Source of the DNA: Marsupella aquatica
Taxonomy: Eukaryota > Plantae > Marchantiophyta
Assembly (NCBI GenBank): GCA_973895155.1
Contig: OZ316891.1
Location: forward strand, 15,345,037 to 15,409,036
Direction of reading: 5' to 3'
DNA: 64,000 nucleotides
In this document: piece after piece, positions 1-64,000 of the stretch
How positions within the stretch are numbered: the stretch's first letter is position 1
Layout: every line of letters begins with the position of its first letter
Notes under the pieces: model-generated
What the model was told of the DNA's origin: nothing
What the model saw: the letters and a program-made list of their open reading frames with translations, nothing else
Database searches by the model: none
Made by a program: the position numbers and the translations under genes

Positions 1-3000
1 ATCTTTCAACTCACTGGAGATATGCGGATACAGGTCTTGTATAGTGATCTTCCTAACTTGGAGCATCTTTGATCGCTGGATACATGTGAGAGTAATTTTA
101 CGGGTAAATTTGCTGATATTATTCGCTTGAATTGTATGCGGCTGTTGCAGCAAGCCTCCTCGAGAGGCGAAGCTTTCACGAGAATTGATTGTGTTACTCA
201 CTCTTGGGGGAGTGCCTCGATCATTCTTTACGAAGCTTGTTGATAAGGCTATAGAGAACGTGGGCAATATAGTGAATGATCCAAGAGCTGCCTGGATGGG
301 TATGATGTTAATTCCTTTGGCCTTACTGCTGGTGATGTCATATTCTAAAAAAACCCTACCTGGTCCACTCATTTCTCTTACATATCGATAACTGCGTAGT
401 GTGAGTTTGTAAGTTGTTCACGTTCTGAGTCCCAGCCGTAATTGTTCTGAATGGGAAAAGTGCTCTCTTTTCAATTTTGGTTGAGGTTGGTATTTAAATT
501 TTTGATGTTTCCTTCTGATCTCAGCGATTCAAGACTGGAACAACGATAATGCCAAATTGGCTCGAAGAATGCTTCTTGCGGGGATTCCCCCGAAAGAACC
601 GTTTCTACAGAAGACCCTCATGGGGTTGAGGAAGGATTTGTTACAAGACTTCCGTAAAGGAAGAGTCTCTTTGCCTGATTCGTGTTATTTATATGGGACA
701 GCCGATCCAACTGGCACACTCGAACCGAATCAGGTTGCCATCACAATGTAAGAAGGAAGCATACTTGTCGATCGCTACTAAGGTGTCATCCCCATTGCTC
801 GTTTCTGAATGCTAGTATTACCTCGTTTCCATTACAGTACTGAACGATAATGGAAATGTAACTATTGTCACTTCGTGCAACGATTCAATTTACTATGAAG
901 TAACCAGGCGATCAAATATGGTGCATGTATTTCCAAGCTCTTCGTCTTGTGGAAAAGTTGAAGTGTCCTGTGATACGAGGCTTTCTTCTTCAGTGTTAGA
1001 AGAAAGGACTAGCACGACAGGAAATGAGACAGTCTCCAGTTAGTATATACGAGTGTCTTAAGCAATAAACTTTTCGTCTGAGGTTATTGAATACACGTAC
1101 TTAATGATGACTATTTCTGTGATATTTACACAATTTTCATGATGAGAAACATTTGAATGCTAGGAACGCTTACGATTTTTATTTCATTTTACATTGAATG
1201 TCGTAATGCAGGGGTTACGGACTTGTGTCTTGGCCACACGTAGGTGTATTTAAGAGCCCCGGGAAACACCCTGGGGATTTTCATGACTTTGAAGCCATTG
1301 CAAACAAGGAAATTCAAGACGTTGTTGGCAGTGGCAAGTACGTTATATTCTTCTCCACTAAAGGTTCGCGTTCTATTCCGGATGAGATTGCCAGCAGTGA
1401 TCTGGATGGCGATAAGTATTTCATAACTTGGAATGACGAGGTAAGATAAGAAAGTGCTATATCTTCTTTACTTTGGAGTTCAGGAATCTTGGATAAATTA
1501 AATGAATGCGCTGGCCAGGTTTAGGCAAAGGTGGCAATGGTACATCTACGTCCAGGTGGCAGGTTCCGTTGTTGTTTTGGTTCCGCTGAGGTTATCAGAA
1601 GTTGGTATTCACATCGGTAAAAATTGTCTGAAGCCTGAAAAGTCGTTAGTGTTTCTTCTTTTCCGCAGCTACTTGCCCACTACGCGGAGCACAAAGTCCG
1701 ATGGCTCAAAAAGCCAGACGAGAGCGTGGAGTCCGCCGTGTGCAAACCTGTGGATCTTCCGTGGGAAGAACTGGAAGACAGACTGATTTATAAATTCATC
1801 AATGCTCGCTTTAGTAACAGGTAGTCCCTCTATACCCGTGTGTCCAGAGCTCTCCATATTTTATAGTGAATGATTCTAAAGTACCGATGTAACTGAGGGA
1901 AGTGAATGAATTAAATTACTATCTATGGGAATGGTGCTGGTAGTAGACTACAAGCATGCTTGGCTGTTTGGTCTTGCATGACAGTTTCTGTGAGGGCATC
2001 CCTTGGATTTCAGTATTACCTCCGAAATCTAGTATAGCTAAGACATCAATTTCCACATGCCGGATAACTCACTTACGTTTTGATGCTGGTTACAGGAATG
2101 ACGTTGGCACTGTTGCAAACTGGTGGTTAACACATATGGATCTTTATCTCTTTTTGAGGGAATGTGATCCAGACCAGAGTAAGATTCATTACGAGCAAGC
2201 GTTGGAACTCGTTGGCTATTTTTATGCTCTCGTTGATTCTGAGAAGACTGGGATAAAGGTGAGAAGCCGACAATAATTTTCCAATCGAGATGCTTTGAGA
2301 ATTGAGTTTTGCAACGATTGTAGTATGCACAGTAGAAGACAACAATGAATTAATTGATTTCACGGATTCACTACTGAGAAGAGGGACTGAAACTACCAGA
2401 TGGCAGAATTGTCACAATGCTGACAGGTAAACAGGGTCTCTACCAGCGACTTGGATTTCTTTTTACATCAAAATTTAGCTACGGATCAAAATTGTTTCGC
2501 GCATGTTTTAGTGAATAAACTCTTCATCCCGTTCCTTGAGGCCCCGGTATGACCTTTTTCAAAATACAAGAATAACGGTCAGAAGTATTGGGCTGTATGT
2601 GCAGGTGAATTACCCAAAAAGGTTGGGACCAGAACGAAATCCCCATTTTCTAGAGAACAGCGAAAAACATGAAAACAGCAGAAAAGGTTACAGTTTCGGT
2701 TATTGTACATATATGAGAGATAAAAAAATTGGTTATGGTATTTATTTTAAGCTCGACAATATCTACAGATCTACCACAATTTTGGGTGAGATATATGACA
2801 AGGCACTTCGTGCAGAAGAAAATTGGAAGCTTCATTCATATGGTACACTCTTATTCAATTAGTCTTTTGGAATTCCTAAAATATTTTTGATTCTCTTCAT
2901 TTGTGCTATATTGGTTCCAATGTATCCCGTCTCGTCTCAATTGGTACTTGGTACTTTCCCTCCGTACTGACTTTTGGCAGTTATTTTTTCATGGATTCTT

Positions 3001-4039
3001 CAGTAAATGATCTCTCAAACTTAAAACAGCAGGTCGGGTCTGGATGTGAAGGAACTGCGCAGCTGTGACCATCTGTCGCTAGCTACCTCCTATAGGATCA
3101 TGCAAAAGAGGCTCAAAGGGCGTTATGCTCATCATCCATCGTAATATTGCCAGCGCAATTGCCACAAAGCCTAATCTGGACCAGGTCACAGTCGTGCTGT
3201 ATGGACTCGTTCTGATCACGTCTTCGACGACCAAAGATGGGCAGACTCTACATGTAGGCTGTGACTAGCAGAAGCCGTATCAATTCACTTGTTGTGCCAT
3301 AGGACGACATGTCTAAATAATTTATATCTCATTCAACTTTTGGTTGGAGTTTGATCGCAGTGGATATTGAGCTTGAGCAAGCCTTCAAAGTCACGGAGAA
3401 CAACTTTTCGTTATCCGACCTTTGCAGAGAATGGTCAAACAATTATGCAGCTTACAATGAAGAAATGAACACTCATATGTCACTAACAGAGTCAGACCCT
3501 TCACTGGGTGAATCTGGCTGTAGTTCTATCTATCTCAAATACAGACGAGTAAGTATGAGATTGATATCGACGTAGTCTCATTTTCAGCAATGCAAGATTC
3601 CCTTTTGGCTCTAAACTTGGATTCGTTGCAAGACCTCGATAATTGGCTCTGAACTTGGATTTTTGCATAGTGTTTTAGCTTTATAACACGTACTGACATA
3701 ACAACCCCTTTTCTCCAGCATCTTTACGACGCAGATTCACTCAACGGATCCACAAGAGAACTCGACATCCTCTTTGCCAATGCATCGGCTATATATGCAG
3801 TGGTTTATCAGGAAGCTAAAAGTGACCTAAGTCGTGGTCGGGCTCCGAAATTCAGCTTTGCGTGGAAGGTGGCAGGGACACTTCTATGTAGCATGTTTGA
3901 AAAATATTACAGAAGGAAGGGAGAAGATCCGTTGGTTGTATCGGTGCAGGCATTGGAAAGGATTTTTGGAAAGTCGCCTTGTCAGGACACCAGAGAAGAT
4001 AACATTTGTCGATTTGAAGAAGACTCGGATGTATTGTAA
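1..4039 (+). CDS. RNA-dependent RNA polymerase, RDR-gamma (RDR3/4/5-like); 3' portion, multi-exon, 5' end outside the window
   Basis: Approximate exons: 1-33, 151-299, 525-747, 1212-1440, 1669-1817, 2096-2258, 2605-2841, 3361-3548, 3719-4039, with GT-AG boundaries. Peptides include LIVLLTLGGVPRSFF, LARRMLLAGIPPKEPFL, YLYGTADPTGTLEPNQV, KSPGKHPGD, FFSTKGSRSIPDEIASSDLDGDKY (catalytic DxDGD), YRSTTILGEIYD and FSFAWKVAG. These resemble plant RDR3/4/5. Confidence 0.9.
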
Positions 4040-4899
4040 GCTTCTCTTATTTCATATCCGGTCAGAACTTGCATTGAGATCAGGTTTTGTCGTACCCAGG
4101 CTCATAGACTCTGCAAATAGATTGGAAAATCAATCCAAAACTTACCGATCAATATTTAGATGAGAAATCTATCGGTTTTGGGTTTGGTAAGAGATTTAGT
4201 GTAGTTGAGATCAAAGATTCAGGCCTGCCATCCAGTTGTATTCTCCCGTACTTGCGGTCGACCTCCCCTGATCTGTAAATTTTGGCTCCTTGAAGTTGCT
4301 TTACAGAATAGTCCATCATTCAGTCCATTCACTGTTAGACTTTCTTTGTAAGCACTGTGACCTGCATCAGCTGCAACGACACCTGACATTATTTACCCTG
4401 ATTTGTAACCCAAGCCATTGAACAATTTAATCAGCCTGTGTTCCATTAGATGTCTAGTTCTCATCAGAGGTCTTGGTCCGCTCTGTAATTAGTTCATGGT
4501 CGCCTGTTTTGTTTGATTGGGTGTAGCTGTCAAATCTTGGATGCCTTTGTACATTCTGGGTCTGTGAGAATGACTGAATGAAAAGAATTGAGGAAAAGCT
4601 AGTCAACAGATTGTATTACAAGTGATTCGGGAATACAAGATACTCTATACTAATAGCTAATCTACAATATGGACAACACCAACAAGTCTGTCCCTAGAAG
4701 GAACGTGAAACTTCAGTATTACACTCATGATACAAGATTTATGGTAGAGATAGGATCTTACGTTTGTGTTACTGTGAGCACATGGATTTGAAACTAACAA
4801 AGTATAGCAAATCATTAATTGTGCTAGAAGAAAGTAATTTCTAACACACCCGCCCAATTGATGATGGCTCATCAATCAGGCTAGACCTAAGGCTAAAGT

Positions 4900-5310
4900 A
4901 TGTTGCTAATGAAGTCCTTTAGGAAGGGAAGGGGCCTTGGTGAAAATATCTGCCACCGTATCTTCAGAAGGCAGATGTAAAATGGTGATTTCACCACTTG
5001 TGATCTGATACTTGATAAAATGTCGATGTGTTTGGACCTGACATGGTGTTTAGCTGAAGAAGACATGGTGCTCTTGTTATCACAGAAAAGCTCTGTGATG
5101 GACTGAGGCTGTCCAATGTCTCAAAGTAATCAATTGCTCAAGCTCCTGGCACTCCCGATGAGATTACTAATATGAGTACTATCCCTTAATGAAGTGCCGT
5201 GGGCAGCTTGATGTGGGCAGCTTGATGTCACGCCCAGATATAGCTTACTCTGTAAGCACTATGGCCCAATATATGTTCAACCTAGGACCTGAACATTGGC
5301 AAGCTGTTAA
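4900..5310. mobile_element. Degenerate Ty1/Copia pol relics, two fragments in opposite orientation
   Basis: Minus strand at about 4900-5100 reads ELFCDNKSTM and ILHLPSEDTVADIFTK (Copia RNase H). Plus strand at about 5210-5310 reads VGSLMSRPDIAYSVSTMAQYMFNLGPEHWQAV (Copia RT C-terminus). Confidence 0.8.
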
Positions 5311-5721
5311 TAATTTCGCTCTAATAACTCGGCTCAAATGCAGGTTTTACGAAGCATTGTATTCTATGAACTGACGAACCAAGTATTTTGAAGAAACAAC
5401 CTACAGTAGTGAAGAGTCTCCACATAGAACGTTAACCGGCTAATTTGGCAGGACACGCATGCCTCCAAATCGCATCTGGACCATGATACGTTTTTTCTTT
5501 GGTTTGTTTTTCGTAGGCCATGACATTTTGATGGCTCTTCTCGATCTCTCTCTCTCTCCTCTGAGCGTGGATGCGCCAGGCAGTGCACAAGAAAAGTTTC
5601 ATGAAATAAGAGATTTATGATGGTGAGTGACATTCACCTAATGTTGTATCGATTATTAAAACTCTCCGCCAACGAGATTTTCGCACGAAATCGCTTAGTC
5701 TCCTTTCTGCCTCGTGCTGGT

Positions 5722-8700
5722 TTAATCCCTGCAACTACAAATGAGTGCTACTCCACGTAAGGCCCAGTGCATGGGGGACATAGATCCAGTAGGAAGATCG
5801 ATGGTCCCGACATAGTTACACCCTGCACACTGCTGGAGTCCTGCAATTTGACACAAGAGAATTTACTTATCTCGTTGATATTGTCAGCAGTAGAAATCTT
5901 TTTGAGCTCCTATCAATTTTGTAATCTTTTTACACAACAAAGATGTCCAGAATTGCAATAACCCCTAGCATCCTGTCCCCATGATTGTAGCGAGCAGAGT
6001 ATTTTTCACGGCAGTGAAAAGTAAGAGTCGATTAGGATTATTCTAGGTAAAACTGTTCATAACGAAGGATTCATAAAAGGAATTGCAATGTTAATTCTGT
6101 CACAACAAAAACCAGCGAATGGATGCACGAGATTGTTGTGCTCTCGAGTGTAGATTGTCAATATTCTAACAAGTGGTTTTTTAAGTGGATGGTAGGAAGA
6201 GAATTTACCGTTTCTTGCTTGGGTAGTGTAAACTGGACAGCAGTAGTTCCTCTTGCTCTCAACAAGGGTAGCATTTGTGCGTGGTCGTAACCATAAATCA
6301 CACATTTTACTCGTCAAATGGTTTGGCTCACTCTCAGCCAATGCGTGTAAGTTCGGATCCCACCTTGCACCCTCTAAGTATAAGCCTGAGATGTAGCAAC
6401 CATCATCAGATTCGCCTGCAACCTGTTTTCCACCAAATGCATGAAATTGCAGTTAATCTGGAAAGGTTTAAATCTACGATTTGATATTGTTCGCAATATG
6501 GGGATTAAAAGAGATGGGTAAGGTCTGGACACTCGTCAACAACATTTGGATGACGCAGTAAGTCTACTGTGCATGGCCGTGGTACCAAAAACATTACTGT
6601 CCCGTAAGTAGAACTTAGAGCGCACCCACAGACTCCCATCCGCCCAATATGGAAGAGTGGGGAGGAGGAACACATCGGGTCAACTGCAATGTAATAAGAA
6701 ATGCAATCTTACCTCAAGGTACGTTTCCATCATGATGACATCAAGATAAAGGGAACTCAGTGGAAGCTTCCAAGATCTTGCGGAATTTTGCAATGTAGCA
6801 GCAAATATTGCCTGATTGAAAGAAATGCACATTTGAATAGCAGTCCATAATGAATTGTAAGTTTAAAGGTTCCGTTTGATTAAATCTCCTCTGCCCAACC
6901 CCACTACAACAAGATTTGGAGGATCTGTGCCAAGACAAAAGAGTCAATAAGGTGTCAATCTGGTTTCCAATCTCAGATTACCTGAGGAAAGAACAAGACA
7001 GAGACCCATATCACATGTGGACGACCATTTTCAACCCATGTTCTCATGTAATCCATTCTTCTACGGAAATCACTCATCCAGCCGGTCAATGACTTCAGGC
7101 TTGCATATCCGTTCAATAACCATAGCTTCGGAACCTGCTCACATGGAATAGCTTCTTTATCGATTGAAAGTTTAGCTCTTCATTTACTTTTTCCATCTGC
7201 CTGGAATCTCTAGGCTCGAAAACTATCTCAATTCAACGCAAAAGTGGAGCTATCTCGGGTTTAGGTGCTCGACCTGGCCAGCTATTATGCTCGCTAGGAG
7301 CGCTTCCATATCCGGTGTCATGTCTCCAGACATTTCGATTGCCTAAAATAACCACATCAGGATCGTTTAATAAACAACATTGACTTCATGATATACACTT
7401 GAGAAACTCCTTGAATTATCTTGTGGATATATGGAAACTAATGACACAATGCGGAGAAAAAGGAATGGTGCATGGAACGTTGGAACCTTCACAGCTTTGG
7501 CTATAGATGCTCTCATTATTGAAGTCAGCCGGTTGTAGCGCTGGACCTCCTGTCACATGTTTGAGAGGATGGATACAAATTAATACCAAATCATACGAAA
7601 AGGGATTCGAAGATGATCACAAAAAGGAATAGACTATTGCAAGTCCAAAGTGGACAACGTCAGTGAAAGAATGCCAGACATAAATTGTTTCCAATACCTG
7701 AAGTAGAAACAGAGAAAACGGATCTGGTTTGTTCTGAATTTGAGATCGGAGGGTGTGCTCATTCAATGTAGTCTCCACACTGCCGCCAATTTCTAAGAAG
7801 CATTCTAGAATCAAGCCCTTCTGTAAACCCAGGGAGGAACTTGAATTAAAACAATATAGACAGAAAAAGTGAGAGAAAAACCACAATTGACAGTAACCAA
7901 GGTGTCTGGCTGCTGAGAGGGCTAGAATGCGAAGATCTTCGTTCTGCCAATCATGTACATGTTGATGTACCCAAAACTAAAAAGGAAAATTAACCGAAGA
8001 AAAAGCGAATCTCAACCAAGTTCTTTGAGATCTATAACGCGTGGAAAAATTGCCAGGAGAAAGAGCTGGAATTAATAGAACCTTTGTCTGAAATACACAG
8101 GTGAATGGGGCCATAAAGGACTCCTTGCTCGTCTCGAGGGTAAGCGCTTCTCTAAACAGTTCGTGTGTGTCTTCCCGAGCACGATTGATTACAGCATCCT
8201 TTGGTAATCCCATGACCTAGCGCAGCAACGGAATAATTCGTCTCAATCCATAGCAATTCTATCGGTGCCTTAACAATGTTTTCAGCAGCGGCCGCGAAGA
8301 ACGATAGTATCTACAAGTAATATCTGAAATTATGCAAACAATACTACGAATCATCCACATCCCAGAGGTCGAGTATACGGTACGTTCCAACTACAGAAGA
8401 GTCGCAAGACCAATGCGACTTATAGTGCAACGATATAAGTTGATTACAGTAAACCTCCTGCATGCTTGTTTCTGTTCTGTGAACCTCTTGCTAGACTCGT
8501 TTCAACCAGTTTCCGTCAGCCTCTCGTGCCTACTGAAGAACATCCCAGTCCAAAAAACTGATACAAACCTCGGGGTCTTCTTGTTCTGGCAGATTGCGAG
8601 CATGCACAAGAAAATCGTCAAGGGTTCCTCTTGCATTTGGTGAAAATGAAGTGACATAGCTCGCAATTTCAGCTTCAGCACAAACAAATATCAGAAACTT

Positions 8701-11700
8701 TACCTTTATCAGTCTAAAGCATGTAATCCTATAAAGATTTCTGTTATCCATTCACAATCAAGATAACGTCCAATCAGTTGTAAACACATTCAATACGATC
8801 AATCCCCATTTCGTCGAATCACTTCACTGAATCGAGATCGCTAGCCTTCTGATTTCTGTCCTAATTGTTAATCTCTAGCCTTGTGAATCAAATCAGAAAG
8901 AAACAATTCCAATATAAGCCCACAAACAGCAACAGACCATATTGCGCAAGCCCAGTAACAACAGCAAACGAAATGCTACCCCTTGCTTGTGTATCAAGGA
9001 TACATGTTCTCAACCATGCCTAACCCTGCACAAACAGCATATAAGTAATATTACATGATGTCAATCCCGCCTGAAACTATTTCTGGGTGGAGTTGGAGCT
9101 AACTTGAGCTGAAGCAACGCCGGAAAAGTTCATATATTAGATGCTCGTCCTGGTTGTCAATGATGTATCCACCATAGACAACCTTTGTGATCATGTACTG
9201 CAGGCAGATCAATGCATTCTTGTTTTGATTGAGTACTTTCAGTGTAGTCGAGCTGTTTGGGTCAGCAGCTGCTGGAATTTCACTCAGCTTGCAAAGCTCA
9301 ACCTTAGCAAGATTAAAAACAGTATGGTCCAGTTCCACTGGTAAATTCCACCTGCGTGATATTCCAGCCTAAGGTGAAGAAGCTGGGAAACATTCGGTAA
9401 ATCTCGAAACTATATGGAACAAGAAATTGCACATATCGTAGAAGCTGAAGAAATAATATTGGAAAGTACTAATCACAATGCATGTACAAAAAACAGATGA
9501 AACATAAGAAAAACTAGGACCATGCCATCTTACCCCATTGCTCCAAAGTGTGCACGCTCTTGCACTATCGAGTGAAATAATGCTAGCTGAAACAATCCTC
9601 GAGGATGTTTCACATGGTTTTTATCAATCTGCATTTGACTGTGTCCCTGAAATGTTCACTCATCGGAACTTAGTTTGTATTGATAGTCTTGTTCTCGTTT
9701 CTTGTTGTTCGGGTCGGGATTTAGGTTCTCTATACTTCTAGATTATCGTTCACTACGCACTGTCTCCCCCCTTGATCAAACTGCTACACTGCAAACTTTG
9801 GGCCATCTACTGCTTTGCTCTTAGTCAGTTGTCCTTTTGAGACCTGAAGACTTCTCAATTAATAATAGGACCGTTAATTCTTAGGATGTACCGAGTCCCA
9901 TGCAATTGCAAACCAGATATAGACAAAGTGATTAGTTCATTCTCTCTGTCATTTATTGCCGTTTGCTAGCCTTCTGTTCATATTTTTTAAATTTTCATTG
10001 CCAGTTCCAGCCTTGCGGTGTTCCAGGAATTTCAAAGATTGAATTAAGAAAATTGTTGGTCATTGTGATCTCTCTGTTGTTTTCCCGAGTTGACTCATTT
10101 TCCTTCACAGATTGATACTCACAAGATAGATCTCATCAGCTTTCTCGATCATGAGAATTTGAACCATCTTAGACTTCACACCCTTTGCGGGCTCAACAAC
10201 GATTTTAATACTGCAGTGGAGACAAAACCGTAGTCCGACACAACATTAGTTACAGCTCTTATTGCACCAGACTTTATGGGATTCAATCTGAGGATCAAAA
10301 TTGACCAAAAGGTTGTCCTTTCCTCTCTAGGTGGCCAAATGCATCCTTCGGAAATTCTCTAATACTAAAGTAGTTGTAATGCTCAGTGAATGTCAAACTA
10401 GCCGAAGACAACAGTCTAAGAATTTCAGTTTCAACATGCCTGTCTGCAAGTAGGTAGGGTGGTCGTCCAGGCATTGTCTCAGTTGTAAGCCAGAGTCTGA
10501 AGCTGTCATGAATCTGTCTCGTCTTCACATCATTGAGTGCAACCCTTACACAACTATTGATCCAAGGTATGTTTGTGTGACAGTTCTGAAGGAGCACCCA
10601 CCTGCGTGGAATGATTAAGGACATCAAGGAGCAGCGAAGAAGAACGTGACTGGCAGGTAGTAGACAGATTTCTTAGATTAAAAGCCGGACTTCATCTCTT
10701 AATTCTGTTCACTCTCGAATGCAACTGCCAACCCGACGATCAATTCCAAAAATTCCGTTTAAGGAGGTTATGCTACTCTACTTTCTACTTTAGAACGCGA
10801 AGGACTCAAAATGTAGTGGTGGTTCCACGTGACGGCTATTATTATTAAGTTTGTGCATTCCCTGTCATGGTTTTTTCCCACTCATATAGTGTTGAGTGCC
10901 GTTTCTTGGTTCCTAGTTTTCGTGAAGGTACTCACAAAACACCTGTATCACTTACATTCTGCGCACCGTTACCTTTATCCAAAAATAAAATAAATAAATA
11001 AACATTCATCACTCAAACAAAGCTCTGACTGGGTCCTGCAGTATGCGGTATCCTTCATTTTTCAAAATTTTCTTGAATAAACAGAGCGGCATAGGTGACT
11101 TAGGATACGTTTAAAATACAGGTGCAGAGGAACGACGTACATTCCCATCACAATTTATACCCTAACAAGGATAATGTGTTAAATGTTAAACGACAAAGGT
11201 AGCATACATGTGGTGCAATGAAATCACCACATCTTTGGAGCCAAAACACACCCTATTTCAATTAACTTTATATTTAGTCGAGGTCAGGATGAAGGAATGA
11301 AGCTTACTTCCCCCATGTGGCGGCTTCTTTCACTGCTTCCAGCATTTTGGGTCCCTGTAATTATTGGGATTGTGGTTAGGAAATTACAGCCAGAATTGGT
11401 CGTTGTGCTCAAAAGGATAAATTCTAAACGTTGGCAGTAAAACTGACCTGGCATTGCTCAAGTGAAAACACCCATAGTCTCTTCAGCATATTTCTTCGTT
11501 TTGCGCATGTCATGATCTGTTGTTGTCAAACAAGCATGTTCATACAAACATTACTCTCTCTGGAATACAGAAGAAACCATGATGGTCACAGTTTGACTTA
11601 GACTTAGCTTTTCAAGTTGTGGATATCTTGTTCGGTTTAGTTGTTTCTCAAAGGCAAAGGGCAACACATTTTCCCACCCTTTCCGCTAACTCAACCCGCA

Positions 11701-14700
11701 AGTATACTTGTGTGCTATCGCATGATTACTTTCCAGTACCACCTTAATCGCATTATCTTCATCTCTCTGCATGAAATCGATGAAAATATGCTTAATCCTC
11801 GTTTGAGTCTATACCTCATCTAATGGAGTTACGACACCTTTGAAGATGCATGTGATAGGAGTTTCTGTTGTGGAGTCCTCATAAGCATTTTGAACAGAAA
11901 TTTCTGTAAGGTCCTCCTTCCCCAGATTCAGCTGATCTCTAATAAGGTCTTCGACAGCTTCCATCACCTGCTACAGCTCAATCACCATTTTTATGTGAGG
12001 ATCAATCTACACTGAGAAAATATTAAGAACACATGTAAACCAAGGTGGGAAAGGAAGATAAGTCTGAACAGAGGGCTCATCAGCCCGACGTGGATTACAT
12101 TCAAAAGTAACTCAGAATAGAGTGCATGGATTATATGATCAGACAAATTCCCACAACCTTGGAAAGCAAATTACATGGTTATCGATTTTTAAAGGACAAG
12201 TTCCTCTCATTTCTTATCAACTTTATTCAAATACCACCCTAAAATTATTGAACTTATTGAAGTGCTATCTAGGAAGCTAGAATGACACCCCATATTCAGT
12301 TTATCTCTGACCAGCACAGGAGGAACGTACCATGTCTAATCGGAGACAACGCAATACGAGCAATGACCTGAATGGTCCAAGTTTGTCTTTCCAGGACCCA
12401 GGTAGATTACAAGATTGACTTGAACTACAAAAATCTCGCCATTTTTCTTCGTGCAAATCCTCAAGAAGCCCTTCAAACCTGATTAGCAGAAGAAAAGGGA
12501 GAGACCAACGTGCCTTTTGTCAGCTCTTTCTCACCCTTATCTCACTACTGATGCTCAGCTCATTAAGACGTATCCGTCTGATGGATCTTACCTAGAACCA
12601 AGCGCAAGTCCAAATTCAAGAGCGTTTTCATCGCAGAATAGTATCTCAATCACACACACAAAAAACAACGACCAAATAATAAATCTAACTGTAACCCAAT
12701 TTCAGCGGTATTATCATCCTCGGTTGACGATAATCTCCCATTTTCCCGTGTTCCCAGAGACAGTGGACGATAAAATTGCATTCATTCTATGAGTTCATCT
12801 CCGTACATCGTCATGGCATTATTTCAAATTTTGATTTGTCTTATATGGAGGATTTATGCTTACTTGGGGAACTTTAAGAGGGCTTCAAGTTGCTTCCATC
12901 GGTTTGACGTTGGTTCCAGCCATGTGGGACAAGACTCCGGACATCCAAAAGAATTTCCAGTTTCGCCTTGTAATAAGAACATCCACTCTTCCCGGTCCAC
13001 GTCATGTCTTGCCTGGGCTAATCTGTCAAGAAATCGCCCAATGCTTCATAGTACTGCAAAGGAAAACTTCTCCACATCGGGTATCCTCAGAAAATTCAAT
13101 TTCTTTTTTATTTGACAGTTCAAAGTGCATGGATAGAGGTAGAGTACCTAAAAACGACCAGCAGACCAAACAGAATCCGGTGCTTGTATAGTAGACCAGA
13201 ACAGATCTTTTTGAATATAGCAAAGGTGATTTTGGATATCAAGTATTCAAGCCGTGTCGTGAAGTCAACTGGATTTAGTGCTGATGTCCGCTGCATGCTT
13301 GTGCTGTACACTGTCTTAAACCAAGGCAGAGTCCACTGGTAGACAGACTCCAGCTGTAGTATGATCCATCGCACACAAAAGATTGAGGGGTGTGAATGTA
13401 TGACATTTGGAAGTGCTGGAAATGAAGAGATGCGTATGAAGCTGGCGATTATTTCCGGACCAGTGAGCTAAAAACATTATGGAATGGTCTGCTTTACCCT
13501 TGAGACATCAGCAATGCAAGAGTATAAAATAGCAGCTCTTTCTGCGACGGGTAAATGTCTTTTCCGGGTAATCTCCACGGCTTCTTCAGTGGCAGCTGCC
13601 CTTGCCAGTTTAGCCTAGACGAGAGAAGAGATATAAACATATAGAAAGAAAGAAGCGAATGAAAGACTCTAGAGCAATAAATTCTATGTGAGTTTTTGGC
13701 ACACTCGTTCTTGTGTTCTTTTTCTCCTTTCAAATCCGAGATTACTTTCCTCACAACAATAATCAGGATAACGTAAAATCTTCTGCAGCAGCAATTGCGA
13801 AATCCAAACATATTACACTTGAATCCCTCTAAACATGGAATAAATAAATTTGATGGTGATGTCCCTAGTGGATATTGGCTTTACAATGTTTACTCATGAG
13901 CACTGCCAATGCACTTGAAACAAACGAACTTCACCGAGACTGATGATCTACTCTGGATTCTCTTTAGTTGGCAAGAACAGTGCAAGATTCTCCTCAGACA
14001 AAATTGATGAACATGCGAACCCATAGAAGGTAATTTGAACCTGAATATCAGCATATGTAGCAGTAGCTTTTGAAAGAGCATCTTCTAGAGCCTCATCATC
14101 AAGTATTGTAACCTTCCACAACAATAAGGCGATACATGATAAAAATTCCGCTGCACGAGATAGAGCTCGTGTAATGGAGTGCTGGGCAAAGAAATCATTC
14201 AATGACAAACAAAGCTCACAAATCTCACAGTCATCGAGAATCTATTTGTAAGAGTGAGAATATTTCTATTAGTCTTGAAGTTGAACTAACACAACAATGG
14301 TCACCAGTTTCCGTTCCTCTTGCGGGGATCAACCCTCATGCGGAAATTTATTTTTCTGAAATCCCGGAAGGTAATCCATCGATCACCGTAGATTGCAACA
14401 TTCGTTTGTAATTTCTAGTAGATCCTTGATATTAAATGTATACATTACCCACTTTCTAGCGCCTTTCTCTTAGCCTATTAAGGACCACACAAACTAACCA
14501 CTTATTGACTTTGAATTCATTGTAAGCACGTGCAAAGAAGAATTCAATCTTGAACGAATAAAGAACTTACCATCACTCCCTGGAGAAGTGTCAAAATGTG
14601 GTCTTCTATTTCCTGCAGACGGCAATTTAGGAGCAATCTCTGCTGCATCAAGTGGGCTCGCTCTTCCTCAAGGTCCACTCTTTCCTTCTCCGCAGCTTAT

Positions 14701-17700
14701 GAAGTGACATGGAATAAATCAGCCTCAGAATCGGCCTTATTAAAATAAAATGAAAGGAGTATTTTGCTGTGAGTTATTATGCATTTGCTTTCTCAGAAGG
14801 GGAGGGATCTTGAACAAATTCTGATAGGAAATTGCATACCAATTGATAGGAGTTGACTGCAAAGGCCGTGGAAAGTTATTGAGAAGTCCACTACGTTCAA
14901 ACTTACAGACACGTTCACCTGCAGGAGGGACATGGGGGGTGATGCTTACTTTGATGATATTGTTCACTTGATGGTAAGCCGTTTCTCTCCTAGAATTCAT
15001 TGCAGCAAGATAGTCCACATTAGTCAATAATTCAATATCTCACACTAACCTCGTCAGAGTAATTGAATCCTTGTTCGTACGCTAACAAGATACAGCCGCA
15101 GTGAAGCCCTTTATTCGATAAAATTTCTTGCTGGGTACAATCTGAACTGAAAGACTTCATATTGATCGATTTTCCATATCTTCTGAGAGAAATTAGCTGT
15201 TTTAGTAGGCCAGGAGGAGTCTCGTTCCCAATGTTTTCAACTATGAGAATTTGTCCAGTCATTGAGCAGGAATGGGCCTCCTCTAAAATCACGGATGAAT
15301 TTATGTCCACCGTTGAAATGTTGAGTGGGTCCTCAATACTGCAAATCCACTTGCTCACTTGTTTCTGGGGATCTAGTATGAGCAGTGGTCTGGAGCTATT
15401 GCTCACTATGATTGCATTCTCCATCGAGTGATCATCTGAAGGCAGGCCTGCTGCTGCCCATTCCTTAATGTCCTGGGGAGTAGTGTAAAATGTTACGAGG
15501 GAAAATCTGGTTGAGTATGGAAGTTCCATTTCTCGGAAGCTCTCCTGCCATTCAGTAGTAAATTTACGCCGTAAGGAGGCTGAAAATGATCCGAGGTAGG
15601 CAACAATGCCAGAAGCAAGGATTGTGTCTCCGACCACATTTTTTCTCCTGGCTTTCAGATCATTGACCTGTAAGCTCCATCGACAGCATTCTCCATCAAG
15701 GCGGCCTATCAGACGAATAGCCCTTTGTAATTTCACTTCTGAGTCGTCAGCTCTTCTAGCAAGTCCGTCCTTTGTAGAACTTGCATCATCGTACCTGTCA
15801 GTAGCAGTCCAGTTCTTTGTTTAGACTTTGTCAGCCTTCTCTTCATATTTCAATTAGACAATGGAACTTGAAGAAACTAACGCGCTACAGCTGTGATTTT
15901 CAATATGAATAACTACTGTAGATCCAAGGATTCAACGACTCAAGAACGTCTAGATAGGTGTCTTAAATTTGCGCCTGATCAATAAACTTAGTAGCCGCTC
16001 AAGTGTGAAAGTGATGAAAGTGATGAAAGGACAAGGAGTGAAAAAGACCTGGATCTAAGGTTCATGAGGTTTTGTTCGGCAATTGCTAGCCTGCGTCGTG
16101 CCTCCTCCAGTTTTTCCTTGCAGCTATCAAGATTGTGATTCGCAATCTTAAAGATAACAAAAGAGAGGAATTTTAATCGCAATATTATCCTCTCGTACAC
16201 CGAACACTATATCCTCTCAGATTCTAAACGATCCACGTAGGAAAATCCCTTTTCCATCCCTTTCTTTAAAGATAGAGCTAAGAAAAAGTTGTGTAAGACA
16301 TTAGCATGAGTGAAAATTCAGCAGAACGATGCTTGAAGGAACTGCCACTAAAACACTGCGAATAATTCAAAACTAGCATCACCCTTAAGCATGGAACTTC
16401 AAAAAGTGGACGAAAAATGCACTATCATCTTCTTACTTTCAGTCTCGCTATTCGTGGCTCCATTTTGACTGTCTTTGCATAGTGATAGTTGTACATTGCC
16501 CGGATCCAGACACATATAGATCTACACGCCACAGATATACGGCGGACTTTCTCAGGCTTGAACAACGGGTTTTCCATGTAAGGTTTCAGCTTCTCCATTG
16601 TGCAGTTCTCCATTGCGTCTTTGTTAAAGCTCAAAAGCATCTTAACAAAGTCCACCTGCGCACCCGCAGAAACTAAGCTCTCTAGGTTACAGCTCAATTA
16701 AAATTTAGCAGAACAAACAAACATCATGGGCTCACTGTTTCCCCTGATAAGACCACTGGAGATCCCAGATTTCATCCGGATAGGATTTTCTTTACACTGC
16801 TTCCACTCAATTCTGGTCTTTGTAAGTTTGTGCAGCCCTTTTCCGGAAGAAATTGATTATAACTCAATCGAATTTCATTCAATTTGTTGACATAATCCTC
16901 CAAGGAGATTTCACTACAGAGCAGGGAAGTTCATTGAGCTCAATTCGGTTTCAAAATACACCTACAAGACTATAACAGGTGAGTCCTGTTTTGGTCATAC
17001 ACACCTGTGATAGCAGCTCGCGCGCAATAGGCCAGTAACTGTTTGCACCTTCGTTCTTGGCAGCGGCGGACGAGGCTGTGTGTTTGACATGCTTTGGCTC
17101 CTTCTTAAGGATTATACAAAGTGCCTCTAGCACGGTTAGCAGTCGTGGAGGTGGTTGCGTAAATGATTTCAGTTCAGAAATGTCCTTTTTATTCAGTTGA
17201 CTGAGTTGTTTGATAGCAACTAGCACCTGCAGTAAACATATTGCAGGCCAATATCGAATTAACAGAATCCTTGCATTTTTGAGGAAATTGGTTGTGCTTT
17301 TTAATAAACCGACAGCCTAGATCTTCAAATCTTGAATCCCCTATTTCTGTGACAAGGACATTTAAATAAATGGCGTGAGGGTTACAAGCCTGTACATACT
17401 CAAGAGCGCTGAAGTTGGCAATATTTAGGATCATTCCAGAATGACCAATGTTCCATCACTTAACACATGAAGATAACGAAGCTCACCTCGGGCGCAACCT
17501 CCTGAACCTGATCTTGAGCTTCTTGAGCCAACTTCTTGCAAGCTTCGGCTTCTTCTGCTGCTAGTTTTTCATCATGTGCCACTTCCTCCAGTGCTTTGTC
17601 CAGTTGCGCTTCTTCGTCTGATATGGATAAGAGCAGATGATCCATATGACTGTTGGTTGAGTCCTTGCGTCTCAGCAACTCCTGAAGTTCATGCTGCATG

Positions 17701-20700
17701 TTTTCCACTAAGATTCGGGTCGACTGAAGCTTCTGGAGACCTGTCTCTAGTCGATGGAGATTTCTGTCTACCTCCCTCCCTTTCGTTTCCGACATTCTTC
17801 CAAAAATATACAACATTTCATGATAGCTTGGCATTCCCACCAATCTCCAGGATCCTTTCTGCACCGTCCAAGGTGATCAGCCCCAGAAAGCTTTCCTACG
17901 AAACTTCATTCGGTTCATTAGCAGCAACCTTTCCAGGTCTACCAAGACATTGGTATGTTTCTACGAGAGTACTCTGTTAGTACTGGTCACGTCATGAACG
18001 GTCAAGACAAGGAGTGTGGATAATGCATTCTATAAGCAATCTGCACACTCTATTTTGGATTTGAAGAAGGAAGAACGTTTGAATTTTTTGTGCTGTACAT
18101 TTGGAGATTGAATTGTTCGAATTAGAGACATCCTGGAAGCAGAAACAACCATGCAATACAATGCAATCAAGATTCCAAAATAATAGATCCTCGTTATGAC
18201 ATACGAGAAATTTGCTTACCGATGGTAAACCAGCAGTAAGTCTATTGCTGATTGTGTGGATCATCGAGCAAGATTTGGTCAAGAGGTCCATATCTACTGA
18301 TGATAGATTTCTGACTGGCTCATACTTAGCCAGGGTAACCTTGGCCACTGCTTGAAGTGCCGCAGGGGTCCATTTGTCATAGTAATCAACTATGAAATGT
18401 TGAGAAATAAGTGTAGAGGCGACAGAACCACTAGTCATCGCGTCTTTGTATGTCGCATTCTCGGCACATATCACCTGCCATCAGATCAACTACATCTGAG
18501 CATAGATGCGAACAACCTATATATTTCTAGAGAATCTCTTGAAGTCAAATTTAAATCAGAGTATTCCACACATTAGAAACGTTGAGTCTTAGTGTTGACA
18601 CAATCTAAAAGTAGCGGTTAGTCTTATAAATATAATTAACACTTCGTATAAGCAATAAAATGAGAAGATTCCCTAGTCTTGTACTTTGTTCCTGTTTATC
18701 ATCAAGATGTCCACGTCAAGATTTGTAGAGAAGCATGTATAAGACTATTAGGTAAATAAAGATTCAAAGAACAAGTTAACAATGGCTCACAAGGTGAAGA
18801 GTTTCTTTCAGGCGATTCACAAAGCAATTGTTGAGAAACTGCTCCCGGTCACTGCCCACACTCGATTCAGGATATAACGCATTTGCCTCCTCGATTCGAT
18901 GGAGCTCTTGTTGAATATAATACTTTTCATCTTCTCCAAGAAGATTTGTGGCCTGCATCCAATATATTGCAATTGTTTATAATGAGGAAACTTATGAAAT
19001 CAAGCCTAGACTTGAGAACTTCAGATTTATCCACCTCTAAGTCGTGCTGGTGGAATTTGAAACGCGGAGTGTCTTCATGCACGTCATAACTGTTATTGAA
19101 TAAAAATGAACACGCTTTTCTTTAAATGATAACTCGAAAATTGAGTAGTGTCGTTTGAGATGAGCAACCTCCCCGCAGTGAACGATTAAATTAAGGTCTT
19201 CCATGATCTGCTTTTGTATGCTGCAGTCTGTTTCTATAATAATCAGGAACACTGTAGGCTTCGCTCGAAGACTGCAAGTCTTTAGCAGGTTTCCCATATC
19301 AGAAGTCCACTGCTCACTTGTGTAATTGCCATTCACTTGAATCTGATAGGATAGTAATCATCACCTACCGATTCAGCTTCTTGATTACAAAATCTTGATG
19401 TAGCAATGGTATCACTAATCCAAATTTTTACTGCAATTGCTGTAAAACCTGAAAGTGCGAGTAAAATGCTCACATCATAGCATTCCGCCAGGCAGTCGAT
19501 GAAAATCGATAGTTGAGTACGAAGAGTTAATCCAAGAATTCACCTTTATAAGGGTAATCACACACAGGAGTTGGAAAAAACGCACCTCAAAGACAGTGTA
19601 ACCAATAATGTAGGAAGCTAGTCGCGCGAGCGAGCGCCTACCACTCCCAGAGTAGCCTAGAAGCAATGCATGCCCCTCGGCTATCCTAAGAATATTCAGT
19701 AATCTGGAAAGATGGCTCACTGCTCCAGGAAACAGCACAATGGGAGTTTGAGAGGCCCCTTCAGCTGTGTAGCTTGCCAAAAACTGTTGCACACTTTGTT
19801 CCCAATCCTTTCTGCAGATAACTTCTTCATAACGAGACCAGGACTGAGCGATTCCTCCTCTCACATCACGAAAATAATTGCCAAAGATGGGCTGCTGCTC
19901 TTCATCTATGAGAGATTCCACATATTGTCTATGTTCATCAGTTTTCAGGTTGAAAACTTCTTCAGTTGTTGCAAGTAGTGCCGATACTACATGTTTTCTC
20001 TCACTCTCACTTTTAAGCCGATCACAAGACACTCTGCAGAACTCATAGGACCAGAGATTAAAGAATTTCTGCAGAGATGCAGTGGTCTGATCACAACCCA
20101 ACAACAACCGTTTTCGGACATGAAAAAGGTCATGAAGACTAATAAGGGATGGTAAATCATCACTTGAAGATTTCCCCTTGACCTTTAAACGAGTATAAAC
20201 TTCAACGCATGCTTGAGAGACAATTGCAAGCATTCTGGTGATGTGCACGCTGCGATCAAGCTCATTCGTATAGGTTTTGAGACCTGCTAAGAATATTGAC
20301 TGAAGAGATGAAGACCTGTAGTCAGGACTTTGAATCAGAAAGTAATGCCTGCAAAGTCTTCTTAACGGAGAACTTATGCTGGGACTCAGCTTAGTCATTG
20401 CAGCCAAATGTACTAGGCCATCTACTGTTGTAAATGATGCATCCATTGGTACACCGTACCACCCATTATGCTCAACAAGAAACCTTAGAAATTGTATTGC
20501 TGGAGCGTCTTTCCTTGCGTGAAGTTGTGCATTGTGAACATCATCCACGAAGACGACCATCTTCCCATTTATTGAAGGAACGAGGCTCCTCCTCTTCCAA
20601 ATTGTTAGTTTTGGCCGCAAAGAGTCATGCAAAGTCGACCCACAACTAGTGCTGTTCAAGGTCACGCCAACCACTTGGCATTTGGCAGTTGTGGCATGTT

Positions 20701-23700
20701 GATGCAGAAGTTGGGCAGCCACTACGGTTTTACCCGTACCTGGTGCACCAGCTAGAAGAACTGGTCTTCCAAATTTGGACAAAGCGAGCGCCAAAAACTC
20801 CACTCTCAGTGTCTCAACTGTTGGAACAAAGAAGGCACCTTGTTCTAAACTCAAACTCAAATGAGAACCATTCCCAATGCTGTGAGTCCAGAGAGATATA
20901 TTAGTGCAAGTCGTTGACAGATACTGAGTTTGGGTGAGGAGTTCTTCCCAATTCTTCCAGGTTTGCACCTCCATATCATAATAATAATCATAAATGGAAC
21001 CTTCAGGAAGTGGTCCAAGTTTTTCACCGTTAAGAACGGCAACTTCTCTCAGAACTGTTTCAAATTGCTCACTTTCTGTGTGGCTGAGATGGCCACCAAT
21101 AGACCAGGCAAGTCCGAACAAAACTAAGGAGCTCAGAATCGATTTACAAGAAGGTATGTGCCGAGTCTGTACAAAATTGGTATCGCCTGCCGAGAACTTG
21201 ATTTTATCATGCTCATAGTCCAAGTTTCCTGTCTTCTCAATCCCGTCGTTTATTTGCTCTTCTTGGGTAGCTTGTGAGGCACATGTAAGAAGTCGATGAT
21301 GATGCAATCGTCGCCAATTCACAGCATCACGAACTTCCTTCTGCCTTTGTTTTATGTAATGCTTCACTCTGCCCAGTTTCTCGATTGAGGACCTGGCAGA
21401 AACCTCTTCGGTATCAACATCAGACTTCATCTTACTTCGGGTACTTCGAAAGCCACAGACCTCCAAAATTGGTTGCGTCTCTTTTACCCCTTGGGAATGA
21501 TCACACCAGATTCCGGCCAGTTTCAAACATGCTTCAAGGAAATATAGGAGATTACTGACTAGTCCTACATGACCAACAGGAAGCTGAGGACATCTCATGG
21601 CGACTTCTAAGCATGGCATCAGAAGCTTCTCAAAAAGCTCCTGCAAGATAGCTTGGAACTCCGATGCGGGGCAACGCTGGAGCCATGATGACACAACACG
21701 TTTCCAACTCTGGTCTTCAGAATCCATGAGAATAATGCCACACCGAGACACTGTCCCTGGAGACACGCTCTTCAAATTCTCCACCTCAAACAACATGCTG
21801 AAGGAATCTATAGACGGCAACAGTATACGTTTACCATTGTTTAGACAGAGGAGGCCAGTATCATCGAGCATGGTACTGACAAGTTCCAACCAGATTGAGT
21901 CCATGAACCCGTCAAGGACCATCCACATCTTCCCTCCGTTTTCCACCCTTGCCTCACATTCATGGAGGATGTTTGGCATAATTCCATCTTGCCAGGTCTG
22001 AGTCTTTGGGTTGGTGCAACCAAACAAATGAGTTGTTGAAACAGCACTGGGATTGACAACTCGAAAGGTTACTAGTGGATGAGTTTGATCTTGCCTACCT
22101 TCAGGAGTGGTGGCGACTTCGCCAGGTTTATTGTTCATAAGGTTGATCGCATCTGAAAGGGTAGAATAGCACTGAGTCTTACCTGTACCTGGACCACCCA
22201 CGATTAAAACTCCTCGATGCACTTTCATTGCCCCGTGAAGTTGCAGGCATTTCTGAATGAATGGTTCGTGAGAAATCAAACTACGCCTAGTTAGGCTGAA
22301 GTTTATGGACAATTCTAATTCTCTTTGGCTCGGAGGAGGCACCCTCAAATCAGGAAAAAGGTCATCGAGCAGATTCGAGAAAAGGAGGAATCCATCCCCT
22401 ACTAAGCGAGGTAAGCAATATTGCTGCAGGGTTTTGCACAGAATCATGTCCCCATGTGTATCATCAGCCCCCTCATTAGATTTCATCTCTGGAGCAGAGT
22501 TCAGAACACTCATCCACTTTATAACTGCCCGCATAGCTCTTAGTCCAAAGTCGCAATAGTTGTCTTTAAAGCTTAGTTGCTCACCAGCCATTTTGAAACA
22601 CAAAGTCAACTTGTGAGCAACATTGAGTGGGTCAGAAAATCCTTCAGCTGTCAGAAGAACTTGCACGATAACTTTACAGTCAGGCATCATCATCGTTACT
22701 GACCGAAACGATGAACGAGTATTCCTTACATAGTCACTGCCTGCAGTCAATTTAGGTTTTGTGGTTGCGCAGATAGCAAAGCTAGGATTTAGTTGCAAGC
22801 CAAATCCGTCAAAGTTATATCTTTGTGCCTTTGTAGCAACTGCATGCTTTATAGAGAGAACCTGTTGAATTAAAACCGACACAACCTCGGCCCTTAGGCA
22901 TTCAAATTCATTCAGGCACAGCCAAAGTCCTCCACTTGCCATTCCCTGAATATGGAAAATCCCAAGGTCAGCACAATGTTACCATGCTGTTTCGCAACCT
23001 TCGACAGAATGCTATTACCATTAAAGAGCAATACGTTTTGTAGAGAATTGCACTACATTACGGTCTACTTTCAGATCATAATGTTGTCTTTCGTGAGTGC
23101 AGGAAGCTAACATGAGTTTCTATTTGAGAGTTCAAAACATTCTGAGAAAAGATGATTTTGGTGAAAAGAGCAATTGAACTAATTGCAGAAGCCTTTCATT
23201 TGCACCTTGAGGACATTCCCAATGCTCTGATGATCAAACTCCTCTGAGCAACTCATGACTATACAATGCTTTCCCACCGCCTTTGCACAGTCTTTTATAG
23301 ATTCTGTCTTTCCAACTCCAGCTGCTCCTGTAACCATTCCTCCAAAACCGAGGGAGAAAGCATACAGCAGCCCAAGAAAGCATTTTTCTGTAAGAGAAGT
23401 CATTACAAGCCTGTTCTGATAGTTAATAAGTTCACATCCATACGTGCGATCCATACTCATGATACACACATGGAAATCCCCATTTGAGTGCCAGTAGTAA
23501 CGCATGGTTCGCTGCCACTCAAATGAATCGACTCCTATCCAACTGCCAGTAATGAGATTGTTCATAACCTCACGAAAATAAATAAGCAGTACAACAAGAC
23601 TTTTATAAGTTCCCTTTTTGTCTGGTGATAGACATGCTTTGATTTGTGCCAGACACTCGTGAACTTCTTGAGTTAGATTCTGTGACAGCAGCTGTAATTC

Positions 23701-26700
23701 TTTCATTACATTCACTTTTCTGACCAATATTCTTTCCACTTGAGTGGAGAATGCCACGTTTGCGGCAACTAGAAGTACTTGACAAACGGAGCTGCATACA
23801 GAACCACTCCACGAACATAGCATCTTGCTGTGATCAGTTTGAACGGGTTTCCCAAAACGAGTAATCAGTTGTAGAGTTGGGGGCTTTGATAGTATTTGAG
23901 ATTTTTTTGAGTTGCTAACTGATAGTGGATTATCAGGCTTCTCTCCTGAGGCACATGAGCTTTTACATATCTGGAGCTCTTGAAGCCTTCCCAGAATAGC
24001 ATGCATTACCGTGTGTTTCATCTCTTTCTCCACGGCAGCCATCCACTCCTCAACTGGCTCACTAGATGTTCGTACGGGTATAAGGAAAGGCAAACACTCT
24101 GCCCTGTTGATCCACATACCAGTGACTTGTGCTTCACTTGAGAATTCTATTGAGTACAGGTCACAAAAGCACTTGCAAAGATAGTACTGTATCTGATTTG
24201 GATTTTGCTCCTGAGATAAAATCTGCAAGTAACATATGACGGCTACCTGAGAAACTGTAATTCAAGACGGGCAATAAGACTTGCTCTGTTCTCCGTGGTG
24301 AGTAGTATTCATTCATCTTTAACAAAATCCAGTCACGACAATAATAAATTTACCTGTAAAAGCTCATCATTTGACAAAAAGAAAAATCTTGGGAATGTCG
24401 TCCTTTTCCTCTCAAGTAGGTTGATCAGGCTGCACATTACTCCTTCCATCGTCTCAATAGACTGAGGAATGTCATCAAAGATTATGCTCGATTCACACAG
24501 GTGCATGAAACACCTTCTCTGGACAATGGTGTCAAGCACTTTCTTCCAAAGAATATCGATTTTCACAAACTTCCCTGACTCATCCAAAAGCTGCTGTCGT
24601 ATGTTGACTGACTGGAAGATAGGCCAGAGAATCTGCAATGAATCAAGTCACAAAAATTTATTGGTAGCATTGTTTATGCTATTCTTCCTCATCTATGAAG
24701 CTCATAGATGGAGCAATAAATAAACAAAGCAAAAGCAAATGAAGTGACGCCTCTGATTCTATTTTATCATAGATGAGTCTTCCTCAAACTTTGTAGCACT
24801 CCAGTCAATGCTTTGCAACACTGAATGTAAATTCTTCGGACATAATCCTTGAAAAGTAATCACACCTTAAACCACTTCTGAAAGTTTAGAAGTCCTTCAA
24901 GCAGATGCAGCAGTAAGTGCAACTTGTCTTCCCAAGCTCGAACGGGACCTTCTAGAGCTTTGGCAAAAGGACTATGCAGCATACATCCCGCTGCAACAAG
25001 TTGGTCATCAAGTAAGTCCAAAACTACCTCACTACCTTGTATCATCTGTCTGCCACCGTTCTCATTGTAAGGGCTCACCTCTAGCACAGCCCTTCTCATC
25101 TCTTCCTCCATTTTCTCCAGACACACCTGGAGTTATAAGAAACGCCAATAAGAGGTTTTGCAACCACGTAACCCTAAGACGATTGCAACAGCATTCATGG
25201 ATAGCCGATGTTACATACGTCTTAATTTCATTGTCTTTAAATACCGATTGTTGCCGAGACCCACTTGCTCAATTCGACCTTCTTTTGAAACTATTGCAAA
25301 GAAACCGTGTCTGGTGAATTCTATTGTGCATCTAGGAAAACTTCGTGCGTCTATCACATCCGTTTCCTTTCAAAGACCAGACCTCTTGATTGTACTCTTC
25401 AGCAGCTCTTTCAAGGACTGTCCATATAATTTCTTGCTGTGAAAATAAAACAGGCAGCTCCAGGACAGATCTCAAAGTCAATCCTTCTGCACCATCATGA
25501 AAAGCCCAGCATCCAGTCCTTGATGCCAGTTCAATCCAATGAATTCTACGCACTCCAGGATGGCGGAGTCTCAGCAAAAGAGGTAGTCTTGTCAGCATCT
25601 CATTCACCTGCAATTTATGCTCCATCAGTACGACAAAAGGGCCAGATGGTATGGAACTCGGGAGGAAACAACTGTGAGCACTGAAATACAAGCGAAGGTA
25701 TTCCCAATGCAATTTGATTACCTTTTGAAACCATTATCACAGAGCGGGATACCAAAATCAATCACTGTTGATGACCCAGTGCCAAAAGAACCTATGAGTA
25801 AGAGGTGTCGAAGTGAAAACACAAGGACTTCAATCCACCAGAATCATTGTTTTGAATAAGGGGTGCGTAAGATTATCCATCTAACTGTTGTGCTGGTCCC
25901 TAGAAGATTATAAATAAGACTCGATTGAAACTACTGAATTTCGTCCTGCTCTGTTAGTGCACCTCGTCCGCCACAGCGAAAAGGGCGTCTTGACTTGCAC
26001 TGGAGGAGGTACTATTTTGAACCAGGTTTGTTAATTTATCTCCAAAATCTTGCACCTGAAATAAGTAATACAGAGAACATGGGGTTATAATGAGAGGCAT
26101 CTATTGTCAAATTGCTTACTCATACAAGGAAGGCGAGACCTGAAATTATGGACAAGAAAGGATGATCTGGCCAAAAACAATCAAGAGTCGAGATTCACAC
26201 TGTCAAGCGTCAGCTGTTTTTTTGCAGTGTGCTAGTTCCAACCCATTTTTTGAGTTTTCAAACCAGCTGAATGGAAGATCTAAAACGTCATCTTGATGGA
26301 AGCATAGATCAGATTGAGTACCTCTTGTGAGTGTACAACTTACGGTACCTATATCTTGTACTACAGTATCTTGCCTGGAGTTGCTCATAGCTCGGGTAAG
26401 TTTTAAGTTCCATTTCGGCTAAGGCTTACTTTAGTTTGTGCCCTGACCATGTTGGTGTGGGTGGCTCGTCCATTAGTGAGTGCTACATTCCATTCGTAGC
26501 AGCGTACTGCTACAGCAGCATAGGAATGCTACAATGAATATGATCTGCCTAGGCATAGGCTTATTTCGTTTGTTGAGCATCCCTCAACGGTGCTGACAGT
26601 TGTTGCTTAGACATTCAACCTTTAGTAACGTTTATTGCTAAGTTCCCGAAAGGCAACAACCTGCTTTGATCCGTCAGGGACAATGATAAGGGGCGTCCTG

Positions 26701-29700
26701 CATTCCCCGATGTTGAAGGTAAACCTGTCACAGCGTATTGCAATGATAGCACTATGCCAATTCTGGAAGTCATATGTTCACAAACTTGACTACACATGTC
26801 TGGGTGCTGTACTTCGGACCCATGTATAGAAATGCTCAACGATCTAGGGAATTTACCATCTTAAACATGTAGTCCACATTGAGCTTTTGAAAGATTTGAA
26901 GCATCCAAAATTCTTTGTCCCTGTTCCAGTTTGCAACTGTCGACCAAAGAGATGTCAAGTATTCCATATTAGAAATAGCAGGAGCAAGAAGATGTCTGCA
27001 CTCCCGATTCTCATAAATCTCCAAAAGTTTTTCTTTACTTGCAAGAGATTCGACTTCAGCACTCATACTATGCAAAGCCTCTAGCTTTCTTTGCACAAGA
27101 ACCTCATTTTCGAAAGCTTCCCTTGGAACCTTCAGTGCTGCTATATCTCTAATAGAAGCCACAAGCTCAGTAGCCCGTCTAAGCTTCGACGCCTGCAAGG
27201 AGCAATTACTCTTCCGTCACTCAACTTACAAAAACACTTTTTGAGCCAGGGGCAGGATTGCTGGACTGACCTTGAGACACAACGCATTGTAAAGTTGCCC
27301 ATTACCTAAAACTTCATGGTGATTTAATATCAGACTAGGCTTCCGGTTGTACATATGTCTAGTAATCAAAGAATCTCTAACAATCTTGCACGGTCTAAAG
27401 CCCTCGGAAGGTCAGGAAACGAGCACGGAAGGTCCAGATATCATCGTTCATCGTTATTTCAGATACTTTTGTGCATTGTGATATACCTGTTCAGCACGAA
27501 TGCTGGCCATTACAAGGGACCTCGCACTCATCAAGAACTTGTCCTTTGAGCTCACCACAACGAACATATTCTGAATCCTTGCGTAGAGCGACCAGTATGC
27601 ATGCACATCATCATCGGATACATCCAGGCACAACTTCTCTAGTGCTGAGTGGCATGCATGTAGCGAGTCAATTCCTCTAGTCAAAGGATGTGGATCAACT
27701 TCATAGCTTTTGATAACAGCTTGAACTTCCGCAAAACTCTCTGGACTTACAGAAGACAGCGAAATACCAAGAATTCTCTCATCAACGTCTAGCTTCTCGT
27801 TTACATGCCTGATAGTTTCCCTTAAACCCCCCAGTAAGATGTTTGCAGCCTTTTGCTTGCTGTCATAGCCAATACAAGTTGTGCGCAATATCATCTCATC
27901 ACAATCCAATTTAAAGAGAACGCCAAAAACTTGGCCATGGGCTGCTGTCAGTGCAGACAGCAACTTTTCCTGCTTCTTTGATACAACCTGTACTGTACAC
28001 ACTAAGTCTTCAAAATTTCTAGAACTGGATAAGCAATGTTCTGCAGCCTTGGATGCCTCTATTTTCTCTGAATCACAGGAGAATTCCACGACTTCAGCGG
28101 AGCAATTTAGCCTCCCTGGACGCACGTATCCTTGAAAGCTCGAAGCTACCTTCCTAGCTTTTAAATCAAGTTCATGCTTGACAATTATGAAATCTGTCCA
28201 TAAATCTGCTAGTGTAGCTTGCAAGGCATCCAATGCTTTGGTGCCATACGATAGTGCCTCAGCTACACGATGGCGGCAAATAGGTAGAGCTTCATCCGCT
28301 GCATTGAGTAGAACATCACGTTGAACCTGCATGGATAGCCCAAATAGAATCTTCAGACATATTACTGCAATGCTCTCTGGATACAATTAATAGATTTAGC
28401 ACTGCACTGTGTGGATGCACTTGTATCCCGTCAAAAATGCACAACAACTCAAATCATGGTCATCTGATAACCAAAAACTACAAAATGGACTGGTGTTGGG
28501 GCGCAGTTCCCAAGTGAATTGGAAGGAAAGAACCTTGCTATGCGCCAGATCTTTGGTATCCATGAATGGTAGAGAAAGCAGGGCTTCCAAAACGTCATCC
28601 AACTATGGTAACCAAAACATTACACATGGGAGACAAGTCAACGGGTCTCGTCAATTTCGATTCATTTGTGACAGTTATGTATGCTTGGTAATAAAATAAA
28701 TCAATGTTGACATCTGCCGATCCCTTGCAAGGACGAGGGACAAAACGCAAGGAGTGATTGGTATGTTGGAAGTGAGATTCAGAGAGGTTTGACTTTGCGC
28801 TCATGCTGTGCAAGGAATTTCTACACAGAAAGGTAAGCAGCACTATAACGGTTGATAAAAAATGCATACCAGTTTCCCTGAAAAGACGTCCAGCTTTGAG
28901 AGTGGAGTTCGATAGCCAAGCTTATTTTCTGCAGAGATGGATAGCTTAATGAGAAATAACGGCCTGAACCGAAAGGGACTATATTCGGGCTTGACCATCA
29001 ACTTCGGCTCTTCTTCAAATCGTGCAGCATACATGTCAAGGGTTCCTTTTAAAGCCTTTGCCAAAGCAGTCTCAGTTAAAATGTTTGCCCATCTGCATAA
29101 TAGATTGGAGCAAGTGTCATGATCCTGATACCGCATGAACAACTCAGCACGCAAAAGAAAACCTCATTAGATGAAGCCATCCTTAAATTAGAACGCGTAA
29201 AATTAAAGTTGTGTGAATGAATGGACCATGAGATCAGAACTCTACAAAAGTGGTAGAGTGGCATGAATGAGTAAATGAATCCAAAGATCAATTTAAATTC
29301 TTCAATACAATTGCTATAGCAAGACTTCACTGCATGCACATAGCATGGGGTCACTACCTTGCAATTCGTATGTACAAATTCGACCCATTCTCCGTGCTTA
29401 ATCCCTATCACCACAACAGTGTGAGAATTTAGAGTCCTCACCAAGTTGTTTTGATCTTCAGCGAGTATCAAAAACGAAACAAAAAAGAGAAGTCTCTTTA
29501 CTTTCATTGTAACTGCAGTTGTAGGAGAACATCCACACACCATAACTAACCATGTCTCGCACCAAGGCTGTGTTCAAAGCATCCTTCGAATCAGCCAGCA
29601 CCCTGTTCTTTACGTATTCTGTGCTTTCACCAATAGTCTCACTCTGGACAAGAATTCACATTAGCACGAATACCAGAGTAGCTTGTAACTATTGTTCAAA

Positions 29701-32700
29701 AGCCATTTTATAGAATATGACTACATATTGACTACCCTAAGTCACAAAGTACGCCCAGAAATGAGTCACCTCACCGCAAGTACTCTCTACCTGTGATTGG
29801 CAGTACCTGCAATGCTAGAGCCTTGGCGATGGATACACAAGGTACCGACACAGCAAGAAATCGTGTCTTCTCAAGCATTTTCACAGAATCTACCACCAAG
29901 AGCATGGCTGACTGAAGGCCTGGATGTAGCCATGCTGCTGAAGTAGCCAGATTCATTGATTGCACCAGAAAGGAGTGACCTTCAACTGCGACAGGCCTTG
30001 GACCCTTCATGGCATACTCTGCTCATGACAATCAATCTGAGCTCTCTAGTTTTGAAAAAGAAGGGAACCAAAATCACCTCTACCTATCTATGACTTTGCC
30101 AAAGCCATTATGCAGGGATATTCAGATACAGTAGGCATGCTGGCAATCTTTCTAGTAGAAGCATTAGGTGGCCAAAGCATGTGAATTCCGTACACCGAAA
30201 TTCAGCAAACGGGGCAGACATTACAATGGCCGTGAAGGCGGGAAAGAAGAACTCTTGTCACTAGATGTACGTGACGAAGTGTGTGAACGGTTCCTTGAAC
30301 ATAAAAATATCAGAGCAAATATAATTCAAGTATTGCTGTGCGCTGCATGAGTTCAGTTGGCAATATCCATGCTGCTTCAAAGACAGAAGTGAGATGATAA
30401 CCTGTCCAGTAAGAGCATACCAGCTTTTGGCAAGCTAGTTATGTCCATGCATGCTGAAATACTAGCAGCCTGCTCAAACTCCTGGGCAATTTCTGACAAC
30501 AGAGGAAAGAGATCATAAACTATACACTTCGCACTCTCTGGTCGATCCTTTTTTCTCCAGCTCAATAGATTTTCTGAAATCACACTTCCACCTATAGTAA
30601 ATTCTCCAGGCAGCATGAAGGCACCACTCTTCCCTGAAACTGACAACCTTCTGGTCGACATGCTTTTCTCACTTGCGCCACCATTCATTCCAACACCAAG
30701 TCGTGATTCAATACCGTACAAAGGTTTCAGTGCCTGTTTCAGAGCACAAACACTGACTTCTGAAGCTACATGCCCTTGTCTAACACTTCCTTGAGTGCTA
30801 CAGTGCGAGGGAACATTGTAACTTTGCCCATATCTTAACCGCCCTTGAGGACTGAGGTAAGTAGATATATCTTCAGACCTCCATCTACATTGAAGTTTCA
30901 AGCTCTTGAATGAAGACTCTCTGAAGGGATCATCGAAATCATTTGCCGTAGCACTCAAAGGTTCCGTTGTGCAGGTCGGCTGCATCCCGGTTATCATCGA
31001 TTTCCAATCACTGTCATGGTCGGCGAAGCTCCGACGAGCTTGTGGTTCCTGCATGAAGCTGAAAGTTAACTCCCTCCCCACAAAACATCTAGTACAAAGT
31101 AGCTTGGGAGATCAGCCTCCACCTAGTTGCAGATCAAAAAGGACATTTCAATAGTTGAAGATCAACGCCAACGCTGATGATGTGGAATGAGTTGGGTAAG
31201 GAGGTCAAAAGCGAAGTCAGAGAGTTTCTCACTATTTTCCTATCGACTTAGCCGGATGTGACCAACCTCTCGAAGGCGAATGTTGAGCCGAGCCACCAAG
31301 CGCATCGGAATTTGCAGGTCATCTAATTCCATACTTGGCCAGCCAGGAGGTGTCACTTTAGATCTCCATGAAGGAGTGTTGTCAAGGCTTGCACCGCTAC
31401 TTCCAAGGTTTGACTTACACAAAGGGGTGCCTGCATACTGTGTTGAAAACCCAGACAAATTCTGAGAGTCGCATGGCTCTCCACTAGAATTTTCACTGGA
31501 AATAGTACGATACATACCGCTGCTACTGTCATAGCCCACTACGACACATTCTTGCCATCTCCATGTTCCATCTGGGGAATAGCTTAAGGACTCAGCAATT
31601 TTGGGGAAAGTGAGATCGCTTAGTGCTGAGTGCTTATTCTCTTCAAGCTGCAGCAAAGGCCCTAGTGCAGTTTGGACATCCCACTTCCGAAGCACCAACC
31701 GCCTGTAGGGACAAACTTAGGCACAAAGAGAAACAAGCAATAAGAAGAGAGAACGCTCTGCATTTATTCCACTCAGGGCACGAGCAACAGTTTTTAATGC
31801 AAACCAAAAACGGATTGGTTGCGCATCTCCAGTTAGTACATGTCGCCGTTATATAACATTCTGAAAAGTATTATGGTTAGAAAACTATTTTCAGTTTACC
31901 CAGGCCAACAGGACTTTCCACGGATCCACGCTCGAACACTTACTTACATCTTGACAAAAACGCATGCCAGTTCAATATCGAATCGACGGACAAAGTGGAG
32001 ATATTCGAACACGAGAAAGCAGAGAATAAGCTGAGAATGTTTACAAGAGAAAGGACTGAGGCAAATATTTGATGCCACGCTCAACTATTTCTCTCCAAAA
32101 TTGAAATGTGGTCGAAATAGCGTACATGACCGCCTGTTTATCAAACAAGTAAGCAAAGCCTAGTAACAATGGCTTCCTACCTTGAAGCATACAAAAGCGC
32201 CTGCTTTATCTGTTCGGCTCCTACTCTTCTCTTTCTCCTCCTGGAATGCCTTCCTTGTCGTCCCTTAAAATTCGTATCCCCGCACCTGCTCTTCTTATAA
32301 CCCACGATCTTGCGACTTTCATACGGATTCTTGGACCCGAGGTAATTGAGAAACTTTCGTCCTCTGGGCTTGCCTTCTTTTGACTCCTCTGAAATCTCTG
32401 AGGGCTCGTTGTCTTGCAACATCAATGACGTCACAATTGCACACGAATTCATGGCTCGGAGGGCTGTTCCCTTGGGTCGCCGGTGCTTCACCCTCGAGTA
32501 AGAATGTCGTTTTGCCGAAGGGCCTGAAGAATTGGATACAATATCGGAAGCCGAGCAAGACGAGGTCTGAGCCACCTCCATGGCTTCTGCCAAGGTACTC
32601 TTGATGCCAGAGAGATGGCGGAAGAGGAAATTCAAGGGAAGTGGGCTCCCTTGACTTCGTGGAGTAACAGCAAGGGAGCTGTCCACGGTGCTCCTCCTCG

Positions 32701-32851
32701 AGGAAGACGTGAGAAGCCATCCACTTTCACTGTCCAGATCACTAGCAGTCAGCTTTGAGGGACTTTTTGGGCGACCGATTTCTGACTTGCTGCCCTCCCC
32801 CTTCAGCCCTTCCTCAAAGGAAACATTGCGTCTGGGGATGGTCTCGCCCAT
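5722..32851 (-). CDS. Axonemal dynein heavy chain, inner-arm monomeric type (DNAH1-like), divergent, many exons
   Basis: The N-terminal region (WQECVVVGYD, LVARLNIRLRE) is followed by a linker (KRTTFPRFFFLSNDELLQ, SFEWQRTMRYYW, RLVMTSLTEKC). P-loops: AAA1 GAAGVGKTE, AAA2 GGPGTGKT, AAA3 GAPGTGKT, AAA4 GYSGSGRRS. Stalk/MTBD: ISELKSFTQPP, RISVACRSICVWIRAMYNY. AAA5: AGLPSDDHSMENA. AAA6: WVLLQNCH, FRLWLTT, VYGGYI. C-terminus: YCCPVYTT and HWALRGVALICSCRD*, with the stop at 5722-5724. The ATG at 32851 is a likely but unconfirmed start, and some 3' exons were not resolved. Confidence 0.9.
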
Positions 32852-33859
32852 ACTTGACACACCCCTTTTTCAATTTGCAAGGTGTTTATTATGTAAGATG
32901 TATGTGCCTGAGTATAATCGCTTCCAGTTTGTCACAAGCATTGAATCCCTTCAGTTTCTTTGCCTGGACGGAGCTCAGACGGAGGTGATCAGTGTTGAAC
33001 GAGTTTTAGTGCCAGGGAGCTTCTTTGCAATACTTTCCAATTCCTTTCATTCATGATTGGTAAAATCTATTTGGATATGTAAGGAAGCCATCGATACTGT
33101 GGCGATTTTCAAACCTGGTGGCTATGCGAAACAAGTCCCTGACCTCGATGAGAATGGCTCGCTTGCAAACATGGCCACCAGATTTGAGAAGACCAGAGTC
33201 TCCGAACCCTTCAATGTACATGACGTTGTCACTAGGTCTTCATCCTGGTTGATACAATTCCGCGGATAGCTCTTCCTCCTGGTTGACACATTTCCACCGA
33301 AGAAGAGAGTTTATTTCCGTCAAGCTGATGACGAATGACAACGAGAAACTTTTCTAGTCTGCGCTGCACATATCTCAGTCCTTTCGTTGCTGATAAACGG
33401 TTCACGTGTGTCTAGGGACATGACCATAGGGACTGGCGATTATGAAGAGCTTTACCTGCGGCTTCAAGATGCCACTCTTAACAGTCAACTTAAGCTTGAC
33501 CGAGCGTTTGAATTGCAGGAGAGCTTGTCAAAATTGCACAATCAGTGGGTCCTTGATTGATGCGTGTACAAGAGTTGCGGAACTGATTCCAAACAGACTG
33601 AAGCTGTACATTGCTGCAGCACCGAGTAAGTTCTTCAACTCAGACATCGAGAGACGAACTGTTCGTGTAACTGACAACACTCTTTGTTTCCCTTCCCTGC
33701 CTTCAACATCCTCCGTAAGACCACATGCCATGGTTAATTAACGGGAGGAACAACTCTAGTTGACCCCGAGTTAAATCTACGCCAAGTTAATGTTCCCCCA
33801 TTTTCCCGGGGCGCCGTACACTGCCCGTCCCATTCCCCGATGTTGCTGCCCGCTCCGAC

Positions 33860-34360
33860 CCAAGTTTGGCAGAACATAAACCAATACTCTACGATTTAAC
33901 TCATGTGCTCCGGCCTGATCAACTTTGCGCCATCGACTTCAGGTTTATGTTTTGGCAACCAAAACTTTTCGTTGGCCGCTCTTGCCCGATTGACTTTGTG
34001 CCATCAACTTTTTGGAAAGAAGTGTTACCAAAACATAAACCACCACTCCATAGAGAAAAAGTATTTGGCACAACATAAACCAAGACTCTATAAATCATGA
34101 CTCTTAACCAAAGTACTAGGTTTGCCCTGAACACTTAGACTCTGTTGGAAAGAAGTGTCAGAACATAAACCAAGACTCCACAAGGAAGAAATCGATGACA
34201 CAAACTTAAGTCGTCGGGCTGGAGTGAACGAAGGTGTAAAAACATAAACCCAAAGTCAATGACCCAAAGTTTATTGCAAGTCCAGATAATCGCGACCCGA
34301 ATCGCGAGTCAGAGTTATCAATTCATTTTATGCATGATGATAACTCGACTCGCGATTATT
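33860..34360. repeat. Short direct and inverted repeats (AACATAAACC) plus a hairpin; possible non-autonomous DNA element remnant
   Basis: AACATAAACC occurs at about 33873, 34032, 34072, 34161 and 34241, and inverted at about 33942. Inverted repeat ATCGCGAGTCAGAGTTATCA ... TGATAACTCGACTCGCGAT spans 34301-34356. Confidence 0.4.
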
Positions 34361-34576
34361 CTTTCTTTGAAGGTGAACAATGGGGGAGTACAATAAAAAA
34401 TGAAATAATTAAAGTATCATCATGCATAATTATTTTAATAATCATACATAGTATTCTTTTCTATACATATCCCTTTCTTTGTACATTTGTTATCGTGGAG
34501 CCATAGAGTACATTTTTTAATATAAATAAAAATTATGACAAAAAATATACATGATTATCATATGACATATTTCATA

Positions 34577-34979
34577 TGTTGGGTATTTACTCTTACGTCT
34601 AGGTTAGGTATGACGTGGTTGGTACAACAACGTGGGTTGGTACAACTACGTGATTAGGTACAACTATGTGGTTAGGTACAACTACGTGATTAGGTACAAC
34701 TATGTGGTTAGGTACAACTAAGTTGCACACTATATCATAAGAGGCATGTGTGCTTGGAGAGTTAGAACCAAGGCTCATTGTTATGGAGCCACTTGAGAGA
34801 TAGGGAGAGCTTACACTGTGGAGACTCGGTATAGCCGACGGGCTTAGAGTTCAGTAAAGCTCTCTTGTGTGTTCCCGTAGACGTAGCCTCAAGGAGGTGA
34901 ACCACGTATCTCTTGTGTCGACTATTGTGCGTTGGATGGTTCATGGGCTTGCCATTGCGATCGTCGTCTATGCTCAACA
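34577..34979 (+). repeat. 5' LTR (403 bp)
   Basis: Runs TGTTGGGTATT...GCTCAACA and contains six ~18-bp GTG(A/G)TTAGGTACAACTA units. Confidence 0.97.
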
Positions 34980-34981
34980 AT

Positions 34982-34993
34982 TGGTATCAGAGC
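34982..34993 (+). promoter_or_regulatory. Primer binding site complementary to the 3' end of initiator tRNA-Met
   Basis: TGGTATCAGAGC lies 2 nt after the 5' LTR. Confidence 0.95.
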
Positions 34994-35329
34994 ATGCTTG
35001 GGAGGTGACGTGTGTTCGTGACGGGATTTCATTACGGTTTTTCCAGCGTTGAGTGTCGGTGGATTTCCCGGAGTTCCGTCGCATGGAACTTGGAGTTTAT
35101 GGGCTCAACGGATAGATCGGGGCAAGAGCTTTCTAACGGTGTGAAGAAATTGCTGAACGGAGCTCGTGGTGCAGAGAGATCTAAGTTTTCGTCGTTCTGG
35201 ATTTTGTGAAGAAAGTTGGCAATCGACTCGGAGGGAGAAGCGTCAAGTGTTTTGACTCAACGGAGAGATTGAGGCAAGACGATTGTTTTGAGTCCGGGAT
35301 TGGCTCTTTGATGCAAAGAGGAAGAGCAC

Positions 35330-38300
35330 GTGACACCGATACCATCACCGGTGCGGCGTGTGGTGGAGGAAGCAGTACTACTACCGGAGCTCACGGTAGT
35401 GCCAAAGAAGAAGATTGGGACTTTCAAGCTTGGGGGACCCAAGTATGAAGTGACAAAGTATGATGGGCGCTCTGACTACTTGCTATGGGAGAAGCAGGTG
35501 AAGGGAGTGCTCTATGCGTCAGGGATGGGCCAACTGCTGAGCCCTCGTGAAGACGATGTTGATGAGAAACAATGGGACCGCATGCAGGAGCAGGGAGTGT
35601 GGTGTGTTACACTCTATCTCATGCCTCCCATCATCAAGCAGTTGGGTGCACATAAGGATTGCATGTCCTTGTTTGCGGAATTGCAGAGCAAGTATCACCG
35701 CAAGGAGTTGTCGAACCGGCTCTACACTTCCTACAAACTCATGAGTTTCAGGATGAAGGAATCCGGTATAAAGTTGCAAGACCATGTGGATGCTTTCAAC
35801 GACATGGTCGTTGACTTGGAAAACCTTGGGGAGACTTTGAATGATGAGACGAAGGCTCTGCAGCTTCTTAGTTCATTGCCTCCATCTTACCAGTCCCTAT
35901 CACGAGTGTTGTTGCATCGTGATAGGGATACCATTTCATACAATGACGTGGTAAGTTCTCTGCTTAGTGATGATCTTCAGCAGAAGATGCACATCACATC
36001 ACAACCTTTATCATCTGGTGTTGCCTTCAATGTTAACCGTGGGAGGGGTATGCAGTGACCAACTGGGGACCGTAGAACCCAGTTTAGATCTAAATCCAGA
36101 TCTAAGTCCAAGGGTAAATCCCCTCAGAGGAGGCAGGTGACATGTTGGAAGTGCAACCAAGTTGGACACTTCAAGCGAGACTGTAAGGGAAAGGCAGCGA
36201 AAACTTCATCGGCAAATGTGGCTAGGGCTGATGGAGAAGCTGATTTACTCAATGATGAGTATGTTTTATGAAGTCGGGGGTATGCCCTGTGCACGTCATC
36301 TAGGAGAGCAGATGATGTGTGGATTCTTGATTGTGCTTGCTCTTTTCATATTTGTTACATTCGTGAGTTTTTCAGTTCTTACTCTATTTCAAACGGTTCA
36401 GTTCTGATGGGAAATGATCACTCCTGTCAAATTGAGGGAATTGGGTCTGTGAAGATTCAAATGTTTGATGGCGCTGTGCGCACAGTGTCCGGAGTCAGGT
36501 ATGTACCTAGCATGCGTAAGAATCTGATTTCACTCGGTGTGTTGGATTCAAATGGTCATCAATGGAGCGTTATTGATGGTGAACTTCAAGTCAGGTCGGG
36601 AGAGACAATGATTTTGAAGGGGAGTAGACAAAAGAATTTGTATGTGTTACAGGGCAATACTGTATGTGGAGAGGCCAATGTAACCAAGTCTCACGAGGAG
36701 ATGACTCAACTGTGGCATTCACGGCTAGGCCACATGAGTGAGAAGGGTTTGGCTATCTTACGGAAGAATGGACTCATTTCTGATTTGCAATCTTGTAAAT
36801 TAGAGTTTTGTGAGCATTGCATTCTTGGAAAGCAGCATCGTCGTGATTTTGGTGTTGGAACTCATCGTTCCAAAGCGGTTCTTGAGTACATACATAGTGA
36901 CGTGTGGGGTCCATCCCCGACTCCCTCACACTCTGGAAAGTTGTACTATGTATCATTTATTGATGATTACTCAAGATTTGTGTGGATTTATTTCATGACG
37001 CATAAGTCTGATGTCTTGTCCATTTTTAAGAAGTGGAAGGCCCAGGTGGAGAATCAGACTGGAAACACGATCAAGTGTTTGGATACAAGGGTGAAGAGTC
37101 TGAGGTCAGACAACGGCGAGGAGTACACTTCAATGGAATTTGAAGAGTACTGTTCAGAACAGGGGATAACTCGCCATCTCACCATAGTTTATACTCCGCA
37201 GCAGAATGGTGTCGCTGAGAGGCTCAATCGGACACTGTTGGAGCGGTCACGGAGTATGTTGAGCCAATCAGGTTTACCACAAGAATTTTGGGCAGAAGCT
37301 ATCAATACCGCAGCTTATTTGGTAAATCTTTCTCCTTCTAGTGCTATCAATTTCAAAACGCCGTTTGAGATGCGCTATAAGCGGCAAGCAGACTATCATG
37401 GCTTGGTAGTTTTTGGAAGTGATGCATATGCTCTCACACCGAAGCAGAATAGGACCAAGTTGGATCCTACCTCCAAGAAATGTGTTTTTCTTGGGTACCA
37501 AAGTGGTGTGAAAGCCTATAGGCTATGGGATCCTATTGCCTGTAAGCTCGTTGTCAGTAGGGATGTTTCCTTCAATGAATCCAGATTATTGAAGGAGGGG
37601 GAGAATACTCAGGTCTCCCGTACTGACAAAGGAAAATCTCCTATCCCGGATCTCGTTGAGGGGGAGATTGGTTATGAGGTGCATGACCGGAGAGAAGGAG
37701 TTGCTCCAATTATGGAGCTGGTTCCTGTGCCAGAGGAACCAGAGGAGTTTGTTGATGCTGGTGAGCAGCAAGTGGATGCTATTGAGCTTCAAATTGTACC
37801 AGCACACGCAGATCAACCGAAGTCATCGGCTAGAAGAACATCTAGTCGCACTGTACGTGCTCCACCAAGGTATGGACAGTGGGTTGATTCATCTCAACTG
37901 CAAGAAAATGATTTTGCAACTGATGATGAGGGTGATGCGTTAATTTTGGAAGAAGGGGAACCTTCTTCATTTCATGAGGCAAGTGCTTCAAAGGAGAAGC
38001 AGAAGTGGACTGCAGCAATGCAAACGGAGATGCAGTCACTAAAGGACAACAAAACTTGGGAGCTTGTTAAGCTGCCTAAGGGTCAGCAAGTGGTGGACAG
38101 CAAGTGGATTTACAAGCTGAAGGATAATTCCATAGGAGGTGGATCGAAGGTCTACAAGGCTAGGTTGGTAGCAAAGGGATTCACACAAGAGAAAGGTGTG
38201 GATTACAATGAGGTCTTCTCACCAGTTGCTAAGTACTCTACAATACGACTATTGTGTGTACTTGTTGTAATGTTTGGTCTACTGCTAGATCAAATGGATG

Positions 38301-39544
38301 TTGTCACAGCTTTCCTCTATGGCACATTGGAAGAGGTGATTTTCATGAGACAACCGCTAGGTTTTGTGAAGAGAGGACAGGAGGAATTGGTTTGCAGATT
38401 GCTGAAATCCTTGTATGGGTTGAAGCAGTCACCAAGACAGTGGAACAAACGGTTTGACGATTGGATTCGGTCACAAGGTTTTCACAGAAGTGTATTTGAC
38501 CCTTGTGTGTATTTGAAATCGGTAAAGAATATTGTATTTGGGTTCATTGTTTTAGTACTTTATGTGGATGATATGCTAATTGCAGCCAAGGATAGGTCTG
38601 AGATTGTTAAGCTCAAGGCACTGCTTAGTGTAGAGTTTAAGATGAAGGACTTAGGGCCAGCTAAGAGGATTTGGGGTATGGAGATCACTAGGGACTTGGA
38701 GGCTGGCAAGCTATGGTTGACGCAGAGCAGTTATGCGAGGAAGGTAATTGCAAGGTTCAACATGGGGAATAGCAAGCCAGTAAGTACCCCGTTGGCTCCA
38801 CACTTCAAGTTATCATCAGCGTTCTGTCCTACGGATGACACAGAGAAGGGGTTGATGTCAAAGGTTCCGTATGACAAGGCAGTGGGGAGTCTCATGTATT
38901 TGATGACTTGCACTAGACCTGATCTTGCCATGGCTATGGGCAAGGTAAGCAGGTACATGTCAAATCCAGGGAAGGTACACTGGGAAGCAGTGAAGTGGAT
39001 TATCAGGTACTTGAAGGGTACCGTGGATCATGGTCTTTTATTTGATGCGAATGCAAAGAATGCTAAATCATTGATTGGCTATGTTGATTCTGACTATGGA
39101 CAAGATTTGGACCGAAGGAGATCAACAACAGGATACGTGTTCACACTTGGCGGTGGATGCATAAGTTGGAGGTCTACTTTGCAGAAGTGTATTGCTCAGT
39201 CTACTACAGAAGCGGAGTATGTTGCAGCTGCGGAAGCAGCAAAGGAAGCGATTTGGTTGGATAGACTTATCACTGAAATGGGATTGCCACAGGGGAATGT
39301 GAAGCTCCATTGTGATAGTCAAAGTGCGCTCCACCTTGCTGTGAACCAGGTGATGGACAGCAGAGTGAAGCACATTGACGTTAGGTACCATTTTATCAGG
39401 CAGGCTGTGTCTGATAATTTGTTTGAGCTAGTCAAGATTGATGGTAAACTCAACCCGGCTGACGCATTTACCAAAGTGATTCCTTTGGAGAGTTTCTCTA
39501 GACACCGTGACGTATTGCAGGTTTTGCAATTGCATCACAAGTAG
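35330..39544 (+). pseudogene. Copia gag-pol in a single frame, interrupted by two in-frame TGA codons (36056-58, 36269-71)
   Basis: Gag UBN2-like region (LQLLSSLPPSY) and zinc knuckle CWKCNQVGHFKRDC. Protease WILDCACSFH. Integrase LWHSRLGH..CEHC, IHSDVWGP, RSDNG, PQQNGVAERLNRT. RT KARLVAKGF, SLYGLKQSPRQW, LYVDDM. RNase H YVDSD, CDSQSA, ADAFTK. Confidence 0.93.
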
Positions 39545-39734
39545 AGTTTTCTTAACATTCATTGTAATTACTGATATATGCTCTTCCTCATTCCTATGTA
39601 TTAGGCTACGGCTTAGTTCTGGTTTGCTCTAGTTAGAGAGAGAAACCGGTTTGGTTTTTGTCCAGAACTTCCCGCTGAGGGATCATATACATTGGCAATA
39701 TTACTCTCCCCTAGACCAGAGTCAAGGGGAAGAT

Positions 39735-40083
39735 TGTTGGGTATTTACTCTTACGTCTAGATTAGGTATGACGTGGTTGGTACAACAACGTGGGTTGGTA
39801 CAACTACGTGATTAGGTACAACTAAGTTGCACACTATATCATAAGAGGCATGTGTCCTTGGAGAGGTAGAACCAAGGCTCATTGTTATGGAGCCACTTGA
39901 GAGATAGGGAGAGCTTACACTGTGGAGACTCGGTATAGCCGACGGGCTTAGAGTTCATTAAAGCTCTCTTGTGTGTTCCCGTAGACGTAGCCTCAAGGAG
40001 GTGAACCACGTATCTCTTGTGTCGACTATTGTGCGTTGGATGGTTCATGGGCTTGCCGTTGCGATCGTCGTCTATGCTCAACA
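39735..40083 (+). repeat. 3' LTR (349 bp)
   Basis: Matches the 5' LTR except for three fewer 18-bp units and about 5 substitutions. Confidence 0.97.
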
Positions 40084-40593
40084 TCATATTCATAAATTTT
40101 CCCATCCACATGATGAACCATGGAATTATGGTCTAGAGCTTCAACTCTAACTAGCCTAGGCCCCATCTCTAACTTATAGTCGATGCTTTATAAGTAAGAT
40201 TAGAGTAACTAGTAGTTAACTATCATAAATTATTTAATTTTACAATATTTACTATTCAGGAAAGGTTCCAACCTGAATTTTGACTAACTTGGTTACTAGT
40301 CTTGAGAATAAAGGAAATTGTCCTTTTGATGGAGGTTGAAAAGTGTCACCATTTACCATCAATTCCGTCTGAATTTTCTGAATTCCCACCCTATCTTCCT
40401 TTGGTACCCCTCCACCTATGGCCTCCAAGAGAGTCCCAAACAACATGGGGGACAGGAATTGATCCAGAACTTACAAGTCGCTTGCATTGTGTGCTTTGAA
40501 CTTCCCTGGCTGAAGTTTGTCACTCTAATCTCCAAAACCCTCACAGCAAGCATCAATTTGTCCTTCAAGTAATCGCACCACTCCCAATTCAAG

Positions 40594-41060
40594 TGTTGAG
40601 CATAGACGACATTCGTAACAGCAAGCCCATGAACCATCCAACGCACAATAGTCCACACAGAGAGATACGTGGTTCACCTCCACATGAGGCTACGTCCACG
40701 AGATCACACAAGTCAAAGCTTTACTGCACTCTAGGTCGAACGGCCATACCAAACATCCACAACACAAGCTCTCCCTATCTCTCAACTAGCTCCGTAACAA
40801 TGAGCCTAAGTTCCACCAGGGTCTGGCATTAGCCCTGGCTTAATACACTACAGCACTACCGCTAACATTAGTTAAGTCCTAACCTGAGTTAGACTAACTG
40901 TGGTTAGCTCATGAGTCACAAGACTATAGCAATATCTAACAAACTCCCCCTTGACTCTTGTCTTGGGGACTCGACTAAATGCTACCATATGGAATCCTCT
41001 GCGGGAAGTTCTAGACAATCACCAAACCAGGTCTCCCCCTAAAAACCACAACAACCCCAA
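40594..41060 (-). mobile_element. Truncated related Copia: 3' LTR (40594-40941), PPT (40942-40957) and 3' UTR, broken off near 41.06 kb
   Basis: The reverse complement of the neighbour's LTR end (GTCGTCTATGCTCAACA) starts at 40594. The PPT GAGTCAAGGGGGAGTT abuts TG. The 3' UTR (CTAGAACTTCCCGCAGAGG) is similar to 39640-39734. Confidence 0.88.
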
Positions 41061-41319
41061 TTTAAGGAAAACCAAACTTTGGAAATTCTGAAAATCACTA
41101 AATATTATTATTTTAATAAAAAGGGGGCAACATGACGCGTGGCTGCGCGTGAAACCCTGAAAATGACTGCAACGTCACATTTTTACCAATCCAACTTGAC
41201 GGGACCAAGAGACATGCTCACGCGAATAATAATAATAGAGAAATAAATCTTTGAGATCCTTTATATATGATAACCAGTATATAAGGAGTTTACAAATAGT
41301 TTCTAGAATGACATACAAA

Positions 41320-42842
41320 TTAATCTGATCTCATGCCGACTATTATTTTGGAAGCGTCCAAAATTGGGCGTCTGTTAAATTGCTCTACTAGATATCTATC
41401 TCCATGCCTCTGAATCACAGGGTCTTCCCATAGAGTATGATTATAATCATAATCTCTAAAAATAGATTTAACTGACCAATCTGAATAATCTCTTCCATTG
41501 GCAATGACAAGCGGCTCACAAGAGTTTGCTAGCTTGCTAAGATACGGAATCAACAAGTTAATCAGGAAACTGTCGTCGACCGACCCAAAATATTTGGGCG
41601 GAAATAATGATCCAACAACAGGATCTAAACAAGCATGAAATGCATCGGATTCGATAAGCATTATATTTTGCTGCAGATACGCCTTCGTATAAATTCCAAC
41701 CTTCTCAAAACACTTCAAAAATATCCGCTTATTTGATGTCACCCCATCGCATAAGTAACAATGAGACTGATCCCAAATATACTTAAATGAGGCCATTTCC
41801 ATCGCAGTAAAAATAGATGCTAAAATCTGATCTAAAAGGTTCTTCCCAAGAGAGGACCAGATCCCTACATCGAAATTCTCAAAACAGAATCTCAAGAATT
41901 CGTGAAGATGAGGCCTTGGAAAAACGTATATATTCCCAATCCGAATTCCAGTTGAGACCGCCATCAGTCGGGAATGCGGTGCAGTGTAACAGAGTAGATG
42001 CTCCACGTCTAAAACTATGAGCCCATTTTCTCTGCTGCAATGAATCTCCTGTAGAGAAACACAAGAAGATGCATGAGCCCGTATGGATGTAGTCACGCGA
42101 ATGGTCGCGTCACATATTACAGAGAAAAAATCCTCTACACTCTGGCCATTGATAAGTGACGTCTGTTGAAGTGCTTGATAAGAACTTGATCCGCATGTCT
42201 CTGCACGTACAGATGCTCCCATATATCCTTGTTCAGATCCCAATCTCGATGTAGATTTCTAATCGACCAGATGGGATAATCGAACTTGTTAGCGAACGCA
42301 AGACAAAGCCTTGAATTTGATAGCTTTCGTAAATATGGAATGAGGTCATCCCTCAAAAAGACATCATCCAACGATCCTTGAAACGACTTAGCGAACAATA
42401 ATCCGCATACAGCTGTCTGGCATGTATGGGAAGGACAGGCATCAATCTGGATTATATTCTCTGGTCGATAATCTTGAAACATATCACGTAGTCTCTCGAT
42501 AGATTTGAAGACAACAGTCTTATAATTTTTCTTCACATAACCAAGATTCCAGCAATGATCCCGCGTGAACACATATATCAGCTGCGATAGGTCGGTGCTC
42601 GACAACACTTCTGAAAGTATCTGATAAACCAGTTTATCGTCGAGAATAGACCAGACCATCACATCAAAATGATCATAACAGAATTTTATAAGATCATGAA
42701 GATGCGGCCTCGGAATGACACATAGAGATCCGATATGAATTCCGGGTGTCGACTTGAGCTGAGGAGTATATTTTGAAACAGAGCACAAGAAGTTTTCCAG
42801 TCCTAAACCTAGAAGTTGACGTGACCTGCTCCACTTAGACAC
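41320..42842 (-). CDS. Two tandem degenerate FCP1/SCP (NIF) HAD phosphatase-like domains (exons 42842-42141 and 42048-41320); possibly the tail of the upstream large gene
   Basis: Motifs PRPHLHDLIKFCYDHFDVMVWS, VVFKSIERL, PENIIQID and PRPHLHEFLRFCFENFDVGIWSS, YIWDQSHC, RIFLKCF, QNIMLIESD. A phase-0 GT-AG intron at 42140-42049 joins ...HLSMAR|EIHCSR in frame. The DxDxT motif is degenerate in both (LGLGLEN, VLDVEH). Confidence 0.8.
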
Positions 42843-42967
42843 CTGTAAATGAACAATTTGATTCTCATATTATGCAATTGCAAACAACCACGTGACCGGG
42901 CACGTCACTCCCAAAAGTTCAATTTCAATCAATTTATAAATAATAATTGATAATAAACAATAAACGT

Positions 42968-43873
42968 TTACTTATTGGACTTATCCCGAGCTTCTATAGC
43001 ACGGTCTTTCTTGGCAGATAAGTATTTCATAAATTCGTCAAACTTTTCTAAATGGTCTTTATTCCCCTGATTACGAATGATCACGTTTCTCCTCCAAAGA
43101 TTCGTCTTATCAATATAATCTTTCTCAAGATTTTCTTGAGAGAACGTTGGAATCCCATATCCACTAAGGAGCTCACGGAATGTCAACTTGTCAATTGACA
43201 TGTCGCATAGATATGGATATAGTTTCTTTCTAAAAAATAGGTCATCATCGAGCCCAGAATATGCATCGGGATAGAGCGATGAATAGAAGTCATTAAGGCT
43301 CGTCTTATATGCAGCGTCATCGATAAGAATGACATTCTCGATGTTGTAATCTTTAATATCGGCGGCAATGTCCGAGAGACATTTGACAAATAAAGGGATG
43401 TCATTATTATTCTTCCCAATAAGTCGAGTTGATTCTTGTCCCCATATAAATTTAATACGTTTCAAAACTTCGGGTCGAAGTATCAACCTTACACAAGATA
43501 GAATATTTTGTTTGAACATGCACGACCAGATCGCAATGTCGTATAGATCTGCCACCTTCTCAAGAAATTCCATTAAATGAGGCCTTGGATAGATAACCTT
43601 GTGCATCTGTCTCACACCCCTTGATCGAATGGGCATCCCAGGTCTGATCTTCTCTGACCAGATAAGTACCCGATTCAGATCAAAAATTACAAGTCTCTTC
43701 TGAACCGGTGACTTCTTTGCCGATGGATTAGGCGCCATCTGTACCTGTGATTTTTGTGCCGCAGGGTTTGGAGAACGTACTAGAACGGTCTGTTTGTTTC
43801 CCGCCTCCGGACGATCACCGGACTTCCGGACTGGTGCCTTCGATACTCGATCAGGGGGTTTCGGGATAGGCTT
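42968..43873 (-). CDS. FCP1/SCP-like HAD phosphatase domain exon (DLNxxL subtype)
   Basis: RLVIFDLNRVL, YPRPHLMEFL, YDIAIWS, FIWGQES, LFVKCL, ENVILIDDAAYK. Confidence 0.88.
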   Translation of the reverse strand, partial: KPIPKPPDRVSKAPVRKSGDRPEAGNKQTVLVRSPNPAAQKSQVQMAPNPSAKKSPVQKRLVIFDLNRVLIWSEKIRPGMPIRSRGVRQMHKVIYPRPHLMEFLEKVADLYDIAIWSCMFKQNILSCVRLILRPEVLKRIKFIWGQESTRLIGKNNNDIPLFVKCLSDIAADIKDYNIENVILIDDAAYKTSLNDFYSSLYPDAYSGLDDDLFFRKKLYPYLCDMSIDKLTFRELLSGYGIPTFSQENLEKDYIDKTNLWRRNVIIRNQGNKDHLEKFDEFMKYLSAKKDRAIEARDKSNK

Positions 43874-43959
43874 CTGTAAAACATTAAGAAATGAAAATAA
43901 GTTTATAACGCGAACGGTCGTGTGACTACAAAGAGAGACACTGAAATGAAGTGTATTAC

Positions 43960-44748
43960 CTGTACAAGATGGTCGTTCAGTGCTAGAATTCCACCGGAAA
44001 TGCCAATCATAGCAGCACGGATCCCGGTAACTAGGTTACTTGCGGACGTCGGCTTGCGGAAGTCCATGTCAAATAACGACAAGACTATCTCCCTACGGAA
44101 TTTCTCAATTTGATCCGTGGAAAAATTAATTCCGTTTCCTTGACACAAGCACTTGGCGTATCTCAAGATAAACACACCACAACTGTGGCCATCACTCTGG
44201 TGAGGAATATCATTCCGATATATCTGTTCCCAACCTGAGAGATCCAAGTTGACACCAGTTCTCCAGCCAATTTCGTCGGCGTAGTACTTCCCAACAATAT
44301 CTAGCACCCCAGGATTCTGTCGATTATGAACTAGAGAATCTAGGTACTCCAGCCGTTTCTTCTTCGGATACAAGACTACCAATGACCAATGTTCTTTCAC
44401 AGCATTGTGTACTGGAAAGACCAGTTTGTCGTATTCACTGATTTTTAGCAGAAACTCCTTTGTCCAAGCTGCCCTCTCCTCGTCAAAAATGGTAGGATCC
44501 ATGGAGAGAAGCTCAAAATGGTGTGTTTGGAAGAATTTGACAAGGTCTGACTTTCCAACTCTATCGAGAATCAGTTCGAGAAAACTCAAATAAGCGTTAA
44601 TTATATCATCGGTGAGCAACTCGCGCGGTCTCAAACACATCATATGTTTCCTCTTTATCGAGTGTTGTAAGAACTTGGTCAATAGCTCTTCCATATCCTT
44701 AGAAGGATCAAGGCATTGATCTATTCGACTAGCCAAATTTTCAAAAAA
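43960..44748 (-). CDS. Ulp1/SENP-family (peptidase C48) SUMO protease domain exon
   Basis: LRPRELLTDDIINAYL, KLVFPVH...EHWSLVV, LEYLDSL, IPHQSDGHSCGVF. The His-Asp-Cys triad and the oxyanion Gln are present. Confidence 0.92.
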
Positions 44749-45559
44749 CTGCAAAAAACAGAGATTTCAATACGCCTTCAAATAACGTACTGAGGTTGTA
44801 GCCTAAGGGTTGTAGCCTCAGAAAACAAAAACAATAACAGATCAATAATAAAATAATGACGTCTATAATAGAAACTTTAAGCTTATAGCTTGCGAATGAC
44901 CTTTGGATTGGGTGGATCCGGCCTTTTTGCAGCTGATCTCTTGGGTGCCTCAATCGCAACAACATCCTTCAGCCCTCCTCGAGACCGCAGTGATCGCTCC
45001 ACCGGACCAGTTTGCGAAGGTTGGAGCGATGAGGCGGGAAGACCTTCAAATGGTTGTGGCATTTGATTCAAATATTCCACAATCTGGGAATCCGATTCCA
45101 AAATATCCGGTGCCACAATTTCTACGTGAGTCACCTCTGCAATATATCGAGGTCGAGACCACGAACCCGGTCGCGTCAAGTCAGCTGTTAGTCTCTTAAC
45201 GACTTGAGCCGAGTCTGGTGCCAAAAACGTTCCCAGGTCTGGCACTCGATTCTCGGAAAAGCGCACATTATTGATGATTGTCTCCATTCTGGATGCAGTG
45301 GCAGTCTTCTCCTCGGTAATCAAAAGCTTCCAATATTGCAAAGCAAGGACTGCCTAGACTCGAAGCTACTCCGGTGAATATTTATTCCAATCATCCAATG
45401 AGACTGTACTTAAGGGTGGATCGTTAAATTCAAACTCCGGGCGAAGAAAATAGTCTAATATTTTCTTCTTAATTGCAACTGAGGGTGAAGAAGGCTTCTT
45501 CAAATTTAGCCTTATTTTCGGTAGACGTTGTGCCTCAGGAATAAGCGAAAGATCCTTGG

Positions 45560-46200
45560 CCCTCTCGGCCTCCTTCCTCGCTGCCTCCAGTCTTGCGGCT
45601 TCTTCTCTCTCCAGTCTTGCGGAATCGACCTTTTCTGCCTCCAACTTCTCCGCCTCCACCCTCTCTGGTCTTGCGGTCTCGTCCGCCATCCTCTCGGCCA
45701 GCAGCCTCTCAGCCGCCACACTCTCCGCCTTGGCCCTATTTTCCTCTGTCACTAAAAGGACTCTCGCAGCCTCCGCGTTCTCGGCCTTCGCTTTCTCCGC
45801 CTGGGCTTTCTCAGCCTCCGCTTTCTCAGCCTGGGCTTTCTCAGCCTCCGCTTTCTCCGCCTGGGCTTTCTCGGCATCCGCTTTCTTCGCCTGGGCTTTC
45901 TCGGCATCCGCTTTCTCCGCCTGGGCTTTCTCAGCCTGGGCATTCTCAGCCTCGGCTTTCTCCTTCTTCTTCGCGGCAGTTGCTTTTCTAGCTGTTGCCT
46001 TTTTCTTCTTAACCTCCTTCTTTTGAAGCTCCTCTTGTCGGGCCGCATCCTGCCGGGCCGCCTCCTCCAGCCTGGCCGCCTCCTACCGGGCCGCCTCCTC
46101 TCTGGCCTCCTCCTGCCGGGCCGCCTCCTCTCTAGCCTCCTCCTGCCGGGCCGCCTCCTCTCTGGCCTCCTCCTGCCGGGCCGCATCCTCTCGGTCCACC
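45560..46200 (-). repeat. Coding tandem repeats (EEAARQ/EEAR and AEKAQ/AEKAE units) forming a coiled coil
   Basis: 15-bp units such as TCAGCCTCCGCTTTC and TCCGCCTGGGCTTTC at about 45770-45960. 30-bp units CCTCCTCCTGCCGGGCCGCCTCCTCTCTGG at about 46050-46190. Confidence 0.9.
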
Positions 46201-48059
46201 TCATGTCGAGGCTCCTGTGTGGCCTCTTCATCAAAGTCCTCAGCGTCCTCGGAACCCTCCATCTCCTCGTCCTCTTCATCAGCGTTCTCAATGTCCTTCA
46301 TCTCCTCTCCGTCACTCTCTTCATCTCCTCTATTGTCGGAATTTCCGACGTTGTTCTGCGTATCGGTCATCCACTCTGGATCTTGGTCATTGACATCCCC
46401 ATCCGCGTCACCTTCCACGTCATCTTCCCCCTCACCATCCGCATCACCATTGCTCCCTGCATCCTCAACATTGAAGCCGCAGTCGACTTGATCTGAATAA
46501 AATCAGATCATTTGATAAGAATGACTCACGCGCATATTCGCGTGAAAAGAAATGTTATGAATGTCCACGCGCATGTTCGCGTGACGCAATAAAAAGTAAG
46601 AGGTTTCAAAAGTAACTTACCTTGGATTGGCCCACTAGGGTACTCCGTTGGTCGAATGTACAATCGATCGGAATCTTCAGAGAGTGCATACTCTTGCAAT
46701 AATTGATTACAAATATTATCAGGGATATGTTGTTCGTGGAGGACATCCAAAACATCAGCCCTGAGAGCAGTTACGGATGGACGGTACTTCATTAATTTAT
46801 CTATACATTTTTCTATACTAGCCCGTACTGGGTCAATCAATGACAGCATTGTATCAATTGTCGTCGTGGTGTGTTGCAAGAAACAAGACAACTCCCTATG
46901 CGTTGCCACAGGGTAGTAATATTTTACATTGGATCCAGCATCCCGTAAAAAAAGCTGAAATTAGTTCACAATATTAATTGAGAATATAATAATCTAAATA
47001 ATCTTAAAATCGAAACCCCAAAATATAAATCTCAAAACTTACCATTAAGCACTGGATCAAGTTCGTTCCCTCACCGAAGCATATAGCCCATTCCCCACAT
47101 TGGATGAATTGACTAACAATACTTTCAAAGAATGGAAGTATCTTTTCTGGGGAAGGTGTCGTGAACTCGCCGCTCTCTTCAAAATTGGCTATCTTCTCAA
47201 TCTGATATTTGGAGACCAATTGGAACTCGAGGGCTTGTGGATCGCCCATTGTGCTGAAGGCCAAGCTGTGAAAAGCGTAAGTTACAATAAGCTTCTTCTC
47301 CTTCGGCCGCTTCTGAATATAATGGCTATCGACAGCAACGTAGTGTGTGTACTTCCCTAATTCCCGTTTGATTAAGTAAGACTCAACGGGAGAGGCTACA
47401 ATAATAACCACATGGTGTGGTTTTGCCCCTATCTCGCTAGTAGCACGAAATAACCCCTCATAGAATGAGCAATTTGGCGGACGCAAATCTCCCATTGATG
47501 AGGGATCAAAATAAATCAAGCTCGCAAGGTTCTTGTCTTCACGTATGATACAGTCTGCAAACCCAGCATTTTGTATATCCTGCAGGGATCGCAATTTCAA
47601 CCTCTCACCGACCGGCTGCACTAGTTGGTTTCCTTGACTATCAACTGATTTCTGTATTCCTTCGACCAACCTGTAGAATATAGGGTCGATCTCCTTCAAC
47701 AAATTATCATTACTAATATTTACATTTAACACTAGTACATATTAAGCTGATTTTCGATGCTCAATTTTTGCGAACAATCGGCGTCCGATTCTTTTAGCAT
47801 CGGAAATTCCGATTATCAAAAAATGGCAATATGCCATACTCTCGGCTTTGAATATCTTCATTTCCGATATAATTGACAACGGAACCTTTCCGATGCGTTA
47901 AAAAACGGATCATATCTGTTAGAAAACACATCGGATCCCTCAACAAAAACTTTGATTGATATGTCCGATGTTTTTTGTAACGAAAATGATGTGCGTTACA
48001 ATATTGATCGGAAACTTTCCGTAGTTAATAATAACGGATATTATATCCGATTGTGCTAA

Positions 48060-48216
48060 CATGGCAAAGTCCGATGTTAGGAGAATGGGAAAGTCCGATG
48101 CTAGAAGAATGGGAAAGTCCGATGCTGGAAGAATGGGAAAGTCCGATGCTGGGAGTATGGGAAAGTCCGATGCTAGAAGAATGGGAAAGTCCGATGCTGG
48201 GAGTATGGGAAAGTCT
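48060..48216 (+). repeat. 21-bp tandem repeat (GAATGGGAAAGTCCGATGCTA-like), CACTA subterminal
   Basis: About 7-8 copies, with an inverted counterpart at 49063-49245. Confidence 0.95.
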
Positions 48217-49062
48217 GGTTATGACAAAAAGAAATTTTTTGATTGTGTTAGAATGAAAAGTTTTGATGTGTTAGATGGGGTATGTGGTTGCACCGATATA
48301 CTCTTCCCAAAAGATGCAATCATTCTTGCATGCATGAATAACTTCATACTTGAGGCAAATGGACTTGAGTGTTGTTTTTGCCTCATTCCAAGACCCAACA
48401 TATTGTTCCCTTACGGAAATATGTGCTCTACATGCCAAGTCCAAAATACATCATCTAGAAGGAGGTTGCTTGTCCCATGTAGTCTTTGTTGCAAGTCCAA
48501 CAACAACATAGTTGATAAAAGATGAGACAATCAGGAGCCATTGACGCTGAGGCTTTGGAAGGACCAAAATATCATCCATAACTAATAAGCCATAATTATC
48601 CCATATCAAATCTAATGAAGGAGGGCTTTACTATCGATGAATGACCCCTGCCAGATTTCTATTGGTTTCTCCTAGGGGAATGTAATAGGGTAACTAGAAT
48701 AGGTCACTTGATGCAAAGATCTAATCTCATGATAGAGAAAAATGGATCAAGAATGGGTCCAAATTATGGGTCTTAGTAAACTCACAAGTGTATAAAATCC
48801 CCAAACACTCTAAGTCAAACAACAAAAGTGCTAAGCTTGCATGTACAATGTAAGGAATAAGAACCACAAAGTTAAGCTCATGTTGGAGGAATAGCAATTG
48901 GGATGGGTGACCAATTAGTTGAGAAAATTTGAAGAGTTCACATGTCAAGGGAGATGGGCACCTAGCTCATAGTTCCAAATGAAAGTAGAAACCCAATTAA
49001 AGGAAGAGATGGGTGACCTGAGCATGTCGCGTCCGCTGAAATGCATATCCCATTTTGATTGC

Positions 49063-49245
49063 TTCGGACTTTCCCATTCTCCTAGCATCGGACTTTCCCA
49101 TTCTCCTAGCATCGGACTTTCCCATTCTCTCACCATCGAACTTTCCCATTCTCCTAGCATCGGACTTTCCCATTCTCCCACCATCGGACTTTCCCATTCT
49201 CCCACCATCGGACTTTCCCATTCTCCCACCATCGGACTTTCCGAT
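49063..49245 (-). repeat. 21-bp tandem repeat (CATCGGACTTTCCCATTCTCC-like), inverted partner of the 48060 array
   Basis: About 8-9 copies. Confidence 0.95.
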
Positions 49246-51423
49246 AGAAGTCCGATTGTCGATATCCGATACTATTAAAATGGCATGTTGCGATGCTAGT
49301 AGTATTGGATATATGGTTTTTCAAATTTTATTTTACAAAGGTGTCCGATGTGGAGAGAATCAAAAAAAGGAGGTAAAATGTACTAGTGTAAGCACTTCTT
49401 CAGATAACCACTCAACGCATCTCTCAACTGATTCAGGACCATCTTGTCGAGCTTAAAGCAATCAATCATTCCTTTGACCCGCAATTTCCGCGCTGAATCT
49501 GTCAGACTTTTCAGCTCCATCCAGGTGGATGTTTCCCCATTGAGTTTACTCAATAATAAAATCTCAAACTCAACTTTCGTCTTCTTCTTTATACAGAATT
49601 GCTCCAAACTCATGCTGGTCGTTGACAACACTGGAGCCTCAGAGGACTTCCTCGCCTTCCCAGATTTCACTTTGATGCTTCAGTTTTTGAGTATAGACAA
49701 TCTTCCGCTCAACATATATTCCGCTGCCTTTCGAAGAACCGAGTCTGAGCACCCTTGACAAGAACGGAACGTCTTCTTCAGAAGATGATAAGCACACGGA
49801 TTATCCACAATTTTGACGGCGTCCCTCTGTAAAATTCCGTTGTAAATTACAAGCTCTCCTGTCCTTGATAGTTCGTAGACCTCCATCCACTTCTTGAATG
49901 TTTCGTCCTCCATTGTAAAGAGAAACGGAGCCAATTCTCCAAATTTCATCATTTCGTTCTTCCCCATTTGAGCCCATGGGCAAACAAAACTCGTAGCTCT
50001 CATAAATACCTGAAAAACAATGGAAACATGACAATTCTAAGCTTGACGCGACCAGTCGCGTGATAAAAGTTTACACGAAAATGTGATCGAAGAGGGTTAT
50101 TTATATACCTTCCAATTTGGATGACGATAATGTGATCCAGGCCGCCCAAATGAGTTCCAGATATTACGATACTGTCGTACAATGGTGAGAAACTGTCCTT
50201 CTTCCATTGATGTTTGATGACAGTGGTTCAGAGCTTTCCATAATCCCATCAAATGAACATTATTGTCGTTGTTGAGCGTTGCCCAAAACATTACAGCTTC
50301 TACAGTACCGCAAGCGTCTCATACAACTTGGCTGACTTTGTCGTCCTCTCTCAGCAATTTGTACGCCATTATTGTGTGCTGGCCTCCGAGTATCCAGAAA
50401 TGACTGGTCATAATGTCCTCCTCCTTTGGCGATGAATCGTAGGGCGTCCCATTGTAGGCGGGATCTCTGTCGGCCTCCGACTGAACCCACTTCACAGGGA
50501 CTAAAAAGCAGCATCGCTTCTCGAACTTTATAGCCGAATGAGAGAGGAGTGAATTCTTTAGCCTATCTGTGTAATCATGATTCCACTCTCGGCACTTGAT
50601 GTGGTCCGGTGCAAGATGACAACGTGATGTCTCAACAAAAAATGACTTGCTGTTAAATATATTCACAACACTATATTCTTTGAGGAAAGAATCGAACAGA
50701 GCCCCGACATTCGCTGAGGTAATTACTTTCGGAAGATTCTCCGCCGAGTATACTTCAACCTTGCTAACTGGCGGGGCCTTTCCCAAGCGAAATCCCTGGT
50801 TGAAAGGAACTCTCTGGAACTCAAGTACGTCAATAATATATTGACAAATCAAATCTCCCGTTGATGCCTCTGGATCGGAAGGATATCCCACACTAGTAAC
50901 CTTTTCCAAGGCGTGCCTTGCACCTAGAAGATAATCGATTCTAGGCTGATTGAAGGTTACATATTGCGTTCGATCCAAACAAATACTTATTTTGTCTTCC
51001 TGCTGGTCGTCGCTGACTAGCAGAACCAATCCCTCTGTACACTCTTTAACTTTCATGTTCTTCTCAAAGAAACACCCGAGAATTTTTGATCTCTCCAAAA
51101 CTGTAGCTTTATCATTTCTTGCCACCACAAGACGGACAACCCCATTGCGAACGACTATTCCAAAATCGGATATCTCAGTCGATTCAAAGAGATGGATACT
51201 CTTTGTCTCCGTTGTTCTCTCTCTGATTGACTTTCCTCGATATGCAAGTATGGATGTCTCCGTGGGAGTCATTTTTGTCTTGGTTTTCTTTCAAGAAGCA
51301 GCTTTAGACGAGTCTCTTTTCCGCTTTGAGGTTCCGGTAGGATCCATTATGAAACAGACAAAATATTGAAAGTTAAACGTTTATTATAAAATACTAACAC
51401 GCGTTTGGTTGCGTCGTGCCGAA

Positions 51424-51954
51424 TTACATTTTAGGAACATTTATCCTGACCCAATCTTCTCGCTCATCTTCATCTAACCAAAACCAAAGGTTCCTAAACG
51501 TGTCAAGTTCAGATCCTTCAAATCCACCCAGAATATCCAGCGGCGGGAGAGTTCTGATGGATTCTGTAAATCTTAATGCTACACTCCGTGAAGTCAAATG
51601 CCTTCGAAGCGATTCATATCCTGGTCTATCAGTGAAGTCGTAAGCTACCAAGGTGACTGTCGCCCAAGTACCACTATAAGTAACTATGTGGCACCACTTC
51701 TTACTGACTGTTCGAATGGCGATCAAGTCCATGACCCGATTTTTAATCGCAGTATCCGACAAATTCCCAAGACAGTGGAAAAACTCTTTGACTAATGGCC
51801 AAATATATTTCTCGACAATATCGTCCGGAAGACCGGGTATCAGGTCTTCAGCTTGACTCCATATCATGTTTCGGTTCATAACCTTTGCACGTGCAATGCG
51901 CTCCATCATCATTTGACGATGAGATTTTCGATTCATGTCAAAGGACTGCAGCAT
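51424..51954 (-). CDS. F-box-like protein (paralog 1)
   Basis: LIPGLPDDIVEKYIWPLV ... IRTVSKKWCHIV, an F-box signature split by an insertion. Confidence 0.62.
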   Translation of the reverse strand: MLQSFDMNRKSHRQMMMERIARAKVMNRNMIWSQAEDLIPGLPDDIVEKYIWPLVKEFFHCLGNLSDTAIKNRVMDLIAIRTVSKKWCHIVTYSGTWATVTLVAYDFTDRPGYESLRRHLTSRSVALRFTESIRTLPPLDILGGFEGSELDTFRNLWFWLDEDEREDWVRINVPKM

Positions 51955-52153
51955 AATATGGAAAATATTAAGAACAAGAACCTATCCATTAAGAACTGGG
52001 ACCACCGAAATTCTGAGAAAATCTACCAAACCTTTCGATTAGGACATCTCGTTCTTCCTCATCTAAATTGTTATATTTGTTCGTAAACAATGCGATTTCG
52101 TCAGAAGTAGTAGTCCCAAGAACAGATATTTCTGGAAGGATAGAAATATCCTG

Positions 52154-52555
52154 TCAAATAACTCGACAGACTGAGTCAAACTCCAACTCCTCAGTTTCGG
52201 GTATGTCGTAAAGAGCATCATTTGCGACATCGACTATCCGGTTTGCTTGTTTGAGGATAGCCCATAACCTTGTATTTGTAACTAAAAAGTTCCACTTCTT
52301 GCTACAAGCTCCAAGCCGAATAAGGTCTCGGACCCTATCGATAACCAAATCGTTATCGAGGTGTCGATATCCACGCAATCTTTCAATTGAAATAAAGTGT
52401 TCGTAGAGTATTGGCCAAATGTTTGAAATGACCAAAACATCTGGTATTCCTCCAATGAGACTAGAGGAGGTTTCATCCAGCGTATCCCATATTGTTTTCT
52501 GTTTCTTTTCATGAGATGAAAGGAAATCTCGAGCCTCATTCAAAAGTTGGTTCAT
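52154..52555 (-). CDS. F-box-like protein (paralog 2)
   Basis: LIGGIPDVLVISNIWPIL ... LGACSKKWNFLVTNTRLW. Confidence 0.6.
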   Translation of the reverse strand: MNQLLNEARDFLSSHEKKQKTIWDTLDETSSSLIGGIPDVLVISNIWPILYEHFISIERLRGYRHLDNDLVIDRVRDLIRLGACSKKWNFLVTNTRLWAILKQANRIVDVANDALYDIPETEELEFDSVCRVI

Positions 52556-52620
52556 CTTGCTTTTATCATATCACAAAACATTGTTAGAAGACATACGACG
52601 CGCTTGGTCACGTAAGTTAA

Positions 52621-53208
52621 CTAGAATTCTTTAAAAGCGTAGATGTCACCCTCAAGGTATCCAATTTCGTGGCATCTGACTGTAAATTTCCATTTTTCAA
52701 GAGGGTGAAGAGCATCGTAAGTCTTCGTGAAGAGTTCCCTAAGATCTCTGGACATTGACCCCATGAATTTAATTCTTGGGTATTTCTGGAAGAAACTTTG
52801 AACTGTCGATGAGAGAGACTCATTTCCGATCGGTTTAGTAGGATTTCCTGGGAAAGCCAAATCTAATAAACTCAACTTGATTACACCCAGAAGATAGGTA
52901 TTCCCAACAAGGTGGCGCCATCTGCGACACACCGAAGATAGTCCTACAAACTCATCCAATTCCTTTATTGAGAAATTTCCTGCATTAATCGAGGAATTAA
53001 AAGTCTCCTGGATCCGAGGCCATATCAATTCCGTGACAATAAAATCTGGAAGTCCTGGTAGTAGTGTTTCAACAAATACAGAATATCCCGCAAGTAGACC
53101 ATCTTGGCTTCTGTCCAAAATGTCAAATATTGGGCATAGATATCTGAAGCTCTCCAGACCAGGTTCGCCCATGACTCTTTTCAGCCAAATGATATATCCC
53201 AGATTCAC
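52621..53208 (-). CDS. F-box-like protein (paralog 3)
   Basis: LLPGLPDFIVTELIWPRI ... LSSVCRRWRHLV. Confidence 0.62.
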   Translation of the reverse strand: MNLGYIIWLKRVMGEPGLESFRYLCPIFDILDRSQDGLLAGYSVFVETLLPGLPDFIVTELIWPRIQETFNSSINAGNFSIKELDEFVGLSSVCRRWRHLVGNTYLLGVIKLSLLDLAFPGNPTKPIGNESLSSTVQSFFQKYPRIKFMGSMSRDLRELFTKTYDALHPLEKWKFTVRCHEIGYLEGDIYAFKEF

Positions 53209-53269
53209 GCGACTGGTCGCGTCTACAAATCAGAATGCATAAACAATTCTTTGATAGATTGATCATAAA

Positions 53270-54125
53270 TGTCTTCGTCCTCTAACAGAACCAGTCAATG
53301 AGAGAGCAACCTCAGACGCGACTGGTCGCGTCAACTGAACCTAAACAACTATATCCACTGAACCTTATGTGGAGATTTGGATATGGTACGCGCTCAGTAA
53401 ATCTATCCAGTTTCCTTCTCACACGCGACTGGTCGCGTCAACTGGTCCTAAAAGGAACCTTACCTCCTCTAACAGAACCAGTCAATGAGAGATCTACGTC
53501 AGACGCGACTAGTCACGTCAACTGGTCCTAAAAGGAACCTTACCTCCTCTAACAGAACCAATCAATGAGAGAGCTACCTTAGACGCGACTGGTCGCGTCA
53601 ACTGAACCTAAACAACTATATCCATTGAACCTTTCTTGTGGAGATTTGGATATGGTACGCGCTCAGTAAATCTATCCAGTTTCCTTCTCACACGCGACTG
53701 GTCGCGTCAACTCGTCCTAAAAGGAACCTTATCTCCTCTAACGGAACCAGTCAATGAGAGAGCTACCTCAGACACAACTGGTCGCGTCAGCTGAACCTAA
53801 AGAACTATATCCACTGAACCTTATGTGGAGATTTGGATATGGTACGCGCTCAGTAAATCTATCCAGTTTCCTTCTCACACGCGACTGGTCCTAAAAGGAA
53901 CCTTACCTCCTCTAACAGAACCAATCAATGAGAGAGCTACCTGACGCGACTGGTCGCGTCAACTAAACCTAAACAACTATATCCACTGAACCTTCCTTGT
54001 GGAGATTTGGATATGGTACGCGCTCAGTAAATCTATCCAGTTTCCTTCTCACACACGACTGGTCGCGTCAACTGGTCCTAAAAGAAACCTCATAGTATTT
54101 TCACGCGACTGGTCGCGTCAACAGC
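53270..54125. repeat. Compound tandem repeat (about 80-250 bp sub-units) rich in the ACGCGACTGGTCGCGT palindrome
   Basis: The block GTGGAGATTTGGATATGGTACGCGCTCAGTAAATCTATCCAGTTTCC occurs 4 times and CCTCTAAC(A)GAACCA(G/A)TCAATGAGAGA about 5 times. Confidence 0.95.
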
Positions 54126-55216
54126 TCAAACAACTTTTGGACAATAGGAGAATACAGTGATACAACTATGATTGCTGACCCGTACGGACAAGGAAATCCG
54201 AGTAAGCATGATTTCATTCATTTGTATTCATTCATTTGTATTCATTCATGAACTTTACAATAATTCAGATGTTTGAGCTCTGTCATTGTGAAACTATTAT
54301 ATATCAGAAGTTTAGAGAATGATCCAGCTAAGATGATTCAATTTAGCAGTCTACTGGTTGTATTCATCAATTAAAGGATTCAGTGTAATGAGATTCACAT
54401 AACATGAGAGTTTATATGATTAAATTCACAGCGGGCAAGTTTGTAATGACTTACTTAAGATAATTCAGGTTGTATTTTAATTAGTGAGTTTGTATGATTC
54501 ACACATATTTGAGTTTACAAACAAACCGCGTTATGAAAACTGTGCTTAACAATCAACAAAAATTTTAGCAAACCACAATCAACACCAGCAGAAAATGTAG
54601 AAATTACACCTGAATTCTGAAAAATTGATGTAATCGTCTGAGAGATTGACATCCAAGCACTTGAAGACCTTGCTGCGGCATTCCAGAAAGTAAATATAAG
54701 ATTGAAGATATTAATATGCTAAGCAACAACAACACAGCTTCTATACTTCTATACATAGAGCTTCGCTGCCACCAATTGAATAACATGTGCTTAATGCTAA
54801 GGAGCTCATTATGTCGAGTTAAAAAGACTCTTTTAGAAGTACAATCAAAGCTGTGGATAGGCAAACTGAGCATGAATAAAAGCGCACTAAACCTGAAGAT
54901 TCAAAGAGGTGAAACAAACCTGAATGTTGAATGGAAGGAGCTAAAACAAGCTGCCAAAAAGTAGTTTGAGCTGCTGAAACATGTTGATCAAGCTGATATG
55001 AGCTTAAAATTGGCTGACACGAGCTGATACAAGCACTCCCAAAAAGCTAGCTACAACGAACTAGCAAACTAGAAGTGAATACGAGCTGTAAATGCAAGCT
55101 GCAATGCGCCAACGAGCTCCTAGTCGAAACGATGGACAACTACTAAGAGCTGCAACGCGCCGACAAGCACCTGACCACAATGAACGAGTTGCAACGACAA
55201 AAATGAAATCCAGGGC

Positions 55217-55290
55217 AGGAGCGAGAGCGAGAGCGAGAGCGAGAGCGAGAGCAAGAGCAAGAGCGAGAGTGAGAGCGAGAGCGACGAGAG
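55217..55290 (+). repeat. (GCGAGA)n microsatellite
   Basis: About 10 imperfect hexamer units. Confidence 0.9.
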
Positions 55291-56714
55291 CAGGCGTGCA
55301 AAAGTCTAGGGAGCGAGAAACAACAACAATGAACAATGAACTCGAGACCGTGGGCGCCGACACTAAGGAAGGACTAATTAGGGTATTGTTTTAGCATAAC
55401 CCTAATAACAGCCTAGCGACATTAAGGTTCCAGATGATCTCCGTACACTCCACCATCGACTGAACAAACTATGCAATCGTGAAAAAAAGATTACCGGATT
55501 TTTTGATTTTCCGTACTAAAGAAGATTTCTATTTGATCGCCAATTTGAAATTTAAACCGGTAATTATGCAACTGCGAAAGATTGTTAGTGGGGACCCCCG
55601 GATCCGGATCCGTATCTTCACTATATCTGCCAATTCAAATCCAAAATGTGAACGGACGACAACTTTCTCATGATCGTTCCATCACGTAGTGGAGGCAAAC
55701 TTTGAAATCATTCCATTTTGGTAGTGGAGACCGTCGGATCCGGATCCGTACTCCACTCTCTATCTTGCCAATTCAAAACCTTACTCTAAACGACGTAAAA
55801 CGATTCTCATGGTCGGGGAGAACCGATATTCAAAATCAATCCTGTACAATGATTCTCACGACTGGAGACTCAACCAATTTTCAAAATCAAAATCGAGTCC
55901 AAATGAACACATCCTCCATGGAGTCAATAGACTGATCTCATTGCTCACGGATCATTCTTCATTTTCAGTTTCTCCTGACCAGGATACCAGCTAGGCTCTC
56001 AACGGAGGCTGATCCAAGGCACATTTGAGGTGGAGCAGATTGGATCATTCGACTATTCCAGTCAGAGGCGGAGCTCATTCAAGCAACGCTGGCGCAGTTC
56101 TTGTTGTATCACCTTCAATCTTGGGGAGAGCACATCCGATCAAGCGGGAGAGTTGCGACGAAGCGAGACGACAAAGATTTAGAACCTCCATAGTCTGCCT
56201 CATTCATCGAAGCATTCTAGCGGACCAACAAAGAGCGGCTATTCTGAAATCACTGTCTGGTCGAGGATTTTGATCTTGATACGATCAACAAGTTGTCATT
56301 CTCTGGTGGTGGGATTCGGTCACGATACTCAAGGAAATTGGAGTTCGAAGGAGGAGGCTTAGTTGGCTGGGATGAGGAGGAGGCTACGCTGGAAGGAAGA
56401 GGCTTGGCTGGGAGGAGGGTTTCCGCCAACATCGGAGGGTTGCCGCCAACATTGCTGAGACCACACACAACTGAATAACTTGTAAGTATCAATCAGCATT
56501 AATTCCGCAATAAATGAGGAGAGTAGTTGCCTTAAATCATGCATTCAATGCATGAATTGAGTCAATGAACTTATGGTCCAATTTCTCACTCCGATTTTGA
56601 TCAATCCGTGTTTCAAGTCCAATACAGAAGCAATGTATAAGAAGTACTAGTAGAGGATCCGAATGAATTCTCTAGTCTAAAATTGTATGGCGTACGCGTA
56701 TAGTTGTCCGTACG

Positions 56715-58170
56715 TTTTGCTATTGTTTATTGTAGTCGACGGCCTAGCAAAACGAAACGTAATCGAGGTCCATTTTTCAGATCTTCCTGATCTCAACTTG
56801 TTAGTAGGATGACCTATTTTTTGGTTACACATGTAGTTCGTCACGCGCACAGTCACGTGAACCAATTTATCTCGTGTCTTTTGATATTGTTTATTGTAGT
56901 CGATAGCCTATCAAATTGGCCAGCAATCTATTTTAAAACCAACGTCTTTGTTTCATCACGCGCACGGTCGCGTTAATGTTTTAGAGGTCAGCGAAAGCTC
57001 TGCACTCTTAGACGTAATCGCCCCTTTATTTCTCAGATCTTCCTGATCTCAACTTGTTAGTAGGATGACCTATTTTTTGGTTACACATGTTATTCGTCAT
57101 GCGCACAGTCGCATGAACCAATTTATCTCGTGTCTTTTGATATTGTTTATTGTAGTCGATAGCCTAACGAATTGGCCAGCAATCTATTTTAAAACCAACG
57201 TCTTCGTTTCATCACGCGCACGGTCGTGTTAATGTTTTAGAGGTCAGCGAAATCTCTGCACTCTTAGACATAATCGCCCTTTATTTCTCAGATCTTCCTG
57301 ATCTCAACTTGTTAGTAGGATGACCTGTTTTTTGGTTATACATGTAGTTCATCACGCGCACAGTCGCATGAACCAATTTATCTCGTGTCTTTTGATATTG
57401 TTTATTGTAGTCGATAGCCTAGAAAATTGGCCAGAAATCTATTTTGAAACCGAGTTCTGATTCACGCGGCCGGTCGCGTTAATGTTTTAGAGGTCAGCGA
57501 AAGCTCTGCACTCTTAGACGTAATCGCCCTTTATTTCTCAGATCTTTCTGATCTCAACTTGTTAGTAGGATGACCTGTTTTTTGGGTTACACATGTAGTT
57601 CATCATGCGCACAGTCGCGTGAACCAATTTATCTTGATATTGTTTATTGTAGTCGACTGCCCAGCGAATTGGCCAGAAATATATTTTAAAACCGAGGTCT
57701 TCGTTTCATCACGCGCCCGGTCGCGTTAATGTTTTAGAGGTCAGCGAAAGCTCTGCACTCTTAGACGTAATCGCCCTTTATTTCTCAGATCTTTCTGATC
57801 TCAACTTGTTAGTAGGATGACCTGTTTTTTGGGTTACACATGTAGTTCATCACGCGCACAGTCGCGTGAACCAATTTATCTTGATATTGTTTATTGTAGT
57901 CGACTGCCCAGCGAATTGGCCAGAAATATATTTTAAAACCGAGGTCTTCGTTTCATCACGCGCCCGGTCGCGTTAATGTTTTAGAGGTCAGCGAAAGCTC
58001 TGCACTCTTAGACGTAATCACCCTTTATTTCTCAGATCTGCCTGATCTCAACTTGTTAGTAGGATGACCTGTTTTTGGTTACACATGTAGTTCATCACGC
58101 GCATAGTCGCGTGAACCAATTTATCGCAGGTCTTTTTGATATTGTTTATTGTAGTCGACAGCCTAGCAAA
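56715..58170. repeat. Tandem array of about 6 units of 240-256 bp, each with two ACGCG-N6-CGCGT variants
   Basis: GATATTGTTTATTGTAGTCGA recurs at about 56883, 57139, 57394, 57636, 57883 and 58138. Confidence 0.96.
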
Positions 58171-58375
58171 TTGTCAGTCAGAGGAATCTCGATTTTTCCT
58201 TGATTGCAAAAATGGTTACATCGATCCCGAAGGACTTCGGATGTGGAATCCATATCCACTAGCACTATCCAGGAATTTAAGCTACATAGTATCTATAACA
58301 AGTTCTAACTTGAACTACTCTTGAATCTGTAGTTCTAATCTTCAACTACTCAAAATATTGTTGACTTCGATCGAG

Positions 58376-58918
58376 TCAGTCATTCCAAGATGAAGGCATC
58401 CACTCATCGGTGTCTGGTGTGGATTCCCTTGAATCCATAAATTCTTCCTTTGCCCAAGTCCTAACGTCCATAGATTTTCTCGGCTTTCTCTTTCTATAAT
58501 ACAAATCAGAATCTTTGTTCATCTCTAATTGCCTTTTCTTTGGTGCGTCCACTTTCTTGGCCTCCTTCTTGACTGTCTTAGCGTCTGCTGCTGCTTCCCC
58601 CGAAATGGATTTGACGCATGCTCTGGCCTTCAACTTCTCCCCCCTCAAAACAGATTCCACGAGGGCTTTGCCCTTTAACTTCTCCCCTGATGCCATCTTT
58701 GTAGTCATCTCTGTCGGATTGGTCTCCATCTGATCTTCCATCGACAAATGTGGTGAACAATGTTGTCTCTCACAAAACATTTGACCCGATTTAGTCACCA
58801 TAAATATTATATTACATCGTTGACACATTCTGTAAGGAGTACCATGAATTCGATACGTCGAACCTTCTTAATCGTCCGTCGGAACATCCTCATTCTTTGA
58901 GCTCAGCGGAGTAGTCAT
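58376..58918 (-). pseudogene. Small Cys- and Lys-rich protein of unknown function, one in-frame TAA at 58868-70
   Basis: MTTPLSSKNED...*...RMCQRC...FCERQHC, a basic stretch RKRKPRK and an acidic C-terminus DTDEWMPSSWND. It is oriented divergently from the transposase. Confidence 0.45.
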
Positions 58919-59279
58919 CGCCCTTCAAACAAGAGATGCTGACCGAGACTAAGAATTGGAAATGAGAGAGCTGATGTGCAAATAGATTATCCAGTAGCCA
59001 GAAAGTGGAATGCGTGGGGGAATGAGCAATAGGGATCATCTCAATGCTTTATACTGTTTAGTCTCCACTAGTCATTGTACATAGTGGTTTCTAGAAGAGG
59101 GTGCACGTTTGACTGGCGCGTATTAGAATTGGCGGGAAGTTCAGTTGTCCTCTAATTATGGCTTTAATTTCATGTTTGGCGACCGCCCCGGGAATACTGA
59201 TTGCTAGTGAAGTACTGAGATTTCTTATGAAGGTCAGTAGTTACGGACTGTCCGGTGTCCACTCATTGGTAAACTGGTA

Positions 59280-60000
59280 CTGTCCACTCATTTTTCCTGA
59301 GTGGAGTTGAAATGATTGTCGTAATCGATTGTAGTCGTTCTCATTCACTTGAAATGACTGACGGACCATGCATTATCTTTACCGGTATGTGTGATGCCTT
59401 TAGATCCATAATTGTATCTTCTTGTCTCGTGCGCAATCGTATCTTACTTATGAAGTACCAATTACGAGCTAGAGTTTGGGCCTAGCCTTCTAGCTTCTAC
59501 GTCGTAGACCCTGTACCCTCTGACTAAGGTCACGCAACATGCCTTTAGATCCATAATTGTATCTTCCTGTCTCACGCGAAATCGTATCTTACTTATGAAG
59601 TACCAAGTACAAGCTAGAGTTTTGGCCTAGCCTTCTAGCTTCTACGTCGTAGACCCTGTTATCCCTACACCCTCTGACTAAGGTCACGCGACTAGTCGCG
59701 TGCAGGGCAGTGCATTGACTACATTCTGCCTACTTATTGACGGTTGTGACAGGACAATGCAGTTCACGGATGTTTTACTGGCGCTTATTAGCACTATTGT
59801 CCTCAGTAGTTACTGACTGTCCACTCATTTGTTCTGAGTGGATGTAAAATGATTGATCGTAATCGATTGTGGTCATTCTCATTCATTTGACATGACTGAC
59901 GGACCATGCATAGTCTGTTTCCGGTATGTGTGGTACCTCTAGGGTCACGCGACCAGTCGCGTGCAGCGCAGTGCATTGACTACATTCTGCTTATTGACCG
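59280..60000. repeat. Duplicated blocks upstream of the transposase
   Basis: TGCCTTTAGATCCATAATTGTATC at about 59395 and 59540. TGTCCACTCATTT...CTGAGTGGA at about 59281 and 59818. GGTCACGCGAC(T/C)AGTCGCGTGCAG at about 59682 and 59943. Confidence 0.88.
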
Positions 60001-60089
60001 ACGTGACAGGACAGTGCGGTGAAATTGACGGACGTGACAGGACTGTACGCTTACAGTGATATTCTCTGATGTGCAGGATCATAATTATT

Positions 60090-63000
60090 ATGGTGACATC
60101 GACAGTCTGGATCAGGGAAGGCGGACAAGTTATTATAGGCATACGTGAGAAACAGGTTGGAAAAGGTCACGTGATAAGTCTTGATCCTTCCAGGGTTTGT
60201 CACAATGTTCCTCTTGGGGCGGACAGAGTTCTTCTTCTATTGGAGGAAGTTTTTGACGAGACCATTCTATGCGAAGATGGCAAACTTTTGAAGGACATGA
60301 TTGGGGGTTACCTTGTATGGGAAAGGAATCAGCTTTTTCGAGCTCCCATGGAATCGAAGGATGTGTTTGGCACTGTTGGTGATGATCAAGATCCAGTCAA
60401 TCAAAATTCTGATGGGAACAACCATAATGAGAGTCGGTCTGGTGTGGAAGTAGTTTTACCAAAGGCCTTGTGGATGGGCATGCCTGTAAAGGTGGTGGAT
60501 GAGAACAAGTTGATTTTTGCAGTGGCAACTATACATGTTCTAGATCCTATAGTCAAGCTTGGGGATGTCACCCTTGGGAATACACATGTGGGAATTCTGA
60601 TCAACAATTTTGTCGAGGGAGCTACCATAGATCATCTGAAGCATAGAGATTGCTTAAAAGCTTGGTCGATGGACCAACTCATTGCCAAGGATGGCAACTT
60701 GTTGTCTTTCCACAACATCAGGCAACCTGTGGGAGGGAACACATCTCCAGCAAGTGGTAAGCGGTCCTACGTCCATAAAAGTAGGAAAAGAAAGAGTCCA
60801 TCTTCCCAGACATCTAGAAGAGACACATCTTTGGCACGTCAAGATGTGTTGTTGATAAACACTAAGGATTGTTGTAGTGAACATTGTTGCCAATATTTGG
60901 ACCGCAACTTGGCTATGGCAATTAGGCAAAAATGGTGGTCAAAATCTTTTGCGGAGCGCAAGGAGGAGGAAATCAAGGCTATTAAAAATACAATACACTT
61001 GGGTATTGGAGAAAGGATTCTAGCAGTGGAGGGCAAAGTATTGTGCTTGGAGGCATGGAGAATCATTCATTCAAGAGGAAAGACTCAATTTTATGCCTTG
61101 AAGAAGACTGTGATGGCTGGAATGAACATAGGTACCCCTGGTAATGCTGGAAAAAGGCGTATGTCCGAGAAAGTATCTCAAGCGTTCATGTCAATGAAAG
61201 AGATTATTGAGGAGGCAGCTGATCATCATCCAGCCAAGTTGAGAACCATGGCAGATAATACAAGGATGGTTTTGAGGGAATTGCCAACAAATCTTACTTG
61301 GGAGAATATTAGAAACAGGGTTAATGTTGTCAACCAGGAGGCTGGTCTTCCTCCAATTTCCCAACCCACCTTGAGTCATCTACATCAGATGTATTTCAGG
61401 GAGTTCTCATGTCACAAAAAGGGAAACAACTTTTCAAAGTGTACAACTTGTAGTGAGTTGCTTCAATGGAAAGCAAACCTTACAGGAGCTAAGGAAGAGT
61501 TAGAGGGCCTAAGGCGTGACGAGGAGGAACATCACCAAGACCACACACAGCAAAGAATGTGCTATCATACCTGGAGATATGAGTCCATCCATCGTCCAAA
61601 GGAAGTGTTATGCCTTATTCATGATAAGATGGATCATTCAAAGACAGCTCTCCCAAGAATGCCCTTCAATCCTAAGCATGTGGATGGTGCCCAAAAGTTC
61701 CCAATTACTGTCACTGGTATCCTTACTCATGGTCATGGTCCCAAGGCCATAGCCCAATATCATGTTGGAGTGTGGCCAGGTGATGTCAACATCACTATTG
61801 GGTCAATTGATTCAATACTAAGGATGTTGGAAAACCCAAATCCAATGATCAAATCACTTGTGGAGGGGCCAGACTCGACAAGTCTTTTTAAAGACCTCCT
61901 TTTTGGGAGAGCAGATATCTTGGAGGCAAGTGTCCTTAGAGCATTTGAGGATGACATTGCCTACATCTCAAGCCTAGGTACTTTACTCACAATCCTTTAA
62001 TTTATTATTATTTAATAGTATAAGCTCACACACACTGACACTCTACTTTGTGTAGTTGTTGCTCCTCCTAGCCAAGGTTTCATTAATAGGGTTTAAACCC
62101 TAAACCCTAAATTGGGGTTTAGGGTCTGACTAGGGTTTTATTTAAAAGCATTCTGAGATTGTTACATTGTGATGCAGCACCTGAGGCACCGAAGTTCAGG
62201 CCCCTTCCACGAGTATTGAAGCTACAACTGGATAATTGTGCCTCAGACAACAAGAACAGATATATGATGGCTTATTTGTCATTGTTGACGGCAAGGGAGG
62301 TGTTTGAAGAGGTTCATCTTGGTTTTATGGTGGTTGGGCATACTCATGAGGACGTTGACGGTATGTTCGGGCATTTTTCAGAGTCTATGATGCATAACCC
62401 CACATACTCATTGCCTGAGTTAATGTCCTTGTTCATGAGAGCAAGGACACCCAATGCAGTCCCACATTTTCTATAGGAGGTCCCAGATTTCAAAAACTAC
62501 TTAGCTCCATTCATGTTGAAGGGCCCTGAGGCATTGGTGGGGCATTTAAAACCCAGGCTGTTTAGGTTCTATGTTCGTCATGATAGTATGCCATGCTTCC
62601 AATACAAAATGAAGTCAACTGATCAGGGATGGTTACCCAAGGAAGGTATTGAAATGTGGTCATGGAAAGATGACAAAAGTCCTCACATCCCAATTGGGGT
62701 GCCCAAACGGCTACCAATGATGGAGTTGAAAATGCTTCCTGAAGTGCTGACAGGGTTGAAGAAGCATGTGTCATTCTTTGAGTTTATTCTAAAGCGAACA
62801 AAAGAGGAAGAACCAAAGTGACGTTGGACAACTCTCATCAATTATTGGAATGACATTGTAGATACTCTACAGGGTGAGCAGGTGCAATATGAACCTGAAG
62901 GTGCACACAACTTGGAATACGGGTTTTGGCCTTTATCAATATGGAGAGAGCACGTTCCACCAGAATATCGAAATGTGGCATGTGAGTTGGAGGCAACAGT

Positions 63001-63466
63001 GGATTATGTGGGACCAGCAAAAGATAAACCTCCTGAGAGTTTTAACCCTAGGGTTGATGTTGTGAAGGGCTGTTATGTGTTGGTACGGCCGGACGACTCA
63101 CACCTGGATGTTTATCCCGTCCATATGGGGTTAGTTGTTACAGATGTGGTAGAAGGACCAGTGAATGAACAAAACCTTCTTACTCATGTATGTGGCGTTG
63201 AGTGGTTTAGACCATTTATGGCAAAGAAGCAACGTGGTCAATCAGACTGGCAGCCAAGAGAGCGGTGGGCAGATTCTTGGGATAAGAAATGGGAACGTGA
63301 TCCATCTCCAATATACAAGGAAGCTGAGACAATAGATGTTTCCTCTGCCTTGTGGTGTTTCAAAGCACGCAAAGGACCAGTGACAGGGCTGGTAGGAATT
63401 CCAAAGAATGTTGCTGTCAAGGCAAGAGACTATCTCTTGACATGCATAGCAAGTGACAAATCCTAG
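60090..63466 (+). pseudogene. Sola1-like / DUF7869-type RNase H-fold (DDD) transposase, spliced, with two in-frame stops
   Basis: Exons 60090-61977, 62056-62076 and 62178-63466, all phase 1 GT-AG. Motifs CCSEHCC, FSKCTTC, LCLIHDKMD, LKLQLDNCASDNKNRY and GFMVVGHTHEDVDGMFG. Stops TAG at 62474-76 (HFL*EVPDFK) and TGA at 62819-21 are in frame. The superfamily assignment is from memory of the motifs. Confidence 0.8.
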
Positions 63467-63539
63467 ACAGTAATGAAGCATGTAGTTTAGCATATAGTTT
63501 AAAAGGCAACTCAGAATAGTAGTAGCCAGAGAACTCAAG

Positions 63540-64000
63540 TTTAGACAAGTCTTATCGTCTAAGTTAGTTAGTTGGTTAGTTTATTTAAGATATAATATTA
63601 GTTAGTGGGGCCTTAGTTTGGTGATATATATTAAGGCATGATATTATTGACATTCAAATGAATGTCCAGTAGACATTGTAATATACAACAATCCTATTAA
63701 TAAATAATAATTATAGTTACACCCTCAAGTGAACTCAACTTTCAATGATTTATGATTTTATATGGTTCCATGCCTGATTGAGTCAAAGCAATAGAAACTA
63801 ACTAATTAAAGGGTGATACTATAATTGTAGGTCACGCACCCTGGTGCGTGTCAATCTTTTTTGTATTCAACCTATAGTAATTAAATAGACAAGTTAGTTA
63901 GTTGGTTAGTTTATTTAAGATATAATATTAGTTAGTGGGCCCTTAGTTTGGTGATATTAAGGCATGATATTATTGACATTCAAATGAATGTCCAGTAGAC
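63540..64000. repeat. AT-rich direct repeat downstream of the transposase
   Basis: AAGTTAGTTAGTTGGTTAGTTTATTTAAGATATAATATTAG...GAATGTCCAGTAGAC occurs at about 63561-63675 and again at about 63891-64000. Confidence 0.85.

Follow-up and report, generated by a model that had tools for sequence, protein, structure and literature searches.

The closest described counterpart of the locus considered here is Sola1-1_Ec32 of the seaweed Ectocarpus, which is annotated as a 21.5 kb element with AACCG ends, a 282 bp TIR and a 4-bp TSD (PMC12477816). A gene for a ParB and N4C/N6A methylase protein lies opposite to its transposase strand, the element's best match is a Sola1 transposase of Physcomitrella, and self-binding and self-modification were already proposed for it (PMC12477816). 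The Sola superfamily is described as one of DDD transposases (PMC10741241), some of its elements are given as larger than 15 kb, and Sola1-1_PPa of Physcomitrella provides an example of such a transposase in a seed-free land plant (PMC10741241, PMC9033089). A second comparable design is found in the Plavaka elements with PAG1-3 of Bostrychia, which are reported to measure 17-19 kb and to encode a ParB-like accessory protein and a methylase, with inverted-repeat tandem arrays beside the ParB gene as proposed binding sites (bioRxiv 10.1101/2025.02.11.637652). The third consists of the VANDAL elements with VANC and the KAONASHI (KIU) MULEs of Arabidopsis, for which an anti-silencing model involving a short non-coding motif and Ulp1 cargo was presented (PMC5735166, PMC13317346). 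The target motif of VANC is described as clustering in introns, between genes and in tandem repeats (PMC5735166), and Ulp1 is listed among the cargo of anti-silencing KIU/VANC genes (PMC13317346).

Here, we describe a block in the liverwort Marsupella aquatica that shares features with all three. The window, a 64,000-nucleotide stretch of contig OZ316891.1, contains a decaying, multi-copy DNA transposon with at least seven passenger genes, which extends over 23 kb or more from position 41053 to beyond the right edge at 64000. Our main reading, to which we assign a probability of roughly 0.5, is that this is a decaying Sola1-group element whose cargo forms a self-recognition and anti-silencing module. 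Its features are as follows.

40594..41052, minus strand: insertion target, a Copia element represented by its 3' LTR, its PPT and a portion of its 3' UTR
41053..41110, plus strand: likely left terminus, TIR-like, starting AACC, with a short internal inverted repeat
41320..42258, minus strand: NIF/FCP1-like gene 3, stop-to-stop frame, motif DVEHL (Pfam NIF, E 6e-15)
42135..42869, minus strand: NIF/FCP1-like gene 2, stop-to-stop frame, lacking the catalytic Asp (motif GLENF; Pfam NIF, E 2e-10)
42968..44694, minus strand: gene predicted to fuse Ulp1 with NIF, 546 aa, frame intact, with a single GT-AG intron (43874-43959)
44883..51347, minus strand: predicted five-exon ParB/methyltransferase-like gene, 1,495 aa, six premature stops, frame continuous over GT-AG introns
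47730..49388, no strand assigned: nested non-autonomous CACTA element, 1,659 bp, CACTA...TAGTG ends
51424..51954, minus strand: F-box-like gene 3 (Pfam F-box, E 0.0025, below cut-off)
51991..52555, minus strand: F-box-like gene 2, one premature stop
52621..53172, minus strand: F-box-like gene 1
53278..54128, no strand assigned: tandem array 1, palindrome-rich, situated upstream of the clustered cargo genes
56700..58200, no strand assigned: tandem array 2, units of ~250 bp, a palindrome in every unit, CpG observed/expected 1.37
58376..58867, minus strand: small ORF, 163 aa, Cys pairs, uncertain gene, no family match
59686..59962, no strand assigned: two palindromes directly upstream of the transposase start
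60090..63466, plus strand: Sola-type DDD transposase, ~1,050 aa, one intron, two premature stops (Pfam DUF7869)
63561..64000, plus strand: tandem repeat (330 bp) downstream of the transposase; the element continues past the window edge

The identity of this block as a transposon is held with high confidence, and its assignment to the Sola1 group and to the cut-and-paste type is likely. The view of the preliminary description, that a single large multi-copy element of Sola1 type with divergently oriented cargo is present, is supported by sequencing depth, by the termini and by the likeness to Sola1-1_Ec32, and the genes it named were found in place: transposase motifs on the plus strand, and three NIF domains, a Peptidase_C48 domain and three sub-threshold F-box matches on the minus strand. 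In three sequencing runs, the cargo, the spacer and the 5' end of the transposase had even depth at ~20-35 times that of the unique junction. Depth was even over 41160-61000 in runs X1, X2 and X4, the main contigs reaching 661-953 against 26.2 for the unique junction contig in X1 and 399-492 against 19.7 in X2, values of contig depth that are not copy numbers; some tens of copies in this seed-free land plant are likely. The flank at 40103-40622 is at single depth and the depth is elevated from 41160 onward. Transposase contigs were ~1.5 times deeper than cargo contigs (729 versus 399-492; 1292 versus 661-953), so that some transposase copies may lack the cargo. The window copy is a pseudogene-bearing relic with six premature stops in the ParB/methyltransferase-like gene, two in the transposase and one in an F-box-like gene, and it differs by ~1% from the family majority in the sequencing-run contigs.

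The left end can be placed with some precision. As noted earlier, the LTR, PPT and 3' UTR of a minus-strand Copia element break off near 41050, and Copia contigs exit the window sequence at 41049/41051, 2 bases from 41053. A terminus at the junction of TTAA and GG (about 41062-66) had been suggested; it was dropped in favour of 41053, which fits better both the Copia breakpoint and the relatives that have TIRs and 4-bp TSDs. With a weight matrix made from the relatives' TIRs, 41053 was ranked first among 127,942 window positions; it came first with 8 right, 7 left or all 25 termini and second with 18 right termini, a score that alone is not significant, being reached by 9 of 30 shuffles. No loose contig end at 41053 was seen among the 18 contig rows listed of 457, and the reverse complement of the left end had no match within the window, whose edge lies inside the element. 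In 48 non-redundant related loci the TIRs begin AACAC, and a 4-bp TSD was present in both relatives with two detected ends (L075, L078; CTAT, TAAA). These AACAC ends and the AACCC of the window at 41053 resemble the AACCG of Sola1-1_Ec32. The target preference of Sola1 was reported as AWWT (PMC3845634). Only 5 of 25 flanks of the relatives are AWWT, with A or T at 84 of 100 flank bases, and the window has CAAC to the left of 41053. This mismatch lowers the case for Sola1 and is not fatal, because Sola1-1_Ec32 is also annotated with a target bias other than AWWT (PMC12477816).

The transposase matched Pfam DUF7869 (E 9e-31), which we take to be the Sola transposase, and contains DKMD, DNCASDNKN and GHTHEDVD, whose Asp motifs (aa 512, ~640 and ~685) are kept in full-length homologues. 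A PDB sequence search with a full transposase homologue gave no match. CACTA elements have CACTA ends and a 3-bp TSD, and MULEs a TSD of 7-12 bp. Membership in CACTA/Plavaka, KDZ/Zisupton or Mutator is not indicated, since only DUF7869 was matched and the relatives have 4-bp TSDs and AAC ends; KDZ and Plavaka, which had no Pfam model in the scan, are set apart by the ends only. In L075, TIR, NIF, transposase, TIR and TSD follow one another in the order expected from the window element, and remnants of a minus-strand NIF gene lie 1.1-2.6 kb inside the left TIR in three of six loci with a detected left TIR. The linkage to NIF is old enough to be common to relatives with 29-52% transposase identity; none of 80 related loci had the Ulp1, ParB-methylase or F-box-like genes or the palindrome.

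The block had been thought to be tied together by one recurring palindrome, and this holds: ACGCG-N6-CGCGT (up to 3 mismatches) has 27 matches in 41053-64000 and none in 1-41059, far above the chance level of one match in total over 30 Markov simulations of the block. The matches extend from 41135, the only one near the left end, to 59947, and occur at each gene start and intron, including the intron of the Ulp1-NIF gene. All 27 are non-coding, though coding sequence makes up 12.8 of the 22.9 kb, a count based on approximate exon limits set after the motif positions were known. As with the VANC motif, the palindrome is gathered in non-coding regions and in two tandem arrays.

The candidate reader of this palindrome is the 1,495-aa protein, in which a ParB-like region, a helical region, a beta-class amino-methyltransferase-like domain, an acidic stretch and 5-residue charged repeats follow one another. 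The ParB-like and methyltransferase-like parts had been taken for separate ORFs; they proved to be exons of one gene split by the nested CACTA element, and homologues bridge these exons. The insertion, which had gone unremarked in the preliminary description, shows a 3-bp TAA duplication and 24-bp subterminal repeats. A contig joint from 47726 to 49389 omits 1,662 bases in all three runs (depth 959, 561 and 209), and the CACTA element is therefore missing from most copies.

ParB/Srx-like domains carry a G-x-H-R motif. The corresponding ILGGQHT at aa 319 is conserved in three of four aligned sequences (P0034, which overlaps only the last 78 columns, was excluded), and weak matches were obtained to DUF3723 (0.89) and ParB_N (0.85) in Atlas and to Pfam DUF6551 (E 0.16). 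The domain scan gave no Pfam match for this region, its structure model (pLDDT 44) was too poor for fold comparison, and no longer relative of the ParB exon was found among 1,867 candidates, which is weak evidence. The motif and these weak hits make ParB a tentative designation.

For the methyltransferase-like domain, the permuted Rossmann fold of beta-class N4C/N6A methyltransferases was confirmed in the predicted structure of the homologue P0027 (pLDDT 77), which is 47-58% identical to the window exons and matches CcrM with a Z of 13.1, an rmsd of 3.7 and 174 aligned residues (Foldseek E 4e-6). The same fold, at Z 10-13, is seen in CcrM, M.MboIIa, M.RsrI, M.PvuII, rotifer N4CMT and pseudo-methylases such as METTL14; compared with the beta-class DNA amino-methyltransferases, the window protein has 5-14% identity and a degenerate catalytic motif. 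PDB sequence searches with the methylase exon and its alignment found nothing, and an assignment of the exon as RdRP (Atlas 0.91, recognition 929) is weak and contradicted by the fold. The catalytic motif of this class is (D/N/S)PP(Y/F/W), and a TSPPY form has been described (bioRxiv 2021.02.12.428880). It is lost in all nine aligned sequences that cover the position, where the window has DPSS (within YFDPSS, aa 692) and the others DCSV, DSTL, DGTI, DSSI, DATL, DSMV or YASI; the alignment comprised nine of 12 hits, P0035, P0037 and P0038 being left out, the last a Calx-beta repeat protein judged to be a chance hit. An FxGxG-like SAM motif survives as CFGEG (aa 836). The methyltransferase call thus stands as to fold and falls as to catalysis: the centre is likely dead, judging from the motif, and active DNA modification by the cargo, as proposed earlier, is not borne out in any aligned homologue.

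The remaining cargo was said to target ubiquitin/SUMO pathways and Pol II CTD-type phosphorylation. The Ulp1 protease has a Peptidase_C48 domain (E 3e-19) with the protease residues His-Asp-Gln-Cys present and SENP1/SENP2 as the closest solved structures (E 4e-18). It is not standalone, being spliced to the first NIF domain in one frame. The SUMO-protease triad is intact. The F-box matches are partial (E 0.0013-0.014) and below the curated Pfam cut-off. The three F-box-like genes are mutually paralogous and have a common L-x-G-x-P-D...I-W-P motif with an insertion; their F-box identity is a weak assignment. FCP1/SCP CTD phosphatases use the catalytic motif DxDx(T/V). The three NIF domains are above the Pfam cut-off (E 6e-15, 2e-10 and 1e-11), and none retains this motif in the alignment (DLNRV in the Ulp1 fusion, GLENF, DVEHL), so that there is no support for activity on the Pol II CTD; among solved structures, UBLCP1 was the one relative found (E 8e-7).

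CpG content differs across the element. Codon-boundary CpG observed/expected is 0.68-1.09 in the cargo, against 0.30 in the transposase, 0.41 in Copia and 0.60 in a host dynein gene (Fisher p 2e-6, 8e-8 and 2e-3, respectively). CpG is kept across the cargo, including motif-free coding exons, at a level exceeding even the host gene, and drops in a sharp step to the depleted transposase. About 65% of the differences of the window copy from the majority are of the C-to-T type, 21 of the 24 listed being in CG or CHG; therefore, the window copy itself was methylated and protection was not constitutive.

Given the identity of the element, the balance tips slightly towards an anti-silencing mechanism, which may operate as follows. 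The transposase would cut at short TIRs (left end 41053), leaving 4-bp TSDs as in the relatives. The ParB/pseudo-methylase protein, probably dimeric, would bind its target, ACGCG-N6-CGCGT, at promoters, in introns and in the arrays, but would not methylate it. The bound CG-rich palindromes would be shielded from 5mC, so that the promoters of cargo and transposase stay usable, a role comparable to that of VANC in VANDAL. The Ulp1-NIF protein would strip SUMO from silencing factors at the element, and the degenerate NIF and F-box-like proteins could serve as adaptors or decoys.

A possible though clearly less favoured explanation is that, in the same transposon, palindrome and ParB-like protein function in controlling transcription or in the synapsis of the ends of a very long element, by ParB-style spreading and condensing of DNA, CpG retention reflecting recent cargo capture or binding-site selection. 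The placement of palindromes at every gene start and intron, the CG/CHG decay of the window copy and the reported binding of ParB proteins to inverted repeats (bioRxiv 10.1101/2025.02.11.637652) agree with it, but CpG retention spans motif-free exons at a level above the host gene, the linkage to NIF is old, and only one palindrome (41135) is near the left end.

It is improbable that the methylase is active through a non-canonical site and blocks 5mC by placing 4mC or 6mA on its own palindromes. The fold shared with CcrM, PvuII and rotifer N4CMT, the surviving CFGEG, the occurrence of 4mC at CG in a liverwort (bioRxiv 2021.02.12.428880) and the predicted activity of the Ectocarpus protein (PMC12477816) speak for such activity, and the loss of the catalytic motif in 9/9 sequences against it. 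We similarly doubt that there is no single mobile unit, with the cargo either joined once to a Sola transposase and passively amplified through tandem or segmental duplication or belonging to a separate non-autonomous element. None of the contigs listed spans the stretch, no right end or TSD is seen within the window, transposase contigs are the deeper ones and most related loci have no window cargo; yet one motif extends from 41135 to 59947, the left end fits the relatives' TIRs at the Copia break, L075 repeats the gene order, and depth changes between flank and block. Large DNA viruses are known to have NIF, F-box-like, Ulp1 and methylase domains, and CpG is not depleted, but it is far-fetched that the cargo is a piece of an endogenous virus of this kind in or beside which a Sola element landed. 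The cargo has GT-AG introns, the Pfam scan revealed no viral hallmark gene, PHROG gave nothing at E < 0.01 and, for the ParB exon, NIF1 and Ulp1, no relative was found in viral_contigs by single-protein searches sensitive to close relatives only.

The preferred reading, a Sola1-group element with self-recognition and anti-silencing cargo, may now be set against the known systems. Compared by description, the block shares with Sola1-1_Ec32 the giant Sola1 type, AACC-starting ends, nested insertions and an opposite-strand ParB-like and amino-methylase gene, and differs in the land-plant host, the longer protein (1,495 aa, against 1,104 aa in Ectocarpus) with its degenerate catalytic motif and acidic/charged tail, and the added Ulp1-NIF gene, two more NIF genes and three F-box-like genes. 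The Bostrychia elements differ in their EnSpm/Plavaka transposase, a ParB fused to a 2OG oxygenase and a methylase fused to SET, and no Ulp1, NIF or F-box is reported in the section on PAG elements (bioRxiv 10.1101/2025.02.11.637652). VANDAL and KAONASHI are described with a Mutator transposase and no TIRs, and hypomethylation was shown there, whereas we infer it here; VANC shows no relation to the ParB/methylase protein in the comparison made, which gave no such Pfam match. The earlier belief that this combination was undescribed therefore needs qualification: the core ParB-methylase Sola1 design is published for Ectocarpus (PMC12477816), and no printed account of the full set, including the Ulp1, NIF and F-box-like genes, turned up in the searches made. 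The novelty of the present case lies in its host, a land plant, in a methylase that looks catalytically dead, and in the cargo of Ulp1, NIF and F-box-like genes.

In this land plant the family is young and multi-copy, its candidate site is obvious and its catalytic centre is likely dead, which makes the self-recognition hypothesis directly testable, and its extra cargo converges on the Ulp1 cargo of VANDAL. A broader proposition, to be entertained only tentatively, is that a Sola1 lineage of seed-free land plants built a multi-gene anti-silencing kit independently of VANDAL, in which a ParB/methylase of bacterial type, having lost its catalysis, turned into a specific reader of the CG-rich palindrome and is assisted by a SUMO protease, F-box-like adaptors and pseudo-phosphatases, and that the CpG step records the long-term action of this kit. 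If true, this would be a second, unrelated plant anti-silencing system, and one that might be programmed to shield DNA from CG methylation.

The block that probably begins at 41053 and runs beyond 64000, with its transposase on the plus strand and its cargo genes on the minus strand, is a real giant cargo transposon, likely of the Sola1 type, belonging to a recently described kind rather than to a new category. Its surroundings on the left, and one insert nested within it, are as follows.

1-33700, minus strand: dynein heavy chain gene, occupying the left 33 kb (Pfam AAA_6 to AAA_8)
34577-40083, plus strand: full-length, intact Copia with LTRs; 5-bp TSD TCATA
40594 to about 41052, minus strand: second Copia (3' LTR, PPT and UTR)
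47730-49388: CACTA element of 1,659 bp; TAA duplication

The exons of the dynein heavy chain gene are unusually long, one frame reaching 1,167 aa; the gene points to flagellated cells in the host. The LTRs of the intact Copia are ~96% alike and differ in the number of an 18-bp repeat, and its depth was very high in the sequencing runs X1, X2 and X4. A 48-bp inverted similarity (77%, E 2e-4) links 40153-40200 with 59441-59488 and 59586-59633; the first lies in unique spacer to the left of the Copia LTR, the other two in a 145-bp duplication that precedes the transposase.

Copia contigs leave the window sequence at 41049 or 41051. Related transposases (29-52% identity) were collected from 80 metagenome loci, 48 of them non-redundant, with plant-like flanking genes; the termini of these loci start with AACAC, and 4-bp TSDs were found at both loci with two ends. 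A matrix built from eight right termini ranked 41053(+) first among 127,942 positions, and further matrices placed it first, second and first; the score by itself was reached by 9 of 30 shuffles, and the weight of this terminus lies in its coincidence with the Copia break. An AWWT flank occurred in only 5 of 25 flanks of the relatives. The window ends inside the element, so that the right end falls beyond 64000.

The left part was present in six runs. Summed depth from 41160 to 61000 was even, repeats aside, in X1, X2 and X4, and single main contigs of cargo and spacer reached depths of 399-492 (X2) and 661-953 (X1), against 19.7 and 26.2 at the unique junction 40103-40622. The resulting ratio, near 20-35-fold, is only an estimate because contig depth is no copy number. 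Transposase contigs were deeper than the cargo (729 in X2, 1,292 in X1), which allows for some copies without this cargo. In X5, which has a different organism code, 29 of 30 bins were covered, at low depth over the cargo; no contig spanned the whole stretch. X6, with the organism code of X1 and X3, held 0.06 of the words, a value at which low coverage and absence look the same.

The domains named in the preliminary description are all present: the Pfam scan recovered Peptidase_C48, three NIF domains above the cut-off and DUF7869 within the transposase, and the three F-box matches all fell below the cut-off. The CACTA insert is skipped exactly by contigs (three of three runs in one comparison, three of four in another), and homologous proteins continue uninterrupted across its position. 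This insert is non-autonomous, belongs to a family deeper than the element hosting it, and holds a minus-strand remnant resembling a TnpD motif. With the insert removed, the ParB-like, MTase-like and acidic ORFs, formerly read as separate, join into a single predicted frame of five exons and 1,495 aa, which six premature stops interrupt and whose parts are linked by overlapping homologues. The first NIF domain is joined in frame by predicted splicing to Ulp1 (546 aa, no stop), and the transposase (~1,050 aa) has two stops. Each of the nine stops in all is TGA or TAG. Compared with most contigs, the window copy carries 214-221 differences over 20 kb, of which some 65% are of C-to-T type; among 40 differences listed (of 255), 24 were of this type, 21 of these in CG or CHG. 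The copy is young, yet methylated and decaying. Two further observations concern a GAGCGA microsatellite inside a 100-codon frame between both palindrome arrays (55205-55290, plus strand), and telomere-like CCCTAAA/TTTAGGG words in the transposase intron (62090-62125), where 14 of 15 bases match the left terminus in reverse.

For the cargo proteins, DxDx(T/V) and the methylase catalytic and SAM motifs were taken in their canonical forms. The model of P0027, a homologue of the ParB-methylase product (pLDDT 77), resembles beta-class amino-methyltransferases (Z of 13.1 for CcrM, 12.8 for MboIIa, 10.6 for PvuII and 10.3 for rotifer N4CMT, other folds dropping to 7.1), and Foldseek agrees. The catalytic motif is degenerate in all aligned sequences, the FxGxG-like motif being partly retained, and the methylase domain is therefore likely a pseudo-enzyme; the ParB identity is a lead. 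Ulp1 is nearest to SENP1/2 and retains its triad. Among the NIF domains (the FCP1-like phosphatase domains of the preliminary description), none of the three keeps DxDx(T/V); the sole solved relative found was UBLCP1. At 50322-51275 (minus strand), the best Atlas look-alikes were fungal DUF3723 clusters (0.89), a lead only; DUF3723 also turns up in the Starship literature.

Minus-strand NIF remnants lie 1.1-2.6 kb inside a left TIR at L075, L065 and L007, that is, at three of the six non-redundant loci with a left TIR detected upstream of the transposase; a second left TIR intervenes at L007, and L075 has the order of the window (TIR, NIF, transposase, TIR) plus a TSD. These related, decayed loci yielded no palindrome and no genes of the Ulp1, ParB-methylase or F-box-like kind (150 of 987 frames scanned with Pfam). 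The cargo therefore differs among families, and NIF is the oldest passenger among those seen. One cargo homologue is named Calypogeia fissa; with the dynein gene, the Copia and CACTA elements and the decay in CHG context, it suggests that the host is a seed-free land plant. Another family (L070:1999-13714, L029, L032, L035, L036, L057, L064, L079) has in common a decayed tract of ~5-8 kb ahead of the transposase, in which nothing corresponds to the cargo of the window; L070 carries a 900-bp nested insert in three copies.

The recurring palindrome was confirmed: with at most three mismatches allowed, ACGCGACTGGTCGCGT matches 27 times between 42095 and 59947 but not once in 1-41059, and 30 simulations gave one match in total; a looser core gave 29 against 0, including 41135. 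All 27 lie outside exons, which make up 12.8 of 22.9 kb (limits approximate). Single sites stand in introns and in the gaps between cargo genes; the others make up two tandem arrays separating the divergent gene sets. CpG o/e is 0.63-1.37 in cargo genes and spacer versus 0.20-0.42 in the transposase; codon-boundary values are 0.68-1.09 for the cargo, against 0.30 (transposase), 0.41 (Copia) and 0.60 (dynein), with Fisher p of 2e-6, 8e-8 and 2e-3, respectively. This step is consistent with long-term shielding of the motif-bearing part from 5mC; recent capture of the cargo from an unmethylated source would leave a similar pattern. Judging from the decay of the window copy, any such protection is not constant.

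Most likely, the element would move by Sola-type cut and paste, as suggested by its relatives, and the ParB/pseudo-methylase protein would bind the element's own palindromes as candidate sites, keeping promoters and introns free of 5mC; the SUMO protease and the adaptor-like NIF and F-box-like proteins may assist it. Alternatively, the same palindromes could control transcription or mediate synapsis of the ends and have no anti-silencing role. The methylase might also be active through a non-canonical site, degenerate as its motif is, or the block might have multiplied by passive duplication. Viral origin gained no support from searches of viral contigs with the ParB exon, the first NIF domain and Ulp1, nor from PHROG matches at E below 0.01.

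Sola1-1_Ec32 of Ectocarpus (21.5 kb; PMC12477816) is likewise a giant Sola1 with an opposite-strand ParB-methylase gene, and starts with AACCG where the window element has AACCC. A report on Plavaka elements (bioRxiv 2025.02.11.637652) describes a ParB-like gene adjoining inverted-repeat arrays and makes the same self-binding proposal as is made here. Also documented are the pattern of the VANC motif and Ulp1 as cargo (PMC5735166, PMC13317346), Sola features (PMC10741241, PMC3845634, PMC9033089, PMC5751038, PMC3985635), a liverwort 4mC motif (bioRxiv 2021.02.12.428880) and further background (PMC6431247, PMC4738411). The literature searches turned up no land-plant Sola with this cargo, one of them bringing up only the two algal papers; the original Sola description, Repbase entries and bioRxiv supplements may bear on novelty. 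The ParB-methylase core is known from Sola1-1_Ec32. Beyond precedent are the richer cargo and the dead-looking methylase; together with a clear candidate binding site and the CpG step, they open the idea of anti-silencing to testing in a land plant.

Follow-up and report, generated by a model that had tools for sequence, protein, structure and literature searches.

The window analysed here is the whole 64,000-nucleotide stretch of a Marsupella aquatica contig. Between 41135 and 63849 it carries many copies of the palindrome ACGCG-N6-CGCGT, which a first-pass annotation had regarded as the cognate site of a protein encoded by the surrounding mobile element, either a ParB/methyltransferase-like protein or the transposase. 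The question was what reads this palindrome, and to what effect.

The palindrome and its copies

Exact ACGCG-N6-CGCGT was found 20 times within the window (shuffle mean 0.01) and, when up to one mismatch was allowed, 29 times (shuffle mean 0.21); all nine single-mismatch copies were CpG transitions. With up to two mismatches, 41135-63849 held 34 sites and 1-41000 held 3, and transversions were present in each of these 3. The 34 sites scored 16.1-33.1 bits on a profile, the next best site scored 6.7, and the best in 1-41000 scored 5.7. The host gene (33 kb) and the copia element held no palindrome site. The copies located by eye in the first-pass annotation were thus all real, its estimate of about 30-35 agreed with the 34 by profile, and its remark that 1-41 kb held none was borne out by the profile.

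Non-overlapping ACGCG and CGCGT pairs up to 30 nt apart were in every case (20/20) spaced by exactly 6. The spacer had been described as fixed in length and variable in sequence; the length was fixed, but the sequence was biased, and the consensus was a 20-bp palindrome composed of TCACGCGACC and GGTCGCGTGA, that is, the 16-bp core plus one or two bases per side. C or G was preferred on both sides of the core, with pairing in only 6/18 sites, which fits the reading of bases and not a stem. Only ~16-18 of the 34 sites are independent, the remainder being tandem copies. In viral contigs, the 20-nt pattern was matched at 67 loci with one site each, and these were taken as chance.

The host element and its genes

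The sites lie in a multicopy DNA transposon of >21 kb (without its nested insertion), the right end of which is beyond 64000. Near-identical contigs of the element were present at high depth in 4/4 runs, and intact members of the family seem to exist. A copia fragment ends at ~41048-41051 (loose ends), and we infer that the left end of the element lies between 41051 and the site at 41135. The DUF7869 transposase gene (60090..63466, + strand; PF25273, E 9e-31; predicted intron ~61971-62178) is putatively of DDE type and may be linked to the Sola type. Its stops at 62474 and 62819 were both private to the window copy, and no palindrome was found inside it. Transposase depth was ~1.5x cargo depth, which suggests that some transposase-bearing copies are without the cargo cassette; the transposase and cargo modules may have partly separate histories.

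The cargo, with its F-box, ParB-fold, Ulp1 and HAD domains, is encoded in the opposite direction to the transposase. Three HAD/NIF (FCP1-like) phosphatase-fold exons (41320..43873, - strand; PF03031, E 6e-15, 2e-10 and 1e-11) had 25-38% mutual identity, and DxDxT, the HAD/NIF phosphatase motif, was degenerate in all three. The best splice sites, a phase 2 donor and a phase 0 acceptor, did not give an in-frame HAD1-HAD2 junction. An Ulp1/Peptidase C48 exon (43960..44748, - strand; PF02902, E 3e-19), a linker exon of acidic and Ala/Glu/Lys repeats (44901..46492, - strand) with 3 in-frame TAG stops in the window copy, and two exons (46621..47730, - strand) that had been called 'MTase-like' were also assigned, the latter in frame with the linker, Ulp1 and HAD1 (1433 codons). 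The ParB gene is broken in the window copy by a nested CACTA-type non-autonomous insertion (47731..49389; CACTAG ends, TAA duplication); insertion-free contigs, with the joint at 47726-49389, were found in 4/4 runs. A helical exon that follows the ParB domain (49390..50010, - strand) had 40% identity with a protein of Calypogeia fissa. The ParB-fold exon itself (50109..51349, - strand), with one stop and one frameshift in the window copy, comprises a PH-like N-terminal fold and a predicted ParB/Srx-fold domain (~50211-50666, motif GGQHTIMAY). Three head-to-tail F-box-like ORFs (51424..53170, - strand) were 25-33% identical over 94-145 aa, with Pfam F-box matches (E 0.001-0.014) under the curated cut-off, and a small Cys/His-rich ORF (58376..58810, - strand) had no Pfam match.

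Placement of the sites

Of the 34 sites, 33 were non-coding, in predicted introns of the cargo, in short spacers between ORFs and in three tandem duplications unrelated to one another. Sites were held by 5/7 predicted introns of the cargo gene, as the first reading had it, and by no predicted transposase intron, introns being predicted from splice signals and reading frame only. One site (41135..41150) follows the last HAD exon on its 3' side, close to where the element begins on the left. Sites at 42095..42110 (predicted intron 42049-42140), 42890..42905 (two CpG transitions; predicted intron 42843-42971) and 43908..43923 (predicted intron 43874-43959) precede HAD3, HAD2 and HAD1, respectively, and the sole mismatch of the last, at 43921, is private to the window copy. 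Two sites, at 46528 and 46567 (46528..46582), share the predicted intron 46493-46620. The site at 50046..50061 lies directly after the ParB-fold exon in the predicted intron 50011-50108; the ORFs of five relatives also stop or become divergent here, each at the same WKV. Two more sites occupy short spacers (or introns), at 51399..51414 (74 nt, F-box ORF 3/ParB-fold ORF) and 52598..52613 (64 nt, F-box ORFs 1/2). The only site in a predicted exon (45161..45176) is in the open frame of the low-complexity linker, where it splits a 2.6-kb gap; it had been missed at first, and the avoidance of exons claimed then holds for the other 33. Non-coding vs. coding enrichment, proposed as a check, was confirmed in the cargo block, where the non-coding share is 9.3% and 8/9 sites were non-coding (p=4.5e-8).

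Array 1 (53207..54118; 80- and 107-109-nt subunits) starts 1.9 kb upstream of the ParB ORF start and holds 10 full sites and one truncated site (53879). Array 2 (56772..58173; ~247-nt period, 5.6 copies) holds 11 sites, two per unit, and is unrelated to array 1 outside the motif; the earlier count of about 11 per array was correct for array 2 and not for array 1. Two sites are in a 261-nt duplication (59686..59962) upstream of the transposase, and a degenerate site (63834..63849) is downstream of it, inside a 330-nt duplication. Along the cargo, sites are spaced by 0.6-1.8 kb, and a 3.9-kb site-free gap spans the transposase. The motif ended 34-49 nt before the 3' end in each of the seven site-holding introns or spacers.

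The core arms were invariant. Ahead of each of the three HAD exons, now only 25-38% identical, the intron has retained the motif, and this persistence argues for selection; the three unrelated tandem duplications each hold the motif as well. A fixed-geometry palindrome under selection in the non-coding DNA of one multicopy element is supported.

The ParB-fold protein

A model of a relative (P0001; domain pLDDT 62-91) was compared with known structures, and the top 11 listed Foldseek rows were Srx, Noc, ParB or PadC; these rows had prob 0.90-1.00 and E 0.006-0.08, with none below E 0.001. PadC was matched with Z 7.7 (rmsd 2.9 over 100 aa) and KorB with Z 7.6 (rmsd 2.7 over 93 aa), in a range (Z < 8) where structure matches are common by chance. 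P0001 was 38% identical to the window protein over 390 aa and 49% over the domain, which maps to 50211-50666; the fold match comes from the model of this relative, not from the window protein. A ParB/Srx-fold domain in the element is moderately supported by this modelling. The string WIxGGQHTIxAY was invariant in 7/7 aligned sequences. The GxxRxxA (GxxR) motif is the arginine patch with which ParB binds CTP; it was absent from all seven, which have GGQHT in place of GxxR.

The helical exon at 49390-50010 had no notable match in Pfam, PHROG or NCBIfam, and the Atlas model of its Calypogeia relative (pLDDT 0.36) was too poor for a helix-turn-helix (HTH) call; the exon is a candidate DNA-reading domain. 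Among the 21 element ORFs scanned with Pfam, no ParA ATPase was found, the right end of the element being outside the window. No full-length ParB relative was found among longer proteins, the ParB alignment matched no PDB sequence, and viral and prokaryotic scans with ParB or transposase queries were likewise negative. A metagenome scan yielded 39 pattern matches and from these 1 locus, a decayed 1.2-kb fragment.

The label ParB/methyltransferase-like from the first-pass annotation was retained for its first half, on the Foldseek result and Z 7.6-7.7 of the relative's model, and not for its second, for which all searches were blank or at chance. No methyltransferase domain in the element was matched in Pfam, PDB, PHROG, NCBIfam or phage tblastn searches. 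A profile of 121 phage beta-class enzymes scored -2.4 bits against 46621-47730, and 470/500 shuffles did as well. By eye, the only methyltransferase look-alike motifs were DPSS and FGEG. An Atlas RdRP lead that arose in these tests was dropped for low recognition.

CpG content

Cargo exons contained 388 CpG vs. 445 expected (0.87), and transposase exons, with no site inside, 47 vs. 151 expected (0.31), a contrast with p=5e-14. NCG/NCN per codon was 0.21 in cargo, 0.047 in transposase, 0.087 in host dynein and 0.137 in copia. The retention of CpG in the motif-studded cassette fits local protection from CG methylation, as far as base composition can indicate it; separate module histories alone could also yield the contrast. 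Motif CpGs read TG/CA in 17/136 cases and C-to-T changes occur across the cargo of the window copy, so the sites have undergone methylation at some times. Proximity to a site did not predict CpG content: observed/expected ratios were 0.38-0.55 in array 1 (motifs masked) and 0.14-0.33 at 63.1-63.9 kb beside a site, and 1.2-1.3 at 55.1-55.9 kb, far from sites.

What reads the palindrome

The reading preferred here, to which we give a little less than an even chance, is that the 20-bp palindrome is the binding site of the ParB-fold protein of the element, and that this protein keeps the cargo cassette open and low in CG methylation. The transposase is the less likely binder because sites occur throughout 22 kb of cargo, whereas the transposase gene has none. 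Each arm would be read by one subunit of a ParB-fold dimer. Selection would have kept or placed sites every 0.6-1.8 kb along the cargo, in introns, in ORF spacers and once in a linker exon, and tandem duplication would have multiplied them. A long spliced product, with the ParB-fold domain, an unknown domain, the Ulp1 SUMO protease, the HAD pseudo-phosphatases and perhaps the F-boxes, would be brought to the DNA of its own element, where it would counter silencing by the host in the manner of VANC on VANDAL elements; the effector step may be SUMO removal, base modification or simple occupancy. Somewhat less probable is the wider claim of a second, independent anti-silencing class in land plants, in which a bacterial-type ParB clamp, fused to a SUMO protease and further effectors, would load on parS-like palindromes in almost all introns and spacers and would have shielded the cassette from CG methylation for long enough that it stayed CpG-rich while the motif-free transposase eroded, in a young, multicopy family with an intact transposase.

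The same protein may instead be a KorB-like operator or clamp protein, which would regulate element genes or, by condensing the >21-kb element, bring its two ends together, with silencing marks left untouched. KorB was the second-best structural match, three sites are 35-49 nt ahead of an ATG and two are upstream of the transposase, the sites recur every 0.6-1.8 kb, and no DNA-mark enzyme was confirmed. However, CpG retention in the cassette is left unexplained, and the 3.9-kb gap over the transposase and the unconserved CTP-binding patch also make this role unlikely.

Alternatively, the sites might be intronic enhancers that recruit a CGCG-reading transcription or chromatin factor of the host. 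CAMTA, bHLH and E2F-like factors read CGCG-type words, the arms include CACGCG/ACGCG words, and the stronger arm was 5' in the local direction of transcription at 12/13 untied independent sites (hand count, post hoc). This explanation is quite unlikely, given that the 33 kb host gene and copia have no site, that factors of this kind need less than a 20-bp two-fold site of fixed spacing, and that similar layouts beside ParB-like genes are reported from algae (10.1101/2025.02.11.637652).

Subterminal repeats bound by the transposase are known from CACTA and hAT elements, and one site here is at most ~85 nt from the inferred left end, while sites bracket the transposase gene. However, the majority lie well within the element, in cargo introns that can be ~20 kb away from the transposase and are distant from either end; the transposase gene itself contains none, and depth suggests some transposase-bearing copies without the cassette. 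Transposase binding was considered improbable. Less probable again is an RNA hairpin that aids cargo splicing or 3'-end formation. The 34-49-nt distance of the motif from the 3' ends and its polarity along transcription would suit a hairpin, and 2/7 motif-bearing segments folded better than shuffles (z -2.7), but the other 5/7 did not, no compensatory changes were seen (the core is fixed, and inner and outer positions pair in only 6-11/18), 21 sites are in tandem arrays outside predicted genes, and Rfam gave no match. Short, near-identical, dispersed words might also descend from a tiny mobile element of independent origin, but this can be given almost no credence because no consistent target duplication was present (16/16 sites examined) and flanks were unrelated (mean identity 0.31), with no copy outside the element and the same relative position in the triplicated introns. 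MITE fragments with their own duplications, named in the first-pass annotation as a refutation, are thus largely ruled out.

Comparison with known systems

Binding by the element's own ParB-fold protein would have parallels in bacteria. The likeness to ParB/parS, Noc/NBS and KorB/OB is in the ParB N-terminal fold (6sdk, 7ol9 and 8qa8 were matched), and bacterial ParB, Noc and KorB have repeated palindromic sites similar in length to the palindrome of the element. In contrast to these systems, no ParA was found among the ORFs scanned, the arginine patch is not conserved, the HTH is only a candidate, and the gene is eukaryotic, intron-bearing and fused to SUMO-protease and phosphatase-fold domains.

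In Arabidopsis, VANDAL21 has accumulated a short motif in its tandem repeats, its introns and its other non-coding DNA, both intergenic and terminal, and the element-encoded VANC21 binds this motif and removes DNA methylation (PMC5735166). The VANDAL-like layout suggested at first was recovered here, with the motif in introns, intergenic DNA and three tandem duplications. VANC sites are 8-9-nt, non-palindromic and AT-rich, vs. a 20-bp CG-rich palindrome here, and VANC function is proven and goes with a Mutator-type transposase, whereas the reader here is a candidate with a ParB fold. No MULE or VANC-related family was matched by Pfam in the element ORFs, the transposase being DUF7869. According to 10.1101/2025.02.11.637652, self-binding with de-silencing has been demonstrated for no transposons other than VANDALs.

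Sola1-1_Ec32 of Ectocarpus is a giant DNA transposon of 21.5 kb with a ParB-like accessory gene opposite the transposase, and its authors proposed that the ParB-like protein, which has a predicted N4C/N6A methyltransferase as second domain, attaches to the DNA of its own element and modifies it (PMC12477816). The element here is likewise giant and multicopy, with the ParB gene on the - and the transposase on the + strand, and differs from that account in having no confirmed methyltransferase and in its added Ulp1, three HAD and three F-box domains. Sola1-1_Ec32 is from a brown alga, whereas this is a land plant; in the main text available for it no site is described and the string 'palindrom' is absent. 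PAG3, a ParB-like accessory protein of a red-algal Plavaka (EnSpm) element in Bostrychia, is adjoined by tandem inverted-repeat arrays proposed as binding sites; it is fused to a 2OG oxygenase (a domain found only by HHpred), methylase is a separate gene, PAG2, and PAG accessory genes move between transposon families (10.1101/2025.02.11.637652). Array 1 resembles this arrangement in being near a ParB-like gene, but the account describes adjacent arrays, not single intron sites, and another transposase. No element ORF had a Pfam match to a 2OG oxygenase, and that of PAG3 is itself known only via HHpred. The available portions of PMC4738411, 10.1101/2021.02.12.428880, PMC6431247 and PMC5751038 describe no matching system.

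The idea that a ParB-like protein binds its own transposon is already published for algae (Sola1-1_Ec32 and PAG3) as a proposal; the papers found demonstrate neither a binding site nor an effect for the algal accessory proteins. If the preferred reading is true, a prokaryotic DNA-clamp fold would have found a new use in eukaryotic anti-silencing, and the system could serve as a compact tool for sequence-specific work on the epigenome. The element offers a base-level candidate site, evidence of selection and a CpG-retention footprint that predicts a methylation pattern. New here are that site, in what is likely a land-plant case, and the CpG contrast between the cassette (0.87) and the transposase (0.31).

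The palindrome and its geometry

A single element, a DNA transposon of more than 21 kb, runs from about 41050 to beyond 64000. The palindrome ACGCG-N6-CGCGT occurred in the whole window in 20 exact copies (shuffle mean 0.01) and 29 copies with ≤1 mismatch (shuffle mean 0.21), and CpG transitions accounted for 9/9 single-mismatch sites. Allowing ≤2 mismatches gave 34 sites within 41135-63849 and three matches in 1-41000, each transversion-bearing and taken as chance. In a profile derived from 18 sites, the 34 sites reached 16.1-33.1 bits; no other position exceeded 6.7, and 5.7 was the highest score in 1-41000. The first-pass annotation, made from the sequence alone, had the motif recurring in 41-64 kb and absent from 1-41 kb, and both statements held. 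Its total of about 30-35 also stood, as did about 11 copies in the tandem array at 56772-58173 (array 2; 11 found); it overlooked 45161 and overcounted the array at 53207-54118 (array 1; about 11 claimed, 10 full sites found).

Half-sites within 30 nt were spaced exactly 6 apart in 20/20 non-overlapping pairs, bearing out a spacer fixed in length. The consensus is a 20-bp palindrome with halves TCACGCGACC and GGTCGCGTGA; the spacer is therefore biased, and not free in sequence as had been supposed. The palindrome is real, selected and, within the window, specific to this giant transposon.

Placement of sites

Non-coding DNA held 33/34 sites. The cargo block (minus-strand genes, 41320-53170) is 9.3% non-coding, yet 8/9 of its sites were non-coding (p = 4.5e-8), in line with the avoidance of exons noted at first pass; copies in 5/7 predicted introns were likewise confirmed for the cargo, and the transposase intron was without a site. 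Three sites lay between a stop codon and an ATG, with the ATG 35-49 nt beyond the site, and these spacers may be introns. The F-box ORFs and the ParB ORF run head to tail in 51424-53229 with gaps of 35-74 nt (stop, palindrome, 35-49 nt, ATG), a packing that points to unusual introns or else to a gene cluster of virus-like compactness.

Dispersed cargo sites recurred every 0.6-1.8 kb once the nested insertion was removed, with one pair 39 nt apart; two long site-free gaps stood out, one of 2.7 kb at 54.1-56.8 kb and one of 3.9 kb spanning the transposase. A motif-bearing intron preceded each of the three HAD exons (41320-43873, minus strand), which are 25-38% identical, and in HAD2 and HAD3 it occupied the same domain position; the motif has thus persisted longer than the surrounding intron sequence. 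With motifs masked, the two arrays and the 261-nt duplication near 59.7 kb had no common sequence.

CpG footprint

After masking of the motifs, 388 CpGs were observed and 445 expected in cargo exons (observed/expected, o/e, 0.87), with 47 observed and 151 expected in transposase exons (0.31; contrast P = 5e-14); o/e values were 0.61 for the host gene and 0.54 for the copia interior. NCG/NCN at synonymous sites was 91/437 in cargo, 10/212 in transposase, 38/438 in dynein and 30/219 in copia. Over the long term, then, CG deamination has spared the site-bearing part and not the site-free part. Two results count against a simple reading: CpG content did not track distance to the nearest site, and TG/CA was found at 17/136 motif CpGs. 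A CpG-rich stretch was also seen at 55.1-55.9 kb (o/e 1.2-1.3).

The window copy differed from its family by C-to-T changes throughout. Differences were scored in two sets (36 rows among 40 listed of 741, and 31 among 40 listed of 152; LTR and minor-variant rows were dropped), and among the scored rows were C-to-T changes at 5 CG (one inside the nested insertion), 9 CHG and 7 CHH in 41-53 kb, 6 CG and 2 CHG in 58-60 kb, and 2 CG, 5 CHG and 2 CHH from the transposase onward.

A candidate reader

The ParB exon (50109-51349, minus strand) had 21 relatives at E ≤0.001 among 1.84 billion representatives, and no Pfam family fitted it. Two relatives, P0007 and P0020, were excluded from the alignments as apparent chance repeat matches. 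A structure was modeled from a 7-row alignment for a third, P0001, and so describes a relative of the window protein; its ParB-fold domain maps onto 50211-50666 at 49% identity. The top 11 Foldseek matches listed were sulfiredoxin, Noc, ParB and PadC (probability 0.90-1.00, E 0.006-0.08). Alignments to PadC (Z 7.7, rmsd 2.9, 100 aa) and KorB (Z 7.6, rmsd 2.7, 93 aa) give the predicted ParB fold moderate support, because Z <8 is common. A PH-like fold precedes the domain in the model (Z ~5). No HTH emerged for the helical exon that follows (49390-50010), which gave no notable Pfam, PHROG or NCBIfam match. The domain carries a conserved GGQHTIxAY motif, which lacks the ParB arginine patch.

The two exons at 46621-47730 (minus strand), previously read as the methyltransferase half of a ParB/MTase-like protein, had no match in Pfam, PDB, PHROG, NCBIfam or phage tblastn searches; profiles from 121 phage beta-class enzymes scored -2.4 bits or worse, and 470/500 shuffles were equally good. 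The methyltransferase reading is thus unsupported. A highly diverged methyltransferase domain is possible.

Proposed function and alternatives

Beyond the observed sites, placement, selection, family structure and CpG contrast, we infer a reader, its dimeric state and an effect. A dimer of the element's own ParB-fold protein would bind the palindrome; sites along the cassette would bring this protein to the element's chromatin together with the domains fused to it, Ulp1 among them, and it would counter silencing there. That the ParB-fold protein is the binder, whatever the effect, is probable; the full sequence of binding, delivery and anti-silencing is tentative, at somewhat under an even chance.

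A KorB-like operator or clamp with no effect on marks is unlikely, reading of the sites by a host factor decidedly so, and a role as transposase-binding sites improbable. An RNA hairpin is more improbable still. Core positions paired in 16-18/18 sites with no compensatory changes, inner and outer positions paired in only 6-11/18, and 5/7 motif-bearing segments folded no better than shuffles; a double-stranded DNA site is therefore favored over an RNA stem on these sequence comparisons. One point for a transcript-linked role is that the better arm was 5' in the local transcription direction in 12/13 untied independent sites (hand count, post hoc), or 13/14 (P = 0.002, post hoc) with 54103 counted separately. 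MITE relics, the alternative named at first pass, are scarcely credible, as the flanks of 16 independent sites were unrelated (mean best identity 0.31) and no consistent target duplication was found at them.

Relation to known systems

By analogy, the element would be a variant of the ParB accessory kind proposed in algae, a kind known as a proposal only; it is alike in parts, and its membership in the Sola1 ParB-MTase type is unproven. Proteins similar to that of the Ectocarpus transposon Sola1-1_Ec32 are reportedly described from green algal transposons in a 2011 book chapter cited by the Sola1-1_Ec32 paper.

Sola1-1_Ec32 (21.5 kb) carries a ParB-like and methyltransferase gene opposite its transposase, and the product has been suggested to attach to the transposon's own DNA and to modify it (PMC12477816). 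Bostrychia PAG3 has a ParB-like domain with tandem inverted repeats adjoining (10.1101/2025.02.11.637652). In VANDAL elements, introns, intergenic DNA and tandem repeats carry motifs to which VANC binds, and VANC removes methylation (PMC5735166); the VANDAL analogy drawn at first pass applies to this layout, and the element here is not a VANDAL. A literature search, with most subscription papers outside its coverage, turned up neither a land-plant example nor any account of palindromes dispersed through introns alongside a ParB gene.

Element, family and neighborhood

The minus-strand cargo comprises three F-box-like ORFs, whose scores fall short of the Pfam cut-off, the ParB-fold exon, the 46621-47730 region, a repeat linker, Ulp1 and three HAD/NIF exons; with predicted introns removed, 46621-47730 through HAD1 can be read in a single frame of 1433 codons, interrupted by 3 TAG stops. 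The plus-strand transposase (60090-63466) is DUF7869. Named relatives of the element proteins came only from the liverwort Calypogeia fissa; together with the dynein heavy chain gene to the left, they point to a host plant whose sperm are flagellate.

Near-identical contigs spanned all 30 bins of both compared stretches in 4/4 DNA runs. Main-contig depth in run X1 was 434-492 for cargo, 598-743 for transposase and 19.7 for the identical flank contig; transposase contigs were ~1.5x deeper than cargo in X1 and X2, with a step near 59.6-60.2 kb. Contig depth is not copy number, and no more is taken from these values than a young family whose copies number roughly in the tens and whose transposase is somewhat commoner than the cassette. 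Given the higher transposase depth, the two modules may have had separate histories, which by themselves might account for the CpG contrast, and some copies may carry the same transposase with a different cassette or none. The family majority lacked both transposase stops and the CACTA-type insertion at 47731-49389, and the window copy is a decayed member of a probably intact family.

That non-autonomous insertion has a TAA duplication, and each of its ends bears 24-nt subterminal repeats; its CWG o/e of 0.3 suggests heavy CHG methylation. Relic splice-like signals and a (GAGCGA)11 run mark 54130-56770, possibly the cassette promoter or a decayed gene. A ~50-nt repeat at 59441-59488 and 59586-59638, inverted at 40153-40200, lay beside numerous unrelated sequences in the DNA runs and probably represents a terminus of a further small mobile family.

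To the left, a related copia fragment (40594-41050, minus strand) ends near 41050, preceded by a near-intact copia element (34577-40083; TCATA duplication, LTRs ~97% identical, one gag stop, LTR CWG o/e 0.1-0.2) and a dynein heavy chain gene (1-33000, minus strand; Pfam) with many short introns. Upstream of the dynein gene, 4-6 copies of a AACATAAACC repeat are scattered through 33865-34310, along with a TCGCGA...TCGCGA word; the spacing is unlike that of the motif. The transposase intron contains a telomere-like AAACCCTAAACCCTAA plus a partial inverse at 62078-62110.

What the first reader, a model, noticed from the sequence alone, without database searches (positions are those of the whole stretch)
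42968..51347. About a dozen ORF fragments reassemble into one ~2,050-aa ParB/MTase-like, coiled-coil, Ulp1, FCP1 fusion gene
Seen: six exons join in frame through GT-AG introns at 50108-50010, 47042-46955, 46620-46493, 44900-44749 and 43959-43874, once the CACTA insert is removed and six point stops are read through. The total is 6,165 nt. Two more FCP1-like exons (42842-42141, 42048-41320) may extend it to about 2,500 aa, but I could not find a phase-compatible donor near 42970. Inference: one protein would combine DNA loading or recognition, deSUMOylation and phosphatase modules on a long coiled-coil tether, like a self-targeting chromatin effector. The C48 protease could alternatively process it as a polyprotein.
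Basis: partly seen in the sequence, partly recalled or inferred. Interest (0 to 1): 0.85.

Follow-up and report, generated by a model that had tools for sequence, protein, structure and literature searches.

The report
Giant transposon's multi-tool self-protection gene
The fragments are a broken copy of one predicted long gene inside a many-copied plant jumping gene; its protein would join a likely DNA-reading part to a SUMO-type protease and a phosphatase-like part, and likely docks on a DNA word repeated through the element's non-coding stretches to help the element escape silencing.

Summary
In detail: six exons, five GT-AG introns, a 1.66-kb CACTA insert and six stops give 6,165 nt / 2,054 aa. 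Other copies in DNA runs lack the insert and read glutamine at the two stops that could be resolved. Diverged relatives, including Calypogeia fissa gene models, support the first half; the joins to Ulp1 and FCP1 rest on splice signals only (no RNA seen). The middle folds as a beta-class N4C/N6A DNA methyltransferase whose catalytic motif is absent in 14 of 14 aligned sequences; Ulp1 keeps its triad; ParB is only weakly supported. The gene is cargo of a 23-kb-plus DNA transposon with a divergent DUF7869 DDE-type transposase. A palindrome ACGCG-N6-CGCGT occurs 29 times, all in the element's non-coding DNA, and cargo genes keep CpG (o/e 0.7-1.0 versus 0.3-0.5). The two extra FCP1 exons look like alternative last exons, not an extension. 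Best reading: a ParB/pseudo-methyltransferase transposon accessory protein, known from algal Sola1 elements, extended by Ulp1 and FCP1-like modules and working like VANC/KIU anti-silencing factors. New variant of a known kind; mechanism untested.

The parts
50109..51347 (-). Exon 1 (aa 1-413): ATG, KRKR basic signal, unknown domain, ParB/DUF3723-like region (about aa 215-345, GGQH at 321); stops at aa 19 and 343
   Evidence: end of exon matches Calypogeia fissa model CAM6103508.1 across the intron
49389..50009 (-). Exon 2, 5' part (aa 414-620): helical region; stop at aa 523
47730..49388 (.). Non-autonomous CACTA insertion, TIR CACTAGTACAT, TTA target duplication, 24-bp subterminal repeats; absent from most other copies
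47043..47726 (-). Exon 2, 3' part (aa 621-848): beta-class amino-methyltransferase fold with degenerate motifs (DPSS at 694, FGEG at 837)
46621..46954 (-). Exon 3 (aa 849-959): likely end of the methyltransferase fold plus helical segment
   Evidence: no significant homologue match (163 of 1000 shuffles scored as well)
44901..46492 (-). Exon 4 (aa 960-1490): acidic tract, Ala/Glu/Lys 15-nt-repeat helix or coiled coil, linker; stops at aa 1096, 1335, 1339; LRSRGG at 1461-1466
43960..44748 (-). Exon 5 (aa 1491-1753): Ulp1/SENP-like C48 protease with His1610, Asp1627, Gln1674, Cys1680; ISGG at 1740-1743
42968..43873 (-). Exon 6 (aa 1754-2054): FCP1/NIF-like HAD domain 1 (DLNRV, IDD) and stop shared with other copies
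42135..42842 (-). FCP1-like exon 2: strong phase-0 acceptor, own stop, no good donor; likely alternative last exon; catalytic Asp replaced
41320..42048 (-). FCP1-like exon 3: strong phase-0 acceptor, own stop; likely alternative last exon; DVEH / ESD motifs
51424..53229 (-). Three tandem ORFs with weak F-box matches (below Pfam cut-off), upstream on the same strand
53200..60000 (.). Divergent intergenic region with tandem arrays (about 110-270-bp and 250-bp units) carrying most copies of the palindrome ACGCG-N6-CGCGT
58376..58867 (-). Small ORF with Cys/His cluster and basic tail, no family match
60090..63466 (+). Two-exon DUF7869 DDE-type transposase gene (intron 61978-62177, 1,058 aa, two stops)
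41135..41150 (.). Left-most palindrome copy; the element's left end is likely near 41,060-41,130, next to a truncated copia LTR piece

Best explanation
This is a decayed copy of one predicted spliced cargo gene of a multi-copy giant DNA transposon, and its intact protein likely acts as a self-targeting chromatin effector that binds the element's own palindrome and helps keep the element unsilenced. Shown: the reading frame, the domains (methyltransferase fold, Ulp1, FCP1-like), the divergent DDE-type transposase, the palindrome confined to non-coding DNA and the CpG contrast. Inferred: the ParB-like plus catalytically dead beta-class methyltransferase half is the sequence reader for ACGCG-N6-CGCGT (ParB would load and spread); the acidic/helical middle is a spacer; the Ulp1 domain removes SUMO or another ubiquitin-like mark from silencing proteins at the bound element; the FCP1-like tail, chosen among three alternative last exons, binds or dephosphorylates a partner such as the RNA polymerase II tail. 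This copy died by CG/CHG deamination and a CACTA insertion. Odds by step: one gene to FCP1-1 about 0.85; transposon cargo about 0.9; protein binds the palindrome about 0.55; net effect is anti-silencing about 0.5.
For: Gene: best-scoring splice sites are in phase; C. fissa model aligns aa 334-764 at 31% identity across intron 1 and the CACTA site; 12 of 12 homologues examined that reach the site (8 clusters) read V-S/V-R at the intron-2 donor, where similarity ends; insert absent and two stops private in other copies. Fold: CcrM Z 12.8, rmsd 4.0, 180 aligned; MboIIA Z 12.7; Foldseek E 4e-6. No (D/N/S)PP(Y/F/W) in 14 of 14 rows covering that strand. Ulp1 triad intact, SENP1 E 1.6e-18. Palindrome: 20 exact copies against 0.01 expected; 29 of 29 copies at up to one mismatch lie in 8.6 kb of element non-coding DNA, none in 12.6 kb of element coding DNA or 41 kb outside, spacer always 6. 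CpG o/e 0.72-1.0 in cargo ORFs versus 0.28-0.35 transposase, 0.48 copia, 0.42-0.53 dynein. Precedents: VANC binds motifs in introns, intergenic DNA and tandem repeats (PMC5735166, passages); KIU-type VANC carries Ulp1 (PMC13317346, passages); ParB-methyltransferase gene opposite the transposase in Ectocarpus Sola1-1_Ec32 (PMC12477816, passages).
Against: No transcript and no full-length homologous protein was seen; two 'longer' searches found none (weak by the tool's own note). ParB rests on a language-model look-alike (DUF3723 0.94, ParB_N 0.89); Pfam, PHROGs and NCBIfam gave nothing and the single-sequence model was unusable (pLDDT 35). This copy was not protected: 24 of 35 differences from other copies are C-to-T type, 23 in CG or CHG context. 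About 18 of the 29 palindromes sit in two tandem arrays, so independent sites number about a dozen. High CpG could reflect origin of the cargo rather than protection. The transposase or the small Cys/His ORF could be the palindrome binder instead. One tryptophan of the SENP substrate tunnel aligns to Leu, so SUMO specificity is uncertain.
Confidence: 0.5

Rival explanations
1. One gene, but a self-cleaving polyprotein: the C48 protease cuts after the Gly-Gly motifs on either side and releases a DNA-binding part, a free protease and a free FCP1-like part.
For: Two of only three GG pairs in 2,054 aa flank the protease (LRSRGG 1461-1466, ISGG 1740-1743); 123 of 20,000 whole-protein shuffles and 194 of 20,000 flank shuffles do so. 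Clan CE proteases cutting after Gly-Gly, and the ubiquitin-like look of LRSRGG, are recalled, not from a call.
Against: Pattern noticed after the fact; total GG count (3) matches chance (3.6); no diverged homologue covers these sites; the closest solved structures are cellular SENPs, which need a folded ubiquitin-like substrate (established knowledge). Not exclusive of self-targeting.
Confidence: 0.15
2. The palindrome is bound by the transposase (or the small Cys/His protein) or acts as an RNA hairpin, and the long protein has a role in transposition or host manipulation that does not involve self-targeted anti-silencing.
For: A 2026 preprint reports that transposases themselves activate cognate copies (10.64898/2026.08.24.746577, abstract only); this copy accumulated CG/CHG mutations despite intact motifs; F-box-like, Ulp1 and FCP1-like cargo could act on host proteins in general.
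Against: Motif lies in introns and spacers of the cargo genes, far from ends, and is absent from the transposase gene, which is the CpG-poor part; ParB genes sit beside inverted-repeat arrays in red algal elements too (bioRxiv 2025.02.11.637652, passages).
Confidence: 0.25
3. The ParB/methyltransferase half, the Ulp1 exon and the FCP1 exons are separate neighbouring genes that happen to be in frame.
For: No homologue or transcript spans introns 3-5; a Met lies at the start of the Ulp1 domain; the intron-4 donor is the weakest (score 2.9); the known algal protein is 1,104 aa with only two domains.
Against: Spacers are 86-152 nt, AT-richer than exons, and bounded by best-scoring in-phase donor/acceptor pairs; the FCP1 exons have acceptors and no suitable start codon.
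Confidence: 0.1

Closest known systems
ParB-like + N4C/N6A methyltransferase accessory protein of Ectocarpus Sola1-1_Ec32 (PMC12477816, passages read)
   Same: Giant (21.5 kb versus 23 kb or more) DNA transposon; accessory gene on the strand opposite the transposase; ParB-like domain followed by an amino-methyltransferase domain; proposed to bind its own element.
   Different: Here a land plant; methyltransferase motifs degenerate; protein twice as long with acidic/helical spacer, Ulp1 and FCP1-like modules; F-box-like cargo; a defined palindrome in all non-coding parts. No sequence comparison with the algal protein was possible.
VANC / KIU (KAONASHI) anti-silencing proteins of VANDAL Mutator-like elements (PMC5735166 and review PMC13317346, passages read)
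   Same: Transposon-encoded; Ulp1 domain in KIU types; target motifs in introns, intergenic DNA and tandem repeats; repeat-rich variable region in the protein.
   Different: Different transposase (DUF7869, not Mutator), different DNA-reading domains (no VANC-type Pfam match), bipartite palindrome instead of a short asymmetric motif, added FCP1-like tail; anti-silencing not shown here.
PAG2/PAG3 accessory genes of red algal Plavaka elements (bioRxiv 10.1101/2025.02.11.637652, passages read)
   Same: ParB-like protein next to arrays of inverted repeats; adenine-methylase-like cargo; giant DNA transposon.
   Different: There ParB is fused to a 2OG oxygenase and the methylase to SET, in separate genes of an EnSpm-type element; no Ulp1 or FCP1 named in the passages read.
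Beta-class amino-methyltransferases: CcrM, M.MboIIA, Adineta N4CMT, Marchantia DN4MT1, and inactive subunits METTL14/MTA9
   Same: Fold and permuted motif order.
   Different: 5-13% identity; no TSPPY/DPPY (Marchantia enzymes have TSPPY, bioRxiv 2021.02.12.428880, passages); likely a reader or scaffold, not an enzyme.

Membership tests
Ulp1/SENP (C48) proteases | Peptidase_C48 domain above cut-off | tested here: met
   70 bits versus cut-off 20.7; SENP1 E 1.6e-18
Ulp1/SENP (C48) proteases | His-Asp-Cys triad and oxyanion Gln | tested here: met
   HW, YLDS, Q-x5-C align with SENP1
Ulp1/SENP (C48) proteases | Cleaves SUMO conjugates | not testable with these tools
   One tunnel Trp aligns to Leu; needs assay
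Beta-class N4C/N6A DNA methyltransferases | Circularly permuted Rossmann fold | tested here: met
   Model of relative P0001 (52% identical): Z 12.8 to CcrM, rmsd 4.0, 180 aligned
Beta-class N4C/N6A DNA methyltransferases | Catalytic (D/N/S)PP(Y/F/W) motif | tested here: not met
   DPSS in the window; absent in 14 of 14 rows covering the strand; strand assignment inferred from motif order
Beta-class N4C/N6A DNA methyltransferases | SAM-binding FxGxG loop | tested here: inconclusive
   FGEG/FSEG/FGKG/FGES at the expected place
ParB/Srx (DUF3723-like) domains | Profile or fold match to ParB N-domain | tested here: inconclusive
   Atlas DUF3723 0.94 with 187 of 256 features, ParB_N 0.89; no HMM hit; model unusable
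FCP1/SCP (NIF) phosphatases | NIF domain above cut-off | tested here: met
   44.9, 41 and 55.7 bits versus 21.8
FCP1/SCP (NIF) phosphatases | DxDx(T/V) catalytic motif (recalled) | tested here: not met
   DLNRV, GLENF, DVEHL
Sola DNA transposons | Sola-type DDE/D transposase | tested here: inconclusive
   DUF7869 E 9e-31; acidic motifs HDKMD, LDNC, GHTHED; likeness to Sola is recalled, no Sola profile held; DUF7869 is in no paper searched
Sola DNA transposons | Terminal inverted repeats and 4-bp target duplication (recalled) | not testable with these tools
   Right end likely beyond the window; no inverted match over 10 bp between 41,050-41,300 and 63,460-64,000; no genome held
VANC/KIU anti-silencing proteins | Encoded by a Mutator-like VANDAL element | tested here: not met
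   Transposase matches DUF7869, no MULE family listed
VANC/KIU anti-silencing proteins | Family-specific motif enriched in non-coding parts and tandem repeats | tested here: met
VANC/KIU anti-silencing proteins | Binds the motif and induces hypomethylation | not testable with these tools
   Only indirect CpG contrast
Endogenous giant virus | Viral hallmark genes or viral relatives | tested here: inconclusive
   No viral hallmark family among ORFs scanned; no relative in viral contigs with one scan

The most novel reading that the evidence does not exclude
Probability: 0.3. Interest if true: 0.85.

Novelty: new variant of a known kind. Interest (0 to 1): 0.58.

Why it matters
[quoted passage not shown] This locus supplies a second, unrelated plant system with a named candidate site (ACGCG-N6-CGCGT), a candidate reader and an intact Ulp1 in one protein, in a lineage where Marchantia offers transgenics. 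It makes 'does tethered deSUMOylation undo transposon silencing' and 'do ParB-methyltransferase accessory proteins bind their own element' directly testable, and could give a new sequence-specific epigenome tool.

Tried and rejected
No genome held for the window. No RNA holder listed among runs, so splicing was not observed. Searches for longer proteins with exon 1 and exon 6 found none. Metagenome contigs and viral contigs gave no related locus. Exon-2 family has no Pfam, PHROGs, NCBIfam or PDB sequence match and no atlas hit; only the fold search identified it. Single-sequence model of the ParB region failed and was not searched. C. fissa model CAM6092163.1 does not significantly match exon 3. 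A lost base at the 42971 donor, which would have joined FCP1-1 to FCP1-2, was looked for and not seen. No terminal inverted repeat found within the window. Dimer prediction of the methyltransferase domain was not obtained, so that question is open. Three papers wanted (two Sola/DDE descriptions and the KIU paper) are not held. Ten literature searches listed no paper on a ParB-methyltransferase-Ulp1-FCP1 fusion; Iyer et al. 2011 is not read (cited), and no supplements or Repbase entries were seen, so an earlier mention cannot be excluded.
Full report
Observation. Five GT-AG introns lie at the stated places; the insert 49388-47730 has CACTAGTACAT inverted ends and a TTA duplication; the exons total 6,165 nt and give 2,054 aa with stops at aa 19, 343, 523, 1096, 1335 and 1339.

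Other copies. No genome is held and no RNA holder was listed. Four runs laid on 40,800-60,000 cover nearly all bins; three show the joint that skips the CACTA insert, in two at about the depth of the dominant contigs. On 42,880-46,110, run X1 gave 465 contigs, 133 of them 90-95% alike, with dominant contigs near depth 480 and diverged ones near 25; I infer a multi-copy family, without a firm number. Both runs read glutamine codons at the stops at aa 1335 and 1339; the stop at 1096 was not resolved; the three TGA stops were outside the stretch. The only two indels listed there are a 3-nt one in exon 4 and a 1-nt one in intron 4. Of 35 differences, 24 are C-to-T type in this copy and 23 are in CG or CHG context: this copy was methylated and decayed.

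Homologues. A search of 1.84 billion representatives with exon 2's 3' part gave 12 proteins at 24-50% identity; two are Calypogeia fissa models. One aligns to aa 334-764 at 31% identity, across intron 1 and the CACTA site. Twelve of 12 homologues examined that reach the end of exon 2 (8 clusters) read V-S or V-R where the window has its GTAAGT donor, and similarity stops there, so intron 2 is old. Nothing spans introns 3-5: the second C. fissa model has an acidic tract after the domain but no significant match to exon 3, and two searches of longer proteins were blank.

Domains. A model of relative P0001 (pLDDT 78) matches beta-class amino-methyltransferases: CcrM Z 12.8, MboIIA 12.7, Adineta N4CMT 10.5, METTL3/14 about 10; viral library hits are also N4/N6 methylases at about 10% identity. 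The strand that should carry DPPY/SPPY reads DPSS, DCSV, DSTL, DGTI and so on in 14 of 14 rows, so I infer a pseudo-enzyme. The ParB call rests on an atlas look-alike (DUF3723 0.94; ParB_N 0.89) and a GGQH motif; profile searches and folding failed. DUF3723 is a conserved Starship cargo gene (bioRxiv 2021.12.13.472469, passages). Ulp1 aligns to SENP1 with His, Asp, Gln and Cys in place and one tunnel Trp replaced. The three NIF domains read DLNRV, GLENF and DVEHL at the first HAD motif; only the first keeps the nucleophile Asp and the IDD motif.

The extra FCP1 exons. The stop at 42968-42970 is shared by the dominant copies with no indel. Both downstream exons have strong phase-0 acceptors (6.7, 7.8), their own stops, and no good donor before them (0.5, -0.6). 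The donor after Ulp1 is phase 0. I infer three alternative last exons; untested.

The element. A two-exon, 1,058-aa gene on the other strand matches DUF7869 (E 9e-31), has acidic motifs of a DDE-type transposase and two stops, and relatives at 49-58% identity. Three weak F-box ORFs lie upstream of the long gene. The neighbours are a dynein heavy chain and a copia element; with the C. fissa relatives this points to a plant with swimming sperm, likely a liverwort (inference). The ends were not found. The palindrome ACGCG-N6-CGCGT has 20 exact copies against 0.01 expected; at one mismatch all 29 lie in the element's non-coding DNA, including introns 1, 3 and 5 and most gene spacers, and only spacer 6 of 4-7 occurs. 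About 18 are in two tandem arrays. Cargo ORFs keep CpG (o/e 0.72-1.0, also at codon boundaries 0.62-1.16) while transposase (0.28-0.35), copia (0.48) and dynein (0.42-0.53) do not.

Mechanism. Most likely the N-terminal half reads the palindrome and the protein brings an active Ulp1 and a phosphatase-like module to its own element to oppose silencing (0.5). Against: no binding data, weak ParB evidence, and this copy's own CG/CHG decay. Rivals: transposase or another small protein binds the motif (0.25; preprint abstract); self-cleaving polyprotein, suggested by GG motifs on both sides of the protease, about 1 in 100 shuffles but noticed after the fact (0.15); separate genes (0.1).

Prior art. 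Ectocarpus Sola1-1_Ec32 has a 1,104-aa ParB plus N4C/N6A methyltransferase gene opposite its transposase (PMC12477816, passages); red algal Plavaka elements have ParB genes beside inverted-repeat arrays; VANC binds motifs in non-coding DNA and KIU types carry Ulp1. Iyer et al. 2016 (PMC4738411, passages and section 8) lists ParB-linked methylases in algae and fungi but not this architecture in what I read. Earlier notes of this scan pointed me to the Ectocarpus paper and report dead ParB-methyltransferase copies in other plant windows and a palindrome array in another ParB-encoding element; these are unchecked leads. Ten searches listed no paper on the four-module fusion; supplements, Repbase and Iyer et al. 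2011 were not seen.

Verdict. Real feature; dead copy; new variant of a known kind (ParB-methyltransferase transposon accessory protein with VANC/KIU-like logic). Interest 0.58.

Noticed in passing
window 1-33000 (-): Dynein heavy chain gene with many introns (AAA_6, AAA_7, DHC_N2); marks a plant with flagellated sperm if axonemal (inference).
   Followed up: partly
window 34577-40078 (+): Copia LTR retrotransposon with 97-98% identical LTRs and open gag and pol frames.
   Followed up: partly
window 40590-41060: Inverted LTR plus 3' internal piece of a related copia family, cut off where the giant element begins; the element may have inserted into it.
   Followed up: partly
window 41940 / 51216: Low-depth contigs in two runs join these places, skipping 9,275 nt: deletion derivatives that lack almost the whole long gene.
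   Followed up: no
window 51424-53229 (-): Three tandem F-box-like ORFs, two of the gene spacers and the upstream end each with one palindrome; only 77 nt separate the last stop from the long gene's ATG, so the transcription unit is unclear.
   Followed up: partly
window 58376-58867 (-): Small ORF with C-x2-C...C-x3-H cluster and basic tail, no family; alternative candidate for the palindrome binder.
   Followed up: partly
window 60001-64000: Sharp CpG drop (o/e about 0.3) over the transposase gene, the only element gene without a palindrome in its intron.
   Followed up: partly
window 33865-34274: Short direct and inverted repeats upstream of the dynein gene, possibly a small non-autonomous element.
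   Followed up: no

Follow-up and report, generated by a model that had tools for sequence, protein, structure and literature searches.

Does a DNA methyltransferase-like domain with a degenerate catalytic motif, encoded in a mobile element of a liverwort, still modify DNA, or might its fold be kept for something else? The question is raised by a stretch of 64,000 nucleotides from Marsupella aquatica (contig OZ316891.1, positions 15,345,037 to 15,409,036 of the forward strand; hereafter the window), in which a preliminary description had placed a β-class N4/N6 amino-methyltransferase-like domain at 47726-46900. According to a recent proposal, giant transposons of algae encode ParB-methyltransferase proteins that bind the element's DNA and methylate it, and the same design appears here in a land plant, with a methyltransferase that is apparently dead yet conserved. 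The content of the window is eukaryotic, a dynein heavy chain gene and a copia element being followed from about 41.1 kb by a large DNA element. The multi-exon dynein gene (6000-33000, minus strand; Pfam AAA_6/7/8) is of axonemal type and suggests that the host has flagellated cells. The copia retrotransposon (34577-40130) has two LTRs that are 97-98% alike, and an inverted, more diverged LTR-end fragment (40590-41030) lies after it. A frame at 3671-4036 (plus strand) resembles, by a motif, the C-terminal end of a plant RNA-dependent RNA polymerase.

The large element carries the following features, in positions of the window.

41134..63850, no strand assigned: large DNA element, its span traced by an 18-bp near-palindrome present in 32 copies
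41320..44035, minus strand: three NIF/FCP1-type phosphatase cargo frames (PF03031, E = 1.2e-11, 2.1e-10 and 6.2e-15)
43903..44766, minus strand: Ulp1/SENP-type protease cargo frame, directly downstream of the methyltransferase-like gene (PF02902, E = 3.4e-19)
51424..53229, minus strand: three F-box-like cargo frames, upstream (PF00646/PF12937, weak, E = 0.001-0.014, under the curated cut-off)
60060..63463, plus strand: DUF7869 transposase in two exons (PF25273, E = 3e-36)

The near-palindrome is of the type CACGCG-N6-CGCGTG, and it occurs 32 times in 41.1-64 kb, once in the first 34.5 kb and not at all between them, shuffled controls averaging 0.36 copies and never exceeding 2 (100 shuffles). 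Since the pattern was derived from the element itself, this count speaks for enrichment and not for function. Two arrays, at about 53.2-54.1 kb and 56.7-58.2 kb, contain all but 12 of the copies, and the palindrome could be a binding site of the ParB-like protein described below or of the transposase. Copies are often intronic or located between cargo genes, one perfect palindrome lies at 59685, and the tandem array at 56772-58200 is built of units of 242-256 nt with two palindrome copies per unit. The transposase, on the strand opposite to the cargo, has two in-frame stops and the acidic motifs DKMD, LDNC and GHTHED, which may form its catalytic triad. With this transposase and a palindrome-marked span of 41.1-63.8 kb, the gene of interest belongs, as had been proposed, to the cargo of a mobile element. 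Neither the true ends with a terminal repeat pair nor a target duplication of the large element was found within the window. Contigs 80-100% similar to the region number 878, 3411 and 2427 in three sequencing runs and 83 in a fourth, numbers in which depth is not equal to copy number; such hundreds to thousands of contigs in three of the four runs place the region in a repeat family.

The accessory gene that encodes the domain is arranged as follows.

50109..51272, minus strand: exon A, encoding the N-terminal region and a ParB/Srx-like region that contains WILGGQHT
50321-50319, minus strand: stop in exon A, at the place of an Arg in the homolog P0001
49389..50009, minus strand: 5' part of exon B, a helical region and the best conserved part of this exon, with a stop at 49682-49680
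47730..49388, no strand assigned: non-autonomous CACTA element in exon B (1,659 bp) with CACTAGTACA terminal inverted repeats and a 3-bp target duplication
47043..47726, minus strand: 3' part of exon B, a short helical linker and the methyltransferase-like core
about 47621-47043, minus strand: methyltransferase-like core, residues 36-228 of the structural model
47507-47496, minus strand: motif IV site DPSS, with the D codon at 47507-47505
47078-47067, minus strand: motif I site FGEG, with F starting at 47078
46955..47042, minus strand: putative intron, with GT at 47042-47041 and an in-frame AG at 46955
46621..46954, minus strand: probable exon C, placed by motif spacing and starting with DAGSNVKYYYP
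44883..46492, minus strand: predicted last exon, with an acidic stretch, 15-nt repeats coding for EAARQ/EKAQA-type coils and a basic tail

The three peptides on which the domain had been recognized, ASLIYFDPSSM, GAKPHHVVIIV and PEKILPFFESIVSQFIQCGEWAICFGEGTNLIQCLM, are present in that order in a single open minus-strand frame (47726-47043). This part of the originally proposed span holds as one coding piece, whereas its last 143 bases would consist of an intron and the beginning of the next exon. When read straight from 47043 toward 46900, the frame runs into stops beyond the GT at 47042-47041. Seven of 11 homolog clusters extend to this donor, and the intron is placed there because the alignment ends at this point in all seven. 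In a higher-depth contig, variants at 46956 and 46944 would place the in-frame acceptor 12 nt farther downstream in the gene. The CACTA element in exon B contains 24-bp subterminal repeats in inverted arrays; its empty site, with 47726 joined to 49389, is found in contigs of three of the four runs, and homologs align across the insertion point without interruption. Within the insert, a remnant at 48222-48560 resembles an En/Spm transposase by eye and has no Pfam match. The last exon has stops at 46085-46083, 45368-45366 and 45356-45354, the latter two missing from higher-depth contigs. This copy is regarded as a pseudogene, because the CACTA element splits exon B and stops are found in exons A and B and in the tail, the transposase having stops as well. 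A gene model of Calypogeia (P0009) reaches from the end of the ParB-like region across exon B into the methyltransferase-like domain, and both domains might lie in one protein; exon A is 59% identical to P0001.

The domain was searched for by sequence in several ways. The exon in the window gives no match in Pfam (PF01555 included), PHROGs, NCBIfam or PDB (phmmer and profile), and nothing was obtained from a word-based protein search, from Atlas, from metagenome and viral contigs or from phage tblastn, the last of which was also negative with the homolog P0007. Scored against 11 canonical enzymes, this single sequence was equalled or exceeded by 65 of its 100 shuffles, and with exon C added it likewise did no better than shuffles. 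A HMMER search with the exon gave 12 matches at E ≤ 0.001, and a match to PF01555 was obtained neither for the exon nor for any of these 12 proteins. P0013, a protein with Calx-beta repeats, was dropped as a false match, and P0010, of which only the first 100 residues align, was excluded from alignment A3 while still being counted at motif IV. The family profile aligns weakly to 20 canonical enzymes in the expected motif register, with a score of 21.8 (probability only 2.4%), which was reached by none of 60 column shuffles; against 13 ParB-fused phage methyltransferases (cut at 300 residues), 11 of 40 shuffles reached the score. Of 10 clusters looked up, two have named homologs, both from Calypogeia fissa and 28-34% identical, and residence of the homologs in transposons is assumed. 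A domain silent in Pfam in this way suggests that structure is needed for such domains to be found.

The β-class amino-methyltransferase fold proposed from the letters alone was recovered by structure prediction. An AlphaFold model built on an 18-row alignment of family members only (the window and 17 relatives), with no templates, has a pLDDT of 80.7 and a pTM of 0.75, compared with a pLDDT of only 38 for a single-sequence model; it ends before exon C, from which the last strand would come. The best PDB match by Foldseek is CcrM (E = 2.3e-6), and the best 40 of 96 matches at E ≤ 0.001 are all β-class or MT-A70 methyltransferases. Matches to viral structures at the same threshold (n = 15) comprise eight named N4/N6 methylases, five unnamed proteins and two RNA-virus polymerases. 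In a comparison by VIA with 48,161 chains, rows 1-19 are all β-class or MT-A70 enzymes with the core covered (Z 8.2-13.0), headed by MboIIA (Z 13.0, rmsd 3.4, 163 aligned residues) and CcrM (Z 12.5, rmsd 3.5, 167 aligned residues) and followed by M.BceJIV, TTHA0409, M.RsrI, M1.HpyAVI and M.PvuII (7th), with N4CMT in the 10th place. Identity to the structural matches is only 7-16%. Chains of β-class and MT-A70 enzymes align over residues ~37-228, which bears out the suggested order of motif IV before motif I, whereas most other methyltransferases cover only ~37-160, as is expected for this permuted order with motif IV N-terminal to motif I. Since the model matches β-class enzymes over the whole core, the domain almost certainly has the predicted β-class N4/N6 DNA methyltransferase fold, a Rossmann-type SAM-dependent fold.

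The fold can be retained without the chemistry, and the motifs of the relatives bear on this point. Motif IV is covered by nine of the 11 homolog clusters and motif I by seven. At motif IV the nine clusters read DCSV, DSTL, DSSI, DATL, DGTI, DSTV, YASI, DSTL and DTSL, so that D is kept in eight of nine, while P at +1 and an aromatic residue at +3 are found in none. At motif I all seven covering clusters have F-[GS]-[EK]-G, of the CF[GS][EK]G type to which the window also belongs, in a loop about two residues shorter than DPFxGSG. Neither [DNS]PP[YFW] nor DxFxGxG, the DPPY and FxGxG signatures that relatives might have kept, is present in any of 20 proteins. The erosion of the catalytic and SAM motifs noticed earlier is thus confirmed, although not the route imagined for it: DPPY was thought to have become DPSS, whereas the homologs follow D-[SCAGT]-[ST]-[LIV], with YASI in one, and none shares the P of DPSS. 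In run X1, the deepest contig listed for 47107-47503 has a single difference in 397 letters, while two changes would be needed for an aromatic residue at the fourth position, and a high-depth contig over 46458-47136 has FGEGTN unchanged. DPSS as a decayed DPPY of this copy alone was rejected, since the homologs also lack DPPY and the high-depth contig has too few changes. The loss in homologs and in high-depth contigs alike suggests that inactivity is a property of the family rather than decay of the copy in the window, and the idea of a pseudo-enzyme, which now leans on this family-wide loss, appears strengthened. In the structures of N4CMT and CcrM, the carbonyl of the motif proline and the tyrosine position and stack the target base (PMC10406627). 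Canonical methylation by the domain is, as far as the motifs tell, very probably absent. The catalytic motif being missing in every relative that covers it, the domain is likely to be a DNA-binding helper and not an enzyme.

A residual pocket might still be of use. The domain could bind SAM or a flipped modified base, as a reader of 4mC, 6mA or 5mC or as an enzyme with a non-canonical active site; the aspartate of motif IV in eight of nine clusters and the F-x-[EK]-G of motif I in all seven speak for such a pocket, as do H105, E184 and G220, which are invariant in all rows covering them, and the CG-rich palindrome. The stacking aromatic residue and both prolines are gone in nine of nine clusters, however, the loop of motif I is short by some two residues, and the start of exon C (DAGSNVKYYYP), which corresponds to the expected motif II strand, contains no acidic residue by eye. 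On this balance, retained binding of SAM or of a modified base is rather unlikely.

The domain might otherwise be a vestige, that is, an enzyme that died once and persists, with no role of its own, only as a spacer that still folds within a long protein. The copy in the window is a pseudogene, with its CACTA insertion and several stops, the domain has diverged faster than the preceding region (44% versus 59% identity to P0002), and the Calypogeia gene model P0009 ends inside the domain, all as would be expected of a vestige. Against this stand open frames and 45 of 228 columns conserved at 75% or more over 11 rows, with pairwise identity of 23-60% among six representatives, and a confident model that is obtained with the 18 rows and not without relatives. 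We infer from the aligned sequences, which also have a putative splice donor in common, a long-term constraint on the domain, and a mere vestige is regarded as unlikely.

A dead methyltransferase fold could also serve as the inactive partner of an active enzyme encoded elsewhere, like METTL14 for METTL3 or MTA9 for MTA1. Chains of METTL14 and MTA9 are among the structural matches, and METTL14 is described as a motif-disrupted part of a dimeric enzyme (Iyer et al., PMC4738411). However, a β-methyltransferase profile able to detect 12 of 13 control enzymes accepts none of the 1193 frames in the window, and canonical bacterial enzymes outrank the MT-A70 group in VIA. No [DNS]PP[YFW] was found in the coding frames of the element. 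Such a partnership is therefore given little credence. A tie to the liverwort sperm 4mC enzyme MpDN4MT1, of which the domain would be a relative or the source as part of host 4mC biology, is highly improbable: both are of the β-class fold in a liverwort and the named homologs come only from Calypogeia fissa (2 of 10 clusters), but the active MpDN4MT1a/b of Marchantia, expressed in sperm, are tandem host genes that keep TSPPY (bioRxiv 2021.02.12.428880), a motif absent here, where the retained residue is D and not S, nothing beyond the fold connects them, and in VIA, where differences are near 1-2 Z, PvuII (7th) and N4CMT (10th), both N4 enzymes, come after six others.

The reading that we moderately favour as a whole places the domain in the middle of an accessory protein encoded by a giant cut-and-paste DNA transposon, where it would serve as a non-catalytic scaffold bound to the palindromes of that element. 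The ancestor would have been a ParB-plus-methyltransferase accessory gene such as those in algal giant transposons. The N-terminal ParB-like part would locate the 18-bp palindromes of the element, and the dead methyltransferase fold might have been retained, as in METTL14, for gripping DNA or a partner. The protein could then coat the element and aid its transposition or its resistance to silencing, and the SUMO-protease, phosphatase and F-box cargo would possibly act together with the coating protein. A domain dead but conserved across divergent relatives suggests, at the level of sequence, that an element can keep the binding role of the fold and not its methylation.

The weakest step of this scaffold reading is ParB, which leans on a motif, a resemblance to DUF3723 and the algal precedent. 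Exon A contains WILGGQHT, of which GGQH is conserved in P0001, and T presumably stands where ParB has R. The region gives no ParB match in Pfam or NCBIfam; the score of a two-sequence profile against 40 phage ParB domains was reached by 16 of 40 shuffles; a metagenome scan with an alignment of the ParB-like region found nothing; and plasmid tblastn of P0001 returned one chance match. The N-terminal region of P0001 (window 50109-50780) resembles DUF3723 clusters by Atlas language-model features, with a score of 0.95 that comes without alignment or E-value. DUF3723 is a conserved cargo of fungal Starships and is not termed ParB-like in the available text of that report (bioRxiv 2021.12.13.472469). 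The resemblance, a lead only, might connect the accessory proteins of giant elements that are otherwise unrelated.

The precedent is clearest in Ectocarpus, where Sola1-1_Ec32 is a 21.5-kb element with a gene of 1,104 residues for a ParB-like and N4/N6 methyltransferase protein on the strand opposite to the transposase (PMC12477816). The element in the window shares with it a DNA transposon of about 20 kb, an accessory gene opposite to the transposase and nested insertions, as well as, putatively here, one long protein in which an amino-methyltransferase fold comes after a ParB-like part. They differ in that the domain of Sola1-1_Ec32 is predicted to make 4mC or 6mA (PMC12477816), whereas the catalytic motif here is lost family-wide, and in that a land-plant host and additional Ulp1, NIF and F-box cargo are found here; the two are likened by layout and not by sequence. 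The Sola superfamily is characterized by a DDD transposase, terminal inverted repeats and a 4-bp target duplication (PMC10741241). The present element has a DUF7869 transposase, and its terminal repeat pair was not found inside the window. In the Plavaka elements of the red alga Bostrychia, PAG2 combines PF01555 with SET and PAG3 a ParB-like domain with a 2OG oxygenase, and inverted-repeat arrays beside the ParB-like gene of red-algal Plavaka have been proposed as binding sites (bioRxiv 2025.02.11.637652). A giant DNA transposon with ParB-like (putative here) and DNA methylase cargo and with inverted-repeat arrays is thus common to both, although in Plavaka ParB and the methylase are separate genes, PAG2 is found by Pfam, and the transposase is of the EnSpm/Plavaka type and not DUF7869. 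Self-binding and self-modification are proposals in both algal papers (PMC12477816; bioRxiv 2025.02.11.637652).

Among enzymes, the domain is like M.MboIIA, CcrM, M.BceJIV, M.RsrI, M.PvuII and rotifer N4CMT in its fold, in the motif order IV-...-X-I and in about 160 aligned residues, and unlike them in an identity of 7-13%, the absence of [DNS]PP[YFW] and a shortened SAM loop. METTL14 and the methyltransferase of the DIRS1 retrotransposon also have an amino-methyltransferase fold without catalytic residues, the latter being transposon-borne as well, but the DIRS1 domain derives from PCIF1, belongs to group 2 and is part of a retroelement polyprotein, and METTL14 is a subunit of a host RNA methylase (PMC4738411).

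The ParB-methyltransferase design of transposons is already known from algae; what is new is a land-plant example, together with structural and family-level evidence for a conserved pseudo-methyltransferase. In a literature search for such an arrangement in land plants, nothing but the algal papers and one review came up, and Iyer et al. 2011, which the Ectocarpus paper cites, or supplements may list bryophyte members. In a bolder and doubtful extension, a lineage of giant transposons in early land plants would have converted a ParB-methylase of bacterial origin to a reader guided by palindromes, which loads at the element's own parS-like CG-rich sites, its dead pocket sensing or shielding 5mC, sperm 4mC or modified adenines. 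If true, this reader would counter silencing and would have evolved independently of the VANDAL system. The scaffold reading comes down to a testable pair, a single protein and a single 18-bp palindrome. As for the remaining cargo, the protein-modifying frames (NIF/FCP1 phosphatases, Ulp1 protease and F-box-like) are all on the strand opposite to the transposase, and a further minus-strand frame at 58379-58867, without a Pfam match, encodes 163 residues with CxxC...CxxxxC spacing and a basic stretch.

Follow-up and report, generated by a model that had tools for sequence, protein, structure and literature searches.

The window analysed in this work is a stretch of 64,000 nucleotides of Marsupella aquatica (contig OZ316891.1). 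It raises the question of what a ParB/sulfiredoxin (Srx)-like domain, which a reading of the sequence alone had placed at 50109-50640 in a plant mobile element, does for that element. The peptides quoted in that sequence-only reading were all found in one frame of the minus strand within this interval. The ParB/Srx-fold domain occupies 50208-50657 of the minus strand.

The fold was modelled on the intact homolog P0002, which is 57-59% identical over the ParB domain (AlphaFold2, 57 rows, pLDDT 85.7). The model of P0002 consists of two domains, residues 226-375 and residues 30-175. The top eight of 48,161 VIA chains for residues 226-375 are all ParB/Srx proteins, which are PadC (Z 8.7, rmsd 2.9, 99 aligned), KorB (Z 8.6, rmsd 2.6, 93 aligned), SerK (Z 7.4), Atu1540, pNOB8 ParB, Srx (Z 6.5), SbnI, and human Srx. 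The top 14 Foldseek rows for P0002 are also all of the ParB/Noc/Srx/SerK type, where the best is C. crescentus ParB 7bm8 (E 7.2e-3, probability 1.0) and none has E 0.001 or better. The profile search with Pfam ParB_N (PF02195) that the sequence-only reading had proposed found no match in any of the three sets of proteins compared (0/1, 0/4, and 0/38). A weak match to the ParB-like phrog_1033 was found in 2 of 17 (best E 0.028), sequence searches of the PDB gave no significant match, and when longer proteins were searched by word seeds from the 317-aa ORF, 0 of 1902 candidates matched. At the level of the predicted structure, the ParB/Srx fold claimed for the domain at 50109-50640 is confirmed.

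A five-row profile run against 1.84 billion proteins picked up 68 homologs with E <= 1e-3. Relatives of the ParB protein occur in a liverwort, a moss, a lycophyte, and a fern, and the four that could be named among 20 looked up are from Ceratodon purpureus, Adiantum nelumboides, Calypogeia fissa, and Diphasiastrum complanatum. A repetitive protein without the family motif (P0057) was dismissed as a false match. The metagenome scan gave 17 loci (L001-L017) from 165 pattern matches, 16 of which are intron-bearing members. These 16 eukaryotic loci reduce to approximately four families.

The ParB domain belongs to one spliced gene that consists of a PH-like domain, the ParB domain, a helical region, a beta-class amino-methyltransferase (MTase)-like fold, and an acidic tail. 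The gene is on the minus strand with ATG at 51347 and GT-AG introns at 50010-50108, 46955-47042, and 46493-46620. Exon 1 (50109-51347) has in-frame TGA codons at 51291-51293 and 50319-50321, and its end (W-K/E-V) is common to most homologs. Other copies have G at 51293 of the plus strand, which gives CGA in place of the first TGA, in three of the four public runs, and the fourth run has no cover there. The homolog P0002 carries Arg at the position of the second TGA. The ellipsis that separated MAYKLL from GTVEAVMF in the quoted peptides spans this second codon. Intron 1 contains one perfect palindrome (50046-50061). The first part of exon 2 (49389-50009), which encodes the helical region, has an in-frame TGA at 49680-49682. 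A profile built from six related loci gives this part 28.9 bits, where the best of 500 shuffles scores 5.1, and the part was also found by tblastn with the liverwort protein CAM6103508.1 (P0031). The second part of exon 2 (47043-47729) encodes the MTase-like fold that was predicted from the homologous locus L016. Exons 3 (46621-46954) and 4 (44883-46492) encode a long tail of acidic/charged repeats that is interrupted by stops at 46085, 45368, and 45356, and similar low-complexity tails are also found in P0037, P0038, L001, and L003.

The two parts of exon 2 are split by a nested non-autonomous CACTA element of 1.66 kb (47730-49388) with the TIR CACTAGTACA, the TSD TAA, and 24-bp subterminal repeats. 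The insert-free joint (47726-49389) is present in contigs of all four runs (X1, X2, X3, and X4), which indicates that other copies do not have the CACTA. CAM6103508.1 is the best match to the window among the named homologs and the only one that bridges the CACTA site, where it aligns on either side of the CACTA (E 6e-37 and 5e-16, tblastn). Because it spans both sides, the ParB domain, the helical region, and the MTase-like domain are parts of one protein, and the domain order that had been proposed from the sequence is real when the CACTA is set aside. The window copy of the gene is non-functional because of the in-frame stops and the nested CACTA. It also has many C-to-T/G-to-A changes compared with other copies and was therefore not fully protected.

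The gene is carried by a giant multi-copy DNA transposon (41052-64000) with its left end at approximately 41030-41070, adjoining an inverted Copia fragment whose end is near 41040, and with its right end probably beyond the window. The window to the left of this element contains a dynein heavy-chain gene, whose presence would fit a seed-free plant as the host, and a Copia element (34577-40083). The summed contig depth, which is not a copy number, is roughly flat across 41.6-60.85 kb in all four public runs, including the start of the transposase, and peaks on the giant element only at internal repeats and the nested CACTA. Because of this flat depth, the sequence from 41.05 kb onward is read as a single element that is present in multiple copies and spans 22 kb or more.

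The cluster from approximately 41.05 kb consists of three NIF-like ORFs, an Ulp1 ORF, the ParB gene, three ORFs with weak F-box-like matches, and a transposase-like gene of the DUF7869 type. The three NIF/FCP1-phosphatase-like ORFs (41323-44035, minus strand) match PF03031 with E 1e-11, 2e-10, and 6e-15. The motif of the NIF/FCP1 phosphatases is DxDxT, which is degenerate in the NIF ORFs of the window (two of the three are readable) and absent from the NIF copies in 5/5 readable cases. The Ulp1/C48 SUMO-protease-like ORF (43906-44766, minus strand) matches PF02902 with E 3.4e-19, and the His-Asp-Cys residues are present. The F-box-like matches of the three ORFs at 51427-53229 (minus strand) have Pfam E 0.001-0.015, below the curated cut-offs. 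The putative DDD/E transposase (60060-63466, plus strand) matches DUF7869 (PF25273, E 9.4e-31), is interrupted by stops, and has acidic motifs at 61620 (HDKMD), 62225 (QLDNC), and 62336 (GHTHEDVD). This transposase may be Sola-like. Sola DNA transposons are described, in the part of the source available, as having a DDD transposase, TIRs, and a 4-bp TSD (PMC10741241).

The element also carries its own palindrome, ACGCGAC-NN-GTCGCGT, at 42095-59962. A total of 21 sites were identified at two or fewer mismatches and 31 at three or fewer. None of 100 shuffles reached 21 sites (shuffle mean 0.00). The sites lie outside the assigned coding intervals in 29 of the 31 cases and are densest in the tandem arrays at 53207-54118 and 56772-58173. 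No site at three or fewer mismatches was found in positions 1-41000 of the window, in the nested CACTA, or in the transposase. The 21-31 copies of this private 7+2+7 palindrome, almost all non-coding, are new findings of this work, together with three other private palindromes in the relatives.

The palindromes of the related loci were identified by searching each locus for its most repeated 7+2+7 palindrome without a supplied sequence, with 5-10 Markov shuffles for each locus and with other spacers also tried. L001 has TGGGTCG-NN-CGACCCA (13 sites). ACGAACG-NN-CGTTCGT is found in L002 (11), L003 (10), L004 (2), L005 (3), and L006 (3). L011 has TCTAGCA-NN-TGCTAGA (7 sites). Four distinct 7+2+7 sites are therefore present when the window is included, and no site of one clade was found in another clade. 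L004, L006, and L014 exceed the shuffles by one site only, and L014 is marginal. Eight of the 16 loci (L007-L010, L013, and L015-L017), which are all from the AT-rich clade and several of which are short, do not have a 7+2+7 palindrome above shuffles; the ParB-family gene in these site-free loci is nonetheless under selection. The central two bases of the sites in L002 and L003 vary (0.35-0.41), while conservation is high (0.90-0.95) at the three bases that flank the search pattern, which is what the site of a dimer would be expected to show. In L001-L006, as in the window, intron 1 of the ParB gene also contains palindromes.

The CpG observed/expected ratio of the site-bearing part of the element is 0.79-0.98 (0.79-0.93 with the sites masked). 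It is lower elsewhere in the window, with 0.61 for the host region at 1-33 kb, 0.49 for Copia, and 0.30 for the transposase, which is free of sites. The cargo and the transposase may differ in age or origin, which could also account for this contrast. The ratio of the exons is 0.70-0.78 in the site-bearing L001 and L003 and 0.32-0.47 in the site-free L010 and L016, a comparison that is confounded by host and base composition.

The palindrome is supported as a candidate target of the ParB protein, and the comparative evidence for a pairing of protein and site is unusually good for a kind of system that was noticed only recently. We consider that the protein probably binds the palindromes of its own element. 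The explanation that we favour, with a probability of roughly 0.45, is that the product of the ParB-fold accessory gene is the self-recognition factor of the element, which would bind the private palindromes and protect the element from silencing. A dimer would bind the 16-bp palindromes and keep the chromatin of the element open in the manner of VANC, where each subunit would contact one 7-bp half site and the 2 bp at the centre would stay uncontacted. The outcome would be local protection from host CG methylation and the expression of the element. Several results weigh against this explanation, namely the site-free half of the related loci, the margin of one site in L004, L006, and L014, the helical region in which no DNA-binding domain was found, the other possible source of the CpG contrast, and the C-to-T/G-to-A changes of the window copy. 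Anti-silencing as the purpose of the protein is put forward more tentatively than the binding itself, and the odds lie somewhat against it.

The same binding of the palindromes may serve another purpose, namely to condense or bridge the 22-kb element, to pair its ends for transposition, or to carry excised copies. ParB proteins are described, in the part of the literature available, as spreading on and condensing DNA around parS, the palindromes are scattered across the whole element, and ParB-like or DUF3723 genes recur on giant elements. However, the retention of CpG follows the sites within the element, the companion Ulp1, pseudo-NIF, and F-box-like genes would point to the control of chromatin or transcription, and a ParA-like ATPase is absent among the element ORFs scanned in the window, and so we regard condensation or transport as unlikely.

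We likewise doubt that the palindromes serve the transposase or another factor of the element or host while the ParB-MTase protein performs a separate role. This explanation draws on the half of the related loci without sites near the gene and on a 2026 preprint that, in its available part, reports sequence-specific activation by a transposase (10.64898/2026.08.24.746577). It fits poorly with the positions of the sites, which lie in introns and spacers around the ParB gene and not just at the ends of the element, with the transposase that is free of sites, and with the palindromes that change with the ParB clade.

Self-recognition through the palindromes would probably proceed without a classical CTP switch, as the motifs of the domain suggest. 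The window domain has an Arg at 50589-50591, GGQHT in place of GxxR at 50373-50387, and a conserved Asn at 50226-50228. Conservation is high for the Arg, which precedes the first helix (32 of 35 rows), for Gly-Gln-His (39-40 of 41), and for the Asn further on (42 of 43). We equate this Arg and this Asn by position with those of ParB Box I and Box III. The ParB segment is not a chance resemblance because 68 homologs were found and GQH[T/S], which is the family box, the Arg, and the Asn are common to the family. The position of the GxxR Arg is occupied by Arg in only one of 41 rows, by Thr in 22, by Ser in 15, and by other residues in three, in a tally that includes near-duplicates and two poorly aligned fragments. 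The Thr noticed in the window is thus a feature of the whole family. The sequence-only reading had called the domain a nucleotide-binding or DNA-clamp module; the ParB/Srx fold stands, and the nucleotide clamp is doubtful since the Arg has been lost family-wide.

The dN/dS of the ParB domain is 0.10-0.24 in all six pairs compared in the AT-rich clade, which indicates purifying selection, while dS is saturated for L003 against L005 and L006. The other parts in the AT-rich clade have dN/dS of 0.17-0.41 (PH-like), 0.29-0.37 (helical), and 0.34-0.60 (MTase-like), so that the MTase-like part is under the weakest selection. Because the ParB domain is under purifying selection despite the loss of the GxxR Arg, it serves a purpose that differs from the classical switch or goes further. 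In the proposed mechanism, with Arg changed to Thr/Ser, the ParB module would act as a scaffold for dimerisation and spreading, or would bind another ligand, and would not be a classical CTP-hydrolysing clamp. A phage ParB is reported, in the part of the source available, to activate a DNA dioxygenase even with its NTP residues mutated (PMC13229309).

The N-terminal PH-like domain (50820-51245, minus strand) was predicted from residues 30-175 of P0002. VIA rows 9-50 for these residues are nearly all PH/PTB/FERM domains (Z 4.2-5.2, rmsd ~3-5 Å, 76-110 residues), and with these middling Z scores the assignment is a prediction at the fold level only. The sequence-only reading did not include this domain. 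The helical and C-terminal domains were predicted with a second model of moderate quality, L016 (16 rows, pLDDT 58). The top 12 VIA rows of this model include 11 beta-class or Mod-type MTases, among them CcrM (Z 7.6, which is below 8, rmsd 4.3, 172 aligned), EcoP15I Mod, M1.HpyAVI, and M.RsrI. Foldseek gave M1.HpyAVI (E 1.6e-3) and then METTL3/14. No 2OG-oxygenase is among the matches listed for the downstream domain. The helical region of this pLDDT 58 model has no clear fold match and no HTH or DNA-binding domain in a match list that is filled by the MTase domain.

The window piece of the MTase-like domain scores 11.6 bits against a seven-sequence profile (best of 500 shuffles 4.6; hhalign E 0.0011). 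It scores 0.7 bits against a four-sequence moss-type profile, which is not above chance (shuffles 3.9), hhalign against five loci was weak (E 0.008, probability 5%), and the ESM Atlas search gave no usable match. The link between the window piece and the MTase-fold profile appears weak but above chance, and it rests partly on collinearity because the four-sequence profile did not beat the shuffles. A global alignment with long proteins misplaced this piece. The MTase-like domain of the fern protein P0064 was seen by eye only and was undetected by profile comparison.

The catalytic motif IV and the SAM-binding motif I of these MTases are DPPY and FxGxG, respectively. The catalytic motif [DNS]PP[YFW] is found in none of 12 rows, where PP(Y/F/W) is absent from all 12 and the first Asp is kept in 11, and the window has DPSS. 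One Gly of motif I is kept in 10/10 rows, and the full motif is only approximated in the window (FGEG). No match to PF01555 was found in any of the 16 members. The active Marchantia N4C enzymes carry TSPPY, according to the part of the report available (10.1101/2021.02.12.428880). By the predicted fold and the motifs, the MTase-like domain is likely inactive. In the proposed mechanism, it would be a pseudo-enzyme that binds DNA or partners. Judged by predicted fold and motif, the protein would be of the ParB/Srx fold, yet neither a canonical ParB CTPase nor a functional PF01555 member.

These findings bear on the strong form of the earlier reading, in which an active NTP-gated sliding clamp is joined to an N6A/N4C methyltransferase that is also active and marks the element. 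Both folds are predicted to be present, and the conserved Arg, Gly-Gln-His, Asn, and first Asp of motif IV agree with it. We nevertheless consider it improbable, given the missing GxxR Arg, the missing PP(Y/F/W), the reduced motif I, the lack of PF01555 matches in all members, and the selection on the MTase-like part, which is the weakest of all parts. A survey of ParB folds reports, in its available part, that changing the GxxR Arg to Ala abolished nucleotide binding in the binders tested (10.1101/2025.10.10.680097).

The element family appears to be old in plants. The ParB-NIF cassette is old, since NIF-like genes come after the ParB gene in L009 and L010 and share one gene model with it in the moss and the fern. 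The gene has also long been resident in plants because its spliceosomal introns are at shared positions. The scans of IMG/VR for relatives confirmed 0 of 26 and 0 of 12 stretches, and no close prokaryotic or viral donor was found in IMG/VR, with the phrog profiles, or in the tree. The prokaryotic or viral origin that had been suggested from the domain order is therefore retained in part: an ultimate prokaryotic or phage origin is plausible, while a close donor is absent from these searches and the introns are shared. Giant viruses also carry ParB, Ulp1, NIF, and F-box genes, the CpG of the region is not depleted, and the top BFVD row is a protein from Cafeteria roenbergensis virus (E 5.9e-4, rmsd 25). 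An origin of the region from an endogenous giant virus or a recent prokaryotic insertion is nevertheless very improbable, given the shared introns, the DDD/E transposase, the absence of a viral hallmark gene among the ORFs scanned and of relatives in IMG/VR, and the very long branch of the sole prokaryote-type match (the seventeenth locus, L012, a DUF6551 gene with DGQHR).

In its widest form, self-recognition would extend to an ancient giant-transposon family of seed-free land plants with a phage-derived ParB/parS-like system, where a PH-ParB-pseudoMTase protein that has lost the CTP arginine loads on private 16-bp palindromes and keeps CG methylation off the element together with a pseudo-phosphatase and a SUMO protease as partners, and where protein and site co-evolve in each family. 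This wide form is speculative, and we would sooner expect it to fail in some part than to hold as a whole. If it is true, plants would have a second sequence-specific anti-silencing system beside VANC and unrelated to it, which may also be usable to change chromatin at chosen targets. Four pairs of protein and palindrome with uninterrupted genes are available in the family, from mosses and their relatives, lineages in which tractable models exist.

The findings in this work can be compared with several known systems, each as described in the available parts of the sources cited. The phage ParB-N6_N4 methyltransferase fusions have the same order of ParB followed by a beta-class MTase (10.1101/2025.10.10.680097; PMC4738411), which bears out the prokaryotic parallel drawn from the sequence. 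The [DGNS]GQH box of the plant family resembles the DGQHR of DUF6551/DndB; however, the DUF6551-type L012 keeps GxxR, whereas the plant family has Thr/Ser, no catalytic motif, introns, and extra domains. DUF6551 fusions bound ATP or CTP (10.1101/2025.10.10.680097). The bacterial ParB/parS, Noc, and KorB systems share the predicted N-terminal fold and have 16-bp palindromes in many copies on the same replicon, whereas the plant protein is without the GxxR Arg, no ParA and no HTH were found, and the CG-rich sites are private to each element family.

DUF3723 of the fungal Starships is also an accessory gene of giant mobile elements (10.1101/2021.12.13.472469). The nearest named ESM Atlas clusters are DUF3723 (score 0.94, 183-188 shared features), which is a lead only since the query recognition of 2234 is below the 2300 mark of the tool. 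The Starships differ in their mobilising enzyme, and no HMMER match to PF12520 was found in the plant proteins.

VANC of the Arabidopsis VANDAL elements is the only protein known to bind and modify its own transposon, according to the part of the red-algal report available (10.1101/2025.02.11.637652), and within the limited literature covered we found no ParB-fold gene described for land-plant transposons. The two systems are alike in an element-specific motif that is amplified in introns, upstream regions, and tandem repeats, and co-evolution of protein and motif has been proposed for VANC (PMC5735166). The VANC motifs are short non-palindromic 8-9-mers and demethylation has been shown for VANC (PMC5735166), whereas the window element is characterised by its CpG observed/expected ratio only. 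No match to a VANC-type Pfam family was found in the plant ParB-fold proteins.

The nearest described system is the red-algal giant Plavaka PAG3, in which a ParB-like domain is joined to a 2OG-oxygenase, with inverted-repeat arrays nearby, and for which self-binding has been proposed, in the part of the report available (10.1101/2025.02.11.637652). The Plavaka elements with PAG3 and PAG2 and the window element are all giant DNA transposons with an accessory gene that has an N-terminal ParB-like domain, adjacent inverted-repeat arrays, and an amino-MTase domain on the element. PAG3 carries the 2OG-oxygenase fusion, and the MTase of the Plavaka element is a separate gene with SET. Compared by description, the window family differs from PAG3 in its fused and degenerate MTase-like fold, its leading PH-like domain, its DUF7869-type transposase, and its land-plant hosts.

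The minus strand of the window carries a dynein heavy-chain gene with long exons (1-33000); such a gene marks a plant with flagellate sperm. A Copia element with LTRs that are ~95-98% identical is located in or beside the dynein-bearing region (34577-40083), and a truncated, inverted fragment related to it (40590-41040) adjoins the left end of the giant element, the multi-copy DNA transposon that hosts the ParB gene. A non-autonomous CACTA element (47730-49388), the 24-bp subterminal repeats of which are arranged as inverted arrays, is nested in the host element and exhibits a contig depth above that of its host.

The acidic tail of the ParB gene (45369-46492) consists of 15-bp repeats that encode the pentapeptides EAARQ and KAEAE/KAQAE. 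A 163-aa ORF on the minus strand (58379-58867) has a Cys/His-rich start (CQRC...C...HC) and returned no Pfam match. The CpG observed/expected ratio is 0.30 in the transposase (60060-63466), whereas it is 0.79-0.98 on the cargo side of the same giant element (41300-56700).

Tandem NIF/FCP1-like genes with a degenerate DxDxT motif were identified in the window (41323-44035) and in two metagenome loci that carry relatives of the ParB gene, L009 (4519-6805) and L010 (4813-8586). These tandem genes accompany the ParB gene across distant lineages. By inference, they are possible pseudo-phosphatases that act on the RNA polymerase II CTD.

The loci of the AT-rich clade exhibit a longer AAGCTA-type palindrome in L009 (118-141), L010 (35-58 and 162-183), and L014 (580 and 1203). 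It is located upstream of the ParB-type gene, and its form in L009 and L010 is AAGCTAGC-N4-GCTAGCTT. This palindrome may be the clade's own site.

The sole non-plant locus that was recovered with the ParB family pattern is L012, which carries a prokaryote-type DUF6551 gene with DGQHR (1038-1931) and an adjoining HTH gene.
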